A DNA stretch of 64,000 nt, taken from the NCBI GenBank assembly GCA_008632985.1, contig QPGO01000068.1, positions 1 to 64,000 on the forward strand, read 5' to 3'. The position numbers were made by a program, and so were the translations under genes. This DNA is from Psammoneis japonica. Lineage: Eukaryota. The notes below the pieces were generated by a model. That model had not been told where the DNA came from and did no database searches. It was given only the letters and a program-made list of their open reading frames with translations. Below are positions 1 to 64,000 of the stretch, piece by piece; position 1 is the first letter of the stretch, and the number at the start of each line of letters is the position of its first letter.

Positions 1-416
1 AAGATGACTCAGAAGATGAGGATATGATACAGCGGCACAGAGAACATGTCGCCGCTTGCTACAGCGCTGACTCGGGCACTGGACATCTGCCGTCTGAAGG
101 TGCCTTTCTAAAGCAGTTTGGATCCGTTCGGCATCGGTGGAGAAACTATTGCAACAAGGCCGCGCCAATTTCGGCTTCGAATGATAGCGATTCGTCTGCT
201 GCAGTGCCTCTTACAAAAGAGGCAAGCAACGACGAGGGTGCGAGCGCTCGAGGCCCAGAATCATGGTGGAAAACAAGGACGGCTGCTGAAGGAAGCAGCG
301 AACGAGAAAGCCTGGTTGAGAAAATTAGCAACTCCTTTACAAAGAGAAACGAAAAGGAAGCATCAAGGACAACACCTGCTCTGGATATATTGGATGATGA
401 TGGTCATTTACTCTGA
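1..416 (+). CDS. 3' end of a hypothetical protein (frame open from the window start)
   Basis: Frame 3 is open from base 3 to the TGA at 414-416; acidic/Ser-rich; followed by AT-rich UTR-like sequence; no recognisable domain. Confidence 0.4.
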   Translation, partial: DDSEDEDMIQRHREHVAACYSADSGTGHLPSEGAFLKQFGSVRHRWRNYCNKAAPISASNDSDSSAAVPLTKEASNDEGASARGPESWWKTRTAAEGSSERESLVEKISNSFTKRNEKEASRTTPALDILDDDGHLL

Positions 417-550
417 CCAGCTAATCGTTTTTCGTTGGTTCCATACATATTTTTTCATTTGCACAAATACATTTTTCACTTACAACAACTTTAGTCTCTA
501 CATTGTATTCCTCGTCTTGTCATCAATATCATATCTCAAACATGGGGCTT

Positions 551-1710
551 TTATGCCGCCTCGGGCTCATCAAGACCCATGGCCTTGAGCATGGTGGAAC
601 CCAGTTGTGCGGGCGATCTCGTAACGTGAACACCCGCATCCTCGAGAGCCTCCATCTTGGCAGCCGCCGTTCCTTTTCCTCCGGCAATAATGGCTCCAGC
701 GTGACCTGCATTCGATATAACAAAAAGTTGCGTAAGAATACAGTGCGATAATCATACAGGTAGTCAAGTGCATATCGCCTCCACAAAATACTCACCCATA
801 CGACGTCCAGGAGGAGCCGTTGTTCCAGCGATAAAGCTCACAACCGGTTTGTTGGGGTCACCGTACTCCTTGAGCCAAGCAGCAGCTTCTTCTTCCGCAC
901 TTCCTCCAATTTCACCAATCATAATGATTCCCTCCGTCTCCGGATCATTCGTGAAACGCTCCAAGCAATCAATAAAATTGGTTCCGTTGAATGGATCACC
1001 TCCAATTCCCACACAGGTACTCTGTCCCAAACCCGCCACGGTGGTTTGATGAACCGCCTCATACGTGAGCGTACCCGAACGCGAAACGACTCCAATTTTT
1101 CCCGGCTTGTGGATATAACCGGGCATGATTCCAATTTTGCATTCTCCCGGTTTGATAATACCGGGACAATTGGGCCCAATCAAACGAGTCACTGACTGAG
1201 AACGCAGCATGTGCTTGACTCGAGCCATGTCTTGCTGTGGTACACCCTCGGTAATGGCAACCACAAGAGGAATCTCGGCTTCAATGGCGTCCATAATGGC
1301 CTGAGCGCAAAACGGAGGAGGCACGTAAATGACGGAAGCATCCGGCTGAACTCCGTCGACGGCTTCTTGGACCGTGTTGAATACCGGCAAGCCCAAGTGA
1401 TGCTGACCGCCCTTTTTCGGAGTCACACCTCCAACCATCTTTGTGCCATATTCAATTGCTTGTTCGCTATGGAATGTGCCCTAAAACATAATATTCAATT
1501 CATCATGAAAAGAAGAAGCGTAGGTAAGCTCAACGAGAACACAGCACTTGCTAAGAATTGTTTACAGATTTATAAGCTCACCTGCTTTCCCGTAAAACCT
1601 TGACATATCACACGAGTGTCCTTATCTACCCATACTTTGGCATTAGCAGACATGAAACGCACATGACGACGACTGGTTGCCTTGCAAAGGCTGTTCAAGA
1701 GGACTCTCAT
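551..1710 (-). CDS. SUCLG1: Succinyl-CoA ligase alpha subunit, mitochondrial; exons 1710-1582, 1480-796, 705-551
   Basis: Motifs [40 protein letters not shown] and RRMGHAGAII (phospho-His); GT-AG introns 1581-1481 and 795-706 join the frames; N-terminus resembles a transit peptide. Confidence 0.97.
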
Positions 1711-2197
1711 GGTGCTTTTCTTGATGTCTCTTCTTTTGTGTGTCGCTGTTCCAGGCAAAAACGAAAAATGCCGGCGGCGGATATCCAACCGTAATGCTAC
1801 GTAGAAATATACGTGGAAAAGATCTGAAGCGCGGCATCGCGTCGCCAGAAGGTTCGCGAAGGAGAAGTCCAACCATTCTTCTGACATAAGATTCCTAATT
1901 CCTTTCTACTACATAATATGTAATTTCGAAAAAGCCAATGATAATATTCAAACTTGATTACACATATGATCTTAGTACCATTACTTCTGCGATACTAAAG
2001 TTAATGTTTGTATTCGCCTTCGAAAGCTTTTTATTAAAAATGATTTTTAAAATCAATTTATATTGTATAATGATAGTCATCTTGTGAAGCACGTGCGCCA
2101 CTCGTGTTCTCGCCACCAACGATCACTTCATTCTTGTGACACGACTTTTTGGTCAGCAAGTCACACATCCATCACATAATATCACATCCATCTGACG

Positions 2198-2656
2198 ATG
2201 AATCTCCATGACGACAGCAAAACCCAACCAGAATTTGCACAACTCGAGTCGGGAACATACAATCAGTATGGATATGACGGATGGGTGCAAGGTGAACTAA
2301 ACACATCCTTATCGAGCTTTGAGGATGACGACGAAACAACCGCCGACATTTGTTCTAATAAAACGACTCGTGTAGAGGAGCAAAAAGAAGAGCATAACGA
2401 TGATAACCATAATCATGAACATGCCCAGCAGCATATTTTCAAACTCGTGGAGAGTTTCAAGCAACACGTGACCATTTCCTTGCAAGCACAACAACAAGAA
2501 TCCAAGGAACAAGACGAAGAAGAATCCAAGGAACAATACGAGAATTATCTGGACGACAAAAAAAGATACATGGAACGTTTGTTTCGAAGAAAGAACGCCG
2601 GAAGGCTAGATCAGAGGGTATCTTGGGCGGACCAGCCTCAACAAGCTTCGATATAG
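2198..2656 (+). CDS. Hypothetical protein (152 aa, acidic)
   Basis: ATG-initiated ORF with biased composition; no domain recognised. Confidence 0.45.
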   Translation: MNLHDDSKTQPEFAQLESGTYNQYGYDGWVQGELNTSLSSFEDDDETTADICSNKTTRVEEQKEEHNDDNHNHEHAQQHIFKLVESFKQHVTISLQAQQQESKEQDEEESKEQYENYLDDKKRYMERLFRRKNAGRLDQRVSWADQPQQASI

Positions 2657-3438
2657 AAAACATAGCAAATGTCCGCACGACGAGGTATACTACATTTTTG
2701 ATTTTTCAAGGTGGGAAGCTGGATTCCTCCACTCTTCATCAAGAGAAAAATTACAAGAGTGGAGATTTTTGTCCTTTATGGAGCAACGAAGTGCTTCCCT
2801 GCATATTTATGGTTGGGTGCTGCATGTTTACATGATACATATTTCACAAGAACATTTTATACCAAAAGAGAGAGTTTCAAAGTCCTAGAGAAACTACCCC
2901 GTGCTTTCCTCTCTTGGCTATTCACATGTAGAAACAATAACTGCTGTGTAACAGCTCTCCTGCACCGACGAAAGAGACGAGGTACTTATTTCAGGGAGTA
3001 ACTACGAATCGTTCTGATTCGTTGTAACGCGAGAAAAAGGGCCAGGCCGCAGAGCTTCTATTCACTCATGCTGTGTACGTCAACGCAGTCTCCTCGGGAA
3101 CTCTAGAATTCTTTCAATGGCAATGTGCAAAAGAGCGGGAAAGAAACTGATGCTCAGCAGTCAATCGCCATTTGCGTTTATCTTTATATTATATTTATTA
3201 GGGCGAAGAGGAGAAGGTCACACGCCGGAATGTGATCAGTTGCAACGCGAACCCCATCTATCTGTGGACCGGACAGACCGTCGTGTCAATCGTGACGCCC
3301 GGAGTCATGAAGTTGTTCAACCCGAACCCTCCCAGCCGAACTCACATTTTGATGGGTATCGCGACGTAGGGTACCGTATCGTGAAATCGCGTCAATCACA
3401 CAAAAACCGAAAGAAGAAAGAAGCAATTTGCTATCAAC

Positions 3439-6330
3439 ATGAGCGCCTCCGAGCAAGCTCCGAATCCTGATATTGAAAAGGCAGGAAGCAAGGATGATCC
3501 GAGCAGTCTTATTCATACCGTCACCGAGTTGGAAGGTGAAACCATCGAGGAACAAGTGGAAAAGCTGATTGAATCACATGGAGTTCTCATTTTCTCCAAG
3601 ACCTTCTGCCCCTTCTGCATTGACGTCAAGGAGTTCCTTACGTCTCGGATGGGAGTCCCCGTATACTCGCTCGAAGTCAACGAGCATCCGGATGGCAACG
3701 CGATCCACAAGTACATCAAGACCACTACTAACCACAGTACAGTGCCTGCGGTCTACATCAAGGGATCCTTTGTGGGCGGCTGTGACGATGTCAAGGCGTT
3801 ACATGCCAAGCATGATTTGGACGAAATGATTGGTGATCTTGTCGTCAAGCAACGTGTCACGGGCGCACATCGCTTAGAATCGGCACGGTTTGTGCCAAAC
3901 GATCGAGGTGAAGCACGGAATCCGCCGTTCTGGTTCCCCAACACGGTCGACAATCATGTTGTTCGTATCGTTGGGGTGGAGATGACCGCGTTGAGTATTC
4001 TCAGCATTATCTTCCGGAACGAGCTATGGGGAAAGTATCTGTCTGTTGGCATGTTGGTGAGTTTTTGCCTCCAAACCCTGGTTGGATCATCCTTGTCACC
4101 CACAGGAGTGATTGCCCTTGCACTAGCCGCGCCCTTTGAGCCTCAGTTCAAACCCGGTCCGGCTAAGCAGTTTGCAGCATCGATCGGAGTCATGTTCACT
4201 TTGATTTCGACGTGCTGCTACTTCACTGACAACACCACAGCAGGGGCTGTAGTCCTCGGTATGTTGGCGTGTGCTGCTGCTCTTGAAGGTTTTGGTGGCT
4301 TCTGTATTGCTTGCGAATTCTTTATGCTTGGAATTCAGCATGGATTTGTTTCCAAGAATGTCTACCGCATCTACACGTCCACTCTTCAAGAGCTCCAAGA
4401 CACGTGGCGATACATGTACAAAAACTCGCATGCACCGAGGCCACAACGAGTCGACACAGATCCCTCAAACAAGATCGCCCTTAAGTACAAGAAGAAAACT
4501 GATGAATGGACCAAGGATGATTTTAATTTGATTCGAAACATGAAGCCCTGCTACTTTGCAATTCCTCTATCGATTTCTGGACTGGCGACAGCCTTCAAGA
4601 TTGCCTCTGATTGGGGTGACATATTTCGTCGCAACCAAGATGAAACCACTATTATTGCACAGTCCGCGTGGTACTACACCTTTTCATGGATTGCTGCGGT
4701 ACTCTACTTTTTGCTCATGGTTCTTTTTATTGTACGACTTGTGTTGTACCCAAAAAAAGTTCGAAAGGAATGGGAGTGCCCGAAGCGATCTCCGAGCTTT
4801 GGTGCCATTACAATTACACTCATGATATTTGCCTTTCTTGTCTACGACGAGTTCAACACGGAGAAGACTGAAGAGTTTGCTCGTGTCCTATTTTGGATGG
4901 GCTCAGTGACGCACACTCTTCTTACCATTGCCAAGTTTGCGGAATGGGTGGGAGTTCGGCTAGAGTTAGAACATGTATACCCGCAATGGATCATCATGCC
5001 CGTTGGCCTAGCCGTTGCTTCTATGGTGGGTTCCATCGTTCCAATGTTTAAGGTGTCTGAGAGCAATGAAGATTTACATCAAGAAGCAAATGCTCTGATG
5101 GGGCGGTTCTTCTTGTCATTTGCTTATCTCATGTGGATTGTCCTATTCACAATCACGTTCTTCAAAGTCGTTACCGGACACAACAGCGACCCTCGCGTCC
5201 GCCACGGAGTATCAGTATGGCTTGCTGCTCCATGTGTCATTGGTTTGTCAGAATTCGCCGTCTGTGCGAACGAAGCTGCACTTGGAATTGGGGACTACGC
5301 GATTTGCGAGAAAAACTTTTCGTCGTACTACTTCATTGGAATGTTTTTCATCATTTGCTTTCTCTGGATGTCTTTCCCCTACATTGGATTTGTAGGGCGG
5401 GACAAGTTCAACAAGGGTTATTGGATGGATTGCTTTTGCATCGACACGCTAGCCGCTTGCTCTGCTCTGTTTTACGTCTTGAATAATTACAGGGCCAGCC
5501 GAACACTCATGGTCATGGGGCTGTCGATAGCTGGTATTGCTAACATGGTGGCATTCCTTCACACTGTGGTAGCTCTCATTCATCGACGTACTTTCTTTAC
5601 TCCCATGGCCAAGTGGGGTCCTTTGAGTTTCATGAAATTGACTCACGAGGCATTCCGAGGTGCCATCGTCAAACTAGAACGCACTCTTCAAGGAATTGAC
5701 CTCAGTAAGCCTTCCGGCCAGCAACAGCTGGAGATGTTTTCTGCTTTGTACAATCAATTTGTTGTTGTGCACGTCGAGCATGCCCACCACGAAGATAAGG
5801 TCATTTTCAAGGAATTCAATGATTGGTTCCCTGATCATGGAACGGTCTACACAGAAGATCATGAAAGCGACAAAAGCCAAATGGAGAAGCTGCGCGTGGC
5901 CACGAATATGCTGCTAGATCTGGAAAAGAGCAAGCCAGAGCGTGAAACGGTCCTCCAAGATCTCAAAGAAGAGTTTTCTTCATTCTTTACTCAGTTTCTG
6001 GCTCATATTCGAGGTGAGGAGGATGACCTTCAACCCATCGGACGAAAATATCTTCCTCTGGAGCTTCAAAAGCAGCTGGCTCGAGAGAGCTTCAAGGTCA
6101 CTCCGGCCGATCGGTGGGAGATTGTGATCCCTTACGTTGTTAACAATCTCCCTCGCCATTTACAGCGCGTCAGGTACCTCAAGTCTCTTTGCTGGAGCAT
6201 GCCGGAACGCAGTCAACAGATCGGTGCTATTGTCTATCGTAATGTTGATGCAGTCATGTGGGAGCGCTTACGCATTGAAATCCCTGAAATCATTCCCCGC
6301 GGAGAGTGCAACTGGCGTCGTTACTACTAG
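3439..6330 (+). CDS. Multidomain membrane protein: glutaredoxin (CPFC) + DUF4395 + SLAC1/TehA (TDT family) anion channel + hemerythrin-like domain
   Basis: Intronless 963-aa ORF. Grx: IFSKTFCPFC...TVPAVYIKGSFVGGCDD. DUF4395-like: FPNTVDNHVVR...PAKQFA...LEGFGGFCIAC. TDT-like: YFAIPLSISGLA...EWECPKRSPSFGAITI...PQWIIMPVG. Hemerythrin-like: HEAFR...HAHHED...DHE...HIRGEE. Confidence 0.85.
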   Translation: MSASEQAPNPDIEKAGSKDDPSSLIHTVTELEGETIEEQVEKLIESHGVLIFSKTFCPFCIDVKEFLTSRMGVPVYSLEVNEHPDGNAIHKYIKTTTNHSTVPAVYIKGSFVGGCDDVKALHAKHDLDEMIGDLVVKQRVTGAHRLESARFVPNDRGEARNPPFWFPNTVDNHVVRIVGVEMTALSILSIIFRNELWGKYLSVGMLVSFCLQTLVGSSLSPTGVIALALAAPFEPQFKPGPAKQFAASIGVMFTLISTCCYFTDNTTAGAVVLGMLACAAALEGFGGFCIACEFFMLGIQHGFVSKNVYRIYTSTLQELQDTWRYMYKNSHAPRPQRVDTDPSNKIALKYKKKTDEWTKDDFNLIRNMKPCYFAIPLSISGLATAFKIASDWGDIFRRNQDETTIIAQSAWYYTFSWIAAVLYFLLMVLFIVRLVLYPKKVRKEWECPKRSPSFGAITITLMIFAFLVYDEFNTEKTEEFARVLFWMGSVTHTLLTIAKFAEWVGVRLELEHVYPQWIIMPVGLAVASMVGSIVPMFKVSESNEDLHQEANALMGRFFLSFAYLMWIVLFTITFFKVVTGHNSDPRVRHGVSVWLAAPCVIGLSEFAVCANEAALGIGDYAICEKNFSSYYFIGMFFIICFLWMSFPYIGFVGRDKFNKGYWMDCFCIDTLAACSALFYVLNNYRASRTLMVMGLSIAGIANMVAFLHTVVALIHRRTFFTPMAKWGPLSFMKLTHEAFRGAIVKLERTLQGIDLSKPSGQQQLEMFSALYNQFVVVHVEHAHHEDKVIFKEFNDWFPDHGTVYTEDHESDKSQMEKLRVATNMLLDLEKSKPERETVLQDLKEEFSSFFTQFLAHIRGEEDDLQPIGRKYLPLELQKQLARESFKVTPADRWEIVIPYVVNNLPRHLQRVRYLKSLCWSMPERSQQIGAIVYRNVDAVMWERLRIEIPEIIPRGECNWRRYY

Positions 6331-6733
6331 AACTACGATTACGCTGGGCCACAGCTGTCAAACCCACCGAAGTATTCGATATATCCAAATGCATAACGTA
6401 TCAGATTCCATCAATAAGATGTACTTATCGCTTGAGAATTCGAACTTTTTTCTAGTTCTACTGTAGTCCGAATACAACATAGTTGTAAGTGACATAGATT
6501 CTGCTCTATTAGAGAGGAGAGAACAGTAGAGAGTAGAATAGTCCGTGCCATGGAGTCCGAGTCGTGTGTCGTGTGCGGCCAGAGAGGCGTCAGTCCCGGA
6601 TCACAAATTTTTCCGGGACCTAAAGTCACCCCTCCTGCCATTGTTCTACAATTGCGAAGGTCCCTGGAAGCTCAGAGGAGCCATAACAGTCACAAACCCT
6701 TCTTCTTTCGCTCTATGAAGCCGAGCAACACTG

Positions 6734-7480
6734 ATGATGTATCAGTTGTTCCGAAAAACGGATAGCATGAGCGCTTGTTATACACAGAGGTGCGGCAGCA
6801 TTGACAGCCCCACTTGTTTCTCCGAACAAGAACACGATGGTCTCGAGGACAAGACGCACCACAATGGTGATGGGATATCTGTGAGCAGCGGCGATAGTTT
6901 GTCTATCATAGAATCAGAGAAACCTAGATATGAAGATTCAGAATCCTATATCTCGATTATGAGTTACTCGCAGGTGGATCTGCGTGAAAGCGTCGGGACT
7001 GTTACGTCTGCCGTGGGCAGCAACAAGACCACAGAGGAAGATATCAACGAGGAAGATGACAGCGAGTCAGAGCAGCAAACTATGAGTTCTTCTTCTGATA
7101 GTGAAACTAGTATTGGATCCAGAAAGATCAACGAAGAGCTTGACACAGAAAAGGAAGTGCATGACAGAATTGGCAAATTCGTGGAATTCGATCCTAGAAC
7201 TTCCATGTCGGCGTTTTCACCGCGCACATGGTCAACAAGAAGTACTACAAGCTTTTCATCCGCTTCTTTGAGCGAAAGGCAAGATGAAATAGAAACTCTT
7301 CAAGAACAAGTTAAAGCTCGACTTCTTCACTTAGCGGAGGATGTTGGTGAGCATTCGCGTCACTTACGCAAGGAGCTACAAAGTCTCAGAACTAGCCTCT
7401 CACCCAACAGTCGAAATCCCGAGCCACCACTCACAGAGCCCCGTCCTTTGGAAAAGCGAAAGACTTGGGCAGAATTTTGA
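6734..7480 (+). CDS. Hypothetical protein (Ser/Glu-rich, C-terminal coiled coil)
   Basis: 248-aa ORF; low complexity with a heptad-like segment QDEIETLQEQVKARL. Confidence 0.55.
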   Translation: MMYQLFRKTDSMSACYTQRCGSIDSPTCFSEQEHDGLEDKTHHNGDGISVSSGDSLSIIESEKPRYEDSESYISIMSYSQVDLRESVGTVTSAVGSNKTTEEDINEEDDSESEQQTMSSSSDSETSIGSRKINEELDTEKEVHDRIGKFVEFDPRTSMSAFSPRTWSTRSTTSFSSASLSERQDEIETLQEQVKARLLHLAEDVGEHSRHLRKELQSLRTSLSPNSRNPEPPLTEPRPLEKRKTWAEF

Positions 7481-8827
7481 AATGTACTTCGTTATAGAAA
7501 TGAGCTCTCACTGTGTTGCTCCAGTTTCGTCATAGAGACACCCTGGTCCTGAAAGCCAAACAAACTAAGATTCACTCTTTCTACGTTTCGATGACAATGT
7601 ATCAACGACCCAATTGGTGGAAGAAGCTCCAGCAAACAGCTTGGAAAGCTTTTCTGCAGTTGCAGGGTCAGCGAAAGCTCCTCCGCCGCGCACGACAACG
7701 CGATTCCCTTGGAAGCGGCAACATGACGGGAGTCGTCTTACAGAGAGGGTGGCGAGCGGGATGATTGTGTTGATCTCTATGTCGGTGGTACTTTACACCG
7801 GATTTCGCAGGTGTAGCGTTCTGCGTTGTCATCATCATCACCTCTAGAAGTATTATCTGCACTCTCGTGTTACGCGTACCGTAACTCCCGCCAACACTGA
7901 AACATGACCACGACTAACCACGACCCACGACCCACGACTCACAGTTAGTGGAGGACGTTGCGAGCCAGTTCGGCGCTTCGGTGAGCGTTGAGCGTTGGAC
8001 GTGACTAAGATGCGTGGACAAACGCAGGAGAGTGTTGCATGAGCGCAAGATCAAGTATCTTAATGAGCGTTAATATAGTTGCCAGAGAACACGTAGAAAA
8101 TTCAACGAGTTGGGTTCAGTGTTAGTGTCGAAAGGCGATGAAACGATGAGCCCCACGACTAGAATGATGCTGATATGGACGGTGGTGTTTAGCATGTTCT
8201 CTGCCATTTTCCAATGTTTCTTCCTCAACTACACTCTCTTCGACAGCAAGATCAAGTCGATTCAAGATACTGTTATCCGTCCGCATGGCATACGAGAAGA
8301 TGATTCAACTATACATATTCAATGCCGGACAACGGACGAAACAAGAGCTTTGCCAATGATACCTTCCTTCATAATAATTGGCGTTCACAAGGGCGGCACC
8401 ACAGCTCTCTATCATATACTCAGGGACCATCCGAGCTTGATTTCATCTGATAAAGCTGAGACTCACTTCTTTGATTCGATTGACTTTATCAATACCGATG
8501 GTCTTGCTCAGAACAAAAAGGTTCTGTGCAAGCTGCGAGAGATGTATGCAAGCCTTTTTCCGCAACATCGACTGCTCGAGCAAGGGGATGCAACGCAACC
8601 ACTCGTAACTTTCGAGAAAACACCAGTCTACCTATTGCTACCGCATTTACCTCAATTGGTTTGGTTGGTTTGTCCCTGGACTCGACTGGTTGTTAGCTTG
8701 CGTGATCCAGTCTCACGTTTTTACTCTGGGTACACGGGAAGCGAGGTAATCGAAAGCACAATAGAAGCAAATGTAAAAGATTTGCGCGAAATGGGGTTGA
8801 CGACCGCACCACTATTCAGTGATTATA

Positions 8828-9164
8828 TGTCGCGGAACATGACTCAAGCGGGACTCAAGTGATTGGGTCCCGGTCACGAGTGAAGGGTCGTGCCACCGAT
8901 GACCACAGAAATCGGAGCCGACCACGAATGCCGCAATCGATCTTGAGGAACAAGATCGATGAATCGAATGGCCGAGGAGCGGCGATTTGACAAGATCGAT
9001 TTGGTAAGATTGATTTGGTAAGATTGGTTTGACAAGATTGAAGTCCAGAAGAAGTAGAAAAGCAGATCATAATTTAGCGAGAGTGAGAAAAGTGAAGACT
9101 ATTAACTTTAGTTTTGTGTGCTACTGACAAGGTGTTAGTAGTATCAGCATCTGGTTGTCCAACA
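8828..9164 (+). repeat. 5' LTR
   Basis: TGTCGCGG...TCCAACA; identical to 14334-14670 except at 9143 and 9146. Confidence 0.97.
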
Positions 9165-9223
9165 CGATATATATCGACAGTTTGTGGCAACACTACATTC
9201 GAGAGTAGTAAGTGAGAGAAGCG

Positions 9224-12200
9224 ATGAGCAAGGAAGAACAGACCTACGAGACTTCTTTGTCGTGGAGCGGCAAGAGAGAAGACTTCGAGAATTTTTTGGT
9301 GAAATTCGAGGCATTCGAGAGCGACCACGGTTGTGACGAAGCAACCGATGTGGATCTAGGAGATAAGCTTCTCACCAAGGCGGAATACGTGAATGGAAAG
9401 AAGAAAGTAATGCAAGCTAATGGTACAGAGACCGAAGAAGACCTCACAAAGGAGGATAAGAGGTTGTACAAGCTGAACGCGAAATCACTTTCGAAGATCA
9501 TCCGTGCGTTGCCTGAAAACTTGATCAAGGCCTGCAAGAACCAAGGTGGACCCAAGAAGTCCGTTTATTTGATCAAGGAGTACCTCAAGAAACACTACTC
9601 GGAGCAGAATGTGGTAGATGATTACCAAAACCTCTACAAGAAGAGGTTGGAGCTAGAACCTGGAGAGTTCGAGATAGCACTGTTCTATTTCAACGAGTTG
9701 GAGGATATTAACTCCAAGTTGGGAAAGATTGATGAAAAGTATCGCTTAGATGAGCTTCAGTTGAAGACTGATATCTATTCAAAAGTCCCGGATCAAGGTA
9801 ACTGGTCCTCTTTCAAGTCCGAGTATCGCAAGGACGGCGCGATGGAGAACATTGCCTACAGTGCGTTCAAGCAGCACTATGAACGGGAGTGGAAAGCTCA
9901 TGGTCCACCAGGAGGATCTACTACATCTATAGATCGATCTTCTGGAGAGGATAAGACCCTAACTATGAAGGTACAGGGTAGCAAGTTTTTCCCGGGTAAT
10001 TGTGGGAAGTGTGGCAAGAAAGGTCACAAGTCAAAATTTTGTCCTGACAAGAAGAACGCCAAGACGAAGAAATTCGATGGCGATTGCTTTTATTGCGGCA
10101 AGCATGGACATAGAGCGAGCGACTGCTTCAAGAAGAAGAAGGATGAAAAGGAGAAAGACGAAGAAACGAACGAGGTTACACTCGGAGTGTTCGATTCCGT
10201 CGACTTGGTTGAGGAGGGTAAGGACCCTATTCCAGACTCCTTCTTCGATACCTTCGATACTAAGCCTGCAGTTCGAGACGATGAGTTCGAGAGAGAGCTT
10301 AAGAGGTGGGATACTCGGTCTGGACTGGGTTACGGCTACGATAGTAGCGGCGAACGCGCGCTGTCATGGTACGAATGGAGCGAGATGGCGGACGATGAGG
10401 ACGAAGAAGACGATGACGGCATGAGTATGCCGGAGCTAGAAGGTCCTTTTGTTTCTGATAAGGTCGAGGATGAAAGTATCCCGCCCTTGGAACCGCGGTA
10501 TGATTCCGACAGCGATTCGGATGATGACGAGTCATTAGAGCTGATCGGCTCTCAACGCAAGTGCACCAACTGTGACGGGCCTGGACATGTCTATCGAGGC
10601 TATCGCACAACGAAGAAAGTTCAAGACGAGGACAAGGGAGACGAGGAAGACAGTATCCCGCCCTTAGTATCTCGTGGCGGTTATGATAGCGACTCGAGCG
10701 ACGACGAGTCGGTTGAATTCGAGGTTGTTTGCTCGTATTGCGGACAGCCTGGACACGAATTCTGCACTCCTTTCCAAGAGTTTTGGAATAACCCGGATGA
10801 AGAGAGCGATGATGACAGTATTCCGACTCTAGAGAGTGGTATGGACTCGGATAGTGATTCAGAGTCTGAGTTTGATTACGATTCGGACGACGACTATGAC
10901 GAAATACTGATGTCCGGTGCGCAGTATGAACCAGAACGTGGTGGTGTAAGGCTACTATTGGACTCTGGCTCGACAGCACATACAAAGAGGTCTGCTGAAG
11001 GGATGCGGAACCTCAGGGAAGTGAACAAAGTCATGAAGGACGCACACGACGGGAGTTCGGTAGCGAAGCTCCAAGGAGATTTTCCATTTACGCGTCAGAA
11101 TGGGGACGGTACAGTAGTTATTACTGAGATGTACGTCCAGCCAAATTTTTCACATAACATTGTGAGTCTGACGAAGCTATTTGAGAAAAATTGCAAGCTG
11201 AGTCCGACGACTGATCCCAAACGAGCCATTGTTCTCGAGTGCCCTGATGGCACGGAATTAATTTTCGAAAAATCAGCGAAAGATGGGCTGTTTTATATGG
11301 AAGTTGACTCGCTGACGGATGTGTCCGAAATGACCGCAGACGTTTCCGATGGACAGAAATCTGGACAAAAAGAGTCGGACAAGAAAGTCCATGTTAACCG
11401 CGCACACATTTTGCTGAACCACATGGGAGAACGCGCGATGAAAATGGCGGCAGCAGATCTCGGTTGGAAATTGACCGGTATACCCAAGACCTGCGAGTTC
11501 TGTGTCAAGGCAAAGGCTACAGCAAAGCCAACCGTGAAGGCTAGCGATAAGAAAGCGACCAAGCCTGGTCAGCGGCTCTACCTAGACACGTCAGGACCAT
11601 ACAAAGCGACGCGCGGCAAGAATCGATATCATGTGATGATAGTCGATCAACTTACAGATCGACTTTGGTCGATGTTCCAAGCAAAGAAAAATGGTTTTAC
11701 GGACGATATCAAAGCTTTATTGACTAAGCTGAAGGGTCAGGGGTACCCAGTCGAGTTCTTACGGATCGACAACGCTCCGGAATGGGGTGCACTCAAGCCA
11801 ATTTGTGATGAGCATGGGATCACGATCGAGTATACCTCCCCTAATACTCCGCAGTTCAACGCGGCAGTCGAGAGAGCGTTCCCAACAGTGCGTAATATGG
11901 CATACGCGGTACTGAAAGCATCCGATTTCGACGACGCAGAGCAAAGTCGGCAATGGGCGAATGCGCTGCAGGACTGCACTATCGTTCGTAACTTGGTCCC
12001 ACGTGGGGACTGGAGCAATGCTTATGAACCATTTGGAGAAAAGCCACCCGTAAAAGCCGAAGACCTGGTAGAGTTTGGCGCAAAGGGGTGGATGGCCAAG
12101 AGAAACAAGATCAAGGCCAAGTTTCAAGATCGTGCCGAGGAGGTTCGTCGCGTAGGATACGCTGAGAATCACTCGAGCGATACGTATATTGTTCAAAAGT

Positions 12201-12886
12201 TATCAAATCGTCGTTGTGTGTTGACACGCGACGTGGTATGGGAGTCTAAAAGACGATATGATCACCTAGACCCCGAGACAGTGGTCGAAAAGCAAACTCC
12301 GCGAGTAACTTGGGCGGACGACGCAAGACCGTCAACAGTGGTTGAAGAGATATCACGCCCCTCTCAGTCATCCGCAGACGACCCCGACTTTCATGATTCT
12401 CATTCACAAACTGAGGAGGGAGAAGAGAGTGCAACAGACGGCGGGGAATCAACGGATAGCGAAGAAAGTGACTCCGAGATGGGTGCGCCACCTGACGGAC
12501 CAGGACAGACGGATAAAGAATCAGCTGTGAATAGTCGATTGGAACGCGAGTTGAGCAAGCTGAGGACTTCTTATAACCCAGCTGGTCTCCCAAGCGACGA
12601 CGAGGACGAGGTAGAAGCGGTGAATATGGTCGCAGGATATGTTGATCCGAAGAATGATCGCGAAGCGATGACAGGCGACGAAGCTGACGAGTGGTGGAAG
12701 GGTCTAGTCACAGAATACGATGGATTTTTCGACTTGAGAACTTGGATACTGGTCAAGGAAGCCGAATTGAAAGGTAAAAAGATATCCAAGCCGCTATCAA
12801 CGAAGAACGTCTACAAAAAGAAATTACACGCGATAACAAAAGAGGTGCGGTATCGCGTGCGCAACTGCATTCGGGGTTCGATATGA
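9224..12886 (+). CDS. Copia gag-protease-integrase-(RT start) polyprotein
   Basis: CCHC knuckles CGKCGKKGHKSKFC and CFYCGKHGHRASDC; protease LLDSGSTAH; integrase H-H-CEFC with LYLDTSGP / LRIDNAPE / NAAVER. Confidence 0.93.
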   Translation: MSKEEQTYETSLSWSGKREDFENFLVKFEAFESDHGCDEATDVDLGDKLLTKAEYVNGKKKVMQANGTETEEDLTKEDKRLYKLNAKSLSKIIRALPENLIKACKNQGGPKKSVYLIKEYLKKHYSEQNVVDDYQNLYKKRLELEPGEFEIALFYFNELEDINSKLGKIDEKYRLDELQLKTDIYSKVPDQGNWSSFKSEYRKDGAMENIAYSAFKQHYEREWKAHGPPGGSTTSIDRSSGEDKTLTMKVQGSKFFPGNCGKCGKKGHKSKFCPDKKNAKTKKFDGDCFYCGKHGHRASDCFKKKKDEKEKDEETNEVTLGVFDSVDLVEEGKDPIPDSFFDTFDTKPAVRDDEFERELKRWDTRSGLGYGYDSSGERALSWYEWSEMADDEDEEDDDGMSMPELEGPFVSDKVEDESIPPLEPRYDSDSDSDDDESLELIGSQRKCTNCDGPGHVYRGYRTTKKVQDEDKGDEEDSIPPLVSRGGYDSDSSDDESVEFEVVCSYCGQPGHEFCTPFQEFWNNPDEESDDDSIPTLESGMDSDSDSESEFDYDSDDDYDEILMSGAQYEPERGGVRLLLDSGSTAHTKRSAEGMRNLREVNKVMKDAHDGSSVAKLQGDFPFTRQNGDGTVVITEMYVQPNFSHNIVSLTKLFEKNCKLSPTTDPKRAIVLECPDGTELIFEKSAKDGLFYMEVDSLTDVSEMTADVSDGQKSGQKESDKKVHVNRAHILLNHMGERAMKMAAADLGWKLTGIPKTCEFCVKAKATAKPTVKASDKKATKPGQRLYLDTSGPYKATRGKNRYHVMIVDQLTDRLWSMFQAKKNGFTDDIKALLTKLKGQGYPVEFLRIDNAPEWGALKPICDEHGITIEYTSPNTPQFNAAVERAFPTVRNMAYAVLKASDFDDAEQSRQWANALQDCTIVRNLVPRGDWSNAYEPFGEKPPVKAEDLVEFGAKGWMAKRNKIKAKFQDRAEEVRRVGYAENHSSDTYIVQKLSNRRCVLTRDVVWESKRRYDHLDPETVVEKQTPRVTWADDARPSTVVEEISRPSQSSADDPDFHDSHSQTEEGEESATDGGESTDSEESDSEMGAPPDGPGQTDKESAVNSRLERELSKLRTSYNPAGLPSDDEDEVEAVNMVAGYVDPKNDREAMTGDEADEWWKGLVTEYDGFFDLRTWILVKEAELKGKKISKPLSTKNVYKKKLHAITKEVRYRVRNCIRGSI

Positions 12887-14496
12887 TACCCGGAGTTCAT
12901 TTCGATGAATCTTTTGCACCTACTCCGACGGATCATACTGTGAGACTCATATTGGCGATATCATTATGGATGCTGGAACAGTTGGAAGTCGATGATATCG
13001 ACGAAGCCGAGAAGGAGTGGATTGTCGGGCATTTGTTCGATGTTGTGCAGGCATTTCTGAACTCAGAGATGACTGGACCACCTGTACATGTGCATCTTCC
13101 CCCTATGTGGAAGGAGTATTGCGAATATAAAGGTTGGGAATACAACGAGAACGATCTTATTTTGCTCGGAAAGGCGCAATATGGGCAAGTCGATGCCGCG
13201 AAGCGCTGGATTGATATGTTTGTCGGAATCATGACTGAAAAGGGTGGCGTCGAGCTTAAACGAAGCAAGACTGACCCTTGTGTGTTGTACCGTCATGATG
13301 ACAAGGGGCAATTGGAGATTATCATTTTGATTTATGTGGACGATGGTTTCATATGTGGGAGGCCGGAAGTCGTTAAGGAAGCCAAGGACTATTTGGCGAA
13401 GAGAGTTAAGATACTGGACATTGGACGAATCGACACTCATTTAGGAATTGATTATGAGTTGAAGAAAGACGAACACGGTTGGTACTTCGAGTGCAGCATG
13501 CGCAAGTACGTGGAGAAGATGGTTGCGGAGTACGAACAACGCTTCAAGAAGACACTTAAGGACTACGAGACACCTGGGGAGCCAGGGAAGATATTGATGA
13601 AGGCGGACGAAGACCATGAGCCAGTCGAGCAAAACGGATATCGAGCCTTCGTCGGAAAGATCCTATATGCGATGTTGAAGGTCTTACCTGATTGCGCGAA
13701 TGCGATTAGAGCGCTGACAATGCATTTGACGAATCCAACTAAGGATCACTGGCACGCGCTGGACAGACTTATGGGACATCTGAAATTTCACTATCAGCCG
13801 TTGAAGTTGAGGTCACCTTTGGAATTAAGGAGCATAGGGATATTCGACGCTGAGTGGGGGACGGACAAGAATGACAGAAAGAGCATTTCGAGTGACATTT
13901 CCACACTGGGCGGTACGTCGTTAACTAATTGGCAATCGAAGAAGCAGACCTCTGTGGCGCTGAGCAGTTGTGAAAGTGAGACCATAGCGGGCACGGCGTG
14001 CGCGCAGAGCATACAATTCCAGAATCATTTATTGGAAGAGCTGGTAGGTACGGACATGTTGAAGATGCCGAGTTATGCGTACGGAGACAACGCCGCATCA
14101 CTGTTTCTGGCTGTTAACAACCAAGTGGGACAGCGGACGAAACACATTCACATTCGTGATAGATATTTGGGCGAGTTGGTTCAACGTGGAGAGATTGAAC
14201 CACGTCATGTCAGTACGGAGAAGAACCCGGCAGATGTCAACACCAAGAACGCGAAGATCGAAACGCACAAGAGACTAGCTCAGAACCTGTATGACGGATT
14301 CGTGATGGTTGAACCGGAACCAATCAAGGAGGGTGTCGCGGAACATGACTCAAGCGGGACTCAAGTGATTGGGTCCCGGTCACGAGTGAAGGGTCGTGCC
14401 ACCGATGACCACAGAAATCGGAGCCGACCACGAATGCCGCAATCGATCTTGAGGAACAAGATCGATGAATCGAATGGCCGAGGAGCGGCGATTTGA
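12883..14496 (+). CDS. Copia reverse transcriptase-RNase H (frameshifted continuation of pol)
   Basis: PGVHFDESFAP, DVVQAFLN, YGQVDA, IYVDD, DAEWGTDKNDRKS, VALSSCESE, RTKHIHIR; the stop codon lies inside the 3' LTR. Confidence 0.93.
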   Translation: MIPGVHFDESFAPTPTDHTVRLILAISLWMLEQLEVDDIDEAEKEWIVGHLFDVVQAFLNSEMTGPPVHVHLPPMWKEYCEYKGWEYNENDLILLGKAQYGQVDAAKRWIDMFVGIMTEKGGVELKRSKTDPCVLYRHDDKGQLEIIILIYVDDGFICGRPEVVKEAKDYLAKRVKILDIGRIDTHLGIDYELKKDEHGWYFECSMRKYVEKMVAEYEQRFKKTLKDYETPGEPGKILMKADEDHEPVEQNGYRAFVGKILYAMLKVLPDCANAIRALTMHLTNPTKDHWHALDRLMGHLKFHYQPLKLRSPLELRSIGIFDAEWGTDKNDRKSISSDISTLGGTSLTNWQSKKQTSVALSSCESETIAGTACAQSIQFQNHLLEELVGTDMLKMPSYAYGDNAASLFLAVNNQVGQRTKHIHIRDRYLGELVQRGEIEPRHVSTEKNPADVNTKNAKIETHKRLAQNLYDGFVMVEPEPIKEGVAEHDSSGTQVIGSRSRVKGRATDDHRNRSRPRMPQSILRNKIDESNGRGAAI

Positions 14497-14670
14497 CAAG
14501 ATCGATTTGGTAAGATTGATTTGGTAAGATTGGTTTGACAAGATTGAAGTCCAGAAGAAGTAGAAAAGCAGATCATAATTTAGCGAGAGTGAGAAAAGTG
14601 AAGACTATTAACTTTAGTTTTGTGTGCTACTGACAAGGTGTTAGTAGTGTCGGCATCTGGTTGTCCAACA
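14334..14670 (+). repeat. 3' LTR
   Basis: Direct repeat of 8828-9164. Confidence 0.97.
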
Positions 14671-15314
14671 ATTATATAAAAAGTCCCGACCTGTTTACAG
14701 ACAATGATTTCGATCTGCCCAAGGACCTCACACACGAGGACAGAAACCAACTTTGGAATGAGAGTGAGAGCAATGGACTCTACCGAGGCTTTTATGCGCA
14801 GCAACTTCGAAATTGGATTGAATTCTTTCCTCTTGAATCCAAACTCAAGGTTATAGATTTTGATCGCTTCCAACAAGACAAGGAGACGGTGCTAGATGAT
14901 GTTCTTGGCTTTGTTGGTGCACCAGCTTTCGGCATGCCACTGAATAGCAGTTTGTTGGACGCCAACTATTCCCCTCGTAGACCGAGAACGAAGAACACAG
15001 AAATGAAACCCTTGACGGTAGCATATCTAAAAAAGTTTTACAGACCATACAACGAAGAGCTGTACGAGCTACTGGGGGATTCATGGAGAGGGAGGTGGGA
15101 TTGAACCTTGAGAAGATACACGCAAGGAAACTCATTTCACAGGCTTACGGTTCAAATGACTGGTCACTCTATATGTCCCCCAAAAGTACTCTTCCATCCG
15201 AAAACAAGAAAATGATTTGTCCTTTCGCAACAGGTATCGCATCACTGCGATCTAGGTTACCAACTACGATGAACGCTCTTAACATGGTAACTTTTCGCAA
15301 AACAGTCATACGGT

Positions 15315-16453
15315 TCATTCCTTATCCTTTTTACTTTCTCGAGCTCGGCGTTCGGCCGCAGCAAGCGCAAGGTCTCTAGCAGTGCTATTGTTCTGGTTGT
15401 TGCTGCTCTTTTCTTCCCCACCCAACCTCTGTCCTTGCTCTGACGAGGTAGCTGCGAGTTCACGACAACGCTCGTGAACTGCTGGGGTAACGACCTGTAC
15501 CGGGATTCCGTGTTGACCCATCTCTCGAGCGCAATCTCGAAGCACTGCATCCTCAATGGCTTTCATCATTCCGTCTTTATTGCTCGATGGCACCGCGTCA
15601 AGTTCGGCAAGTTGCAATGTTGTTTTCCCATTTACAAGGTGACCAGTCGCCGCAAGAGACATGTGTCGGTGAAAATACTCGACTCTCATTTGTCCATAAT
15701 TAGCCCAAAACAGGGCATTGTGTTCGCCTACCCAATTGTGACTCAGCTCATGTATCAATGTAGCAACAATCTGCTGGTATGGCAAGAATCCCTCTAAATC
15801 GTCCGTCCGCAACTTGAGATCGATTCTCATGCCGTGATTTGTATTGTATCCCAAAAGACACGTTCCTTCTGCTTCCTTTTTTTGCTTTAATCGATCATCA
15901 ATCGGATCCATTTCACCCAATGTCCCGACGACTAGCTCACGTTCCAGCATGATTGCCACGACACCCGGGTCTGTTGCCATTTTTGCAAGAGTCGCATGGC
16001 CTCAAAGTCATGCGGTGTTTTGGATCCCGATCGGTGACCAAAGGACTGCGCTGTGCAGGGTTGAAAGCGACAAAACTTGAAATTATGATCTTGTTTCCCA
16101 ATATCTCCCCAATACGAAACGACGTCAGGCCGCTTTTCCTTGTCAAAGCCACGAATGGTTGGATCGGACCTTTTCGTATTGAGAGTGTCAACCGCTTGCT
16201 GAGAACTCGCCATTACCATGATTTTGATGGGTTTCTTGCTTTTGCTGGGGTTCCCGCCTGGAAATACTGGTTCATTGCCGCCCAGTACTCTTCCTTTCGA
16301 TAGAAGCTTGAGTATCACTCCATCGTCCTGTTCAAGAAAGGCGTGTCGAGCAAGCTGGTCCAATTCTTGCGCAGTCGTCAGGATCGTTACAGAGACAGTC
16401 GTGCTCTGACCCTTGAAGGTCAAGACTACATCAAAGGTATCTGGAGTCTCCAT
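15315..16453 (-). CDS. Ubiquitin-like + WLM (Wss1-like) metalloprotease, with a 1-bp frameshift near 15980
   Basis: N-terminal Ubl-like segment (VVLTFKG...KLLSKGR); LLQK-MATDPGVVAIM split in an A run; LLGYNTNHGMRIDLKLRTDD; HELSH zincin motif. Confidence 0.85.
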
Positions 16454-16740
16454 TGTTAGAATCGGTTTTGTTTGACTTGGCTGTGTGATTTTCAAGTCAG
16501 AACAACAGAGCGTCGGCATCATGGTGGCAACGCGCAAACGCACGAAACATTCCGCGAAAATCGAAGAACAAAATCGAAGAAATAGAGACTTAGTGAATGG
16601 ATACATAAATAATCGTATCAACACAACGTAGAATCCACAGAAACTACGTCAGCCAACCAAAGTTGCCGCCGACCTCCCACACAGGGAACCCGCGAAAGAA
16701 GAAACGAGGTTAGCTATCGAGGTCTTAGACACTCTCCTCC

Positions 16741-17238
16741 ATGACGACAGCGACAATGAGCCAGGAATGCGGTCCATCGCACACCACAGAGAACCATTAT
16801 GATGTACTGGGTATAAATCGTGAAGCTTCGTTGGAAGAAATCAAGGCAGCTCATCGACGACTGGCGTTGCGTCTGCATCCCGACAAGCAAACGAGCTGCA
16901 GCGAGTCGCAAGATGAAGAAACGCATCAATTTACCAAAATTCAAGCCGCTTGGGAATGCTTGAGTGATCCTCAGCTAAAGGCAATCCATGATGAGGACTT
17001 GAAACGCAACAAGGATCGCAGTCGTTCCAAGCGTCAGGCTGCCATGTCGCTGCGACTCGAGGAAATGGAAGAATGTGTCGACCAAGACGATGGATCGCTG
17101 GGATACATTTATGCGTGTCGATGTGGTCAAGATGTGGAATACTGGCCGGATTGTAAAACGAGACAAGGACCAGAAATCATGTTGGAATGTTCGGGTTGCA
17201 GTCTTGCGTTTTGTATCGTCTTGGATGAGCCGGAGTAG
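16741..17238 (+). CDS. DPH4: J-domain + CSL zinc finger protein (diphthamide biosynthesis DPH4/DNAJC24-like)
   Basis: HYDVLG...LHPDK J domain followed by YACRCG and CSGCS. Confidence 0.85.
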   Translation: MTTATMSQECGPSHTTENHYDVLGINREASLEEIKAAHRRLALRLHPDKQTSCSESQDEETHQFTKIQAAWECLSDPQLKAIHDEDLKRNKDRSRSKRQAAMSLRLEEMEECVDQDDGSLGYIYACRCGQDVEYWPDCKTRQGPEIMLECSGCSLAFCIVLDEPE

Positions 17239-17777
17239 CGTAGACTGTGCATAAGAAGCGAGAATTGCCAATTGTTCGGTTACCTCGCAGAGAAACCATC
17301 ATCGAAAATGCAGACGTTACTGAAAAGGGAGATATAATGATCGACCATCCCAAGCAGTCATTGCTGCAAGTTGTCGCCTAGCAGCAGGGATGGAGTATCT
17401 ATTTCTCGTGTCGGGCTTGCTACAACCCGTACTTGCAAAGAGTATGTTGAGCTCTCGAATCCTAGAGTTTGTACCGCGTCTGAAAGCTGTCAAAGAGGTA
17501 CCTGCCAACACGGCTGTTACCGAAAATCAAAATGAAGCGTAGACATTGATTAGCAACACAGAAACAGAATCTTGGTCTGTTTGGTAGTCTTAGCTCACGG
17601 TTTCGTTCTGGCCATACAACGATTGAACAACCCAAGCATCGGGTCTGCAACAGAATAGAAGTACTACTACTAGCTAGCTACAGTAGAGAGACTAAGCTCG
17701 CTTTAAAAAGTCAAAATTATCGTTAAAAATTACGTAATGTGCATGTTAAAAATGTGTCAATAATGTTCTGTGTCAAC

Positions 17778-18701
17778 CTATTGACATGGCAATGAATTAT
17801 GGCTGTATGCCTTGGTCCATGCCCTAACTTTCTCGTCTTCCTGCGAGGGTTTCTTCACCTTTTTCTTGTAAGCGTGAGACGCTCGTTCCACCAAGATTCT
17901 CGCACCATCCACAAATTGAAACTGATACGAAGAATTCATCCGCTGCATGTGTATTTTTCGAGCTTGCTCCTTGGCCTCCTTGACCTGCTTGTAGGAAACA
18001 CCCCACGTCTTGAGAAGCAACTCGTCCCGAATCTCCTCTGGCATTCGGAATTCATTGTGTGTCCGACGTACATTGGACCGGCCCTCTTCGTACGATTCAA
18101 AGTCCAATTCTTGTTCGTCGTAAACTTTCCAACTGAGTGAGACTGGAGCTCCGTCACCCACACTAGGATTATCACCAACGGTCAGCTCGTGCTCACGAAT
18201 GTAAATCTTATCAAAGGAAATTCTGCGGCGTTGCTGAACCTCCACCGAGGAGCTTGATGCACAACGCTCACTCGCGTACCTTGGTTCGGACTGACTCTTT
18301 TTCAAGCAACTCCGTAACGACGACGTTGCCTGGTTGCTGACGCAATGAGTAGTAGCGACCGTGTTCCTCCTCTGCAGCTGCTTCCGAAATTCAGGAGTAT
18401 TTGACTTTTTGTGAAACCTTGCAAAAAGGCTGTTGCGTCTTCGATGTGGAGAGGATGCAGACTGCGATTCCGAATCGTCATCAACATCTTCAAAGGAACA
18501 ATTTGAATCGCTACTTGCAAGAGGCGCAGTTTCGACTGTATCTACATCGTCAGAAGAAGAAGACTCGGATATGGGCAATCCAACCGGGAGCAGCGATGCA
18601 ATCTTTGGTTTCAATGCATCCGGCGATACTTGGTCCAAATCTGGCTTGATCCGATCAACCTTGGAAGTGATCAAGGTCTCGAGGGACTTGTTATCCTCCA
18701 T
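17778..18701 (-). CDS. Uncharacterised protein with a 'IREHELTVGDNPS..GAPVSLSW' domain
   Basis: About 307-aa ORF from MEDNK; C-terminal domain shared with the gene at 35504-36307. Confidence 0.75.
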   Translation of the reverse strand: MEDNKSLETLITSKVDRIKPDLDQVSPDALKPKIASLLPVGLPISESSSSDDVDTVETAPLASSDSNCSFEDVDDDSESQSASSPHRRRNSLFARFHKKSNTPEFRKQLQRRNTVATTHCVSNQATSSLRSCLKKSQSEPRYASERCASSSSVEVQQRRRISFDKIYIREHELTVGDNPSVGDGAPVSLSWKVYDEQELDFESYEEGRSNVRRTHNEFRMPEEIRDELLLKTWGVSYKQVKEAKEQARKIHMQRMNSSYQFQFVDGARILVERASHAYKKKVKKPSQEDEKVRAWTKAYSHNSLPCQ

Positions 18702-19535
18702 TTTCTTGTTTCGTCTTGTCTGCAAGTGAAGAAGTAGGATCCTTTCTTTCACACGATTTGTTGACAGATTTCAGCTGGTTGATACATGGCATGTGGCATG
18801 GTACCGGTATGGAAATGCGGCAATCCGAAGCTGATTTCAAAAATGCCGCGAGGCATGGCGGAATTTTGCTAAAGATCGTTAAGTAATCTGATGTCATTCT
18901 GACCAATCAAAATGCATCATTCTAAAACCTGATGTCAGAAAGTTAGGTAGGGATTAATGTATATTTCTACGTACGCGAATCCTACGATGGTTGTTCGCAT
19001 ATGATTGAAGTGCGTATCTTTGCGTTTGAGCGAAATCTTGTGGCTGTCAACGCCCTCCATCCCGCCTGTTGCGTTCCGCATCTTCTTCTCAGTTTTCGAA
19101 CCAACGTGGTGGAGGTTGGCATCGAGGAGCGCCCCGTCTTTAGTCCTTCTCTGTAAGTATTGCACTACCATGATGCCATTCGTGACTGAGCTCTTTAATT
19201 CAGAATCGTCGCTCATTATTTGTCCCTGCTTCACTTTCTCTCGTTTTTCGCAGTCGGAGTTTGGAAACGATTGGCCGAGGGCATGCTTGCATGTATTTGC
19301 ACAGCGAGCTTCTTGGGGAAATTCCCCGGACGCAAGGGCAGAGAGTGCCACCCGGAAACGGGTTCCGGTGTGGGTGCCGCTCTTGGCGACGACGGTATTT
19401 CTCTCTCTCTCTTTTTGGGAAGAGAAATGCAAGAGCATACGAGTCGGCCCCACTGCCGCCGTCGTAGCAAAGTTATGCCAACTGAAACTCAACGGGGATT
19501 ACTCCCGCCTCGGGGTTTGGAAACTCAACCTCTTT

Positions 19536-20038
19536 TTTCTGTGTGCATGATCCTGCCTGGTGGTGGGTGCAGGCTTCAAACCTGTGGGGGCTTAGCGGCC
19601 CAGTTGTTCGATTCAACCTTGCGCACGAGGGCCGTTCATAACGGCGTTTCATATTCTTGCTTGCTTCTGTACGTTTTCTAGTTGTATAGGTGTATACGAT
19701 TGACTGACCTGGGCGACGCCCATTAAAGAGGTGTGAAAACTTTCTGTGTGCATGATCCTGCCTGGTGGTGGGTGCAGGCTTCAAACCTGTGGGGGCTTAG
19801 CGGCCCAGTTGTTCGATTCAACCTTGCGCACGAGGGCCGTTCATAACGGCGTTTCATATTCTTGTTTTGCTTCTGTACGTTTTCTAGTTGTATAGGTGTG
19901 TGCAATCGACTGACCTGGGCGACGCCCATTAAAGAGGTGTAAAACCTTTCTGTGTGCATGATCCTGCCTGGTGGTGGGTGCAGGCTTCAAACCTGTGGGG
20001 GCTTAGCGGCCCAGTTGTTCGATTCAACCTTGCGCACG
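19536..20038. repeat. Tandem repeat, about 205-bp unit, about 2.4 copies (starts 19536, 19741, 19947)
   Basis: TTTCTGTGTGCATGATCCTGCCTGGTGGTGGGTGCAGG occurs three times with near-identical following sequence. Confidence 0.95.
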
Positions 20039-20472
20039 TACTTGTCGGGACCCTCTGACTGAATCAAGAATCTATGGCCAACTCGACCTACTCTTATTGG
20101 TACAAACCTCAGGTAGCATAGAACCACATGGAGTGACATAATATAGCATGGTGAACATTTTAAAATCTTATCATCATGATCTAGCCTACGCACAAGTATC
20201 GAAATTGGAAGCATTCTGGTCTCGGCAGTTGACCATCATTGACACGACCACGCACCGCCTTTCAGCATTAGGGCCCTAAAAAAAAAGGTTCGACGCGTAG
20301 CGGGAAAAACCAAACTCCTTTGATCTAACTGCGCTTCCAATGGCCATACCGTAATTCGTTGTGCTTGTTTTCCGAGTCGATCGGCTTCTCTACGGAGCTG
20401 GAAGACGAATCGGACAGGATTGAAAGCTCGTCAACAGGAAGATTAGGGCCGCAAAACCACGTTGTCACTATT

Positions 20473-22137
20473 TCAATCCGTGTCGTCGCTTGACTTTTGT
20501 CCCGACGTAGGAACCGACGAAGCCTCTGCCGCTTTACGGCGAAAGCACTTGCGCTGCTTCCATCTTTCATGGATCTGCAATCGCGAGTAGGCAATGAAAT
20601 TCAAGAATCCTTGAAACGGAGCTAAAAACATGGCTGCGCACAGCAACCCAAAGAACTGGTATAGACCAGTGTCCACGGATGCCACTACAAAAACAACTGG
20701 CCACGAAACATAAAAGCACATGAGGTACCAAAAGCATTGCCAAAAAGCAGCTCTCGATAGCTTCATTCTCTGGGTAGAACTCCACCGTAAGGAACGATGC
20801 TCCTGACGATACACCGTAAGCCATATTTTGCCCATGAGGAGCGTCGCGCAGCCCATTACGACACCAATTGGAATCGTGAGAAAGAAGGTTTCCACGTCCT
20901 TTTGAACATGACACATTGTAGCACTAACTCCGTAAAAGGGTATCGCCGCGAACGCCAAAGCTAAACCGCACACTAGAGGCACAGCCAAAAGCCAGGCCCT
21001 GTACCTCCGTACATCATCATCTCGCATGCCGTACGCAACTACGAGCAAGTAAAAGACAGACAGAGAACAATTGAAGAACGGCACAGTAAAGCCAAGCTGG
21101 ATGAAAAATGCTTGTGCCTTGCAAGTTGCGTCATTCCCTTTTGCCCCGTAATAGTTGGTCTCTTCTGGCATGGGGAGAGATGACAGTGCCCAAGCGAAGG
21201 AGGACATGCAGTCGATGACACTCATCCAAAGAAGAAGGTCATTTTGAACTGTTCTCTCGCGCTTTCGGGTTATGTCGTAGATTATATAAGATGATCCCTG
21301 GATACAAAAGAATGAAAAGTGAGACGACTGAACAACTGTATGCAGAACATGATTCCAAAAAGACCTTACGAGAATGGACAAGATTGCCGAGATTCTTGGC
21401 ATCCATGACAGGAGCTTTTGTCGACTGTGAAGGCTTTCTGTATTGCAACCACATAGAAAGCCCACTTCTTGGGCATCACGACATTGATCGGTGCCCTCTA
21501 TTTGTCCCAAAGCTATCAGTCCATTGAAAAACTCGCAAGTATAAGGTTCAAAGATCCACTCGGTGAAATCGTTTTCAACCAAGGGCGGTACTTTGTCGGG
21601 CTCTGTCATTTCAGTGCCTTTGCAATAGTCGCAAGCATCGGGACGGACTGAACAACCGCAAGAGGGACCAATCGACGTGGATTCGTTGCATTTTGTAGTA
21701 GACGCATCGATAGAATGCAAAAAGGATTCAAAGAGCTCGCAAGTTGGAACCACCCCATCAAAGTCAGACTTCAGAACGAGCAACTCGCTACTTGGCAGTG
21801 TTATGCTGCCTCCTTCAACGCAAAGTGAACAGGCATTCTGTGGAACAGGACATCCGCATATGGTACCAATCTTTTGAACGTCTGCACATTCCGCCGAGTT
21901 GTTGCTCAGAGATGCCGCGTAAGCGTCGAGAGAGCTGCAGTTGGTTAGAGACACAGGCCAGTCGATCCGAACTTGCTTTTCAAGATTGGGGGTGCTTTGT
22001 CCTTGGACGCACAATGTACATGGACTGAATTCTTGCGCAATAGCAACATAGCCAAGTAGAGGCATAATTGATATCAATACAACGAATGTCGGGATGGGTG
22101 TAAGGCGAGAGGGGCGACAGCTCTTCGGACTCGCCAT
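20473..22137 (-). CDS. GPCR-like 7TM protein with Cys-rich N-terminal repeats; probable 72-bp in-frame intron 21369-21298
   Basis: Signal-like N-terminus; three C-x2-C...CGC repeats; TM helices with GNDATCKAQAFFIQ, SLSVFYLLVV and LAPFQGFLNFIAY (cAMP-receptor-like); GTAAGG...CAG intron gives ILSIL|GSSYII. Confidence 0.85.
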   Translation of the reverse strand: MASPKSCRPSRLTPIPTFVVLISIMPLLGYVAIAQEFSPCTLCVQGQSTPNLEKQVRIDWPVSLTNCSSLDAYAASLSNNSAECADVQKIGTICGCPVPQNACSLCVEGGSITLPSSELLVLKSDFDGVVPTCELFESFLHSIDASTTKCNESTSIGPSCGCSVRPDACDYCKGTEMTEPDKVPPLVENDFTEWIFEPYTCEFFNGLIALGQIEGTDQCRDAQEVGFLCGCNTESLHSRQKLLSWMPRISAILSILVRSFWNHVLHTVVQSSHFSFFCIQGSSYIIYDITRKRERTVQNDLLLWMSVIDCMSSFAWALSSLPMPEETNYYGAKGNDATCKAQAFFIQLGFTVPFFNCSLSVFYLLVVAYGMRDDDVRRYRAWLLAVPLVCGLALAFAAIPFYGVSATMCHVQKDVETFFLTIPIGVVMGCATLLMGKIWLTVYRQEHRSLRWSSTQRMKLSRAAFWQCFWYLMCFYVSWPVVFVVASVDTGLYQFFGLLCAAMFLAPFQGFLNFIAYSRLQIHERWKQRKCFRRKAAEASSVPTSGQKSSDDTD

Positions 22138-22641
22138 GATCTTTGCGCGACCTGTGCGAAGAGCCAGTCGTTACTCAAGTTCAAAGTGAACCTTCAGGAT
22201 CGATGAGGGAATACCATCACCTATTTTTGATGTTTGTCTAGGAACTCTTACAATCCTGGTTCGAAGACTTGCTTCCCCATCATCGCGCCTCCAGCATCCG
22301 CCATGTTTGGTTCGATGTTCGATGAGACTTTTTATTTTAGTCCGCGGCTCGCTCTCAATCACGAGGTCGCTTTTCGGAGAGCGCGAAGTCCAACTTGAAG
22401 ATTGAAGTCACAACATGAAAAACCGTTAAGCTATTTATTGAAGCTTTATTATTTATATTTATATTTAAATACGATATGATGAAAGGAACAAGATTTCAGT
22501 CACAAAACTCGCCCAAAAGAGAATTCTCGATCGACCACAAAACAAAACAGCGAAGCTCCTTCTTCGCTTCTTTCCCAAAAGCAAATGTTTTCATACATTA
22601 TACCAGAGACCATAGATACGAAAGTTCCAAAAAGCGAAACG

Positions 22642-24279
22642 ATGAATCTTACCGCGGTGATGTTCTTGGTGATTGCAATCACCACGCATTCTGCATTGTG
22701 CAGTGACGTTTTGGTTGATCAGCTTGAACAAGCAGCAAATCTGCACCGAGATGAGCTAGACTTGCCAAACTCATTTTCTCCAAAGGCGAGGTCTGCTATC
22801 AGAGCTGCGTATCATCCCTCGGTGACTCCACGTTCTTTAATCGAGCGTCGCATGAGTTTCGAAGTTGGAAAATGGGAAAAGATTGGGGCAAACATCAAGA
22901 CAGAGAGTTATTCCGTGGCAATGTCAAAAAATGGCAAGTACGTTGCAGTTGGCATTCCCGGACCCGTCGGTGGAGTTGGAGAAGCTCGTGTTTACGCGCA
23001 AGATGGTAAGACGTGGAAACAAGTGGGTGATTCTGTACGCGGTGATAATCCTGGTGATTGGCTCGGTCATAAGGTGATCCTGTCCGAAGATGGTTTGGTG
23101 CTTGCAGTTGCTGCGTCAAATGCTCACGGTGTTGGGAAACGCCCAAGCTACGTGCGGGTGTACAGATGGAACGGCAAAGAATGGAGACAAATCGGAAATG
23201 ACATTGAAGGTCGGACTACATTCAGTAACATTGGCTTCAACCTCTCCATGTCCAATGATGCTAAACGCATAGTCATTGGAGGAAGCCGAACAAATCCTGA
23301 TTATGTTCGTGTTTTCCAGTGGGACGAAGTGTCTCAGACATACAGTCAAATGGGACTAGAAATAAAAGGAAGCGGTGAATTTAGCGTGGGCCTATCCATG
23401 TCGGGCGATGGAAACAGCTTTGTTGTAGGGTCACCGGCGAAGAGTGGATCAAGGGGACAGGTTCAAGTCTACAAGTGGAGCGGCTCTTCTTGGGGTCAAC
23501 TTGGTCAGAGCATCGATGGGAAAAGAGGCACAAGCCACTACTTTGGTTGGGCAGTCGCCATTTCTCACTCCGGAGACAGAATTGTCGCGACTGCAATCGA
23601 AGGCTATGCACGTGCTTATGAGCTACGAGATTCTTTGTGGGTACAGAGGGGACGAGATATAGTTGGCGTCGCCAACCACAGGTTTGGCAGGTCGATGGAC
23701 ATGTCAAGTGACGGTAACCGCATGATCATTGGAAACGCTGATAAAGTCCGTACTTATTGGTGGGATGATCACGGAGCTTCATGGAGGCAACTAAGCCAGA
23801 CAATTGACGATTCGGCTGCCTACTGGTTTTGGGAAATGGGCATGTCAACGGATGGCGCTCGAATCGTTACAAAAGGCGCACCGCATCCTGGAAAAGATCT
23901 TCGGGTCTTTGAGTTCGTCCCGGGCGATGAAAGGCCTGTTCTTAAAGTATCAGTGGATATACAACCTCTCAGGAGACCCAAACTGCTCAAGCTGAGTAAA
24001 CACAAAAAAGTAATTGTTGCACTTCGTGCCACCAAAGGCTTGCCTCTGGCCAACGTGGACGTCAGTACCATACGATTTGGACCTGGCAAAGCAACTCCCG
24101 TACGCAGAGCGCGGGTGAAAGACATCGACAATGATGGTGTCGAAGAGATCAAACTTCGGTTCAAGGTTGAGGACCTAGGTATTGAGGATGCTACGCTAAA
24201 TACTCTCTGTATCACAGCACGGACAACCGATGGCCTCTCTATAATTCGCGGATGTGATTCAGTCAGCGTCACTCCGTAG
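22642..24279 (+). CDS. Secreted beta-propeller (WxQxGxxI repeats) with a small C-terminal DxDxDG-containing domain
   Basis: Signal peptide MNLTAVMFLVIAIT; about 7 repeats of WxQxGxDIxG...G..V.MS.DG; C-terminal VDIQP...TIRFGP...DIDNDG...GCDSV; intronless. Confidence 0.85.
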   Translation: MNLTAVMFLVIAITTHSALCSDVLVDQLEQAANLHRDELDLPNSFSPKARSAIRAAYHPSVTPRSLIERRMSFEVGKWEKIGANIKTESYSVAMSKNGKYVAVGIPGPVGGVGEARVYAQDGKTWKQVGDSVRGDNPGDWLGHKVILSEDGLVLAVAASNAHGVGKRPSYVRVYRWNGKEWRQIGNDIEGRTTFSNIGFNLSMSNDAKRIVIGGSRTNPDYVRVFQWDEVSQTYSQMGLEIKGSGEFSVGLSMSGDGNSFVVGSPAKSGSRGQVQVYKWSGSSWGQLGQSIDGKRGTSHYFGWAVAISHSGDRIVATAIEGYARAYELRDSLWVQRGRDIVGVANHRFGRSMDMSSDGNRMIIGNADKVRTYWWDDHGASWRQLSQTIDDSAAYWFWEMGMSTDGARIVTKGAPHPGKDLRVFEFVPGDERPVLKVSVDIQPLRRPKLLKLSKHKKVIVALRATKGLPLANVDVSTIRFGPGKATPVRRARVKDIDNDGVEEIKLRFKVEDLGIEDATLNTLCITARTTDGLSIIRGCDSVSVTP

Positions 24280-24449
24280 TCTGAATGCTTCGTCGAGACA
24301 GGTAAGCATTGTACCCGCTATTCTGAAACCAAGCCAGAACGGGAGCAAGATTGAGTACAACAGAGAGGCTCCTTAGATATATACATAAAGAACTTACATT
24401 GCAGTAGATCAACAAGGAGTACAGCAACTAGAAGTTCCCTACTATCAAT

Positions 24450-26947
24450 CTATGGTAGTCTCCAAACGAGATTCTTGACAGGTTGAGGACCAACAGATAC
24501 AAAATCAGAAGGCATGGGGACTACTCTTTCCAGCTTGGCTCCTGGTATACCAACTTCTTCAAAGCCTTTCTTGCACATGCGAGCGAACTTGGTCACTGGA
24601 ATGCTTGCGCTGTTCGTTGTGGTCCACAGTAAACCACCTCGTTTCACTAACGGAGCTGCAAGTGCTACCAAACTAGACATATCATTCTTTACGCTCCACC
24701 TCTTCTTTTTCTTGCCAACACTTGTGCTAGGTGGATCCAGAATCACAATATCAAAAAGCTCTCCCCGCTTAGAAAGCCTCGCGAGCCAGTCAAAGCCTGT
24801 TGACACATCGAAAGCAACAACAAAACAGATAAGACAGACCAAAAGCTGCCTTCGGATGCTCAAGTCATTAGTGACTTACAGTCTCCGTATATACAATCGT
24901 GCTTGTCGAAATCAATGCCATTTGCTTTCATTTGCGGCTCTATTCTATCCAACCACTTCTTTTCCAAGTCAAGGCTGACAGTCGATGCTCCGGCAGTTGC
25001 GGCTGCGACGCTGAATGCACCGCAATGTGCAAAACAATTCAACAACCGTGTATCCGCATTACAATTCCTTGCTAACCATGCTCGTTGAGGTCGTTGATCT
25101 AAGAAGATACCGGTGGACAAATCCCGTTCCAGGGATACATGGTAGGTAATCCCGTTCTCTAGCACTGGCAATACATCCGGAGCAGCTTGGCCCTCGAGCA
25201 ACTGGGGTCGCATATCCGTCCGTGACCCCATTGAGCTACGACTCTGATGAGCAGGCAAGTAATAAACTCCAGCAGTGTTTCCGTCATGAATGGAAGGGAG
25301 TGGCCCCCTTGTGGCCTTCTCATCATGCTGTACTAAAAGAAAATTGTCATACCTGTCGACCGTCCAACCAGGAACACCGTCGCCATCGCCATTTATCTCT
25401 CGATACGCGTTTGTGAGTGGATTCTCTTTTAGCTCCGAACGCCCTAAGAAAGACCCCTTTTTATACTCATGGTGGTTTCTCCTGTCAGACAACACGCGAA
25501 TATCATCGGGTAGAGATTTGGTCTCCGTTTGCACAGTGTCATCATGGACAAGGCTCGAAACTGACAATGCGTTGCAGTGTACCAATCTTCGAGAAGCGCG
25601 TCGGTCCAACGGGTTGGCTAGTGGATCACCACGTATTCCATCCAAGAACTGTGCCTGGCATGGTTGGACAACGCTAGTACATGTCGAGAACCGCTCCAAC
25701 AAGGTAAGCGCAACGGTAAGCACAGTGTCATCCCCACGACCCTTTCGAAGTTTGGAAACAATATCCATTTTCACAAGCTCTTTCGGAAAGGTCGGTGCAT
25801 CTTTAGTCTTCGCCTTGGGAGTGAAACACTTCCCGTTTCCTACAACGGCAATATATTTGGCGTAGTCAATATACAAATTGTCGACGTTTTTCTTTGGGCA
25901 AATCACAACGAGCCCCGTGTCGTCGACATTGGTCGCTCCTGCGACGGCAGTCCAAAACTTGCCCCCGCGGATCGGTGCCCCTTCTTCCGCCTTTATATCT
26001 TTGAGCCACGACACAACCGAAGGGCGTGTTGGAGAATCAAAAGAGGCAACACCATCAACATTTTGCTTGTTTGATGGAGCACTACGTCTTTGGGGAGAAG
26101 TTGGTTCGGGAGCTACTCCAAACAATCCCTGAAGACCTCCTTCTGCTTCAAACTCTGCAATCTCTGCCGGCGTCATAGCCTCCAAAATATCCATTTCATT
26201 GAACTCAATCATACCCACGGATCCATCTTCATCTCTCACCTTTAGCCGTGTAGTGTACTGTTGCTCGTCTTCTTCTTCCTCCTTTTCTTCTATCGGTAGA
26301 TCTTCTGCGCCACTTGCTTCTCTCGCCTCAGCTTCTTCGGGAACATTCTTTTTCTTTTTCTTTGCCCCTACATTACCCCCTAAGATCGACCAGCCCGCTG
26401 GCTTGTTGATAACATACGCTACTGAAGCGCTTGTTCCTACCTCGTCTCCCACTCGAACTTGTCCCACAATCTCCGGCTCAACATCTGATACGACCGAATC
26501 ACAGTGTTGAGCTGCTGGGTTTACAAGTCCCAAGCTTCTCGCCAGATAAACGGGGTTATTCTCGTCCACACGAGGATTCACAGGTTCACCATTGTTTCTT
26601 CGCTGAGAGGCATAGACATATTTTTGTTTTGGGGCAACAGCTCGTTTCCGAGTTCTCCTGCTCTTTTTCTTGGGTGCTTCTTGTTGAAACGCCTCTGGAT
26701 TTTTCATCATTTTATCCATCAACTCACGAACAGTAACGTCTTGTGCCTTCTTTTTACTTTTTGCATTCAGGCAACAAGAAGTTGGCGTGATTCCCACTGT
26801 TCTCCATGGCGAATGACGTCTTTTTAACAGAGGACAAAACGTCGGGATTGTACCCGTGCTACTGCTCGAAGCGACAGACAGCGCTAAAAAAAGAAACGAG
26901 AAACCGATAAAACGGGAGGAATGTGAACCTTGGATGCCTTTTCTCAT
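24450..26947 (-). CDS. SAM-dependent RNA methyltransferase (RlmI/RlmK-like) with an N-terminal degenerate pseudouridine-synthase-like region; exons 26947-24880 and 24796-24450
   Basis: PGWTVDRY, STGIFLDQRPQR, LLNCFAHCGAFSV, SLDL, FDIVILDPP; GT-AG intron 24879-24797 gives YGDC|FDWL; N-terminal signal-like peptide. Confidence 0.88.
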
Positions 26948-27149
26948 TTCTCTTCGTTCTTTTTAAATAGTACGGGGTAAATCTCGCTGATGTGGATGTT
27001 GGAAGGTGAGTGGTAGGGTCGGTGAGATGAGCTTTAAGCTGAGATGATGGGTGATTTTGGAATTTGTGAGATTTCAAAGAAACACAAATATATTCAATGG
27101 CTGATGCCGATCGGACGGGTGGAAAGACGTCGCGCTGGCGTCGCCACGC

Positions 27150-29765
27150 ACGCACGCACGCCGGCTCAAAGCAACCAGTCGGGAAGCATGTTCTTGCTTC
27201 TTGCCGTTTCGTTGCATTGTCTCCTTGAACGCATCAAACGAACGCACAGTCGATGTTCCGGTCGGTGTCACTGTCACTCCATGAGTCGATCTGCCAATCA
27301 ACCTGCTGGTCTCTGCCACTTTCACAACAAAAAACAGAGCTTTTTTTGTTCTGCTGCACAGAAAACAAGTGGGAAAACTGGCAGGGAGACTGGTCAGTTG
27401 ACAGGGAGATTGCCTGGTTGGCTGGTCAGTCCCATCAACAGAAAACAAAAAGCATCAATCAGAGAGATGTTTGCCAAAAAAGGTCCTTTTCCAGTCGTGC
27501 TTGTGCCATGTGTTGCTGCTTTTGAGTGCCACCGTTTGCAACAAAGTCAAACTCCTGGCTTCCCTCTTGGCAAAGAAAAGTTCAACGACAGACCCCAGGA
27601 TCAGGGAGCGCTGCTGACAAGCCTTTGGCAAAGAAACTTTGCAGCAAAAGGAGAGTGCTGAAATCTCAACCTCATGCAAGCATGCAGAGCTGGTTGATTT
27701 GGCACTGGAAGTTGTGAGCATCAGCATCTTTCACAAACGCAGAGGGAGCACTGGCAATGGGTGCAACGGTCTTTGCCACAACATCAACCAAGCTGGGGTG
27801 AGAGCTCCAACTGGAGTGCCATCTGTGTTTCAACCACAAGCATGCCACAGCCAAGCAAAACTTTGGACAGAGCTGTTGAATTTGCTTGACTCTTGTCACT
27901 CCCCATCCATGGTCATGTGGAGTTTGCAGAAGTTGTGCAGTGTCTTTTGCAACAGAAAATCTCACAACCAAGCTGATTTCCCATGCAGCAAACATTGATG
28001 ATGTTGGTTGATGCCAGCCATGGAACAGGAAACAATGTCTCAAAACATGGGCCAACCGTTGATGGCAACATTGACAAAATGGCAAGGAGATTCCTCAGCC
28101 TGCCTTGTGGAATCATCTTGTGTGACAAAGCATCAAACATCAAACCACAGTGCAAATGTGCAAGCCAACAAAGATGTGCTTCCTGCACTTCCAAAAACTC
28201 TGTCAAGAAAAGAGTTTCAGATGCCCCTCATGCAGAGGGTGCCAGTGATGGGTGGGCCACTGCATCCACAGTTGCTTTGCTCATGCTCTGTCCATGGACA
28301 GAGTGGCGATGACATGTCGACTGATGCCACAACCAAACATCCCACACACAGAAAACAACTGACTGCTTGCTCTTCCCCTGGGCATGAAGAGGTGGTGGAG
28401 TCCTGAACCACCAAGTTCCCAAAGCTGTCTGTTTTGAAGAACTCCAAGACTGTGCCTCATCATGCCACCTGCACATGCTGAGTGAACCGGGGAGGTCAAA
28501 GAACATGCCCATGACAAGGGACGAGCAACAGAGCCTGCCCAAGGTTTGTTGATTGTTTGCAAACAATGCACTTTTCAACCTTTGCACAGGGAGAGAGCAG
28601 CTCTTCTGAAGCTCCAGATGAAGGTGGGTGGCTTGGTGGGCACTTTCCCCAAAGTGCGTGGTGCTCCTGCTCAGGACTTTGTTGTTTTGGTCCTTTCACA
28701 AAGAAACATCATGGTCTCAGGAAGAGGAGCTACAATGGCAACTTGAAGCACTGGGTGAGCCTTGCAGGGAAGAACCAGCCTCACAAGAAGGGCAAGCCTT
28801 GCCATGGTGAAGTGGCACAAGGCACAATTTGCGCAATGTGGGCCAGCCAACATGCAGCATGCACCCATGCTGGCCAACTCAGCAAGCTCATGCATTGGCC
28901 TCTGGCATGTGGCACAGTGCAGCACTGTTCACATGCACCTGGGAAGCATGATCCAGAGCCAAGAAGGGTGCGGCTCTTTGATTCAGGTGAGTTCAGAGGA
29001 GTGCTGGGTGCATCGTCAGTGCAGCCTGTCATGATGATGACACATCACTCATGGATGATGCATGACACCCTGATTTTTGCACAATCCACAATGCAAATGG
29101 CAGTGGTTTTGATGTGATGCAAAATCTGAGTGTGTGAACAGGAGCTTGGCAAAAGATTGCCTGTTTGCACGAATCCACTTTTTCTGGAATGAGCTGGTGG
29201 CTGACAACTTTTCACAACAGCAGCACTTCTGCAATGTGTCTGCATTTTTTGTTCCCTGTTGGGTGCACAGTGCGCACAGCAATGTTGCTCTTGTGCAGCG
29301 TGCAAGGTTGAGAATCTGCAAGAACCAAGGTTGCAACATGTTGGTGGGGCCGACACCAACTGCGAAGTGCTGGCCATGAAGAAGTGGGCTCAGCCACTCC
29401 TCTTCAGAACCAGCCAAAACACCACTCCTCCTCTCCCACCCCAACCACCTTGGACCACTGCCACATCCTCTCAAAACCCTTCTGCACTCACTGCTGCCTG
29501 CTCTCATTTGCTCCAACCACCCCAAGGCGGCCTCTTCCCCCTTCTTGCTCTCTCGCCACCTGGAAGTGAGTCTCCTCCTCCTCCCTCTTCGGCACTGCCT
29601 GTCGTGCTGCAACAGCACCTTCCCAGTGGGGCCTCCAAAGCCTCAGCTGCACCATCACCAATGCACTCTAGAGCAGCAAAGCTCTCCCGCTGCACTCAAA
29701 AACTTGATTCCAAACTCTCTGGCTGTCCCATCCGCCACCCAACCCGCACATACAGTCAACCACCC
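27150..29765. mobile_element. TpA/CpG-depleted degenerate insertion between two divergently transcribed genes; family not identified
   Basis: Abrupt compositional switch at both ends; no credible protein; separates the MTase start (26947, -) from the helicase start (29910, +). Confidence 0.5.
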
Positions 29766-29909
29766 CCCGGATAGATGCGTGGCGCGCGACTTCGTCACTA
29801 AAACTTTGGTTTTGAGTGAACAAAAAAACGCAAGTGTGTTTGCCGATGATGATGGACATTCGAACACCCGTCCAAGACTGTATCGTGTAGTTTCGTATTA
29901 TTTGGTTGA

Positions 29910-32900
29910 ATGTCACAAGATAACTTCACGTCCGCGTATAGAAGGACTCATAACGGGGGGCGCAAGTTCATCGGAGGAGCGGCTGCTGCTCGATTGAATG
30001 CCAAGAAGAGAGCCAAGGCCACACGGATATTGCGACCGGACGAGGTTTTAAGGTCAAGGGAAACACTACCAGCGTCCTTGAATGCATTTGAGAGATTTTT
30101 CGCTGGTATCCTTCGGTCTGAACCTGCTGAGTATACAAGGGGGGAAGACAAAGAAGTATGGAGAGTGATGTGCAAACGCCTCGGGCTGCCGGTTCCAGCT
30201 GAACCTCTTCCGGACTCCTACGACAGGCCAAGAGATCATTTTGCAAATCGCGCTTCGTTGGTGATAGAAGAATCGAGACAGGCTGTGGCAGATGGTCTGA
30301 GTTTGCTGGCAAAGCACTATCGAGGTAGGGGGCAGAGACAACGACGAAAAGGTGGAAACAAACCTGATGACGTTTCTTCGTGGCAGACTCTTGTGTCCAT
30401 GCAATTGGTCTTGTCCGGCATGGAGCATAAGAAATCTGGACATTCCATACTAACATATCACAAAGAAAATGGTGCTTTCACGAGGGATGAAATGCTTTCG
30501 CTTCGTCACGGTACAGTTATGGCTTGTCTGAATGAAGAGCTGTCACCGACAATCGAGAATGCTGTCCTTGGAACCGTTGTACCACAAAGTCGGGACGAAA
30601 TGATCGAATCACACTCCTTCTCTGTCATGGTATTCAAGTTAATGAAGAAGACGGTGGACGAGAAATGGAATCTGACTGCCATTACTTCGCTGCTTTCTGA
30701 GCAGAGAAGATTAGAAGCATGTACAACCCAAATGTCCACTCCTGTGCCCTTTTTGTTCCATCTTCTTGGTGGAAAGAAGTCAACACATTTTCGTTTCCAC
30801 GAAGACGATGATGGAATGACACACGCCGTGAAAGCCGAAGATCGGACGTCTCATGACCATGACATGCCAGAGATCATAGACTTGGATTCTACCTTTTGCC
30901 TGCCTCGTTTGAATACAATGCAGGATGAAGCTGCGAATTCTTTTCTTGCATCAAAAGATGAAACGATTACACTTGTTCAAGGTCCACCTGGTACAGGGAA
31001 AACGACGTTGTTAACCTCTGTGATATGCCGCTATATCATGGAGTCCCAAAACCTGGAACACGTCAAACGATGCCTTATGGTATGTGCCCCAACCAACAAA
31101 GCAATAACTGTGCTTTGCAGCAGGTTTTTGGATTCCTTCGTCGACGAATCGTTTCCCTGTAACGCAGTCTTAATAGGAGACGATGACAAACTACTCGAAG
31201 ACGAGCGTGAAAGCACAAGAAATGGTAGAGGATCTCCGTCCAAACTTCGGAGCATCTTTCTCTACACGTACATCGATACCGTCGAATCTGACTACTTGTA
31301 CACAAAGAGAACTTTGATGAGGTGGGATCAGAAGAGCAAGCCTGTCTTGCAGCGACTACTGAAGATTGCACGGCGTCTAAAGAACCGACTGGACAGAACA
31401 ATCTCCGATCCACAAGTACTTGAGAGGGCATCGAGAATCGTAACACTGTTGGGCGACTTGCTAAGTCCAGAAAGGGGCATTCGACGTGTTGAGCTCCTCG
31501 ATGCACTGGACTTTGTCCTCCACGCCATTGCAGGATGGAAGCGTGAGAGCATCTGGCAAGAGATTCTCCAGAATGCGGATGTCATATTTTGCACCCTAGC
31601 CAGTGCGGGGGCTTCTATCCTGAAAAAAGCTGTCAATGACGTCGATGATCTCATCGTCGACGAAGCTGCTGCAGCCACAGAACCAGAAATGTATATTCCT
31701 TTTCAGTATCGTCCTAAGCGATTGCTGGCAGTTGGTGATCCTAAACAGTTACCTGCAACCATAACAAGTCGCATCGCACAGGAGCTTGGACTATCCAAGA
31801 GCCTGCACGAAAGACTTATGTACGGATGCGGACATGATCACATAATGCTCGACACGCAGTATCGAATGTCACCAGCGTTGAGTCAGTTTCCGTCAAAACA
31901 CTTCTACGAAGGGAAATTGATCAATGCTTCGAACGTTGTTTCTGTAAAGTACTCGAACAGTTACAAAATCTTGGGAGCTCCAGTCTACACAGTATACCAG
32001 ATCAATGGCAAAGAAAGGCACGGACGATCAGGATCGATGGAGAACGAGATGGAAGCTCGCGCGGTTGTGCAAATTGTTGAGTGCATGAAACGGGAATCTG
32101 AGAAATGTTCTAGAAACTGGTGTTCAAGTGACCGTCTTCGAATCATAACGTTTTATCAAGCACAGGTGGCACTGATCAAAAGGTTTTTGCGACAGCGAAA
32201 CCTTGGCGACGTTCTTGTAGCAACTGTCGATTCGAGTCAAGGCTGTGAAGCTGATTTCGTCATTGTATCCTTTGTCAGGAGTGAAGGACAGTCTGGAAGG
32301 AACTCAGTGGGTTTCCTGACCGACGAACGGCGACTTAATGTTTCAATCACACGAGCAAAATACCAGATAGTTTGTGTTGGAAATATACATCGGATGTCAG
32401 AACTGCCAGACGGGAGGGCAGACACCGTCAAGAATCTCGCACTGGATGCAATTGAGAGAGAGGCCGTCTTTTCATTTCCTCTCAATGGACTACCAAGTAG
32501 TATGCACGGGATTGAATTGATCAACGGGAACATAAAGGCTGAGCCAGTAGAGAGTACCGCTCCACCCATGGACAACGTCCCAACACGCAAACGACGGATT
32601 GATGCAAATGTCGATTCTCGAGAGCAGAAGCCTAATGCTCGACGTCCTCGATCGATAGAAATGTTCACAGCCAAAAAAGACGATGGTTACCTGGAGAGGA
32701 AAAAGAGAACAATCTCAAGGTCTGGGAGTAGCAGCAGTCAGCAGAGCAGCAGTGATAGTAGCGGTAGCAGTAGTATATCCGGAGACTCCTCCGATTCGGA
32801 TAGTAGCGGTAGCGATGAATCATGCACGGTTGCCTCGAGAGATAAGAGCACCACCTCGGACTCATCACATGGAAAAGTAGTGGAAGAATTGATGCCCCTT

Positions 32901-33041
32901 GATCCTCCCGCAACTGATACAAGTCGGATGCTGGAATTGGAAGACCCCGTCGATGCCAATCAATCTGACTCGAAAGCTAGGCCAGATGCCCCAGGGAATC
33001 ATATGTCGGGCGAACCGCCGTGCGTCCACGCAGGAAACTAG
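29910..33041 (+). CDS. SF1 helicase, Upf1/Sen1(senataxin)-like
   Basis: QGPPGTGKT, CAPTNKA, DEAA, GDPKQL, QYRM, TFYQAQ, TVDSSQGCE, RRLNVSITRAK; Ser-rich tail. Confidence 0.92.
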   Translation: MSQDNFTSAYRRTHNGGRKFIGGAAAARLNAKKRAKATRILRPDEVLRSRETLPASLNAFERFFAGILRSEPAEYTRGEDKEVWRVMCKRLGLPVPAEPLPDSYDRPRDHFANRASLVIEESRQAVADGLSLLAKHYRGRGQRQRRKGGNKPDDVSSWQTLVSMQLVLSGMEHKKSGHSILTYHKENGAFTRDEMLSLRHGTVMACLNEELSPTIENAVLGTVVPQSRDEMIESHSFSVMVFKLMKKTVDEKWNLTAITSLLSEQRRLEACTTQMSTPVPFLFHLLGGKKSTHFRFHEDDDGMTHAVKAEDRTSHDHDMPEIIDLDSTFCLPRLNTMQDEAANSFLASKDETITLVQGPPGTGKTTLLTSVICRYIMESQNLEHVKRCLMVCAPTNKAITVLCSRFLDSFVDESFPCNAVLIGDDDKLLEDERESTRNGRGSPSKLRSIFLYTYIDTVESDYLYTKRTLMRWDQKSKPVLQRLLKIARRLKNRLDRTISDPQVLERASRIVTLLGDLLSPERGIRRVELLDALDFVLHAIAGWKRESIWQEILQNADVIFCTLASAGASILKKAVNDVDDLIVDEAAAATEPEMYIPFQYRPKRLLAVGDPKQLPATITSRIAQELGLSKSLHERLMYGCGHDHIMLDTQYRMSPALSQFPSKHFYEGKLINASNVVSVKYSNSYKILGAPVYTVYQINGKERHGRSGSMENEMEARAVVQIVECMKRESEKCSRNWCSSDRLRIITFYQAQVALIKRFLRQRNLGDVLVATVDSSQGCEADFVIVSFVRSEGQSGRNSVGFLTDERRLNVSITRAKYQIVCVGNIHRMSELPDGRADTVKNLALDAIEREAVFSFPLNGLPSSMHGIELINGNIKAEPVESTAPPMDNVPTRKRRIDANVDSREQKPNARRPRSIEMFTAKKDDGYLERKKRTISRSGSSSSQQSSSDSSGSSSISGDSSDSDSSGSDESCTVASRDKSTTSDSSHGKVVEELMPLDPPATDTSRMLELEDPVDANQSDSKARPDAPGNHMSGEPPCVHAGN

Positions 33042-34659
33042 CTGTCTCTCCTCATCACCGGACGGGATTGAAAAAATGGGGACGACGAACCCGAGGGCTC
33101 CCATCCGACCTTCAGAAGTGATTGTACTATCTTCTTCTGAGAATAGCGAAGCGGAGGCGTAGCCGCTCGTGATGGATGCCCGAGCTGTTCGGTAGAGCTA
33201 TGCCACAGTAATGGCGAAGATGTGCATTGATCTACGCAGCAAAGACAACTTAGGATGCAGGTACGGTACAATAAGACTACTCTAGTTGTTTGCATGTAAG
33301 TTCCTGTACCCGCGCTTCTGGTCTACTCCCCTCGTCTTTACACGTCTCCTCTGGAGCATCCCTTTTCACTCTTCAAGAGACTCTCTAGAGGGTTGCCGGG
33401 ATTTGTCTTTGATGTTTCGCGGGCCTTGTCAACTGACGGGGTCGTCCCTGCCTGCGGCTGTTCAGGAAGCTCAGGAAGGCCACTTCCCGCGCCATTCGAT
33501 GTTCGCGCCATGTTCGTGCTTGTTTTTGGCTGGAGACTGCCTGACCATGCAAAGCTCTTCTGATGCAACACCATCGACTTTCTCGTGGTAAAAAAATCCT
33601 TGCGACTGTTGACGTGCTGAGGTCAAATGAAGACTGGCAAGTTGAACACTGGAGCAAAATGGGCAGGAAAAACTTTGCAGAGTCTTCTGCATCTGCATCA
33701 TCAAGTGACTCTGTGATCTGCAAACAGCAGGACAAGAAGCAGGCACACAAATGTGCTGCAACACAGCAGAATGACTGAGTCCCTGCCACTCTCACTCTCC
33801 ATTGTTGAGATTCCACAAGTCCTGATGAATCTTGTCCATTCCAGGTGCAGAGTGTTGATGATCGTGAAGAATGGGAAGGTTCCTCAGATGACATTGCTGC
33901 CAACATTGATGTCCTGAACTCTCACCTCAACCCTCTCATCACAGTCCTCCATGCAAAGCAGTGCAGAAGCAAGTTGTTGACTGCAATGAGCAAAAGCATG
34001 AACACACACGGAACTCCCCCAAACATCCATGAAATGGCCATGATCATGGTCATGCTGGAAACCGGCATTGCAAAAGACAAGGCAGATTGTCCAGAAAGGT
34101 TTGAGATTGTTGGTGATGCCAGCGCTGGGGCAAGGCAGTGGAGGACAACCAAGGAAGCAAAAGGGCAGCCATGGAGGATGGTTGACAAAGGGACTGGGAA
34201 GGCACCATTGGCTGGTGGAGTGGGAGAAGCGTGCATGTGAGCACTGCATGAAAATCATCGTGCCAACAACAAAGCACACCCAGACTGCTTCAGCTTCCAA
34301 GAAGCTCTTGCCATGCCAGCAAGCAAAAAGACAGGGAAGCAAAAAGCTGTCATTTTGCCACTGGAAACTTTCAACTTGGTGGCAAACATCCCTGAAACCA
34401 ACATGGAGGAAGTTTGGCAGCTTTGTCTTGTGAGTGCAAAAACAGTGTGCTCAGTTTGCAAACTGTGCGCAATGAAAGTGTTGAAAAACAATGAAGACAA
34501 CATGTCATTTGTCATGACAGCACTGCTTCACAAGAAAACATGCTTTCAAACCCCACAAGCATCACATGACAAGTTGTGCAACATTGCAAAATGTGTTTTG
34601 ACACATGCAAAGTTTTTGCCCTCCTTTGTCACAAGAAAGCAGGGAGCCAGAGTCACACG

Positions 34660-35395
34660 ACTTTGTCCCACAATCTCTGGTCAACATCTGATGTCGCTGC
34701 ATGACAACATTGAGCTGCTGGGTTTGCAAGTCCCAAGCTTCTGACCAGATGAACCAGGTTGTTCTCATCCATCATGTGCTGAGTGAACACATGCTCGCCA
34801 CTGTGCCCTTGCTGAGAGGCGCAGACACATTTTCATTTTAGAGGAACACAGCTCATTTCTCCAAGTTCTCCTGCTCTTTTTCTTGGGTGCTTCTTGTTGA
34901 AATGTCTCTGGATTTTTCATTCTTTTTCCATCAATGCTTGCCAACCGTGCAAGCAACGGCCTTTCTTGCCCTCTTTTTGTGCTTGGGCAACAGCACCAAC
35001 TGTTCTCCATGGCAAATGGTGTCTTTTTGCACCAGAGGACAAAATGTTGGGATTGTTCCCATGCTGCAGCTTGAAGTGACAGACAGCACCACAAAAAGAA
35101 ATGAGAGACTGACAAATCGGGGGGGAAGGCATCAATCTTGGAAGCCTTTTCTCGTTTCTGTTTTTGCTCTGTTTGGCATGGGTGGAGGTTTTTGTTGTTG
35201 TTGGGTGCAAATCTTGCTGTTGCGATTGCATTGAGGCAGGGGATGTGGTGATGACCAGGTGTGTTGTGATGGTGGAGATGGATGTGAGAGATTTACTAGA
35301 GAGAGTGGGAAGAGAAGAAAAACACTCTCATGTGTGAACAGCTGATGGTGCCGATCGGACGGGAGGAAAGACGCGCGCCGGCGTCGCCACGCCGG
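34660..35395 (-). pseudogene. Hypermutated partial duplicate of the methyltransferase 5' end and promoter (26459-27163)
   Basis: Colinear similarity, e.g. TTGAGCTGCTGGGTTT[A/G]CAAGTCCCAAGCTTCT and GTTCTCCTGCTCTTTTTCTTGGGTGCTTCTTGTTGAAA; the peptide MKNPETFQQEAPKKKSRRT is still readable. Confidence 0.93.
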
Positions 35396-35503
35396 TTTAC
35401 CATGTGACGTCGATGTGACATGACCAATAAGTAAAAGTTTTCACGATCAACGCACAAATAAAATAAGGCTCACAGGAACTGCTGGCGGGACGTCGCATTG
35501 AAC

Positions 35504-36307
35504 ATGATGGCCATGCCGATCACGGCGACAAGCCGTCGTTCTACTTCTACCGACACCATGCCTCGAATCAACATAGGAACTCGAGCGGTTGGAAAAAATC
35601 TCGATGGCAAGAATGAAAAGAAAATGACGGAGGTTTTCCGACTAAAGAGCTGCATGCTGGTTCCAAACTTGAAAGATAGCCTGAGCAATCCTGACACTCC
35701 GGCCCGAAAGAGCAATACCAAGATCCACAAGTCGATACGATGGGCCTTTATTTACTCCAGAGAGTATGAAAGAGTCATAGGGGACCATCCTTGTAGTGAA
35801 GGTGTGCCGATAAGGTGAGATTCACGCATCGCGGAGAGACTACATTAGGTACTACTTTCAGCCCCCTGTCTTTGCGGCAGTGCGTTGCACACTCACATAT
35901 TTTTGCGTCACTTGATTCTTCGTCGCAGCATCGGTTGGAACTATGATGAAGAGCAAATCATCTCTATAGATCAGTTCGAGTCGTATCGCAGTCCGCGTTG
36001 TACTGAAATTGAATTGGTGATGAGTAGGGCAGATCGAGAAAAAATTCTGGTTGAAGAATATGGCTATTCTCGACAGGAAATATCGCACGCTGTCCGTGAT
36101 AACCAACACACCAAGAACAAACGACGGCAGACCATCAACAATCTTGGTCTTGTTGACAAATGTGAAGAGACAGTGGAACGAGCGACTCGCAAGGTCAAGA
36201 GGCTCGTTTCGAAACGCGAATCTGCTCGAGCCTGGGCAAAGCAACTAGAAAAGGAAGAACCACTAAGAAACCAACTTGCGGAAATGAGACTACAAATGAA
36301 GCAATGA
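35504..36307 (+). CDS. Uncharacterised protein with a 'REYERVIGDHP..GVPISIGW' domain; exons 35504-35814 and 35929-36307
   Basis: GT-AG intron 35815-35928 joins GVPI-S-IGWNY; same family as 17778-18701. Confidence 0.8.
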
Positions 36308-37189
36308 CAAAGAATATGCACAGAGTAATGGAACGTATCCGTAGGGACACGGAGGGAAGGGCTCAACGTCGCAACCTACCGACAAGTCCGTGTGTATACA
36401 GAATCCAAAATGAATACCATGAATAGAACTAAGCTAAAGTACAAGTAGGAGTGCGATGAACGGATCGACAGAGTAGTGCGTGTAGTAGCATCAACCCAGC
36501 TTGAGTGGTGGCTGTCAATCCAGGATACAACAGTTTGCAAATTAGGTTTCGACTCTTGGATCATGGTGTGCTTGTCTCTAGAACGGGTGAGCGATTTCCT
36601 GCCGCGCAGTGCTTCTCCGGCCGATTGAAACCCAAACAATGTTGTGTTTCTGGAAAGTCCTCACATTGGCATTCAAGCAATGTTGATTCAAGGCTTGTGT
36701 GGCTCAAAACGGCAATCAAGTCTTCATTGCCAGGAGCTTGCAAGTGACCAATCAGGAATGTGCCACTTCTGCGGCATTGTCTCAGTTTCAGGCTGTTTTC
36801 TTCAAGCAAGTTTTGGTGCTGTCATCATCTCTCCACTCAGGTGGCTCCAAACAGACACTGCTGGTCCCAAAATGTGGAAGAAGACAGCCTTGAGAGGCTA
36901 AAACCAATTGGTTGTTGGACACAACACAGCTGCTGTGGTGCATGCAAAACACTGCCACACACAATCCTCATTGTCAAAGCAGCCACACAAGTCAACACAA
37001 TTTGTCAAAACACAGCATGTTTGCTTTGGCTGCACAGGAACAGCCAACTGTCTGCAACATCATGTGCATTGTGAGAAATTGATTGCTGGTGCCAACTCAA
37101 TGGGGGGTCTCCATGGTGGCCAAGTGGCTGGCTGGGAATGTCTGCTGCTGCTGCCAATGGCAACAAAGTCAGCTTCCTTCCACAGGCAA

Positions 37190-37191
<2 letters not shown>

Positions 37192-37287
<96 letters not shown>
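37192..37287. repeat. (TG)n microsatellite running into an assembly gap
   Basis: Pure TG dinucleotide run of about 96 bp. Confidence 0.98.
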
Positions 37288-37447
37288 NNNNNNNNNNNNN
37301 NNNNNNNNNNNNNNNNNNNNNNNNNNNNNNNNNNNNNNNNNNNNNNNNNNNNNNNNNNNNNNNNNNNNNNNNNNNNNNNNNNNNNNNNNNNNNNNNNNNN
37401 NNNNNNNNNNNNNNNNNNNNNNNNNNNNNNNNNNNNNNNNNNNNNNN
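37288..37447. other. Assembly gap (160 N)
   Basis: Run of N. Confidence 1.
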
Positions 37448-39349
37448 CCCAAAAGAAAGCAGCCAAATGCTGGCTTTTCCCAGTGATGCTGTTGTGCAAT
37501 CTCTGTGGATGTCATTCAGGCAAGATGCTCTTTCAACACCTTTCACAGTCCACACACCCCAGTTCTGCAAAGCAACTTTGGCAGCACCAGACATTTCTCA
37601 GAGTGCAAGCACGCCCCACACCCATTGCTGCAGAGCTCTGCTGGATCTTCCTTTTTGCCAGCATGGCATTTTGAAATGGTGCCTGCACTTTGGCCAGCCG
37701 CTTGCACTTGTTTCAGCCGCTGGCACAAACACCACAGAGACTCACTGCACTTTTTTGTGTCTTTCTCAATGTGCAAAGAAAGCACCATGCATCACAATGC
37801 CTCTGGCTTTGCTCTGGCACTGCAACCCACAGCTTGTCACAGAGAGAAAACCAGCTGACATGAACCTTCCAAGGGCACTTGGGCTGACAAAGAGTTTGGC
37901 TGTTGCAGCAAAGAATTCACAGATTTTGAGTGAGCTTTGATGTGAGTTTCCAGCTGCAGGGCTGGGGCAGTGGGATGAATGGCAGCAGGTGGGGGGGGGG
38001 GGCTGTGCTGTGTGGCTGCTGACAAGCTCCAAGCATCACTCTCTCTCCTTGACACTGCAGGGCTTGACCACCCACCACCAGTGTGTTGGGTGATCCCTGC
38101 CCTTTCTCAGCCAGATTGGCTGGTTGGACAACAGGGTTGACAGGCAGAGATGGGCACACCTTGGGGCTGTGGTGCAGTGGTCTGTTTGCTTGCATCTTGC
38201 CAGTGTCTCATGCTGTCTCTTGTCAGCCAGTGTCTCATGCAATCTCTTGTTGCCTCACTCCAGCTGGCTGCCCAGCTGTCTGGCTGCAAAGCAGCCAGCT
38301 GCAGCAGTGGCTGCTTGCAGCCAACACCTGTGTGCAGCAGCTGCTTTTCTGTGATGCACTCAGGCAAAAATGCACCGCTTGCATTGGGCATGCCACCGGC
38401 CCAAAAACAAACTGTTTGGGCTTCCCCTTTTGTGAAGATGACCTTTGGCTCAAGAGACCGCCACAGAATGCACTGATGGGGATGGACAGACCAATGAGGA
38501 CTCGCTCCTCACCATTGAATAAAATGAGCACCGGCGGAGTCCACAGACAGTCTGGACAGGGGTCTTGGATGGAAGGTGGCATGGATGGACGAAAGCACTG
38601 CAAAACATGCGCAGAAACCATCATGCAAACAGACCACACCACTGTGATTTTCCTTGCATGTGGTGACACCCAAGTTCTGCAACGGCAAGCTTTTTGGGCT
38701 GGACAGTGGCTTGTGTTTGCACAACCCTTCTCAACGGACATCTGGAAAATGTTGTGGCTCTTGTTCAGAACTTGTTTTGCTCTTGTTGAGAATCCTGTGT
38801 TCTTGACAAGTGCTCATCAATTGTGCACACATTGATTTTAACAATTGTTTCAACATGCCAAGCAGGATTTAACACTTGAAATGAAAATGACTCTAATTCT
38901 TTATTCAATCTTGACAAGATTACGACCACAATGATTTTAAAATTATTCAGCTCACGTTCACAATTAATGCGACCTTCCAAGCAGGAAATGATTGTCAATG
39001 AAACTTCTCAACAAGGGTGCAATTATGACTGCTTTGCAACATTGTTCATTTCTGACAACTGCAACATTCATTCGTTGCATTGAGATGCTCGTACATTGGC
39101 TGTGTGTTTCTTGCAATGTGATTGTGCCAGCTGTGTTTCATCATTTCTGCAGTGAACGTATTTTTGCTTCCTGTTTCCTGCTCTTCCCTCCTTGGCTTTT
39201 TTCTGTCTCCTGCTGGTTCTCCCATGCCGCAGTGATGGCATGATGCTTCGCTCATTTCGCTGACCCTTGCATCCGCTCTCGCTTGCCATGCACAAAATCC
39301 CGTCATTCGTTCCGTGTCGTGACCTTGTCTCTTTTGCTTGTCATGCCAG

Positions 39350-39570
39350 ATTGCCAAAGCTTCACCTGCAAAGAAGAGAAAAGAGCTTGCAACAGATCAG
39401 AGCATTGCACATGCTTTGTTTTTGAGCGGGCTTGTCTTGACCACAACAGCGCTTCTGCTCACCTTTGCACACAACCATGTCTCTTTCATGTTTTGCACCA
39501 GTTTGCCAAAGCATTGCCTGCAAAGAAGAGAAAAGAGCATGCAACAGATGAGAGCATTGCATTGTTTTGA
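39350..39570. repeat. Short direct repeat pair (about 70 bp, spacing about 150 bp)
   Basis: TTGCCAAAGC..CCTGCAAAGAAGAGAAAAGAGC.TGCAACAGAT.AGAGCATTGCA occurs twice. Confidence 0.85.
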
Positions 39571-40069
39571 ATGTGCTTTGCTCACCTTTGTGTGGCCCCT
39601 GCAGGGCCATCTTCCCTTCCGTCTCCCTTTGCATGTCATCAACATCATGTCTGAGTTGAAAGATTGGCCAAAGCATCAGTTGTTTGCATTGTTGCCCAAA
39701 CTCCGTGCACTCACAGACTCAGTTCCTGCCTCTCTCTTGCTTTGTGTTCCGCATTGTCCTCCTCCCCCTGGTGCTCTTCTGTTGCCTTCCCTTGCTGCTG
39801 ATGTCATTGTCATGATGTTTGATGAGCCTTGTGTTTGGTGTTTTGTGTCTTGTGAGGAAATGATGGCTCGTGTTTTTGCAGCAATGTCGAGCCTGTCTGC
39901 CTGGTGATTCCTGTCAGCATCATTTTTCAAGTGACAATTTTGTTTTAAAATTCCATGCTCACATTCCGTTTTGAAGGTTTGAATGATTTGAAATGACTCA
40001 ATGAATCATCCAGTCATTTGGGTTTTACATGTGTGTCGGCAGTCGGTCAATTTCTCATCTTTCATTGTG

Positions 40070-40172
40070 TCAATGTGTTCTTGTTAAGATGCAAATTTTC
40101 ACAGTCTTGCTGCACAGTTTTCATCACATCAATGTGTTCTTGTTAAGATGCAAATTTTCACAGTCTTGCTGT
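40070..40172. repeat. Tandem duplication with a 59-bp period
   Basis: TCAATGTGTTCTTGTTAAGATGCAAATTTTCACAGTCTTGCTG at 40070 and 40129. Confidence 0.9.
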
Positions 40173-40554
40173 GCAGGTTGAGCTGGCAAATCTCAAGCTC
40201 AATCTCAGCCACAAAAGCTCAGCAGCAGGAGCCCTCAGAGAAACCAAGGCTCTGCTGCCGGAGCTGTTGCAGCACAGGCTGATGGTCCAAACCCAGCAAC
40301 TGCCACCACTGCTGCTGCCTTCACAATGACAAAGCCGCTGCCGACCATGTGAACGCAGGCCTGCGCCACTCTGCCTTCAGCCATTGCAATCTCATGCACT
40401 GGCACAAAGTTCCCATGATTGTTGTTGCATGCCCTGGCACCCAATGGAGTCTCCTCCCACAGCCATCCCAAGACAACTGGTCACTTGCACTGTCACACAG
40501 ATGGCTCAATGGCATCACATGTGCGTTGGCTGGACCAAAGAAGGCCCCAGTCCT

Positions 40555-42750
40555 TGAACCCCAAAATTCTGAAGTGAAACAACACCATGAGTGCACCCAC
40601 CAACCTGACAACTTTCATCAAACATCATTGGCTGTCTTCAGTGGACCCCAGGTGACACTTCAAGAGCCATGGTTGGGAGTTGCAAAGCCATCCTGGTTGA
40701 GCTGCAGCTTCTGTGTCACTTCACACACCATTGCCAGGGTGGGGCTTGCCCCCCAAATTCAAAAAGTGAAACAACACCATGAGTGGACCCACCCAACCTG
40801 ACAACTTTTGTCAAACATCATTGGCTGTCTTCAGTGGACCCCAGGTGACACTTTAAGAGCCGTGGTTGGGAGTTGCAAAGCCATCCTGGCTGAGCTGCAG
40901 CTTCTGTGTCACTTCACACACCACTGCCAGGGTGAGACTTGACTCCCAAATTCAAAAAGTGAAACAACACCATGAGCGCACCCACCCAACCAACAACTGT
41001 TGTCAAAAGCCATTGAGTGTCTTCTGCAGACCCCAGAGAACACTTTTCTCAGCCATGGTTGGGAGTTGCAAAGCCACCCTGGCTCAGCTGTGGCCCATGT
41101 CACTTCACAAATTGTCAGGGTGAGACTTGTGCCCCAAATTCTGAAGTGAAACAACATCATGAATGTGATGACCCACCAAACAACTGTTGTCAAACATCAT
41201 TGAATGTCTTCAGTGGACTCCAGACAACACTTTGAGAGCCATGGTTGGGAGTTTCAAAGCCACCTTGGCGCAACTCTGGCTCTGTGTCACTTCACAATTT
41301 CAGGGCGAGACTTGAGCCCCAATCTCTGAAGTGAGACAACATCATGAACACACCAACACACCAAACAACTGTTGTCAAACACCATTGAATGCATGCAGTG
41401 GACCCCAGGTGACACTTTAAGAGCAATGGCAGGGAGTGGCAAAGCCACCCTGGCTCAGCTGTGGCCCATGTCTCTTCACAAAATGTCAGGGTGAGACTTG
41501 ATTCCCAACTTCTGAAGTGAAACAGTGCCATGTGTGCACCCGCCCACCCAACAACTGTTGTCAAATGCCATTGAATGAATGCAGTGAACCCCAGGCAACA
41601 CTTTGAGAGCAATGGCAGGGAACGTCAAAGCCACCCTGGCTCAGCTGTGGCCCATGTCACTTCACAAATGTCAGGGTGAGACTTGAACCCCAAAATCAAA
41701 AGTGAAACAACATCATGAATGTGCCAATGCACCAAACAACTGTTGTCAAACACCATTGAATGTCTTTTGTGGACCCCAGGTGACACTTTAAGTGCCATGG
41801 CAGGGAGTTTCAAAGCCAACCTGCCTCAGCTGCAGCCCATGTCACTTCACAAAATGTCAGGGTGAGAGACTTGATTCCCAACTTCTGAAGTGAAACAACA
41901 CCATGTGTGCACCCACCCACCCAACAACTGTTGTCAAACACCATTGAATGTCTGAAATGGACCCCAGGCAACACTTTAAGAGCCATGGCCAGGAGCTTCA
42001 AAGCTGCCGTGGTGCAACTCTGGCTCTGTGTCACCTCACAATTTCAGGGTGAGACTTGAGCCCCAATTTCTGAAGTGAAACAACATCATGAACACGCCAA
42101 CACACCAAACAACTGTTGTCAAACACCATTGAATGCATGCAGTGGACCCCAGGTGACACTTTGAGAGCAATGGCAGGGAGCGGCAAAGCCACCCTGGCTC
42201 AGCTGTGGCCCATGTCACTTCACAAATGTCAGGGTGAGAGTTGAGCCCCAAAATCAAAAGTGAAACAACATCATGAATGTGCCAACGCACCTAACAACTG
42301 TTGTCAAACACCATTGAATGTCTTGTGTGGACCCCAGGTGACACTTTAAGTGCCATGGCAGGGAGTTTCAAAGCCACCCTGGCTCAGCTGCAGCCCATGA
42401 TGTCACTTCACAAAATGTCAGGGTGAGACTTGAGCCCCAAAATCAAAAGTGAAACAACATCATGAACGTGCCAACGCACCAAACAACTGTTGTCAAACAC
42501 CATTGAATGTCTTCTGTGGACCCCAGGCAACACTTTGAGTGCCATGGGAGGGAGTTTCAAAGCCAACCTGCCACAGCTGCAGCCCGTGTCACTTCAAAAA
42601 ATGTCAGGGTGAGACTTGAACCCCAACCTCTGAATTGAAACAACACCATGAGTGCACCCACCCAACCAACAACTGTTGTTCAAACATCATTGACTGTCTT
42701 TGGTGGACCCAAGGCAAACCTTGAAGAGCCATGGTTGGGAGTTGCATGGT
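40555..42750. repeat. Satellite-like tandem array, about 12 units of 185-193 bp
   Basis: Anchor GTGAAACAACA (or a variant) at 40574, 40766, 40959, 41146, 41331, 41517, 41702, 41890, 42075, 42260, 42449 and about 42636. Confidence 0.95.
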
Positions 42751-45700
42751 CCAAGTGCCACACTGACACAAGACAAGGCCTTTGCTTCCCGGCCATGGTT
42801 GGTGTTGCATTCTCTGGGACCGGATCAAGTCATCCAAGGCCACCCCAAGACAACAGAGCACTTGCACTGTCACACACATGGTTTTCTTGTGTTTGCAGGT
42901 GGGGTGGCTGGGCCAAGAAACCCAGTCATGTCAGAGAGACAAAGGGCTGCATGGACACAAGACAAAGCCTTTGCTTCCCAACCATTGTTGTTGTTGCATC
43001 CTCTGGGATCCACTGGAGTCCTCCAATGCCATCCCAAGACAGCTGCAAACCTCTTTTGCCACATCTGTGGGCATGGTGCTTTCACACCTTGTGCAGCTGG
43101 GCATCTTGTGTGGAGGAATCATGCAAGGGGCTGCTGCTGCTGCCCAAGACATGGCTCGCAGCTTCCCAAATCAAGATTGCAAAGACACCACACTTGGGTC
43201 AAGAACCCACTCAACAAATGCAGGCTGAGTGCATTTGGGGTGCATGTCATGCAGGCAGCAACTTGCACCAGTGTGCATTGGTTGATGGTGATGATGATGA
43301 TCTGGAGCACCACCACATGATCCATTTTAGTTTCTCAAGTGGCACTGGCCTGTGCATCATGCACCACCACCACCCAGCAAGTTTGTTGCTCCAACTGGAG
43401 ACACCAGCAAGACATGTCATCAAACTTTCCACCAGAGTGAACCCCTTGGAACTGAGGATGTGTGGCTGATGAACTCTGGCCATTGTCTTCATTTGCAGTG
43501 ATGGCAAGAGGGAAGAAGATGAGACATTCTTTCCAGTCTCTGTCAGGACAAGGCATGAACCCGCAAGCAAGAACACTGTGACATTGCTTCCCAAATGACA
43601 TGTGACACAATCCCACCCTTAAAGAAAACTGGAATGTCAAGAGCCACAAAATCACACCTCCAAGGAACAGCAAAATGCCGTGAGTCTTTTAAATGGATCA
43701 CCCAACTTTTCATCGGACAATGCCAAAAACGCCGCGACGAGTCAAAAATCACAAATGATGATGGATCTCTTGCCATTTGCACAAAGTTGTGCTCTAGAGC
43801 AAAGCATTTCAGAACAGTGGCTCTCAATGGAGAGTCCATCCACACTCACAAACCCATGCACTGACCAACTGCACCATCGAGAAAAAACAGCACGTTGGCC
43901 AAAATTCCATTCACAACCTGGCCCACATTTCATCCAACACTCGCACCTCTCTAGACCCAACTAGATGCCAAAAGCTCCAAGATCCAATTCCCCAAACGAA
44001 CAAGTGTCATCAAAGGACTTGTGTCATGTAGAGTGTTGGCATGGAAAGGCCACTTTCAGCACTTGCAGCCCCAGACAATCATGCTGAAAACATGACAGGC
44101 AAAATGAAAATGTGAGTAGAACAACACACACAACAACAATCCATTGAGGCCACATGTCACAGTCTGCTCACTGTGTCACCTTTCCAAGGTAGTTCTGAGT
44201 CACCCCAGCAAATTTCATGACCTCAAATGCCACCAGCGGATCGTTGCATCCACGCATCCAAGAGCAGGCAAGGAGCCCGGCCACACAAGCATCCACTTCT
44301 CCGTTTTGCCCAGTGCAAAACCCAGTCTGGCAGTTGCACTGACAAGATCACCCAAAACAACGTGGGAGATGTTGTGTCTCAGATCATAAAGATGACACGA
44401 TTGTAGAGCAGGAAGAAAGGGTCAAAAAGGACCAGACACCTGCACGCATGAACGAGAGGCACAAAAAAAGGCCCTCGAGGTGTGCAAGTTTCATCAAAAC
44501 AAGGCCAATGCTCAAACAATTGCACTGTGCTCATGGGATTACCTTTTTTGGACTGTGGGAAGGCTGTCTGACAAATGACAACATTTGTTCCCATGGCGTG
44601 CACTTTCAAGAAATTGTTGTTGCCAAAAAATGACATGCTGTGATTGCGAGCTGACCAAGACCTTCAAAAACATGTCAAGCACGTCACAAATCCATGTTGA
44701 TGTGCACAACAGGTGCACCAAAGGATGCAGAGTGGGGTGAGGCACAAGGCTCCCAAACGGATGTGCTGTGGTGGTGCAAATGCCGCAAAAACAACACCAA
44801 CATCACAGATGCAACAATCAACTGCACAAGACAATCAATCCACCTGTGAAGCTTTGACAAAGCACAAACAACATCTTTGGTGAGCATGTGATTGGTGCAA
44901 AATGAGAAAACAAAGAAAGAACTTACCTCTGCAACGTTGTTGACATGGGTCATGTCAACATCATTGCGGCTGTTGGTGTCTGTGGTGTGGTGTGGTGTGG
45001 TGTGAAAAAATGTGCATCCACTGACCGCAAATCAGGCCATGCAGGCAAAAAATGGTCAAATTGTTTGTGACTTGACATTTGTAAAAATGCACAATTAACA
45101 ACTGGACAGAGTTAGCACATTTGTGACAATTTTGTTTGTCAACAAGTTTCACAATCAAATCATTTGTGAATGAGCGTTTCTGAGAATGCATGATCAACAA
45201 GTGAGAACATTGAAGATCGGTGGACAGAGACAGCACGCATGCAACAATTTTGTTTGTCATCAAGTTTCATTCTTGACAAGCACCAAAACATGTTAGAGAC
45301 AGATGTCACTTGGGGCAACCTTGGGCTGACCTGTGCGACATGTTGCAATGCTGCTGGTTTTCTAGACCTCCAGAAAAATTGCAACAACAAATGGATGGCC
45401 AATCTCTGGAAAAGTGGCACCATTGCATCCATGCAACTTGTGTCTGTTGCACCCAAATTTTAAAATGGAAAAGGCCAACGAAACACAGCACATCCAGGCT
45501 GATGCCAATTGTGGCCGCACTCTTCACCATGTGAGTTGGGGGGGGGCAGAGAGAAAGCCTCATTTGAAGCTGCATCAGATTCCAGCTTTCACATCACAAA
45601 CAATTCTGGCTAATGCCGATTGCAGTGATGTCTCTGCTGGGTTGTTGCTCTCTGGATTGGTTGATGGCAAGATCTGTCTGGCTCTGCACGGTCGCACAAA

Positions 45701-47099
45701 ACTCAAGTCGTTTGGTGCATGGTGCTTGCAACAAGAGCAGGGAAAAAGCAAATGCCAGCAATCTCACTTTCTGCTTTGTGACACAAAACAACATGGGTTG
45801 TCAGCCATGGTGTTGTCAATGCTTTCAGCATTGTTGTTGTTCCATGAAAAAAATCCCATGCTTTGACCCACAAAGCAGAATTTTGAACAGAGAAATGTCA
45901 TTTGAACAGACACCACAAGTGAGTTGAATCATGTCCGGCACCTCAGCCACAGAAAATGTGGAAAAAAGGCAGATGAGCACATTCTAGTCAGGCACGGTCT
46001 GCAGCAGTCTCTTCAAAAAGCAGGGTGATCCGACCAAGCAGCCTTCTTGTGTTTTTCATTCTTGACAACAACAACAAATCTTGATGCTTCAGGGCACACC
46101 ACCAAGGCAATGCATTGTTCATCAAGTTCCATCAGATGAGAGCAGCAAGCTTGCAGGTCAGTTTGTCACAACAAGGTGGGGCCCCATGCATTTTCTCATC
46201 AACCCACTCTAGCTGCTGCATCCGCAGAGCATCGCTGGCACAAAGGTGGTGGAATCAAGAGACTGGAGAGGATGAGAATGAACAACAAGAGCACGTTCCC
46301 TCTCTCCCACTCACCGAGAGTTGCCGACAAAGTGTGGCTGGGAGAAAGCTTGCCTGCACATGCTGCCAAGGAATCAGTTGATGCCATGCCACTGTTGCAG
46401 CTAGCAGGATGTCCCTGCTTGTGATGATTCCACCCCCTCCTCCCACAAGTCACTTCCTCCCACAGCCATTTGCCTTTCCATCACAAGTGCCGCCTGCAGC
46501 CTTGTCCCCCAATGCACCAACCACATGCACTGTGCCTCCAGCAATGCTGCTGCTCTTCCTAAAAGTGGTGCAGTGGGTTGCAGATTGCCACAAAACTAAT
46601 TCCATGCCCTCAAATTTTCTGTAAAAAACAAAGAAAGTGAGAAAATTGGTGAAAGCTCCATTGACAATCAAAATGGTGCTAACCTGTCTTGAATCGCACA
46701 ATCAATTTTTTGGCTCTCACTTTGACAAAACCACAAATCCATGATTCTCATCACACAAAATGTGACCAAGCTTGTTGGACAGATTGTGGAAATGTTGTTG
46801 AGAATGAGAAAAGAAACAGGAACAATGTCAATGTTGTGTTCTGTAACTTGCACCAAAGGTGCCATGGTCGATCGACAACCATTGCAATGATGTCGCGGTG
46901 CTTTCAACAAACTGAAGATTTGACATCTGGGTTGCTTTGTGCGCTGAGGTTATTCAAACGGTCACCAACTGGCCCAAAAAATTTGCCCCCACAACTTGTC
47001 ACTTGTTCCTTGTTTGAACAGTGCCATGCCATGGCTTCCTCCATGGGAACGAGTTGAAAGCAAGCCAACTCTCATGCCAATTCTACCAGCAGTGGCCAC

Positions 47100-47984
47100 A
47101 TGAAGAAAGGTTGCGGCGAGCAACTCCTTGATGCAGAGCAGACCGGCGAAACAGTCGGCAGATCATTGGTCAGCAACGCCACCACAGTTTCAAGGGATCT
47201 CATCACAAAGGCAGCCAATGAGGCAGCTCAAATCTGTGTGACATTTGCCGATGTGGCGACCAATGACAACAGCTGCTGTGGACAGGCTGGTTTGATTGTG
47301 GGGTCCAAGATCGCGGGGACTCCGGAGTCAAAGCGGTGCAGGACATCGGTTGCTTTTGAAGACTTTGCCAAGTGCAAAGCTGCTCCCATCACCGCCAAGC
47401 ACAATTTGGAGAGCAAAAATGGCAAAACACACAAATGAGCTGCTTTGCAGTTTGCCCACGGTTTGGACACAGACATCAACATGCCCAACGGTGGGTGTTC
47501 GCTCTCAAACCAGATGATTGTTCGGGCGGCTGCCGATGACAGGGCCGCCCTCAGTTGGGATGACCAGGATGTGTCTTTTGGCAAAATGGTTGACGAACTG
47601 CAAAACTCTCTCATGTGGATGCCATTGCTGTTTTGTAAGGTGCCCCTGGAGTTTCACCTTGAGATTGGCCACAAGATTGGAGTTGCTGTTTTTCAAACCT
47701 TTGACATTGACCACGATGATGCTGGCACCTTGGCTTTGGTTGACTTGTCGTGAGTTTACGACAACAAGATTCAAACCTGTGTCTGCACGGGTGAGGTGAC
47801 AGAATTCTCACCCAACTGCACCACCTTTTGCCACAGCATGAACACTTTTGCTGGCTGTTCTGGGGCGGTCGTGTTTTTGCTCGATCGAAACCAACCTCAG
47901 GAATTTGGGGATTTCCATGGCATGGCGGCAGGAATTCATGTCGGCAGACTAGACGATGACAACAACATTGCCTTTCTGCTTTAA
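47100..47984 (+). pseudogene. Trypsin-like serine protease pseudogene
   Basis: One frame broken only by two TGA stops; ITAKHNL (His), WDDQDVSF (Asp) and NTFAGCSGAVVFLL..AGIHVG (Ser) in the right order. Confidence 0.65.
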
Positions 47985-49149
47985 ACAACAAAAACACGAA
48001 AAACTTGGTGCTGTCAAATGGAACAGCACACAGCTGTTTCGGCAAAACCTGGAATTTGGACTCTTTTGCATTGTTTTTTCTTTCCTTTTTTTCGCACCAC
48101 CACAGCAACCAAATGCAAATTAGTGGCACCAATGTGTTTTCACAGCCAAGCCTTGATGTTGCAAAAAGCACACACATGACCATCTCCAAACCAGCTTGAT
48201 GACACAGGTGCCAACTTGTTTGGGGGAAATCGGCCAAGAAACGAGCAAGAATGGCCAATCACTGGGCTTTTTCGGGCCATGTCTCACCCTTGTCTCAAGG
48301 CATGCCATTTGGCAATTCAGTTCTTTTGTTCAATTCACCAGCTTGTTTTCCTTCTCCTCACTTCTCAACAGTCCCTCACCTGTTGAACAAGCTGGCCCTG
48401 ACAGAGCCTGGCTCACTTCTTGGCTGGATCTGTGTTCCTCAGCACCTGCAGCTTAGCATGCCATCCTCTGCCAGCTTGACCCTGAGCACAAAGGCGGCAA
48501 TGACTCTTCCAGTGGTGAACAGAAGAAACATGAATGCATCCTTGAGGATGACATTTGCCATGTTTAAACTGTCAACATTGCCCCCTTGTTTGTCGGAAGA
48601 ATGACAAAAAAAATGATGCAAGAGTGTCCTGTGGCTGTCAGCATCATGGCAATGCATTCTCAATGCATGCACAATGCTTGCTGCTTGCAGTGCTGTGGCT
48701 TCAGCGGACAAGGGACAGGCATGCACAGCAGGGAGGCAGGACTTCAACAGCCAAGAATGATGGTTGCACGAGACATGAGCATTGTCAATTTCCAAGCAAC
48801 AACAACTGCCGCCGCGACCGCCGGCATTTTCCCCCACACAATGAGCACTTTTTGCTCTTTTGTTGTCCCTTCTGCCATCATGCAACCTTGACACTGTTGG
48901 TCAGCTGTCTAAGGTCATGGACCATTTGACAGCAACTGCAGCAGGCTTTGATTCAAAAAGTGATTGCGATGTGTTCCAGTGTGCAGAACGGCGACAAAAA
49001 CAAAAGCACCCAAGATGTGCAAACCCAAAATTTCCATTTCCAGCACCAAAGGGGACGGTTTCTCACCCAAGGTGGTCAGTGACATTGGGCCTCAGTTTCC
49101 TTGCCTGCCAAAATCTGTGAGACAATGGATCGGAGCACCCAGCCACCTG

Positions 49150-50043
49150 GCGCACATGTGTGATGAAAACTTCTTTGCAAGTGCTGTGGCCATCATGGAA
49201 CTGACCTTTCCAACCACATTTTTCTGGATCCACATTTGTTGGACAGTCTGTGTGGCTGTTCTCTTTTCTGTCCTGCCTGGAAACCAAGCAAGCTCCTGCT
49301 GTGTTGGCTTTCCGGCCTGTGCAGAATCTGTCTTTTTGACCTTGACAGTCTTTGCATTGACCTTCTTTGTCAATCAAGTCTGTGACAAGTTCTTTCAATG
49401 TTTCCATTGGACCATGACAGCACACTCCAATCTGGCATGACGCATTGCAGCCTTGACTGCCGGAGGTGTGGAACTCAAACCTGCTCGTGACATTGTGTGC
49501 CACGCCAACACTGTGGCACACATGCACTGTTGCACAAACATGGATCGTGGCTTTTGTCTTCACCATTGGAAGTTGCTCCAAGACTGGGAACTGCTGACAG
49601 AAACCAAAACTGAGTTGCTTCAGCAACACACAGTGCATTCGCTGCCCGCAATTTTGTTTTTGCAGGCTGTCAAACTGCTCAACACTCACATGCCCAACCC
49701 AGCCGATGCACTGAAGGAGCCCATTGAAGAATGTTTGTGGAGCAGCCGGTCATTGGCCACATGGCTCTACTTTGCACAGAAGCAGATCCCCTGCACTCAC
49801 CACTCAGCCGCCACCTTTGTCCTTCATGTGTGTTCTTGTTTTGCATGACTTTTGATGGCTTTGGTGAAAACTGGTTGCTCTTTTAGAGCCATTCTTGAGT
49901 GGCAAAACCAATTGATGGAACTTGCTGGTGACAGCAAGTGTGCTCCAGGTCTTGTCTTCTGGTCATTGCTCAGTTTTTTGTGTCCTTGTCTTGACGAGTC
50001 TCTGTGTGGTTGCTTTGGCATTGTCAGAGTGGATGGGAAGTGA
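49150..50043 (+). pseudogene. Bestrophin-like membrane protein pseudogene
   Basis: Three same-frame ORF pieces separated by TGA; LTVFALTFFVNQVCDKF, LLTETK and QIPCTHH resemble bestrophin segments with Tyr replaced by Cys/His. Confidence 0.4.
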
Positions 50044-53000
50044 ATGCTTTCATTGCAATCTGGGATTCCACCTTGAGGCCAGCTGGAAGGTGGCAACCGA
50101 AGTGTTGGCATTGGTTGAAGAGGATCCAAAGCCACTGAGTCTACAGGGAACAAGGTTTCCAAGACAATCTTGGAACAGCTGGTTCTGCAACAAAACTGCA
50201 ACAAAAAGAATCTGGCAAAGACCACTGAATGTTGCTTCTTGTAAAGAAAATTTGTGCCATGTGTCGCAGCAAATGTCTGTTGCATCATTGCTTCCAGCAC
50301 TCTTCCTTCATTTGCAGCAACTCCAGCTTGCCATTGCTCCAAAGGACAACAGCAGCATCAGCACCTCTAGAAATGCTGGAGTGACATGGTTTGGCTGAAA
50401 GCTTCTTCCACACAACAACATCTGTTTGAGGAAGCTGGCCACCAGCATTGCTTTGGGTGCACCCATCTGCACACAGACTGTTGGAAACATTGATGGACCC
50501 ATGCTCAAAACTGAGACAAACCTGATCTACACTGCATGTGAAAATGGGATCAGATCCTCTTGATTTTGTGGACCAACAGAAGTTGCCAGCAATGCCACTG
50601 GGGCATTGACATGATCCTTCTCTGTCCCAAGAGCAGCAGTGTGTCTGTTCTGCATGTGCGCAGCTTTCCTGGTTGGTGTCTTTCATGAACAATGGTTGAA
50701 TCTTTTGGCACTTCAGACTTGGGAGATCTGAGACCACAAAAATGTTTTCATCACTTTGCATTGTTGTCAAATGCACTGCCAACAATGTGATTTGTCTTTG
50801 CCTCCTTGTTGCTTTCTTGCCATCACACACAGGGATTGGTGGAGATGTGGAGAATGGGAGTTTTTGTTTCACATTTGCTTGGGCACCCATTTGCTGGCAG
50901 GTTTCACAAGTCAGGGAAATGTGCACTCAAGCTTTTTCAAAGTTGTGTGGGACTTTGGCAGTGGACAAGAAGTGCTGAGATTGTGCAAGTGATGCTCTTC
51001 ATGAGCCTCAGACTTGACATTTTGTCAGCACTGCTTGCTGGGACTCACAAATTGTGACAAAGATGGCAAAAAAGGTGCACCCAACTCCCCATCTGCTGAA
51101 AGGGAGAAAACAATGCCAGAAAGAACCACACCCTGGGAAGCAGGAGTGCTCTGGGAGTGCAGACCTTGCAAACCTTGTCAGTTGTTTTGAAACTGTTGCC
51201 TCTCTTCTTCTCTGTGCATTTTGCCTTTTCAATGAAAACAATGCAATGTTGTTGTCACAGTTGATTGTTGATTGTGGACAGATTGCAGCAACAACTGGCT
51301 GAGCAGCAATGTCATCAAGGGATGATGATGATCACATGTGCTGAGTGACAAATGGTCAGAGGCAGAGTTTGAGCTGGACAAGAAGGCAAGCAAAATTTGT
51401 TTTCTGCTCAAGATTGTGCACAGCTGTCTGAGGGTGCAGAATGTGTTCCCTGCATGTGGACAGGACAGTTCTGGTTTCATGCCTTGGATTTTTGTGCTCC
51501 CAGATGGCCAATGACCAAGTGAAGAAAAAATTGGTTGTTTCAGCGGGGCTCTGTGAACATTGTGATGTTGTCATCTTTGATTGACCCAGCAGTGAGTGCC
51601 TCATCTTGCATGGCCAAGGTCAGCTCATTTGGCAACAAGAGTCATTTGTGTTGTGCATGTTGTGATCTCTCAACTCATTTCATTTTGCCTTTTGCAAACA
51701 AGTTGAGCAGGGGTTGAAAAGCCTCCCCAGAGGCAGACCTCAACTCCAGTTCTTTCTTTTTGAAGATGAGGAAATCTTGTTTGCACTGTTCTTGAGCACC
51801 CATCTGTGTCCATCCTTTTTCAACAACTCCTCAACTGTTTTCACTGAACTCTTGCAACATCCATCTTTGAAGAACTGCCATGCCCTCACACTGAAGATGA
51901 GGGTGGGTGCCTCCTCTCTTGAGGTTGCATGGGGCAGCCGTGCAAAGGATGATGGACGATGTGGCAGGAGACAGTTGGATGCTCCAAAGACAACAGTTGC
52001 AAGTCTCAGATTGTGCACACAACAGTTTGGTTTTGGCCACCAATGTTGTTCTGATTGCTGTTGCTGAGACACTTGACAGACATTTCTGCCTGCTGATGGA
52101 GTGTGCCACTCTGAAGACAGCTGCCAGCAGCAGGTCATCTGTGAGCCAAACTCATGTGGCTCTCCCTTTCAATCAAAAAGAAAAGCAGTTGCCAATCCAC
52201 CAGGGCTCTGCACCTGGTGCAGAACAAACTGGCAGGTGGTCATTGGCAAATTGGCATCTGAGAGTTTTGCAGCAGAGCCAACAGGCTTGATGATCTGGAT
52301 CTTCCAAGTCTCAACTTTTGTGCAGAGTCAGTGGTGTGGAGCACCAATGTGCTTGGCTCTGAGAGTTGATTTTGGTGACATGTGGGCAAACCTGAGACAT
52401 GCAGCATCATTCTCATGTGCAATGGAGGCAGGCAAGTTGGTCATGGGGACAATGGGAGAAGGTTCCGCCCCAGCATTGGTGGACAGGAAGGCCCTGACAC
52501 AAACAGCAACAACAAGTGTGGGCCTGCTCCAACTGTCTGGGTGTGCGAAGATGTGCACATTGACCTCCTTCAGGATCTCTAAAAAAATGGGGACAATGTT
52601 GTGCAGTGCTTGGAGGACAGCAATGCGCCTGACTTCCATTGCAGAAAGTGCTGCCATGAGAGACTGTGGCTTCATCAGAGTGCACAAAATGTTAAAAATG
52701 TGCAGATTTACATGATGACAATTTGTTGAAATGTTGCAAAACATTGTTGTCATGTGATGACAGGCCAACCTCTGGTCACAAGTTTGGTGTGCCAACATTG
52801 CAATGACTTGTTAAGAGTTGTGCACGCTGTTTTTCACCATGTCCACATCACCATTTCTGCCTCCACCTTGTTGCCATGTGCCAATGCGCGATTGCATTGC
52901 CACACAAACCTTGGTTTGTTAATTTTCGCAAACATTGTTTTAAACGAGAAAAACATTTCATCGGCCAAGTCAATTCCTTGTCACATCTGCAGTGCAATGA

Positions 53001-53049
53001 CCGAGTGCTGTGTCAACTGTGTGCACATTTTCTTGCTACAACTCTCTTA

Positions 53050-54290
53050 AACTAAGCCAACAATCATCCTCGGACTCGTCTTCATTGGACTTGTCTTCAT
53101 CGGATTCGTCTCCTCCGTCGTTCGTTTTTCCTTTTGCGCCTTCCTCCTGCTCATCGTCGTCACTGTTTTCGTCCCTGCTGCTCTCCACCATTGGGCTGTT
53201 CATTGCCTTCACCTTCTCCGCATCACCGGTCGGTGCTGTCTTCTTCTTCTTTTTTGCTTCTCCGGACTTCTCTCACTCGCTTTTCTTGATCTCCGCATGC
53301 CACTTTTCAAACTCCTTGCCCTCCTTGGAGTCTCTGTCTTTCGTCACCTCTTTGTGCAAATCGTTGAACTGAATGATTCCGTCGTCTCCCCAAGACACTC
53401 GTTGTTTCTTTGGCTTCGTGTGCTGAGGGGCAGGCCTTGTTTCTTCGGGCTCCATTTCCTCACCCAATTCTTCCACCGCCTCCTCCTTGTTCCTGCATGC
53501 CCACACCTGCCAACAATTCTCCACAGCCAATGGTCGCCAAAGCTTTGTCACCTGCCGCAAACAACTGTGAGACCTGTGCGTTCCCAGTTTTGATGGCGCA
53601 ACTCCATGCCTGCTTTTGCTTGGTTTGAGGTAGGATGTGATCACAGAACCACTTGCACGCCTGCTTGTTCCTTCGTTTACCGCCGGCGACAGTGTCCAGG
53701 CCAAATGGATCCCATGTCGGCACAAACGGGATGTCATTCTCTTCATTCTTGTCACGGCTTGACTTTTTCCTGTTTTGCTTTTTCCTCCTGACTGCCACCT
53801 TGAGTTTCTTTTCTTTTTCCTTTCCCTCTTCCTCAGTGACAATGCCTGCATGGACAAAGCATCACCGTCATCTTCTTGTGAGATGCGCGCAACTCTTGAA
53901 TCACACACATTGGTCACTTGGCTTGCGGGCCATTGCCTCCGCCCCAATGGCCGAACACACCGTGTTTCTGCGATTGTCAATTTGCTTTTTTACCGCCTTT
54001 TTTGCCCATTCCTTCCAAGTTCCTGACCAATTTGAAGTGTCCATGTTGCCACCAGCAATCTGTTTCTTGACAAACATTGAGACGCTCCCATTGCTTGCCA
54101 ATTCTGATGGACTGAGAAACTTCACCTGTGGAAAGAGATCATTTCTAGCCACCTTCTCCACTTCTGATTTCAATGCACCATGCGCTGCCTGCACACCTGT
54201 TCTCTTCAACACTGCCTGAAGTCTCGGGCTCATTGGCTTGATGGTCTCATTTTTCTTTCTCTTCTTTGCCGGTGGTGCTGGAGACAACAT
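53050..54290 (-). pseudogene. Degenerate hypothetical gene (NLS-like PAKKRKK, acidic C-terminal tail)
   Basis: Protein-like pieces in several frames (NDLFPQVKFL, KQIDNRRNTV, Asp/Glu/Lys tail). Confidence 0.45.
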
Positions 54291-55013
54291 CTTGATCTTC
54301 ACACGGCAACAATGAGAGCAGTGTTGCTGTTCAACAGTGCAGCCGTTGTCTGGGTCATGTTGAGACAGCCAGCCACTCCATTTTTCTCTGTGACATTGCA
54401 CAAATTGTTGTCAGCAACATTGAAATTTGAAAATGTGTTTGTGTGTGACAATGAGTGGTCCAACTTGCTTTTTGACATGGCTGTCATTGCGTTCCAATGG
54501 AGACAATGTCCTTTGTTTTGACAGCAAATAAAAAAGAACAACATTTGCTGTAAATGCCAAATAAAAAATCAAAATGCAGACACGTCACACCCACAAGAAT
54601 CATCCAAATCTGGAAGACAATGTGGTGTTTGCCATTTTCCCGCCATTTTTTGCGTGTTGTTCTTCTTTTCCCTTCTCATCCACAAGACAAGGACGACGAG
54701 TGTGAGTCTTGATGAAGGCCCTGTCAACATTGACCAGAGAACTGTGAGGCAACGGCATCAGCATGCAGACTTGGCTGGTCGCTGGCAGCTTGATCACAAA
54801 TGAAACAACTGGCTTTCAATGCCTGAGAAGACTCAGTGCTCACCCAAGTTGCGGGTTGTCCCTGTTGAAGCAATTGGGGACAATGTTTTGGTTTATGAAC
54901 AATGTCCAGGAGCAGCAGAAGCGCAAGAAAAGGCCCCATTTGTTTGGACCACACAGGACAGAAGGAAGTGTTGGTCAGATTTGTTTCTAAAACAGGACAT
55001 GCGTCTGGATCTG

Positions 55014-58000
55014 TCATTCACTCACAGTGATCACCCAACTCTTTCTTGCAAACATGATGAATTTGATCCTTTCAGAATTGGCAAAGTCATTGCGGTGCAC
55101 GTGAAGCAGTGCGGTGCAAGCACCTTCTGTTGCTTTTGTTCTGATGTCTTCTTCGGAAACTCCAAGACAAGCTTCTTCCTGATTGGAAGGCTTTCCCAAC
55201 CACCATTCTCGTTGTTCTTGGGTCACAAGGTTGCTTGCAAAGAATGTGCTCGCACAGCTCTTTGCAGCATCCTTGTCCATTGTGCATGTGTCGAACACAG
55301 CCAACAATTTCTTCCATTGTTTGACAACCTGGAAGAAGGTTGCAAGAGCAAAGGGAATCACCATGTCCCCCCCTTCTTCGTTTGTGGAGAGCAAGGCCCG
55401 AAGATCAATTAGATTTTGGAAAAATTGAGTCGTCCCAAAATGACTGTCATGCCACTCTCCATCTGGCATCCAGCAGCAGTCCAACATGATTTGGTCGAAC
55501 CCATGATTGTCAAAATCAACAAGTTTCTCAAACTGCTGCTTGACTCTCTCGACAAAATCTCTTGCTCTCACATTGCAATTTAAACGCAGATCAGGATGTC
55601 TGTCTTGGAGAGAAACTGTCAGAACGACATTTGTGATTGTTTTGTTAGATTCCTCAAATGCCATTGCGCGGGCCTCGTCTCGCCTGTGTTGGTCGGACGA
55701 CACTGAGGCCACCCCCTTCTCACAGCACAATTCTTGAGAAGACAGTTGCCTTGCATTGAGCGGACGGGTCATCCCCAACCACAGCACATTGTGTGTTTCC
55801 CCGTCAGTTTCGTCACTTGCGAAACAATCTCCTAAGTTGCCATGGTCCTCTTCACCCTCGGAGCAATGTGCAACTTGGTTGTGCTCATCGTCAACAGGCT
55901 CTTCGCTTTTGTCCTCTTCACACATGTAAGTTGTGGGAAGTTTGCTTGTTTTCTCGTCAATTGACTCCTCCTTGCAATCGTCACTTTTGTTCATTGCGAA
56001 TGACAACAAATCACCGGCGGCCTTCTTCCTGTCAGAACAAGAAATCAATGTGACAATGTTGGCACAATCAGACAAAAAACAAATGTGATTGCCATGAAAA
56101 AGTAACCTCTCTTCACCGTTCCAGTTCAGCTCGAACTTCATCAATCGTCACGAGTGGGACTGGCTCCTGTTCACACCTTCCAAACCGCTTGATCATTGAT
56201 TGCCCATCAGAGAACAAGAGCAACAGATGCTGTTCGCAACAAAAGACATTGCAGATTCCCATCTTTTCACGAGCTGCACTCAGGTCACACATCAAAGACT
56301 CTGGGCCATTCTTTCCACAGTCTTCCAAATCAAAATCACCCTCCATCCGTTCCAAGAGCAAATCGCGCTCCTCCACCGGGACCTTCATTTCCTCCACTTG
56401 CTTTGCCGCTCCCAACTTGGCCACCGGATGGACAAGATTGCAAAGGTCAGGGTGAGGATGGATCCCCACGCCACACAGCATCAACATCTGCACAGAGTTC
56501 ATGCATCTGAACTCTCCACAATCAGCACCTGTGTGATCCCATGTTTGGACCACGGTTTGAAACATGTCCTCGATCGCCTTGTGGTCAAACATTGGCTTGC
56601 CAACATTGTCGTTGATTCAGTCAATGAGAACAACCAGTCCGCCAACAAGCAAATCCATCAAACCGTTGAGTTTCGTCCCGCACTCTGCCACATGAACCTC
56701 CTCGAAATTGAGTCCCGGGCTCTGCATGCGTCGGTTGTTGCGATCCCCCGCAATGCTGCCGAACAGCCTTGCAGCTTCTCTGAAGCAATGAAGGACACGA
56801 TCGCCAGCCACGAAAGGACGCTTCACAGCATCTGTGTTGCACAACAAGTGGCAAAAATGGGAGAATCCGGTTTGATGCCCAGCCACAACGGCGCAACAAA
56901 AGCAATCACATGCACCAACCTCATCGAGGTTGTCGATGATTGCCAAACAACCGCACGATAAATCAAAGTCCTTCACGATGGCAAACGGAAGACATTTCCT
57001 CGGCATGACAACAACGGGATGCTTGGCTGTGTCGGACGGAAGATTTGGCTTGCCAATTTCCTCTTCCACCCACACAGAGTGAGGGTCAAGGAAAAAATCT
57101 TTGATGTTTCTGTGGGTTGGCTTGCCCGACGGAGGACAATGAGGGCCACGGCATCTCATCATTTCTGCAGCACATGACAGATCAAGTTTTGCGAAATGAC
57201 CATGCACATGCGATCGGAACTCGGCATGCCCATGCACTGAACTGACACAGTTTCCAGCATTGCCTTTGGATGCAGTGATGACCTTCAACAACCAAGAGCG
57301 ACCAACAGCATCTCGCAGTGACGAGCAAAGAGCACCAGTCTTGGTGTGCCCATCCATGTCACAATCCTCTTTGTCAATGTGCAGCTCGGTGTCCGAATTG
57401 ATGGATTTTTTGCCAGACAACGAGATGCACTTAACTTGAATTTCCACGCCTTCCCTTCTAATGTGCTTGGCTCCAACCATCTTGTGGAGCTCAGCCGCGA
57501 AAAGACTGTCACGGTGCGGGTCATGGAAGGAATGCATTTCTTTCAATGCAACAAGATTAATTTCATCCTCGCAGAGTTGCGCGGCGTCCAAGATTGAGGC
57601 TGTCATCACCTGCACATCCTTTGGAAGCTTCTCTCACTTGTCCCTGCCAAAGATGGCACCAGGCTTGTGAGCAGGTCCCACTTCAGCTAACTCACCGTCT
57701 GCGACTTTGCAACTCTGGCCACAATGACCAAAACAGATCCGACAGCGCAACTTGCATTCTGGTCCATCCCTTTTTTCGTTCGGCTTGCCATGTTCCAACA
57801 CTGCACGGAGCATCGACGACACACTGAATTGCAATCCAAAAAAGTGTTTCTGATGCATCTTGTCCATGTGTCGCAAATGAGTGACCGCGTCGGAAAAATG
57901 AGAGGTTGACTGGGTCGGGTGAGCAATCGCAACCATCGATTCTTGCGTCGGATCATTGGGAGCTGTGCCGTTTTCAAATCCATGCATGAACTTGCAGAGG

Positions 58001-58278
58001 TGATTCACCAAGTGGAAATCGGAGATGCTGTGGAACAACTGGTGCTTGACACAGTTCCCCTCAAAGGAACCGGAAATGGGGGTTTCCTCAAAGACGACAA
58101 AGTGAGAATGTTGTGACTTCACCTCACCCGGAATCGCAAACGGAGATGGTTCAGGAAACACTTTCACAAGCTCTTCTTTTGTGAAATTGTCTGGCGGAGG
58201 AGGAGGCGACTGATGAGTTGCACCGAGGGTCGGCCACTTTGTTTGGGAATGTTCAAATTGTTCCTTGAGAGTCGGCAC
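55014..58278 (-). pseudogene. Large degenerate gene: possible HxD dioxygenase-like region and C-terminal methyltransferase-like region
   Basis: 58278-56113 is one frame with TGA at 57634 and 56617; the overlapping ORF 56144-55014 follows in another frame; motifs ELHIDKED and VLWLGM...FDQIMLDCCWMP...GGDMVIP. Confidence 0.5.
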
Positions 58279-58400
58279 ATCTTGGAGAATCAGCGATTTG
58301 TTCTGAGAAACATCAGAAGGTTCACCATCTTTGGGGTTTTTGAGATGGGCTTGAGGAGCAAAGGGAGGCGGCTAAAGAGGTGGCAAGAAGAACAGAAGAA

Positions 58401-59551
58401 TCAGAGATGAGAAGAGGAGCACAAACAATCAATCAAACAATGTGGTGGATTTGCGCCATTTGGATTTTTTCGTTTCCGAGCATTTTTCGTAACGGATGGA
58501 ACTGCATTGCCGATTTCTTTCTTCTTGCACTTAGTGGCAAAGTCACGAAGCCTGGCTTTCCACACAGCCTCAAAACGATCCCTTGTGGCCTTGCTTTTGC
58601 CGGAATCGTCAGCAGCAGAAACCACATGATCAATTTTCACACATCTTAAAAGAGTCTCATCGACATGTGTTGCGTGCATTTGTTCTCGCTCGACATTGAG
58701 CATCGCCAGTCGCATGGGCTGTCCCCAAGAATGTTTGTGTTGGCGGAACAACGACTTTACGAATTCAGGGAAGGACACAGGGCATTTGTCTTTGGTTGTC
58801 TCACAGTGACCAAGAGCCAGGAAATTCTCCAAAAAGTTGATGTAAGTTGATGTCTCGTCACATTCGCCGAACAGGGAGCACAGCCAACAATTGCAATCAC
58901 CATTCCTTTCAGGTGCGCACGGTGGAATCTTGTCACGAAGAATCAAAAAACCAATGTGAAGGCATTGCGCGCAGTGCAAAACCTTCCCTTCAAAACTTCT
59001 CAGCTCAATGTGCTTGACAAGTGGCTCTCCCTTTGGGTCGCACAATCCGGGATCATGGAGAAGCTTGCACAACATGGAAATCTTTGCCATCATGTTGGTT
59101 GCAATGTCTGTTGATTTTGCCTTGTCGCCGATGACTTTCACATCCTCTGCTTTGGGAGCACGGCGACACTCCAACGCATGAGGATGTTTGGCGCCTTGAC
59201 TGGAACAACTCCATCCTTTTGCGGAAAGAAAGTGCAGCAAGCTCTTGTGCCCAAGTTCCTTTGCAACAATGCGGTTCACAGCCATCAGTTCTGCAAAAAA
59301 ATGAGGTCTGCTCTTCGACTTTTGCCACACATGGGCAAGCGTGATCCAATTTGGAGAGGGATCACAAGTGGAATCGCGGTGAAACTGAACCTTGGATTTC
59401 ACCGTCTCGATTGTCGCTTTGACACGGCTCCGCTCGTTGCTGTTGATCACTCCAAAACCGTTGGCAAAGAGAGATTCAAGTGCGGCCTCCTCGAGGCAGG
59501 AATCATTGTTGTCTTGCAACAGAGAGGCAACCGACAGGTCACGCGGCGCCA
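58401..59551 (-). pseudogene. Degenerate hypothetical gene (about 380 codons from MAPRDL)
   Basis: Long protein-like ORF, nearly Tyr-free, co-oriented with the neighbouring degenerate genes. Confidence 0.45.
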
Positions 59552-59978
59552 TGGTTGCTGTTCCAACACCAAAAAATCTGGTTTCTGTAGAAATGCACCA
59601 GAGTGGTGTGTGGGAGAAGTTGCATGCGCGCCTGGCGCAATTTGGAGTTTCAAACACAAAAACCTGCCAGATGCGCGCGCAACTTCTCCCAGGGAAATCC
59701 TGCGTGAGATTGTGCCGGGAAAGGGCAATGCAGAGTGTAGAATTGATGGAAGAAAACATTGATTGGAACAGCATCAGGAGAAAGGATGCATGTGCTGGAA
59801 AACAACATGGATTTCTACACACGCATTGAGGCACGTGAAAAACACGTGGGTGCCTTCAAGTGATGCATGCGAACAATCACAAAGAAACATCCGGAAATGG
59901 AGATGGCACAGAGAGAAGTCAGAAACATGGATCCAAAACAAAGTGACACAACAGAAAAAACAACAACAACAACAAGAG

Positions 59979-60380
59979 ATGAAGGCGACGGCGACGGGAT
60001 CGATGAAGAAGAAGGATTCAGATGGAAAGACGCCGGAGACGGTGAAAACAGGCGGTGCCAAGACGAGGAAGGAAGAGAAAAACAGGACGGGCAAAATGAA
60101 GAAAGACAAAAAGAAGCCGACAACACGACGTCAAGAGGGGAGCAGCGATGCGATTCAGCGTTTCGAGGGACCTCTTCCTCTCGATGATGTTCACCCAAAT
60201 GCAAGAAATGCAGTGTGGCTTTTTTGGAACGGTGACGAGGAAACATCCAACGCGGCAGCGGCACATTTGAAATTCTTGCAAGAGAGCAGACAAGACATGT
60301 GGAATGAAGAGGACGATGCGGACGACTGGGCAAATTGGAGCACAGTTGTTGACCAAACAATTGGTGCACACTTCACATGA
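59979..60380 (+). pseudogene. Small degenerate hypothetical gene, divergent from the minus-strand cluster
   Basis: Lys-rich then Trp/acidic segment (AVWLFWNGDEE...DDWANW); no TpA seen. Confidence 0.3.
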
Positions 60381-63117
60381 TGAAAATTTCATTGCATGCA
60401 ATTGCAATGTTTGGCTTGTCGTCAAAGATCGTCAGTTGTTGTGAAAAAGGCAGAGCATGAAAATTAAAAAACATCTGTGTTCAAACATGAAGAACAGCAG
60501 GAGATTGATGATTGACCAAATGACAAAGACCATCATGTGCAGACAAGCAGATTTTACAATGCAGCAATGCATTTTTGTCATGTGTGCAGACATTGCCATG
60601 TCGTGCACTCTGATGTTCTTGGACACCCAGACAATTGGGCATGTCTTGTGTGACTTGACAGAAGTTCTTGGGTCCTGCCCATCTTCCACTCAGAACAAAC
60701 CTTGCATGAAACCCACATCCACATGACACAGTTGAGATGATGATCCATGAAGAACACCAAATTCAGGCCCACAACAGCAGCGCACATTCTTCAAGCAACA
60801 AAGAGCAAGCGCACACTTGACAGGAGCACCAGCACACATGAGGCCTTGGGAGCAGAAAAGAACCTGGCAACTTTGTGGGTGGCATGTGCAATGACCAGAT
60901 GACTGTTGGGCATGAGATGCATCAGCACACAGCAGCCACAGAAGGACAGCCATGGGGTTCATTAACAGGCACGAAGCTGTTAAAGTCATCACGCCAATGG
61001 GTCTGGGAAGGGCAGGAGCAGGTGTGGTCCATTGCAGCAGTCTTCCATCCTGGTGACATGCAATGCTTTCTCAATCAGGCCAGCTTGGGTCAGCAGAAAT
61101 TGGCCATCACTTGGACAGTTTTTGGATTTTGATGCCAGCAAAAAGTTGCCAACCTCACTGCCCTTGTCTCTCACAGATCACAGACATCATGGCCATGCTT
61201 CTTGTTGGAGACACCCAACTTGGGAGCTTCTGAGCTGGAGATTTTGCTGGCAAAAGCAGCACCCTTGTGTGGCACACACAACACACCCTTCTTAAAATGG
61301 AAACAAGGGTCAACATTGGACCAGACCCACAGCCAAGCTCAAGCAATCCATTGCACAGCTTCTCACAAAAGCACTTGGGTGCTGGTTGTTGGAGTCCACA
61401 CCACAAGACTTTCAGAAGCTTTGGTGGCAACAAAATGTGGAGGCCAGGCTTGTGGCAGTCAACCCATTGGCTGCATTGCCAAGCTTGAGGAGCCATCCTT
61501 CAGAGGGACTGACAGAGGCCAGGCAAAGTTGTTGACATCACAAAAGATGGCCCTCAAAGCACCAGCATCACAAACAGCTGCATGTGGTGCTGTGGTCATG
61601 TGCAAGACTCAACAAGGCTTGGGAGTTGGCAGCAAGGCCCTCATGCAAGAGTTGACCCACAGGAACCAGTGCAGAGAGGTGGGGGGTTGGATGAGCAGCA
61701 GTTCTGTCTACAGCCTCTCAAAAGAGGTGTTCAGGGACCTGCCAGATGCCAGCATCAACCAAGCAAAATTGGTGAACAGCTCACCAAAGCAGAGGCAGCC
61801 AGGTGACAACTCTTCAACTGGACATCACAACAGTGGACTTGCCTGTTTCTTGGCACAGTGGGTGGCCAAGGAGAAATCATCTGTTTTGTTTCCATCAAAG
61901 AAGGGGATGGTGTCCTTGAGAAAAAAGGTGAGCTGCACAATGACACGCAGACTGACAGGGCTTGGCATCCCAGAGCTGCTAGAGCTTCTTGCCAAGGCAA
62001 TGGTCAGAATTGCACATCACAAACTTGGCAAGTGCTTGGCAGCCCTCAATCTTTTTGCACTCACACAAACTGCTGCGAGGGTCTGAGATCCTTTCTGTTG
62101 CCCTTGCAAACCCTTGCAAAGTCTGTGAAATGGCATCTTACAAAAATGTCAGAAATGATGTGACTTTCTGATTTTTGACATCTCTGAGATTGCCCCTGGT
62201 TTTTCATTCATTGTGGTGAGAGCTGTGAGATGTGCAGATTCTTGCTGCAATTTTTTTCACCTCCACAGCAAAAGGCATGTTCTCACAAGCACTGGCAACA
62301 GCACTGACAGAAAATGCAAATGTTGGCCATGCTCATGCAAACTCGCCATGTTTTTTTTTGTCATTGTCTGCCAGAGGTTCTCAATGCATTGGTGGCAAGG
62401 AGACCAAGGGGGGGAGAGGCCAGAAGTTGTTGCTGTTTTGTGCTGGCACATCATTGATGGCATTGAACAAAGAGAATCATCACACAAGCACTCTCATGCA
62501 AGGTGCGCTCTTTGGGGCCTGTGCAACATGCTGAGTGCTTCCTTGCTCACAGGAGAATTTGCAGCTGTGTTTAGAGTGCCTCCCCACATGCCATGGAACA
62601 TCTGCAAACTGCATTGCACCCACATTTTAAGCCCACCAACAGAGTGAAAAGGTGAAAATTGGTTGCATGGGTGCTGCACAGCATTGTTTTTTGGGTGCTC
62701 TCATGTTTTCTTTTGGCGCGCATCACATGTGGTGTGTAGAGGGCACTTTGTTTGCTTTTTCAAAGCTTTTGTTGAAGCCAATGTTGGCACTGTTTTTGAT
62801 TTCCTGCTGCAGAGCCAGAGCTGCAATGCATGGCATGTCAACTTTTAAGAACCAAGAGCAGCCTTCCTGATTTGTGTTTGGGGTGCTCACACGGCACAGG
62901 AGCTCACATGCCAGGTGGCAACAAATGCAAGAATCCAATGTTGCTCATCAACCACAAGGGTTTTCCAGCCATCAATGTCCAAGTGCTTGAAAATGCAGCC
63001 CCAAACTGTCAAATGTTGGGCACCCAAGCACTGCAAGAAATGCTTGCCATGGCATTTCTTGGGAGCTGTGCTTGACAGCCAAAAGACAGGAGAATGAAAT
63101 CTGAGTCAAGTGTTGTG

Positions 63118-63720
63118 TCACAGAGGGGCACTGCTGCCCCTCATTGGATGAGGCTGATGATGGCTGTGGCAGGGCAAATTGGGTTGGGTCAGGCACTGGG
63201 CTTGCAGAGCATGAGCCTCACAAGGATGCCTTTGGCAGCTGTTGTCTGAACAAAGGCTGTCACAGCCAATTTCATTGAGTGCATGTGGGGCAATGTCCAC
63301 CAGAAGTTTGGATGTGTTTGTGTGCCTCCATTGTGCAGGTGCCCCATGGTGATTCAAGCACTTGTTCATCTGAACAATTTTGGGACACTGGCATTGTTGA
63401 TGACAATGAGCCACACCCCTCCAGTCAACACTGGACCAGATCAGTGCCAACAGGGTGAGCCACTTCTGCAGCAATGTCTTGTTCTTGCATGAATTGAGAA
63501 GGGAGCTGGTGGGATTTGGCAGGATCTCTGCACGAAGTCTTGCTTTTGTGCAGTGAAAAGAGTGCTCAATCCCAGAACACAAACCCTTGGCACAACAACT
63601 CATGGTGGCTGCCAAAATGAAATGATCAGAAGGTGTGTTTGCTTGGACAAGGCCTCCATTTGCTTCAACAACTTTGCCAAAAAAAAGGAACTTGGCACAC
63701 AGCTGTGGTGTTGCGCGCAC
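63118..63720 (-). mobile_element. Possible remnant of a non-LTR retrotransposon C-terminus
   Basis: IWSSVDW...KIVQMNKCLNH...C..C pattern weakly resembles the post-RT region of LINEs; heavily mutated. Confidence 0.25.
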
Positions 63721-64000
63721 ATGTCAATGCCAACTTAGATCTGCTTCTTGAGTTTTGAGGTGCAAAAACAACAGCAGTGATGTTGGAAAGCACTGGTTTT
63801 GCTTGTGGATGACAATGTTGTTGCCACTCTTGTCTCTGTTGCAAAACATGCAGTGCTTCTGGAGCAAACCAGGGTGGCCTTTTGGCAAAGGTGCTGGAGG
63901 GCTCTTTGTAGAGCAGAGGGTTGCTGAGAATCTCAATGACTCAAGAATCCTCTGCTGGGCTCCAGCTCTTGGAAGTGCTGAAGGGTTGCTTGTCAATGTG

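What the first reader, a model, noticed from the sequence alone, without database searches (positions are those of the whole stretch)
27150..64000. Candidate new genome-defence system: repeat-targeted TpA->TpG/CpA hypermutation ('reverse RIP') alongside CpG decay
Seen: three blocks (27.15-29.75, 33.35-35.39 and 36.6-64 kb) of repeats and dead genes are nearly devoid of TpA on both strands and saturated with TG/CA. Their ORFs almost lack Tyr, are rich in Cys/His (TAY->TGY/CAY) and nearly all end in TGA, while adjacent intact genes are normal. Known: 5mC deamination explains CG->TG/CA; fungal RIP makes CpA->TpA and so raises TpA; neither explains TpA loss. Inference: a second, A:T->G:C mutagenic activity acts on silenced or repeated DNA. 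Options are DNA adenine deamination in a TA context, a mutagenic modified A or T, or mismatch repair or an error-prone polymerase coupled to heterochromatin. I know of no description of this in diatoms but cannot search the literature.
Basis: partly seen in the sequence, partly recalled or inferred. Interest (0 to 1): 0.92.

Follow-up and report, generated by a model that had tools for sequence, protein, structure and literature searches.

The report
TpA-erasing hypermutation of silent diatom DNA
Three stretches of non-genic DNA in a diatom chromosome have had almost every TA step rewritten to TG or CA while neighbouring genes are untouched, the same rare mutational signature recently reported in one unrelated alga and probably a genome-defence process.

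Summary
In 27.1-29.7, 33.4-35.3 and 36.6-64 kb, TpA is at 0.01-0.07 of expectation, against 0.59 in the flanking genes. The borders are sharp to within tens of bases. TG and CA rise by the amount that TA and CG fall.

Three polarised comparisons show that TA was lost by transitions:
- An intact paralogue 7.6 kb away has 21 TA; the copy keeps none, and 18 are now TG or CA.
- A protein relative has 19 aligned Tyr; 14 are Cys or His in the window.
- A repeat copy seen in read contigs has TA or CG at 12 of 13 listed places where the window has TG or CA.

Contigs built from raw reads bridge gene, block and gene, so this is not an assembly artefact.

TpA loss is separable from CpG decay: a 7.5-kb sub-block keeps its CpG but has no TA. 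Surviving TAs sit in YTAR contexts, mostly TTAA, and RTAY sites are gone.

A young intact Copia element and the intact paralogue are spared, so repetition alone is not the trigger.

The signature is in print. A 2026 preprint measured TpA-only A:T>G:C hypermutation of integrated viruses in Bigelowiella natans. I found no report for diatoms. The mechanism (DNA adenine deamination?) is inferred, not shown.

The parts
27092..29668 (.). TpA-free block 1. It has one TA, at 28731. CpG depletion starts about 200 bp inside the left edge.
   Evidence: A read contig at depth 64 bridges 26660-34893 with 5 differences.
33387..35293 (.). TpA-free block 2, with TA only at 33589 and 34839. CpG stays dense for the first ~230 bp, so the TA-free footprint is wider than the CpG-poor one.
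36580..64000 (.). TpA-free block 3, with 119 TA in 27.2 kb (o/e 0.07). It runs off the window end and contains a 160-N gap at 37288-37447.
34535..35444 (-). Hypermutated paralogous copy of 26340-27197, which is the 5' part and upstream region of the gene at 24860-26947. The last mutated site is 35323, and CpGs are kept from 35352 onwards.
   Evidence: Identity is 74% in plain letters and 87% in purine/pyrimidine letters.
24860..26947 (-). Intact paralogue: a 695-aa ORF with a C-terminal SAM-methyltransferase domain (PF10672) and normal TpA and CpG. It serves as the ancestral-state reference.
40553..42743 (.). 185-bp satellite of 11.7 units, about 82% alike. Five sites are split TG/CA among units, against 0-2 in each of seven control classes.
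52750..60500 (.). Sub-block with no TpA (o/e 0.03-0.12) but near-normal CpG (8-17 per 250 bp; o/e 0.55-0.79). It carries long minus-strand ORFs.
58404..59855 (-). 484-aa ORF of an uncharacterised family. Of 19 Tyr in its 61%-identical relative P0122, the window has Cys at 10, His at 4, Phe at 3, Tyr at 1 and Ile at 1.
   Evidence: No Pfam, PDB-sequence or fold match.
8828..14670 (+). Counter-example: an intact Copia-type LTR retrotransposon that is not TpA-depleted (TA o/e 0.64, CG 1.17). It has 337-bp LTRs with 2 differences, TG..CA ends, an ATTATA target duplication, and gag, integrase and RT ORFs.
29910..33041 (+). Intact 1043-aa superfamily-1 helicase gene lying between blocks 1 and 2, with normal composition. 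Its best hits are diatom proteins.

Best explanation
The blocks are non-genic DNA that has undergone a localised, DNA-level, near-saturating mutation of TpA to TpG or CpA. Their content is a satellite, dispersed repeats, a duplicated gene fragment with its promoter, and a gene of unknown family.

Shown:
- TA is lost by transitions on both strands.
- The process stops within tens of bases of expressed genes.
- It is separable from CpG decay.
- It has a flank preference: RTAY sites are erased and YTAR sites, above all TTAA, survive.
- It spares a young intact retrotransposon and the functional paralogue.

Inferred:
- A chromatin- or silencing-directed enzyme deaminates adenine to hypoxanthine in T-A-Y context on either strand. 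Hypoxanthine pairs with C, so replication fixes A>G.
- This is the mechanism proposed, also without proof, for the identical signature in Bigelowiella natans (an ADAT2/TadA-like deaminase).
- CpG>TpG/CpA in the same blocks is most simply ordinary 5-methylcytosine deamination accumulating more slowly.
For: 1. Conservation of the pyrimidine-purine class. TA+CG+TG+CA is 23.76% in normal DNA and 23.74, 23.41 and 24.02% in blocks 1, 2 and 3. TA and CG are lost only to TG and CA.

2. Paralogue comparison.
- Of 21 TA in the intact copy, none is kept; 10 are TG, 8 CA and 3 other.
- Of 33 CG, 3 are kept and 24 are TG or CA.
- TG is kept at 22 of 31 sites and CA at 29 of 39.
- Per base, transitions hit 12 of 27 A and 10 of 28 T inside TA, against 18 of 146 and 18 of 187 elsewhere.

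3. Protein relative. 14 of 19 aligned Tyr are Cys or His in the window ORF. All 43 relatives have Tyr at 1.2-5.2%, against 0.2% here.

4. Repeat copies in read contigs. At 44619-44737, 12 of 13 listed differences restore TA (8) or CG (4) where the window has TG or CA. These are among 40 listed of 498 differing places.

5. Not an assembly error. An 8234-base read-derived contig at depth 64 runs gene, block 1, helicase gene, block 2 with 5 differences. It comes from what may be the source sample.

6. Separable from CpG decay. 53-60.4 kb has CpG o/e 0.55-0.79 with TA 0.03-0.12. At the left edge of all three blocks the TA-free zone starts 40-230 bp before the CpG-poor zone.

7. Context. The 122 residual TA were compared with 1290 TA in normal DNA.
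- Relative survival is TTAA 7.6, CTAA/TTAG 2.7 and CTAG 2.1.
- It is ATAT 0, ATAG/CTAT 0, ATAC/GTAT 0.05 and GTAC 0.1.
- Chi-square p = 8e-37.

8. No general A:T>G:C drift. AA and TT are not depleted.

9. The same signature was measured de novo in B. natans: 230 of 231 single-nucleotide mutations in the two viral regions were A>G or T>C, and the paper states that these all fall on TpA.

10. The T-A-Y preference fits what I recall of TadA, whose natural target is U-A-C-G (recalled, not tested).
Against: - No enzyme, inosine, methylation or chromatin data exist for this organism, and no genome was held. The deaminase step is pure inference.
- Polarity rests on three comparisons of modest size: 21 TA, 19 Tyr and 13 places.
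- The paralogue pair is old, with about 10% transversions, so it gives no rate.
- All read data come from one sample that may be the assembly's own source.
- No strand-clustered runs were found, although a processive single-strand deaminase might leave them. TG/CA runs tests gave z from -1.38 to +1.41 in the blocks and -1.68 in the polarised series.
- A young multi-copy-type Copia element is untouched, so targeting rules are unknown.
- No viral or transposon domain was found in the blocks (0 of 71 ORFs), so 'foreign DNA' is not demonstrated.
Confidence: 0.55

Rival explanations
1. The cause is error-prone or biased repair coupled to methylated heterochromatin, not a dedicated deaminase. One version: T:G mismatches from 5mC deamination recruit patch repair filled in by a polymerase-eta-like enzyme that makes A>G errors at WA. 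Another version: a T:G glycosylase removes the correct T opposite a misinserted G in a TpG/TpA context.
For: - The blocks are also CpG-depleted, which fits methylation.
- TA and CG outcomes both end as TG or CA.
- The polymerase-eta WA hotspot and the TDG context order are recalled knowledge, not tested here.
Against: - The 53-60.4 kb sub-block has lost TA but kept CpG, so TA loss does not follow 5mC deamination.
- AA is not depleted, although WA includes AA (other A transitions 18 of 146, the same as background).
- About 93-99% removal of one dinucleotide, with a 4-base context rule, is hard to reach through rare replication or repair errors.
Confidence: 0.15
2. Thymine at TpA is enzymatically modified in silent chromatin, for example by TET/JBP-type oxidation to 5-hydroxymethyl- or 5-formyluracil. 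The modified base mispairs with G and gives T>C.
For: - The TpA palindrome is hit on both strands equally (TG 2915, CA 3038).
- From recall: base J and dinoflagellate 5hmU favour T followed by A, and 5-formyluracil is mutagenic towards T>C.
Against: - No evidence for such bases in diatoms came up in the searches.
- The sequence data cannot tell A>G on one strand from T>C on the other.
Confidence: 0.12
3. The editing happens on RNA (ADAR-like A-to-I on double-stranded transcripts) and is fixed by reverse transcription and reinsertion.
For: ADAR favours U before the edited A, as stated in the preprint's discussion.
Against: - The targets include a satellite and a gene fragment together with its upstream, non-coding promoter region.
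- Both strands are equally affected.
- AA context is spared.
- The borders are those of chromosomal blocks, not of transcripts.
Confidence: 0.03
4. The signal is an artefact: systematic base-calling or polishing error at modified bases, or chimeric assembly.
For: All reads come from one sample that may be the assembly's source. The library type is not on record.
Against: - Read-derived contigs at about 60-fold depth reproduce the blocks and bridge into normal genes with 5 differences in 8234 bases.
- Unresolved strand-discordant calls would fragment such contigs.
- The Tyr>Cys/His pattern against an independent metagenomic protein and the paralogue pattern are what real mutation predicts.
Confidence: 0.03
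5. The blocks are foreign DNA that was TpA-poor before it arrived.
For: None found.
Against: - Block 2 contains a copy of a host gene whose intact twin has normal TpA.
- Relatives and other copies carry TA.
- The pyrimidine-purine total equals that of host DNA.
Confidence: 0.02

Closest known systems
TpA hypermutation of integrated giant-virus and virophage DNA in Bigelowiella natans (Mettrop et al., bioRxiv 10.64898/2026.01.13.699255). I read the abstract, Results, Discussion and a term search.
   Same: - Only TpA is hit, giving TpG or CpA depending on strand.
- The process is confined to particular regions and the rest of the genome is normal.
- It leaves a long-term footprint of TpA-poor, CpA+TpG-rich clusters, mostly unannotated.
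- It is proposed as a genome defence working by DNA adenine deamination.
   Different: - The organism here is a diatom (stramenopile), not a rhizarian.
- Depletion here is near-saturating: o/e 0.01-0.07, against Rho 0.45 for their NCLDV region.
- It co-occurs with CpG decay, and their text does not mention CpG.
- The targets seen here are a satellite, dispersed repeats and a host gene fragment, with no recognisable viral gene.
- A flank preference (RTAY over YTAR) is seen here.
- No de novo rate is available here.
Fungal repeat-induced point mutation (RIP)
   Same: - Transition-only hypermutation of selected DNA.
- Sharp borders.
- It destroys coding capacity and acts on both strands.
   Different: - The polarity is opposite. 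RIP makes CpA>TpA and raises TpA; here TpA is erased.
- RIP mutates both copies of a duplication; here the intact paralogue and a young LTR element are spared.
- No link to meiosis is known here.
CpG decay by 5-methylcytosine deamination in methylated transposons
   Same: CG>TG/CA is present in most of the blocks: 24 of 33 CG sites in the paralogue test.
   Different: It cannot remove TpA. A 7.5-kb sub-block has lost TpA without losing CpG.
ADAT2/ADAT3 and TadA polynucleotide adenine deaminases with reported DNA activity. For amphioxus BjADAT2 (PMC10354150) I saw only the search listing and the start of the abstract. It is also described in the preprint.
   Same: The chemistry would give A>G. 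The natural anticodon-loop target has U before the A (recalled).
   Different: No such gene could be looked for, because no genome was held. No chromatin targeting is known for these enzymes.

Membership tests
TpA-specific localised hypermutation (Bigelowiella natans type) | Changes are A:T>G:C transitions at TpA, giving TpG or CpA | tested here: met
   Of 21 TA in the intact paralogue, 18 are TG or CA in the copy. 14 of 19 Tyr are Cys or His. 8 TA are restored in another copy. The pyrimidine-purine total is conserved.
TpA-specific localised hypermutation (Bigelowiella natans type) | Confined to discrete regions while flanking genes keep normal composition | tested here: met
   TA o/e is 0.01-0.07 in the blocks and 0.56-0.66 in the genes between them. 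Borders are resolved to tens of bases.
TpA-specific localised hypermutation (Bigelowiella natans type) | Targets are integrated viral or other foreign, silent DNA | tested here: inconclusive
   None of 71 ORFs has a Pfam domain. There are no viral-contig relatives. One target is a host gene fragment. Part of block 3 is repeated 5-60 fold.
TpA-specific localised hypermutation (Bigelowiella natans type) | Elevated de novo rate measured in mutation-accumulation lines | not testable with these tools
   There is only an indirect hint. All 9 listed assembly-versus-contig differences in 26.0-38.7 kb lie in the blocks, and 8 of 9 lie at a TG/CA step. Two further differences are not listed, so their place is unknown.
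Fungal RIP | C>T at CpA, so that TpA rises and CpA/TpG fall | tested here: not met
   TpA falls to o/e 0.01-0.07 and TG and CA rise to 1.7-1.9.
Fungal RIP | Both copies of a duplicated sequence are mutated | tested here: not met
   The intact paralogue (24860-26947) and both LTRs of the Copia element have normal TpA.
5mC-driven CpG decay | CG>TG/CA alone accounts for the TG/CA excess | tested here: not met
   In block 3, TA loss (4.09 to 0.44%) is as large as CG loss (5.67 to 1.88%). The sub-block 52.75-60.5 kb loses TA only.
ADAR-type RNA hyperediting | A>G on the transcribed strand, with 5' neighbour U about equal to A | tested here: not met
   TG and CA gains are equal. A outside TA mutates at background rate (18 of 146). 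An untranscribed upstream region and a satellite are affected.
Polymerase-eta WA>WG signature | Both TA and AA are hotspots, with some transversions at A | tested here: not met
   AA o/e is 1.2-1.3 in the blocks. Transitions at A outside TA are at background. The definition of the motif is recalled.

The most novel reading that the evidence does not exclude
Diatoms run a chromatin-directed DNA adenine-editing defence that rewrites every accessible R-T-A-Y site in silenced DNA to completion. It would be homologous to the process just seen in a chlorarachniophyte. That would make it an ancient genome-immunity arm across the SAR supergroup (stramenopiles, alveolates, rhizarians), with polarity opposite to fungal RIP and independent of cytosine methylation.
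Probability: 0.35. Interest if true: 0.9.

Novelty: new member of a known kind. Interest (0 to 1): 0.75.

Why it matters
- A natural process that edits A:T to G:C in DNA at a defined motif is known, as far as my searches show, from a single 2026 preprint in one alga.
- Finding its end-state in a diatom suggests the process is widespread. The end-state is tens of kilobases with TpA erased, beside untouched genes.
- It gives a simple genome-wide marker: TpA o/e near 0 with TG and CA near 1.8.
- It adds two mechanistic handles: independence from CpG decay and an RTAY-over-YTAR site preference.
- Some diatoms are genetically tractable, so the responsible enzyme could be identified. A natural double-strand or chromatin-guided DNA adenine deaminase would interest both genome-defence biology and base-editing technology.
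- It also warns annotators that Tyr-free, Cys/His-rich, TGA-terminated ORFs in such genomes are mutational debris.

Tried and rejected
Whole genome
- Not held. No genome-wide dinucleotide survey, transposon consensus or deaminase search was possible.

Content of the blocks
- Pfam scan of 71 block ORFs of 120 aa or more: no family apart from one sub-threshold chance hit (the first attempt failed on a coordinate slip).
- ORF 56620-57633(-): no homologue.
- P0122 in the word-indexed database: only itself, unnamed, on a 2.4-kb contig.
- Family profile against PDB sequences and Pfam: nothing.
- AlphaFold model of P0122 (pLDDT 76): no Foldseek match at E<=0.001, and best VIA-align Z 4.2, which is not meaningful.

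Survey of other organisms
- Metagenome scans with the 484-aa ORF and with the Copia RT: no confirmed locus.
- Viral-contig scans: none.
- Whether other diatoms show the signature is therefore untested.

Structure of the blocks
- A reciprocal-duplication idea (block 1 as a mutated twin of the gene at 35.4-36.6 kb) was rejected. The alignment score was 262 against a null of 200-244.
- Terminal repeats around the 52.75-60.5 kb sub-block were not convincing: 149.5 against a null of up to 132.
- A purine/pyrimidine-collapsed self-comparison found no further repeats in the window.

Strand clustering
- Not significant.
- TA and CG neighbours share the same outcome in 14 of 22 cases, permutation p = 0.21.

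Expression
- No RNA holder was listed by the run search.
- Run X2 behaves like a transcriptome: it covers only genes and shows a GT..AG joint at 35812/35927. Its contigs do not cover blocks 1 and 2. Neither point is usable as evidence of silence.

Literature and earlier findings
- Searches for a diatom report found none.
- PMC9998398 (diatom DNA methyltransferases, mentions RIP) was seen only as a listing.
- Earlier findings of this scan held nothing on this genome or this signature in eukaryotes.
Full report
**What is there**

The window is nuclear DNA of a raphid pennate diatom. The intact helicase gene at 29910-33041 has its best hits (56-58% identity) in Nitzschia and other Bacillariaceae-like sources.

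From 1 to 27.1 kb, composition is ordinary: TpA o/e 0.59 and CpG 1.01. From 27.1 kb on, three blocks have almost no TpA:
- 27092-29668: 1 TA
- 33387-35293: 2 TA
- 36580-64000: 119 TA in 27.2 kb, o/e 0.07

The genes between the blocks are normal, with TA o/e 0.56 and 0.66. With 4.09% TA expected, 122 in 31.4 kb is far beyond chance.

| Stop-to-stop ORFs of 120 aa or more | Number | Tyr | Cys | His | Ending in TGA |
|---|---|---|---|---|---|
| In the blocks | 63 | 0.1% | 5.7% | 5.2% | 60 of 63 |
| In 1-27150 | 37 | 2.6% | 2.3% | 2.8% | 22 of 37 |

**Is it mutation, and in which direction?**

A simple bookkeeping result already says yes. The four pyrimidine-purine steps TA, CG, TG and CA together make up 23.76% of normal DNA. 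They make up 23.74, 23.41 and 24.02% of blocks 1, 2 and 3. What TA and CG lose, TG and CA gain, as expected if only transitions within these steps occurred.

Three polarised comparisons give the direction.

1. Intact paralogue.
- Block 2 contains a copy (34535-35444) of the 5' part and upstream region of the intact gene at 24860-26947.
- Of 21 TA in the intact copy, none survives in the block copy; 10 are TG and 8 are CA.
- Of 33 CG, 3 survive and 24 are TG or CA.
- TG and CA themselves are mostly kept (22 of 31 and 29 of 39).
- Per base, transitions hit 44% of A and 36% of T inside TA. They hit 10-12% of other A and T.

2. Protein relative.
- The 484-aa ORF at 58404-59855(-) has a 61%-identical relative, P0122.
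- Of that protein's 19 aligned Tyr, the window has Cys at 10, His at 4, Phe at 3, Tyr at 1 and Ile at 1.
- All 43 relatives have normal Tyr content.

3. Another repeat copy.
- Contigs built from public reads hold other copies of the block-3 repeats.
- In 44619-44737, one abundant copy has TA (8 places) or CG (4 places) at 12 of the 13 listed places where the window has TG or CA.
- Only 40 of 498 differing places were listed.

The refuter 'consensus is itself TpA-poor' therefore fails.

**Is it an artefact?**

- A read-derived contig of 8234 bases at depth 64 runs from the normal gene through block 1, the helicase gene and into block 2 with 5 differences.
- The run may be the assembly's own source, so this excludes assembler or polisher errors but is not independent replication.
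- Strand-discordant misreading of a modified base would break such contigs.
- The homologue-based evidence does not depend on the reads.

**Anatomy of the process**

Both strands are hit equally (TG 2915, CA 3038 in block 3).

TpA loss is separable from CpG loss:
- The sub-block at about 52.75-60.5 kb keeps CpG (o/e 0.55-0.79) but has TpA at 0.03-0.12.
- At the left edge of each block the TA-free zone begins 40-230 bp before CpG thins out.

The right border of block 2 lies between 35323 and 35352, inside the duplicated segment.

The 122 surviving TA are not a random sample when compared with 1290 TA in normal DNA (chi-square p = 8e-37):

| Context | Relative survival |
|---|---|
| TTAA | 7.6 |
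| CTAA/TTAG | 2.7 |
| CTAG | 2.1 |
| GTAC | 0.1 |
| ATAC/GTAT | 0.05 |
| ATAT | 0 |
| ATAG/CTAT | 0 |

The best reading is that T-A followed by a pyrimidine is the favoured target on either strand.

I found no strand-clustered runs.

Differences between assembly and read contigs in the single-copy part also point to the blocks:
- All 9 listed differences lie in the blocks, and 8 of 9 lie at TG/CA steps.
- Three are CA against TA, and one is CA against TG.
- Two of the 11 counted differences are not listed, so their place is unknown.
- This is a hint, not proof, that the process is recent or ongoing.

**What is targeted?**

Not simply repeats.
- Part of block 3 (38.7-46 kb) is repeated 5-60 fold by contig depth, and it includes a 185-bp satellite.
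- Blocks 1 and 2 are single copy at 31-mer level.
- A complete young Copia element at 8828-14670 has normal TpA. It has LTRs with 2 differences in 337 bases, a target-site duplication and gag-integrase-RT ORFs.
- The functional paralogue of the mutated gene fragment is also spared.
- The two LTR differences are TA/TG and CA/CG. Five of eight differences between tandem tRNA-Sec units are of the same kinds. This is anecdotal.
- No viral or transposon domain was found in the blocks.

I infer that silencing or chromatin state decides the target, and that sequence repetition and foreign origin do not. This could not be tested.

**Mechanism**

Shown: a DNA-level, region-confined TA>TG/CA transition process with a 4-base context rule, independent of CpG decay.

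Inferred as most likely: enzymatic deamination of adenine to hypoxanthine in a T-A-Y context, fixed as G at replication.
- This is the hypothesis offered for the same signature in Bigelowiella natans, where an ADAT2-like candidate was named.
- It fits my recollection that TadA and ADAT act on an A preceded by U.

Rivals are thymine oxidation at TpA, biased or error-prone repair in methylated chromatin, RNA editing followed by reverse transcription, artefact, and TpA-poor foreign DNA.
- The repair model is weakened because TA loss precedes CpG loss and AA is untouched.
- The RNA model is weakened by the nature of the targets and by strand symmetry.

**Comparison with what is known**

The closest known case is the 2026 preprint by Mettrop and colleagues.
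- In 15 mutation-accumulation lines of B. natans, 231 of 302 nuclear single-nucleotide mutations fell in one integrated giant-virus region and one virophage region.
- 230 of those were A>G or T>C, all at TpA, at about 6e-7 per site per generation.
- The genome holds 124 clusters of TpA-poor, CpA+TpG-rich windows.

The diatom window shows the same signature carried to saturation, in a different SAR lineage, on non-viral DNA, together with CpG decay. The preprint's text does not mention diatoms or CpG.

Fungal RIP is the functional analogue but fails two defining features here: the polarity, and mutation of both copies.

My seven searches for a diatom report found none. The preprint's supplements were not readable here.

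**Verdict**

- The core inference is supported.
- 'Repeat-targeted' and 'undescribed' need correction.
- I file it as a new member of a very recently described kind, of high interest because it suggests the process is widespread and gives new handles on its specificity.

Noticed in passing
window 19246-20038: An RNase MRP RNA gene (19246-19514) is followed directly by three tandem selenocysteine tRNA genes (19541-19627, 19746-19832, 19952-20038) in 205-bp units. The spacers differ by, among others, TATACG against TGTGCA.
   Followed up: partly
window 8828-14670: Complete, apparently young Copia-type LTR retrotransposon. It has 337-bp LTRs with 2 differences, an ATTATA target duplication, and ORFs of 1220 and 537 aa with zinc knuckle, integrase-like and RVT_2 domains. 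It has normal TpA and CpG.
   Followed up: yes
window 3439-6330: A 963-aa ORF joins glutaredoxin, DUF4395, a SLAC1-type anion channel and a hemerythrin domain in one protein. This is an unusual fusion.
   Followed up: no
window 37192-37447: A perfect (TG)48 microsatellite abuts the 160-N assembly gap. Read contigs stop there.
   Followed up: no
window 58404-59855 and proteins P0122-P0164: Protein family of about 43 detectable members with no Pfam domain, no PDB sequence match and no clear fold match. The model has pLDDT 76 and is mostly helical. Nearly invariant columns include R113, G114, W115, Y130 and R131 (P0122 numbering).
   Followed up: partly
window 26001-38700: All 9 listed differences between the assembly and read-derived contigs fall inside the TpA-free blocks, and none in the ~6 kb of normal sequence (Fisher p = 0.004 on listed places). 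Two further differences are unlisted.
   Followed up: partly
window 38839-39159: Cluster of 11 of the 122 residual TA in 320 bp of A+T-rich sequence, nearly all in TTAA/TTAT-type contexts. It lies at the point where contig depth jumps from single copy to about 30-fold.
   Followed up: partly

Follow-up and report, generated by a model that had tools for sequence, protein, structure and literature searches.

The window analysed here is a 64-kb stretch of the Psammoneis japonica assembly GCA_008632985.1 (contig QPGO01000068.1, positions 1-64,000, forward strand), and the features located in it are listed in Table 1. The RlmI-like methyltransferase gene, referred to below as the parent gene, carries on beyond an 83-nt intron at 24796-24878 and is covered by cDNA-like contigs that include the spliced joint. 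It has 170 homologues, the best 65% identical, and the named ones are from Cylindrotheca, Nitzschia, Pseudo-nitzschia and Fistulifera. The helicase gene, on which cDNA-like contigs also lie, has normal TA and CG counts. In the stretch that was compared, the cDNA-like run yielded no contig on any of the three tracts described below, but such missing coverage does not speak for silence and was given no weight. The Copia-type element is the only recognisable transposon in the window and is unmutated; its first ORF includes a zf-CCHC domain and its second an RVT_2 domain, both above the Pfam cut-off, with sub-threshold matches to Pol_BBD, SH3_retrovirus and rve_3. An Rfam search of positions 26000-37200 returned no family.

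Table 1. Features of the 64-kb window of contig QPGO01000068.1.
Feature	Position	Strand	Remarks
Copia-type LTR retrotransposon, intact	8828..14670	+	TA and CG content normal; LTRs match at 335/337 positions
Parent gene, RlmI-like SAM-dependent rRNA methyltransferase	24860..26947	-	695-codon ORF, intact; Pfam PF10672, E=1e-12
Duplicated part of parent gene	26450..27149	-	Codons 1-166 and ~200 bp upstream (local alignment)
Tract A	27092..29668	.	TA-free but for one at 28731; CG-poor core ~27290-29527
Superfamily-1 helicase gene, unmutated	29910..33041	+	Pfam AAA_11, AAA_12; separates tracts A and B
Tract B	33387..35293	.	TA at 33589 and 34839 only; contains the copy
Hypermutated pseudogene copy, portion within tract B	34654..35340	-	0/18 TA and 2/27 CG kept
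Unmutated end of duplicate, beyond tract B	35341..35392	-	47/49 aligned bases identical; 9/9 CG kept
Small gene, unmutated	35498..36307	+	114-nt GT..AG intron at 35813-35926; separates tracts B and C
Tract C	36580..64000	.	Continues beyond the last position; past 37 kb, TA ratio per kb (observed/expected) 0.00-0.14
185-bp satellite in tract C	40553..42743	.	11.7 copies (TRF)
Decayed ORF, third internal control	55017..56147	-	Single homologue P0165, 55% identical
Decayed ORF of unnamed family, second internal control	58404..59855	-	43 homologues with E<=0.001; best P0122, 61% identical

Three tracts, making up ~31 kb of the 64 kb, differ in composition from the remainder. From normal DNA to the tracts, the TA fraction of all dinucleotides falls from 0.041 to 0.004 (4.1% to 0.4%) and that of CG from 0.056 to 0.018, while TG and CA together rise from 0.141 to 0.220. 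The sum of the four pyrimidine-purine steps is 0.238 in normal DNA and 0.241 in the tracts, which is what would be seen had the changes been restricted to transitions that interconvert these steps. The tract boundaries are sharp to tens of bases; outside them, genes and spacers have a TA observed/expected ratio of 0.5-0.9, and the non-ORF DNA of the gene-dense half has ratios of 0.66 for TA and 1.00 for CG. In every window between 37 and 64 kb the TA ratio is 0.00-0.14, and those for TG and CA both exceed 1.5 in most windows, being lower (1.2-1.6) in some at 53-59 kb.

TpA loss is separable from CpG loss. In tract C the depletion of CG is uneven, and the 8 kb from 52.5 to 60.5 kb retain only 3-9 TA per kb yet 21-48 CG per kb. 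At four of the five edges, the TA-free zone exceeds the CG-poor zone by ~40-230 bp. The contexts of the residual CG lack strand symmetry (TCGT is kept at 0.41 and ACGA at 0.23), and no rule was drawn from them.

A reading of the sequence alone had proposed that positions 34660-35395 hold a mutated duplicate of a host gene. This was confirmed by local alignment of 26450-27149 with 34654-35392 (537 matches, 138 mismatches and 89 gap columns) and independently by BLASTN, which matched 26450-26954 with 34654-35162 (E=2e-86) and 27100-27149 with 35341-35392 (E=2e-10); the 11 pairs of words quoted in that reading can all be found in the alignment. The duplicated part of the parent contains 14 TA and 26 CG in its coding portion, and 8 TA and 13 CG in the leader. 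The copy is a pseudogene, having ACG in place of the start codon, three in-frame TGA stops and a frame broken by indels. A 15-mer common to the parent and the unmutated end of the duplicate occurs in the window only at 27105 and 35349, and none of 100 shuffles gave two matches. This 52-bp end may represent a conserved promoter element.

When substitutions in the alignment were counted by dinucleotide, as the same reading had suggested, the 18 aligned parental TA, none of which is kept, were found to have become TG (6), CA (7), TT (3), GT (1) and GG (1). As judged by the retention of all dinucleotides (403/642), the probability of losing all 18 by chance is ~2e-8 (own arithmetic). The 36 aligned parental CG correspond to 14 TG, 6 CA, 5 other dinucleotides and 11 retained CG. 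Nine of the latter lie at the very end of the copy, in its last 52 bp, which the mutated tract does not reach; of the 27 CG within the tract, 20 are now TG or CA. Every other dinucleotide is retained at 50-78%. Transitions affect 14 of 37 A/T positions within TA against 24 of 294 other A/T positions (odds ratio 6.8, p=6e-6), and 22 of 72 C/G positions within CG against 17 of 224 elsewhere (p=3e-6 for the whole alignment, p=2e-8 when restricted to the tract). With six TG and seven CA, the two strands are affected about equally. The claim that nearly every TA became TG or CA corresponds to 13 of 18 sites in the alignment as a whole and to 10 of 11 in the well-aligned coding part. At the non-TA, non-CG sites of the coding part, the copy differs from the parent by ~13%, and it is therefore not a recent duplicate. 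Transversions at non-TA, non-CG sites are about as many as transitions, indicating that part of the divergence of the copy is due to ordinary pseudogene decay.

To polarise the changes, the residues of parent and copy were compared at the amino-acid level with those of 24 diatom orthologues. Among 44 informative differences, the orthologues side with the parent at 33 and with the copy at 5, with 6 ties, and the copy is therefore the derived sequence. Tyr110 and Tyr112 (both TAT), present in 23 of 23 orthologues, are encoded as TGT and TGC in the copy. Similarly, Arg100 (CGG; 23 of 23 orthologues) is replaced by TGG, Arg116 (CGA; 22 of 23) by CAA, and Arg102 (CGA) by a TGA stop. The mutation direction assigned in the sequence-only reading is thus upheld, as the outgroup test for ancestral TG or CA gave the residues of the parent.

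The parent is spared at sites that are free of coding constraint. A T-to-C change at a TA that spans a codon boundary is synonymous in most codon families, and the parent has 34 such TA against 53.7 expected, a ratio of 0.63; by our own arithmetic, the corresponding ratio is 0.52-0.57 in four other host genes and 0.84 in the first Copia ORF. The 202-bp non-coding leader of the parent also keeps its 8 TA. These counts, which include the check on synonymous TA sites that had been recommended, agree with the earlier observation that the functional copy 8 kb away kept its TA and CG sites. Selection preserving the parent, put forward at the same time as an alternative, is not sufficient alone, since TA is kept at codon boundaries and in the non-coding leader.

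Two decayed ORFs in tract C provide further internal controls. In the ORF at 58404..59855, 19 positions occupied by Tyr in the homologues are now occupied by Cys (10, TGY), His (4, CAY), Phe (3), Tyr (1) and Ile (1); Tyr makes up 1.2-5.2% of residues in all 43 homologues. In the ORF at 55017..56147, 7 such positions have become Cys (3), His (2), Phe (1) and Val (1). Pooling of the two gives 26 Tyr positions, of which 13 are now Cys, six His and four Phe, with Tyr, Ile and Val at one each; altogether, 19 of the 26 codons now read TGY or CAY. Arg is retained at 16 of 24 positions in the former ORF and at 9 of 16 in the latter, a further sign that TpA loss is separable from CpG loss. A Pfam search with 10 homologues of the tract-ORF families gave nothing relevant, a protein word-index search with P0122 matched only P0122 itself, and scanning metagenome data with the same protein revealed no relative. 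In the satellite, there are five column pairs in which the monomers are divided between CA and TG, as compared with 0-2 in each of seven control classes, and one column has TA in five monomers, TG in four and CA in one.

The sequence-only reading had further held that host-derived DNA is a substrate as well as transposons. The first part stands, given that a duplicate of a host gene was mutated, but the second is unsupported in the window. None of 146 stop-to-stop ORFs of at least 90 codons in the tracts matched Pfam at the curated cut-off (a single match of 19.6 bits was at chance level), no viral or transposon domain was recognisable among them, and the sole Copia element is unmutated. Another Pfam search, which included six of the long tract ORFs, likewise returned no match for these.

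The TA that survive in the tracts reveal an influence of the following base, the order of loss being TAT > TAC > TAG >> TAA. The rates assigned to the base 3' of the A are 3.09 for T, 1.76 for C, 0.94 for G and 0.18 for A, a ratio of roughly 17:10:5:1. TTAA is found 33 times in the tracts and 46 times in an equal length of normal DNA; the corresponding counts for ATAT, ATAC, CTAT and ATAG together are 0 and 368. An additive two-strand model with four parameters fits these data (X2=11.5 on 12 df, p=0.48) and is preferred to a flat rate (likelihood-ratio chi-square 187.7, p=2e-40), the rule presupposing that TA contexts in the tracts were at first those of normal DNA. The gain of TG in the tracts falls mainly on TGC and TGT. 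In the duplicate, the model named the struck strand correctly at 8 of 10 discriminating sites (one-sided p=0.055), which is a weak test. For the 19 Tyr sites it predicts 12.9 Cys, as compared with 13 seen, with 9 of the single sites right and 10 wrong.

Contigs from an independent assembly of a DNA run with ~60x word depth reproduce the tracts. Seven sites distinguish the main contigs from the window, all of them in the tracts and all transitions (CA/TA at two sites, TG/CG at two, a double CA/TG at two and GG/AG at one), and six of the seven are interconversions of TA, CG or TG/CA. No variant was found in ~8 kb of normal DNA that was compared (0.387^7, ~0.001, own arithmetic). Positions 28923-4 and 34198 and the indels at 28906-28914 were left out of this count, the contigs there being short-match contigs of other loci. 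As the run may be the source of the assembly, these variants probably represent alleles within a single sample and do not count as independent evidence.

What the window demonstrates is the direction of change and its specificity for particular dinucleotides, the existence of sharply bounded domains, the neighbour rule, and the fact that the parent is spared where coding constraint is lacking. The explanation that we consider likely is that the copy is a partial, non-functional duplicate of a host gene, lying in a genomic domain that undergoes in-place DNA hypermutation at TpA and CpG with positional targeting. In such domains, TpA would be converted to TpG or CpA by a single transition on either strand, at a rate that would be set by the base 3' of the A. 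CpG would likewise become TpG or CpA, as expected of 5-methylcytosine deamination. The parent remains untouched in a normal, transcribed neighbourhood, and targeting would therefore follow position, i.e. the domain, and not sequence origin or pairing. The tract edges are located a few hundred bases from transcribed genes and not at the edges of homology. The domains would presumably be silent, methylated chromatin. CpG methylation is known for diatom transposons, and 5-methylcytosine decay resembles what is seen for CG in the tracts, both in the copy and in overall composition. However, CpG decay does not explain the loss of TA, which is more complete and more widespread than that of CG.

For the TpA change, enzymatic deamination of adenine on DNA, perhaps by a TadA/ADAT-like enzyme, is a chemistry to which we give about even odds. 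In TadA substrates the edited A is preceded by U33, and early TadA base editors reportedly prefer 'YAC'. The motifs listed in Table 1 of PMC10661471 are 5'UAG for ADAR and 5'ACG, at anticodon position 34, for TadA/ADAT2. As with these enzymes, an A-to-I change would be read as G, and the edited A would be preceded by U or T. TAC, in keeping with the TadA/ADAT2 motif in that table, is a fast context here, but TAT is faster; the 5' T of the ADAR motif is present, but the best 3' neighbour is T and not G. A 3' T occurs in neither listed motif, and the substrate in this case must be genomic DNA in place.

The same domain process could instead act on the T of TpA, which, if oxidised or modified to a base of the 5-hydroxymethyl- or 5-formyl-uracil type, would pair with G and give T>C. 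The neighbour rule would then concern the base N in 5'-N-T-A, ranked A > G > C >> T. All dinucleotide and neighbour counts fit this chemistry equally well, because its outcome is identical by symmetry. By our own reasoning, 5mCpG and TpA, both of which are erased, have in common a 5-methylpyrimidine ahead of a purine. Hydroxymethyluracil occurs preferentially at TpA in dinoflagellate DNA. However, the sole experimental precedent, from Bigelowiella natans, was read by its authors as adenine deamination, itself a proposal (bioRxiv 10.64898/2026.01.13.699255). Modification of thymine thus appears unlikely, though it is the strongest of the rival explanations.

Much less probable is that the duplication itself set off a RIP-like, homology-triggered mutation, with the hits on the parent purged by selection. 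RIP, as it occurs in Neurospora and other fungi, is triggered by duplication, mutates both copies and converts CpA to TpA, so that TA is created; it is premeiotic and needs a RID-type cytosine methyltransferase homologue. The mutated segment here is indeed a duplicate, further copies may lie outside the 64-kb window, and the tracts resemble the products of RIP in being AT/GC-skewed and sharp-edged, with a dinucleotide-specific transition burst that inactivates non-essential DNA. However, the direction is the opposite, with TA destroyed and not created, and the partner copy is untouched, its silent-site and non-coding TA being at normal level. The tract edges also ignore those of the homology: to the left, tract B extends ~1.27 kb further, and to the right it stops within the duplicate. 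In addition, no partner was found in the window for the ~31 kb of tract DNA, and the two 337-bp Copia LTRs are unmutated. When 13 proteins encoded in the normal half served as tblastn queries, the known duplicate was the only decayed copy recovered from the tracts, and a purine/pyrimidine-collapsed search of the window recovered only this duplicate, the satellite, the LTRs and low-complexity runs. The earlier inference that targeting is not by pairing is supported indirectly by the differing edges of tract and homology and by the tracts that have no partner in the window.

It is scarcely credible that the copy is an edited retrocopy, produced by ADAR-like editing of dsRNA followed by reverse transcription and insertion. 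Conversion of A to G after a 5' U is a habit of ADAR (5'UAG, Table 1 of PMC10661471), but the copy has the 5' end of the gene and upstream DNA and no 3' end, flanking DNA that is not homologous to the gene bears the same signature, single-copy tract sites differ in place between the contigs and the assembly, and the 3' preference is T>C>G>>A rather than G. Least credible of all is the absence of any mutation, the tracts being either foreign or constrained DNA in which TA and CG have always been scarce, or an artefact of base calling on modified DNA: the tract ORFs have no Pfam family and tracts A and C might be of foreign origin, but this is contradicted for tract B by the descent of the copy from a host gene with normal TA and CG, and Tyr is present at normal levels in the homologues of two tract ORFs, while a separate ~60x accurate-read assembly agrees with the window but for a few sites.

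So far, TpA-specific genomic hypermutation has been documented in a single 2026 preprint, which concerns a rhizarian alga and demonstrates viral inserts as its sole targets. In B. natans, integrated giant-virus and virophage DNA undergoes TpA hypermutation (Mettrop et al., April 2026, bioRxiv 10.64898/2026.01.13.699255). In mutation-accumulation lines, A>G or T>C accounted for 230 of the 231 mutations that arose in two viral inserts, the GC-biased changes were all on TpA, the mutation rate of the inserts in these lines was ~1000-fold above that of the genome, and adenine deamination was proposed as the interpretation. Its main text has no occurrence of 'trinucleotide', 'context', 'CpG' or 'diatom'; its supplementary tables list the mutated sites and may already contain the neighbour information. 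As regards diatoms, no report of TpA hypermutation was found in the literature searched, and the available text of a Phaeodactylum mutation-accumulation paper (PMC6604790) has no occurrence of 'TpA', 'hotspot' or 'transposable'.

The pattern in the window is similar to that described in the preprint on B. natans in that A>G or T>C at TpA gives TpG or CpA depending on the strand (here at 13 of 18 TA and 19 of 26 Tyr codons), in that discrete regions are affected, as in the three sharp tracts with normal composition outside, and in that the long-term loss of TpA and gain of CpA and TpG are clustered along the genome. However, B. natans is a chlorarachniophyte and the genes here group with those of pennate diatoms. 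Depletion is near complete, the TA observed/expected ratio being 0.06 over 31 kb as compared with 0.45 in the B. natans NCLDV insert. The reported targets in B. natans are viral inserts, whereas one target here is plainly host-derived and two tract ORFs belong to unnamed families. Loss of CpG alongside that of TpA and a 3'-neighbour rule are visible here, unlike in B. natans as reported. The rate was measured in mutation-accumulation lines of B. natans, whereas here it is deduced from sequence.

A broader proposal, which is possible but which we hold to be more doubtful than not, is that diatoms and chlorarachniophytes share a DNA editor linked to genome defence or heterochromatin. This editor would recognise 5'-T-A-Y on either strand, would be separate from CpG methylation and still active, and would be widespread in the stramenopile-alveolate-rhizarian (SAR) lineages. 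Its continued activity is suggested by single-copy tract sites at which TA/CA and CA/TG variants occur. The proposed editor would strip TpA from any DNA in a silent domain, regardless of origin or copy number. If it exists, it would be an adenine-based, domain-guided counterpart of RIP.

Irrespective of this proposal, the window adds to the precedent a host substrate, positional targeting of domains, a neighbour rule and the separability of TpA loss from CpG loss. Because a duplicate of a host gene was among the targets, what is recognised is not the 'foreignness' of a sequence as such, and any candidate enzyme must reproduce the order TAT > TAC > TAG >> TAA. TA-free tracts lose TAA and TAG stops and have Tyr changed to Cys or His; long spurious ORFs result, and the ancestry of decayed genes is concealed from homology searches. 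The same signature is found here, near completion, in pennate-diatom-like DNA, and pennate diatoms are major marine primary producers.

In the alignment of the parent gene (26450-27149) with its partial copy at 34654-35392, there are 537 matches, 138 mismatches and 89 gap columns, and BLASTN recovers the same pair. The duplicated piece comprises ~200 bp of upstream sequence and codons 1-166 of the parent. None of the 18 aligned TA dinucleotides of the parent was kept in the copy, being replaced by CA (7), TG (6), TT (3) or others (2), and 11 of 36 CG were kept (2 of 27 in the part of the copy inside the tract), with TG at 14 and CA at 6 of the sites; each remaining dinucleotide was retained at 50-78%. 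Transitions affected 14 of 37 A/T positions within TA versus 24 of 294 at other A/T (6.8-fold enrichment, p=6e-6), and 22 of 72 C/G positions within CG versus 17 of 224 elsewhere (5.4-fold, p=3e-6). The loss of TA and CG to TG and CA in the copy, as claimed by the sequence-only reading, is thus confirmed. The copy lacks the ATG and carries three in-frame TGA stops and indels that break the frame. With differences at ~13% of the other sites in its coding part, transversions being about as numerous as transitions, the copy is an old pseudogene rather than a fresh duplicate. The last 52 bp of the homology retain 9 of 9 CG, and the in-tract part is 78% identical to the parent. This CG-rich element of ~50 bp (27100-27149 and 35341-35392, 47/49 identity) lies at a tract edge in both places, contains a 15-mer unique in the window to these two sites, and is possibly a boundary or promoter element.

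The opposite polarity, with TG/CA ancestral in an outgroup, was checked using 24 diatom orthologues hand-picked from 120 listed homologues (query cover 83-100%), and was not seen. The copy was read codon by codon against the parent. Among the amino-acid differences covered by 12 or more orthologues, 44 in all, the commoner orthologue residue was that of the parent at 33, that of the copy at 5, and tied at 6. Tyr110 and Tyr112 (TAT in the parent; TGT and TGC in the copy) are Tyr in 23 of 23 orthologues, Arg100 (CGG; TGG) is Arg in 23 of 23 and Arg116 (CGA; CAA) in 22 of 23, and CGA of Arg102 is TGA in the copy. As judged from these sequences, the direction of change is confirmed, with the copy derived. 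The five sites that favour the copy, Ser151 among them, indicate that the parent too has changed since duplication.

The window is nuclear DNA of a eukaryote, and its ORFs are long and seldom split by introns. The parent protein has 170 homologues (65% identity for the top match), the named ones being from the pennate diatoms Cylindrotheca, Nitzschia, Pseudo-nitzschia and Fistulifera. Three genes neighbouring the tracts, including the parent, carry spliced contigs of run X2, which is listed as 'DNA?' yet is cDNA-like in behaviour; these contigs define short GT..AG introns at 24796-24878 (83 nt) and 35813-35926 (114 nt). Between tracts B and C lies a small gene (35498-36307) that is distantly paralogous to the ORF of 17778-18752 (216 columns, 25% identity, E=2.6e-7), and a single 963-codon ORF (3439-6330) combines glutaredoxin, DUF4395, SLAC1-type anion channel and hemerythrin domains.

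The copy lies in one of three sharply bounded tracts, whose limits were set by the TA criterion; genes in the intervals between tracts are normal. Over 31,433 tract bases versus 31,952 normal bases, the share of dinucleotides was 0.004 versus 0.041 for TA, 0.018 versus 0.056 for CG, and 0.220 versus 0.141 for TG and CA together. The sum of the four pyrimidine-purine steps was unchanged (0.241 versus 0.238), as predicted for pure transitions within those steps.

Coordinates of the features described
Feature	Position	Strand	Details
Parent gene	24860-26947	-	695-residue RlmI-like SAM-dependent methyltransferase, Pfam PF10672
Tract A	27092-29668		
Tract B	33387-35293		contains the copy
Tract C	36580 to window end		
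Edge pair	near 27092/27290		TA-free/CG-poor limits
Edge pair	near 29527/29669		CG-poor/TA-free limits
Edge pair	near 33387/33615		TA-free/CG-poor limits
Edge pair	near 36580/36622		TA-free/CG-poor limits
Copia-type LTR retrotransposon, intact	8828-14670		337-bp LTRs, 335/337 positions identical
Satellite	40553-42743		tract C; 185 bp, 11.7 copies, 371-bp higher-order period
Decayed ORF	58404-59855	-	tract C; 43 homologues, best P0122, 61% identity over 365 columns
Variant site	28177		TG/CG
Variant site	29337-8		CA/TG
Variant site	34051-2		CA/TG
Variant site	35067		CA/TA
Variant site	35124		GG/AG
Variant site	36848		CA/TA
Variant site	36943		TG/CG

Independently assembled DNA contigs of run X1 (~60x word depth) tile 24000-37200, and one of 8,234 letters spans tract A and the helicase gene, starting at the 5' end of the parent and reaching into the copy. 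Between the main contigs and the window there are seven differing sites, all of them transitions and all in tracts, which make up 39% of the stretch (calculated chance of this location ~0.001). The run behind these contigs may itself have been the source of the assembly, so the variants are probably alleles within a single sample, and the double CA/TG differences would be the appearance expected of two alleles hit on opposite strands at one ancestral TA or CG. At 37192-37447, a (TG)48 microsatellite and, directly after it, 160 N make up one stretch, the latter being the sole gap in the window.

The left limit of tract B lies ~1.27 kb outside the homology and the right limit within it, no look-alikes of the tracts were found elsewhere in the window, even with transitions masked, and the Copia element, the sole recognisable transposon of the window, is unmutated with normal TA and CG. 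This indirectly supports a positional domain rather than homology or pairing as what sets the mutation. The two differences between the Copia LTRs (9143, TA in the 5' and TG in the 3' LTR; 9146, CA and CG) are of the tract type, and two sites are proof of nothing. A ~205 bp tandem duplication at 19536-20038 (97% identity over 298 bp) lies in normal, unmutated DNA.

The other explanation offered by the sequence-only reading was preservation of the parent by selection. Where a TA spans codon positions 3-1, a T>C change that removes it is usually silent. The parent has 34 TA of this kind versus 53.7 expected (ratio 0.63), and the calculated ratio is 0.52-0.57 in four other host genes and 0.84 in the first Copia ORF. 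Its non-coding leader of 202 bp has 8 TA and 13 CG, versus 2 TA in the 230 bp counterpart in the copy; non-ORF DNA of the gene-dense 1-27 kb has observed/expected ratios of 0.66 for TA and 1.00 for CG. Because TA remains at silently changeable sites and in the leader, there is indirect support for sparing of the parent by more than selection alone. Of the two earlier alternatives, targeting that does not follow pairing or preservation of the parent by selection, the first is thus the one with indirect support; chromatin state would be a possible determinant, and transposons possible further substrates.

TpA loss is independent of CpG loss and more complete, since 52.5-60.5 kb has 3-9 TA and still 21-48 CG per kb (normal CG ~56), Arg is mostly retained in two decayed tract C ORFs, and at four of five tract edges the TA-free zone goes ~40-230 bp past the limit of the CG-poor zone, towards the neighbouring gene. 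The TA-free ~8 kb at 52500-60500, with most CG kept, contains a row of four long ORFs on the minus strand, of which two have homologues in unnamed families, and may be a target that is unmethylated or younger.

The same changes recur, as independent replicates, within tract C. In the decayed ORF at 58404-59855, the 19 Tyr of its homologue P0122 are aligned with 10 Cys (TGY), 4 His (CAY), 3 Phe, 1 Tyr and 1 Ile, and Tyr content is ordinary (1.2-5.2%) in all 43 homologues; in the ORF at 55017-56147, the 7 Tyr of its homologue P0165 are replaced by 3 Cys, 2 His, 1 Phe and 1 Val. The satellite shows CA/TG splits at five column pairs versus 0-2 in seven control double-transition classes, and one column has TA in five monomers, TG in four and CA in one, the monomers not being independent given the higher-order period.

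The 122 residual tract TA are a non-random sample of contexts. Compared with an equal length of normal DNA, TTAA occurs 33 versus 46 times, and ATAT, ATAC, CTAT and ATAG together 0 versus 368 times. A model in which A is lost on each strand independently, at a rate fixed by the base 3' of A (fitted exponents T 3.09, C 1.76, G 0.94, A 0.18), fits all 16 contexts (X2=11.5 on 12 df, p=0.48) and outperforms a constant rate (likelihood-ratio chi-square 187.7, p=2e-40). The increase in TG is mostly in TGC and TGT. The predicted strand hit is only weakly borne out: in the duplicate it is right at 8 of the 10 sites that discriminate (p=0.055), and among the 19 Tyr sites individual sites are not told apart. 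The segment 38839-39159, with 11 of the residual TA within 320 bp, may be a small island of lesser mutation inside tract C.

RIP differs from the process seen here in direction, trigger and fate of the partner copy. The closest precedent is a preprint on Bigelowiella natans (bioRxiv 10.64898/2026.01.13.699255), which describes mutation-accumulation lines in which 230 of 231 new mutations in NCLDV and virophage inserts were A>G or T>C, with the GC-biased changes all on TpA, and 124 TpA-poor clusters genome-wide; its authors propose a putative ADAT2-like adenine deaminase. The words 'trinucleotide', 'context', 'CpG' and 'diatom' are absent from its main text. Relative to the motifs in Table 1 of PMC10661471 (ADAR 5'UAG; TadA/ADAT2 5'ACG), the order T>C>G>>A coincides fully with neither, being closer to TadA. 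No diatom report of TpA hypermutation was found in the literature searched. The phenomenon is of a kind known from one description, months old, in another lineage, and what is new here is its occurrence in a diatom-like genome, a host gene as substrate, the neighbour rule and the fact that it can be separated from CpG decay.

Follow-up and report, generated by a model that had tools for sequence, protein, structure and literature searches.

The window (the whole 64,000-nucleotide stretch of Psammoneis japonica DNA that we analyzed, QPGO01000068.1:1-64000) contains three sharply bounded domains that are depleted in TpA, at 27.1 to 29.7 kb, 33.4 to 35.3 kb, and 36.6 to 64 kb; the intervening genes are normal (Table 1). 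In the gene-rich reference (1-27000), the observed-to-expected ratio (o/e) is 1.01 for CG and 0.59 for TA, and TA occurs every 24 bases on average, with a maximum gap of 221. TA and CG are also normal in an intact copia element of the gene-rich part. Around the first island, TA stops after 27091, and a run of TA begins again at 29751. Across the depleted DNA, TA o/e is 0.02 to 0.07, CA and TG o/e are 1.5 to 2.0, AA and TT are undepleted (1.2 to 1.3; AA alone, 1.27 to 1.31), and G+C remains 0.45 to 0.52 despite the loss of TpA. By arithmetic on the counts, TA, CG, CA, and TG together amount to ~238 per kb in normal DNA, ~246 in old depleted DNA, and ~231 in the block described below. We scanned 70 ORFs for Pfam domains, and none of those in depleted DNA, including the 41 that lie in 36600..52699, contained one.

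Table 1. Features of the window, with strand and supporting evidence
Feature	Coordinates	Strand	Evidence or details
Sharp-edged TpA-depleted island, normal genes on both sides	27100..29700	.	TA 3.2 per kb versus 40 per kb in adjoining DNA
Second TpA-depleted island	33400-35300		
Decayed second copy of a host gene's 5' part	34654..35392	+	70% identity to normal copy 26450-27149
Remainder of the TpA-depleted domain, mosaic, CpG loss graded	36600..52699	.	No Pfam domain in the 41 ORFs scanned here
185-base satellite	40553-42743		Inside 36600..52699
Left flank, older single-copy DNA that has lost TpA and CpG	50000..52699	.	Contig of depth 68, 0 differences
Possible degenerate terminal inverted repeat	52673-52691 / 60597-60615		Inverted 19-mers, 89% complementary
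One copy of a multi-copy repeat, ~7.8 kb	52700..60530	.	Ends are the limits of single-copy contigs
TpA-free, CpG-rich sub-domain (the block)	53000..60420	.	CG 291, TA 32 counted; Fisher test versus flanks
Low-CG stretch within the block	54001..55000	.	CG share of YR 0.06-0.08; rest of block 0.11-0.26
Five ORF pieces, decayed coding remnants	55014..59855	-	377, 167, 338, 245, 484 aa
ORF remnant homologous to metagenomic protein P0001	58401..59855	-	61% identity, E = 6e-137
Right flank, older single-copy DNA that has lost TpA and CpG	60530..64000	.	Contigs of depth 64, 3 differences

The initial annotation had singled out 53.0 to 60.4 kb as a block where CG is abundant and TA nearly absent, and the counts bear this out: o/e is 0.67 for CG, 0.06 for TA, 1.52 for CA, and 1.49 for TG (730 CA and 662 TG). 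As it had also stated, both dinucleotides have been lost from the flanks, with 7 CG (o/e 0.05) and 4 TA (0.02) at 50300-52700 and 14 CG (0.07) and 12 TA (0.06) at 60700-64000, and the stretch that it described as having many CG and no TA (59880-60400) has 28 CG and 0 TA. CG is not equally depleted in the block and the flanks: as a fraction of YR dinucleotides, it is 13 times higher in the block (Fisher test, P = 7.9e-54). The TA fraction does not differ between them (P = 0.14). CG retention is uneven along the block, with a dip at the low-CG stretch, where word depth is still high (10,102 to 14,540).

In 55 smaller windows of 500 bases across 36.5 to 64 kb, the TA share of YR dinucleotides never exceeds 0.073 (normal, 0.172), and the CG share lies anywhere between 0 and 0.26 (normal, 0.239). 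None of these 55 has lost CG and retained TA. This supports the proposed order of events, with near-complete loss of TpA first and CpG decay later. The block, with TA nearly gone and CG about two-thirds kept, indicates that a fast TA-specific process outpaces ordinary CG decay.

The block belongs to a repeat. Single-copy contigs stop at 52699 and resume at 60530, and summed word depth is 3,601 to 29,526 across bins 52802 to 60740, versus 64 to 112 in the flank bins (a mixed edge bin, 52335-52801, has 5,872). Of the 5,862 contig pieces that align to the repeat, 1,280 are at least 99% alike and another 1,644 are 95 to 99% alike. The copies vary at 344 places in ~7.8 kb, and 316 of these are transitions; these numbers come from contigs, which under-report dense variation and are incomplete at the densely variable sites. 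The repeat has no Pfam match and no fold match, a search for a target-site duplication around it found none, and no relative was found in viral contigs. As for the flanks, contigs from run X1 are identical to 50000-52699 and have 3 differences from 60530-63311, so the flanks are not an artefact of assembly; run X1 may be the assembly's own sample, in which case this agreement is not independent support.

The initial annotation also noted that long ORFs survive in the block, which holds for their length but not for their integrity. DNA without TA cannot carry TAA or TAG stops, so chance ORFs are longer (214 amino acids in the shuffled block versus 163 in shuffled normal DNA). The three longest ORFs (484, 377, and 338 amino acids) nevertheless surpass the longest ORF in each of 300 shuffles that preserve dinucleotides (maximum averaging 214, at most 375) and are therefore real coding remnants. 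They are dead remnants, not intact genes: two in-frame stops part 56113-56616, 56617-57633, and 57634-58371, and the pieces on either side are in other frames. Across 1616 amino acids, the five pieces have just 2 tyrosines, along with 83 histidines and 81 cysteines, while host proteins are 2.1 to 3.5% tyrosine. None of the five has a Pfam match.

The homology to P0001 gives the direction of change. P0001's relatives have ordinary tyrosine content (0.6 to 5.2% in 74 of 74), and its 19 aligned tyrosines correspond in the block to 10 Cys, 4 His, 3 Phe, 1 Tyr, and 1 Ile; that is, tyrosine codons (TAY) became CAY or TGY, by A>G or T>C transitions, at 14 of 19 sites. The decayed duplicate of a host gene is an internal control. 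Its normal copy retains 12 TA and 26 CG, of which the duplicate kept 0 TA (6 are now TG and 4 CA) and 2 CG (12 TG and 5 CA); other dinucleotides are 44 to 77% unchanged. These two alignments show that TA loss is the derived state. CA/TG doublets vary between units of the satellite, and in one column the units have TTTAAG, TTTGAG, or TTCAAG. Conversion thus happens in place, both in satellite units and in the gene-fragment duplicate. The converted duplicate includes the promoter region of the gene fragment.

The loss of TA follows a rule of flanking bases: ATA is lost more than GTA, GTA more than CTA, and all of these far more than TTA. If the repeat started with the k-mer composition of the host, as these figures presume, survival (on a scale of 0 to 1) is 0 for ATAT (0 of 118, on the expected scale), 0 for ATAG, 0.005 for ATAC, and 0.01 for GTAC; is intermediate for ATAA (0.06), CTAC (0.09), GTAA (0.14), CTAG (0.20), and CTAA (0.26); and is highest for TTAA (0.74). 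The profile is alike in the block and in old DNA. When we simulated only the context-dependent conversions of TA and CG in normal DNA, the result matched the 2-, 3-, and 4-mer spectra of old DNA (r = 0.99, 0.97, and 0.96), versus r = 0.86, 0.61, and 0.62 for unconverted normal DNA. The products do not cluster by strand (runs z, -0.9 to 0.07), and CA and TG occur in equal measure. Among the 40 best-supported differences between the window's copy and others, just 2 have TA elsewhere and CA here, in the contexts TTAC and TTAA, and at 56114/5 and 56168/9 nearly all of the depth has the opposite doublet to the window. The small number of TA differences and the 344 variable places suggest that much of the TA loss may be common to the copies, having either preceded amplification or followed the context bias; given the gaps in the contig data at densely variable sites, this is uncertain.

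CG decay in this copy is partial, private, and biased towards TCG. Thirteen of the same 40 differences are CG in other copies and TG or CA here, and 10 of these 13 are in the context TCG (P = 0.002). About a third of CG has been removed from the block, versus ~95% from the older flanks. WCGW sites are the first to go: in the block, TCGA is at 0.36 and ACGT at 0.23, and CCGG (1.03) and GCGC (1.36) show no loss. CG with G or C on its 5' side is 83 to 87% retained in the block, while TA there has reached the floor seen in old DNA. In old DNA, CG is lost in all contexts (GCGC, 0.42; CCGG, 0.31). Overall, ACG and TCG are lost equally (0.586 versus 0.584). Plain deamination of methylcytosine is expected to be less bound to context than the CG loss in the block, which spares sites flanked by G or C.

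We propose, with a probability of roughly 55%, that two transition processes act on silent DNA, a fast one on TpA and a slower one on CG, and that the block, one copy of a high-copy repeat, is relatively young and is surrounded by repeat-derived DNA that is much older. The fast process would be TpA-specific A:T>G:C mutation, turning TA into CA or TG on either strand, strongest where A or G precedes the T (ATA and GTA, or TAT and TAC on the other strand) and weakest at TTAA; it would run to a floor of ~5% of normal TA, erasing tyrosine codons and TAA and TAG stops on the way. It may be enzymatic hypermutation like that of Bigelowiella natans. The slower process would convert CG to TG or CA, in the block mainly at TCG and ACG, and is perhaps driven by cytosine methylation. 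If the first saturates long before the second, a young copy appears TpA-free and CpG-rich, and the difference between the block and its flanks would be one of age. Two observations count against this proposal: the TA loss that the copies may share, and a CG loss in the block that is more bound to context than expected of plain methylcytosine deamination.

If the block were instead as old as its flanks, with cytosines that are unmethylated or weakly methylated, then CG would be spared in the block and TA lost everywhere. In the available part of a study of diatom methylation, transposons are not all methylated and the methylation machinery varies (PMC9998398), and CG flanked by G or C is fully kept in the block. 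However, many pieces of the multi-copy block are at least 95% alike, whereas each flank is single-copy; recognizable ORF remnants are confined to the block; and the private CG losses imply that this copy is not protected. We consider this scenario unlikely. Another option is a single promiscuous ADAT2-like deaminase that acts quickly on the A of TpA and slowly on the C of TCG or ACG, so that the uncoupling is just a difference in rate. The initial annotation argued for two separate processes: TA loss and CG loss are indeed separable, and two processes are likely, but the picture would be the same if one enzyme had two targets and acted on them at unequal rates, so two processes are not proven from the window. 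In the accessible text, amphioxus ADAT2 acts on A as well as C in DNA, with TCG as its cytosine motif (PMC10354150), and TCG likewise dominates the private losses, with TCGA and ACGT depleted and CCGG not. In E. coli, however, that text gives the enzyme's adenine motif as GAA, not TA. Furthermore, the overall loss of ACG equals that of TCG, old DNA loses CG in every context, and the TpA process of B. natans gave 1 non-AT>GC change in 211, according to the available sections of the preprint (bioRxiv 10.64898/2026.01.13.699255). A lone deaminase therefore seems rather improbable to us.

We give a similarly small chance to a founder that lost TA once, perhaps edited as an invader, and then multiplied, with only CG decaying in each copy. 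The 344 variable places are few compared to the ~300 former TA sites expected, the two TA differences are both in slow contexts, and the doublets at 56114/5 and 56168/9 also fit. But a family without tyrosine codons is unlikely to encode working proteins, conversion in place is seen both in the satellite and in the decayed duplicate, many sites would come out alike in independent copies through context bias alone, and contigs under-report dense variation. It is very improbable that TpA loss is a by-product of the repair of deaminated 5-methylcytosine, with T:G mismatches leading to error-prone patches that mutate nearby A:T. The model for this is antibody hypermutation, where A:T pairs mutate at WA motifs. 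TA and CG are indeed lost in the same domains, and faithful repair could spare CG while TA erodes; however, AA is undepleted although WA includes AA, TA is at its floor where CG flanked by G or C is unharmed, and the B. natans TpA process proceeds with almost no C>T in the preprint sections cited above. An artefact of sequencing or assembly, such as misread modified bases, is hardly credible: there is a scaffold gap at 37288-37447, as expected of a draft assembly, but run X1 contigs match the flanks (with the caveat about the sample), the changes are accompanied by frameshifts, in-frame stops, and amino acid replacements, as in real decay, and genes in the same window are normal. We rejected ADAR-type RNA editing via retrotransposition, which would give A>G on just the transcribed strand and affect retro-elements alone: both products occur (CA and TG at 730 and 662; Cys and His at 10 and 4), strand clustering is absent, and the satellite and the promoter-bearing duplicate were converted too. 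We also rejected fungal RIP, which in ascomycetes converts CpA to TpA and enriches AT; here TpA is lost and G+C is unchanged. Nor were both copies of the duplicated fragment mutated, as the duplication trigger of RIP would entail: 26450-27149 is intact, although selection on the functional copy could mask this.

The closest known case for the two-process reading is the TpA-only A:T>G:C hypermutation of integrated viral DNA in B. natans (Mettrop et al., bioRxiv 10.64898/2026.01.13.699255). In the available sections of this preprint, 230 of 231 hypermutable-region mutations in mutation-accumulation lines were A>G or T>C; the GC-biased mutations were all at TpA, with almost no C>T, so a TpA process without cytosine deamination exists; and a DNA adenine deaminase is proposed. 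As far as these sections describe, both organisms show A>G or T>C at TpA, giving TpG and CpA on either strand; both appear to strike non-host or silent blocks while ordinary genes escape; and both carry the long-term mark of low TpA and high CpA plus TpG in clustered windows. In B. natans, TpA-poor coding sequences are also enriched for transposon domains. On the other hand, the host here is a diatom (a stramenopile) and B. natans is a rhizarian chlorarachniophyte; the diatom signature is far fuller (TA o/e of 0.02 to 0.07 versus a Rho of 0.45 in the NCLDV region of B. natans); nothing recognizably viral is among the diatom targets (a high-copy repeat, a satellite, and the duplicate of a gene fragment); CpG decays alongside TpA, although CG flanked by G or C is intact in the block; and the real-time mutation counts come from B. 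natans. A flanking-base rule is visible in the diatom; CpG, flanking bases, and diatoms are not analyzed in the main text of the preprint. Our literature search found no report of TpA-directed hypermutation in diatoms.

Like the diatom process, RIP mutates repeated or foreign DNA by transitions only, up to saturation and within sharp limits, and destroys reading frames. However, RIP makes TpA, and the diatom process destroys it, making CpA and TpG; and unlike in RIP, the functional copy of the duplicated fragment is untouched. CpG decay in methylated transposons arises from deamination of 5-methylcytosine, and the diatom repeats share its conversion of CG to TG or CA, graded by segment and private to copies (CG share, 0 to 0.26; 13 private losses; 17 of 26 CG converted in the duplicate). 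What differs is that loss in the block is limited to CG flanked by T or A, with TCG favored. In the available text, diatoms carry RID-related DNMT4 genes, and DNMT5a methylates their transposons (PMC9998398). As for ADAT2/ADAT3, its cytosine motif (TCG) is the CG site first lost in the block, but amphioxus BjADAT2 prefers hairpin loops (PMC10354150) and has no known link to repeats or diatoms.

Tentatively, and at slightly worse than even odds, diatoms may share with B. natans a regulated, TpA-specific DNA-editing defense, which would be an old SAR-wide system and not an oddity of chlorarachniophytes. If so, editing would hit invading or repeated DNA first and fast, and cytosine decay would be slow, separate, and later; the target would be the T of R-T-A or the A of T-A-Y, with TTAA nearly immune; genes would be killed by the erasure of every tyrosine codon; and the flanking-base rule would be a fingerprint for identifying the enzyme.

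Across 2.8 kb of the single-copy flanks, the only cluster of differences is at 60990-60992 (CAC against TGT), at most a hint of a raised de novo mutation rate.

From its start to 27 kb, the window is gene dense and has an ordinary composition, with observed/expected ratios (o/e) of 1.01 for CG and 0.59 for TA. Beginning at about 27 kb, sharp-edged domains are depleted in TA (2.5 to 5 per kb, versus about 40 in normal DNA), and CA and TG reach 1.5 to 2 times expectation. The initial annotation had described a block in the last of these domains as CG rich and nearly TA free, with flanks short of both, and the counts agree, including those for the stretch that it offered as an example (see the table). 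CG is far more depleted in the flanks than in the block (odds ratio of 13, p = 7.9e-54), but TA does not differ between them (p = 0.14).

Coordinates and counts for features of the window
Feature	Position (strand)	Details
Four-domain host ORF	3385-6330	981 amino acids
Ty1/copia element	8828-14678	
Gene beside the CpG-dense stretch	24860-26962	
CpG-dense stretch	27108-27287	24 CG in 180 bases, no TA
Depleted domain	27.1-29.7 kb	
Helicase ORF	29910-33038	1043 amino acids, unbroken
Depleted domain	33.4-35.3 kb	
CpG-dense core in the duplicate	35352-35393	
Depleted domain	36.6-64 kb	
Microsatellite and adjoining gap	37192-37447	Perfect (TG)48, abuts a 160-base N gap of the scaffold
TA-bearing patch	38839-39159	11 TA in 320 bases
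Satellite	40553-42743	185-base units, 11.7 copies, 371-base higher-order period
Left single-copy contig	50000-52699	0 differences from the window
Left flank	50300-52700	CG o/e 0.05, TA o/e 0.02
Repeat copy	about 52.7-60.53 kb	
Block	53000-60420	291 CG (o/e 0.67), 32 TA (o/e 0.06)
Stop between two ORF pieces	56617-56619 (-)	TGG>TGA
Best-preserved repeat ORF	58401-59855 (-)	
Example stretch in the block	59880-60400	28 CG, 0 TA
Right single-copy contig	60530-63311	3 differences from the window
Right flank	60700-64000	CG o/e 0.07, TA o/e 0.06
Adjacent transitions	60990-60992	CAC versus TGT

Three independent controls show that TA was once present and was then converted. The best-preserved ORF of the block has a metagenomic homolog, P0001, whose 19 tyrosines correspond in the block to cysteine (10), histidine (4), phenylalanine (3), isoleucine (1), and tyrosine (1); at the codon level, TAY became TGY or CAY. 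Tyrosine content is ordinary in all 74 representatives of this protein family and is 2.1 to 3.5% in the window's host proteins, versus just 2 of 1,616 residues in the five ORF pieces. One depleted island contains a duplicate, 700 bases long, of a host gene's 5' part; relative to the functional copy, the duplicate has kept none of 12 TA (6 became TG and 4 became CA) and 2 of 26 CG (12 became TG and 5 became CA), while the remaining dinucleotides are 44 to 77% unchanged. The four pyrimidine-purine (YR) steps (TA, CG, CA, and TG), summed per kb, are conserved, and when normal DNA is subjected to the two conversions alone, its di-, tri-, and tetranucleotide spectra come to match those of the old DNA, which is depleted in both TA and CG (r = 0.99, 0.97, and 0.96). 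Conversion occurs in place, because the units of a satellite in a TpA-free domain, which are about 80% alike, differ largely at CA/TG/CG doublets, and one column varies among TTTAAG, TTTGAG, and TTCAAG.

The two decays follow different context rules. TA survival is lowest in ATAT and ATAG (0 for both), ATAC (0.005), GTAC (0.01), and ATAA (0.06) and is higher in CTAC (0.09), GTAA (0.14), CTAG (0.20), CTAA (0.26), and TTAA (0.74). Counted per strand, survival of the T in TA is 0.01 to 0.02 after A, 0.05 to 0.07 after G, 0.125 after C, and 0.21 to 0.26 after T. The survival profile is the same in the block and in the old DNA, so TA is at its floor in both. A TA-bearing patch within a depleted domain is no exception to this rule, as almost every TA in the patch has a resistant context, TTA or TAA. 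The products of TA conversion are balanced between strands, and a strand-run test for one-strand mutation bursts found no clustering of CA versus TG. One-strand RNA editing was also considered and does not fit the diatom window. CG, in turn, was lost in all contexts in the old DNA (0.13 to 0.26 kept per strand). In the block, 0.58 to 0.59 is kept after A or T versus 0.83 to 0.87 after C or G; by tetramer, retention is 0.36 for TCGA and 0.23 for ACGT versus 1.03 for CCGG and 1.36 for GCGC.

We aligned contigs from the one public sequencing run that contains this stretch, possibly of the assembly's own sample, to the window; two further runs, X2 and X3, gave almost no alignments. Single-copy contigs (depth of 64 to 68) cover both sides, and between them lie 5,862 short pieces with a summed word depth of 3,601 to 29,526, which is not a copy number and which we take only to mean many copies. 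Of these pieces, 1,280 are at least 99% alike, 1,644 are 95 to 99%, 2,281 are 90 to 95%, and 657 are below 90%. Thus, the block is a single copy of a repeat about 7.8 kb long within older, diverged DNA. The element may carry a degenerate inverted repeat at its ends, which share a pair of inverted 19-mers and, across 79 to 190 bases, a weak similarity in inverted orientation. A search at these ends for a target-site duplication found none, and when they were compared in RY-collapsed form, only polypyrimidine tracts matched.

Among the 40 best-supported differences between the window copy and the other copies, 13 have TG or CA in the window and CG elsewhere, with one reverse case. Ten of these 13 private losses are at TCG (p = 0.002). 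Thus, CG decay in the window copy is real, private, and about one-third done. At 2 of the differences, in slow contexts in each case, the other copies have TA. CA/TG doublets account for 5, other transitions for 10, and a transversion for 1. Another 3 form a run of adjacent transitions in the single-copy flank, where they are the sole differences between assembly and contig in 2.8 kb. They look as if an ancestral TA/CG pair had been resolved in different ways in two alleles or strains, and if so, the process was active recently.

The annotation's order of events, with TpA conversion first and CpG decay after, holds across the region: in 55 windows of 500 bases (36.5 to 64 kb), TA never makes up more than 0.073 of the YR steps, the CG share ranges from 0 to 0.26, and no window has lost CG and kept TA. 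This is the pattern expected if TA is lost in a fast process and CG in a slow one. The block is probably the youngest piece, as it is multicopy and its ORF remnants are still recognizable. Some domain edges have CG reaching 50 to 230 bases past the last TA, but we set this aside because the CpG-dense stretch near 27 kb is promoter-like and TA poor by composition.

Whether two separate processes are at work, as was also proposed, is not proven by the window alone, but we consider it more likely than not, given that the two losses differ in their context rules and timing and that the TpA process in the alga Bigelowiella natans runs without C>T changes. It is improbable, in our view, that a single enzyme working at two rates makes both changes; it has a precedent in ADAT2 of amphioxus, which is reported to deaminate both C at TCG and A in DNA (PMC10354150). 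Slightly less improbable is that methylation state, instead of age, accounts for the CG difference between the block and its flanks. We also doubt that the family lost its TA just once, before it multiplied, instead of copy by copy. Thymine oxidation of the 5hmU or base J type would be a speculative cause of TA loss, and our search found no literature on it in diatoms. VSP-repair-type depletion of CTAG occurs in E. coli. We dropped this analogy because the loss in the diatom is fast, saturating, and not bound to one methylation motif.

The annotation's statement that long ORFs survive in the block is correct as to length, which exceeds that in all 300 shuffles, but not as to integrity: TAA and TAG stops are impossible where TA is absent, and the frames are interrupted by in-frame stops and shifts. 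One stop is a private change of this copy, since position 56617 is C in 5,276 of 5,350 units of depth, which encodes tryptophan (TGG), so most copies have a longer open frame. Because TA-free DNA lacks TAA and TAG, dead repeats show long, tyrosine-free, histidine- and cysteine-rich ORFs that gene callers may accept.

The best-preserved ORF belongs to a family of 74 public representatives: P0001, its single close relative (61% identity), and 73 more distant ones. Its product is an uncharacterized protein of a mobile element. Pfam had no match for the block ORFs or P0001 and, in 14 scanned relatives, no domain that explains the shared region. A PDB sequence search with two block ORFs gave nothing significant, and a search for longer relatives of the 338-amino-acid ORF found none. 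The confident predicted model of P0001 (pTM of 0.76) has no counterpart in the PDB: Foldseek gave nothing at E ≤ 0.001, and no VIA-align score was higher than Z = 3.7. An Atlas lead to DUF2828/TROVE (score of 0.88, low recognition) gained no support from Pfam scans of 29 family members. Searches for relatives in metagenome contigs, queried with P0001 and with 33 bases of the block, and in viral contigs returned nothing.

To our knowledge, mutational genome defense has hitherto meant cytosine deamination (RIP, APOBEC, or decay of methylated C). Defense by editing A:T pairs at TpA was first reported in 2026, in B. natans alone (bioRxiv 10.64898/2026.01.13.699255). According to that preprint, 231 of 302 nuclear mutations in mutation accumulation lines fell in two integrated viral regions (about 6e-7 mutations per site per generation); 230 of the 231 were A>G or T>C changes, every one at a TpA, and 11 of the 15 lines had them. 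Windows poor in TpA and rich in CpA and TpG form 124 clusters in that genome, and an ADAT2-like DNA adenine deaminase was proposed. In the diatom window, this signature has been driven to saturation, but in repeats instead of recognizable viruses, and it comes with a flanking-base rule and with CG decay as a second and slower change; the preprint's main text analyzes neither CpG nor flanking bases nor diatoms. The literature that we searched yielded no account of TpA loss from the repeats of diatoms. The pattern is the opposite of fungal RIP, as TpA is destroyed and AT is not enriched; RID-related DNMT4 genes are reported in diatoms (PMC9998398).

The window may thus represent the long-term end state of a TpA-editing type of process in a diatom, a member of a different major lineage from B. 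natans and of a group of great ecological weight. At a single locus, TpA loss outruns CpG loss without depending on it, and any candidate enzyme must reproduce the flanking-base rule. Read jointly, TA and CG o/e could provide a clock with two speeds by which to date insertions in genomes of this kind.

Several other features of the window are worth recording. TG/CA repeats, such as the microsatellite, are the expected product of both conversions acting on alternating pyrimidine-purine tracts. The CpG-dense stretch lies immediately upstream of a gene, and its core has remained nearly unaltered in the decayed duplicate despite the loss of most other CG there; it may be a protected promoter element. 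Between two TpA-free islands, an intact Upf1/Sen1-type helicase ORF (AAA_11 and AAA_12) has normal composition, so the mutated domains end within about 100 to 200 bases of a live gene. In the gene-rich part, an intact copia element (ORFs for gag with a zinc knuckle, integrase, and reverse transcriptase) has normal TA and CG content and LTRs that are 98.6% alike; two of the four LTR differences (GTAT/GTGT and CA/CG) match the two kinds of change that mark the decayed domains. For one host protein of the window, the best named relatives all come from diatoms (Helicotheca, 56%; Amphiprora; Stauroneis; Seminavis, 48%; and Epithemia), so the organism is a diatom, one without a close relative in the collection searched. 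Finally, one host ORF joins glutaredoxin, DUF4395, a SLAC1/TehA-type anion channel, and a hemerythrin domain, a layout that is also found in many diatom proteins.
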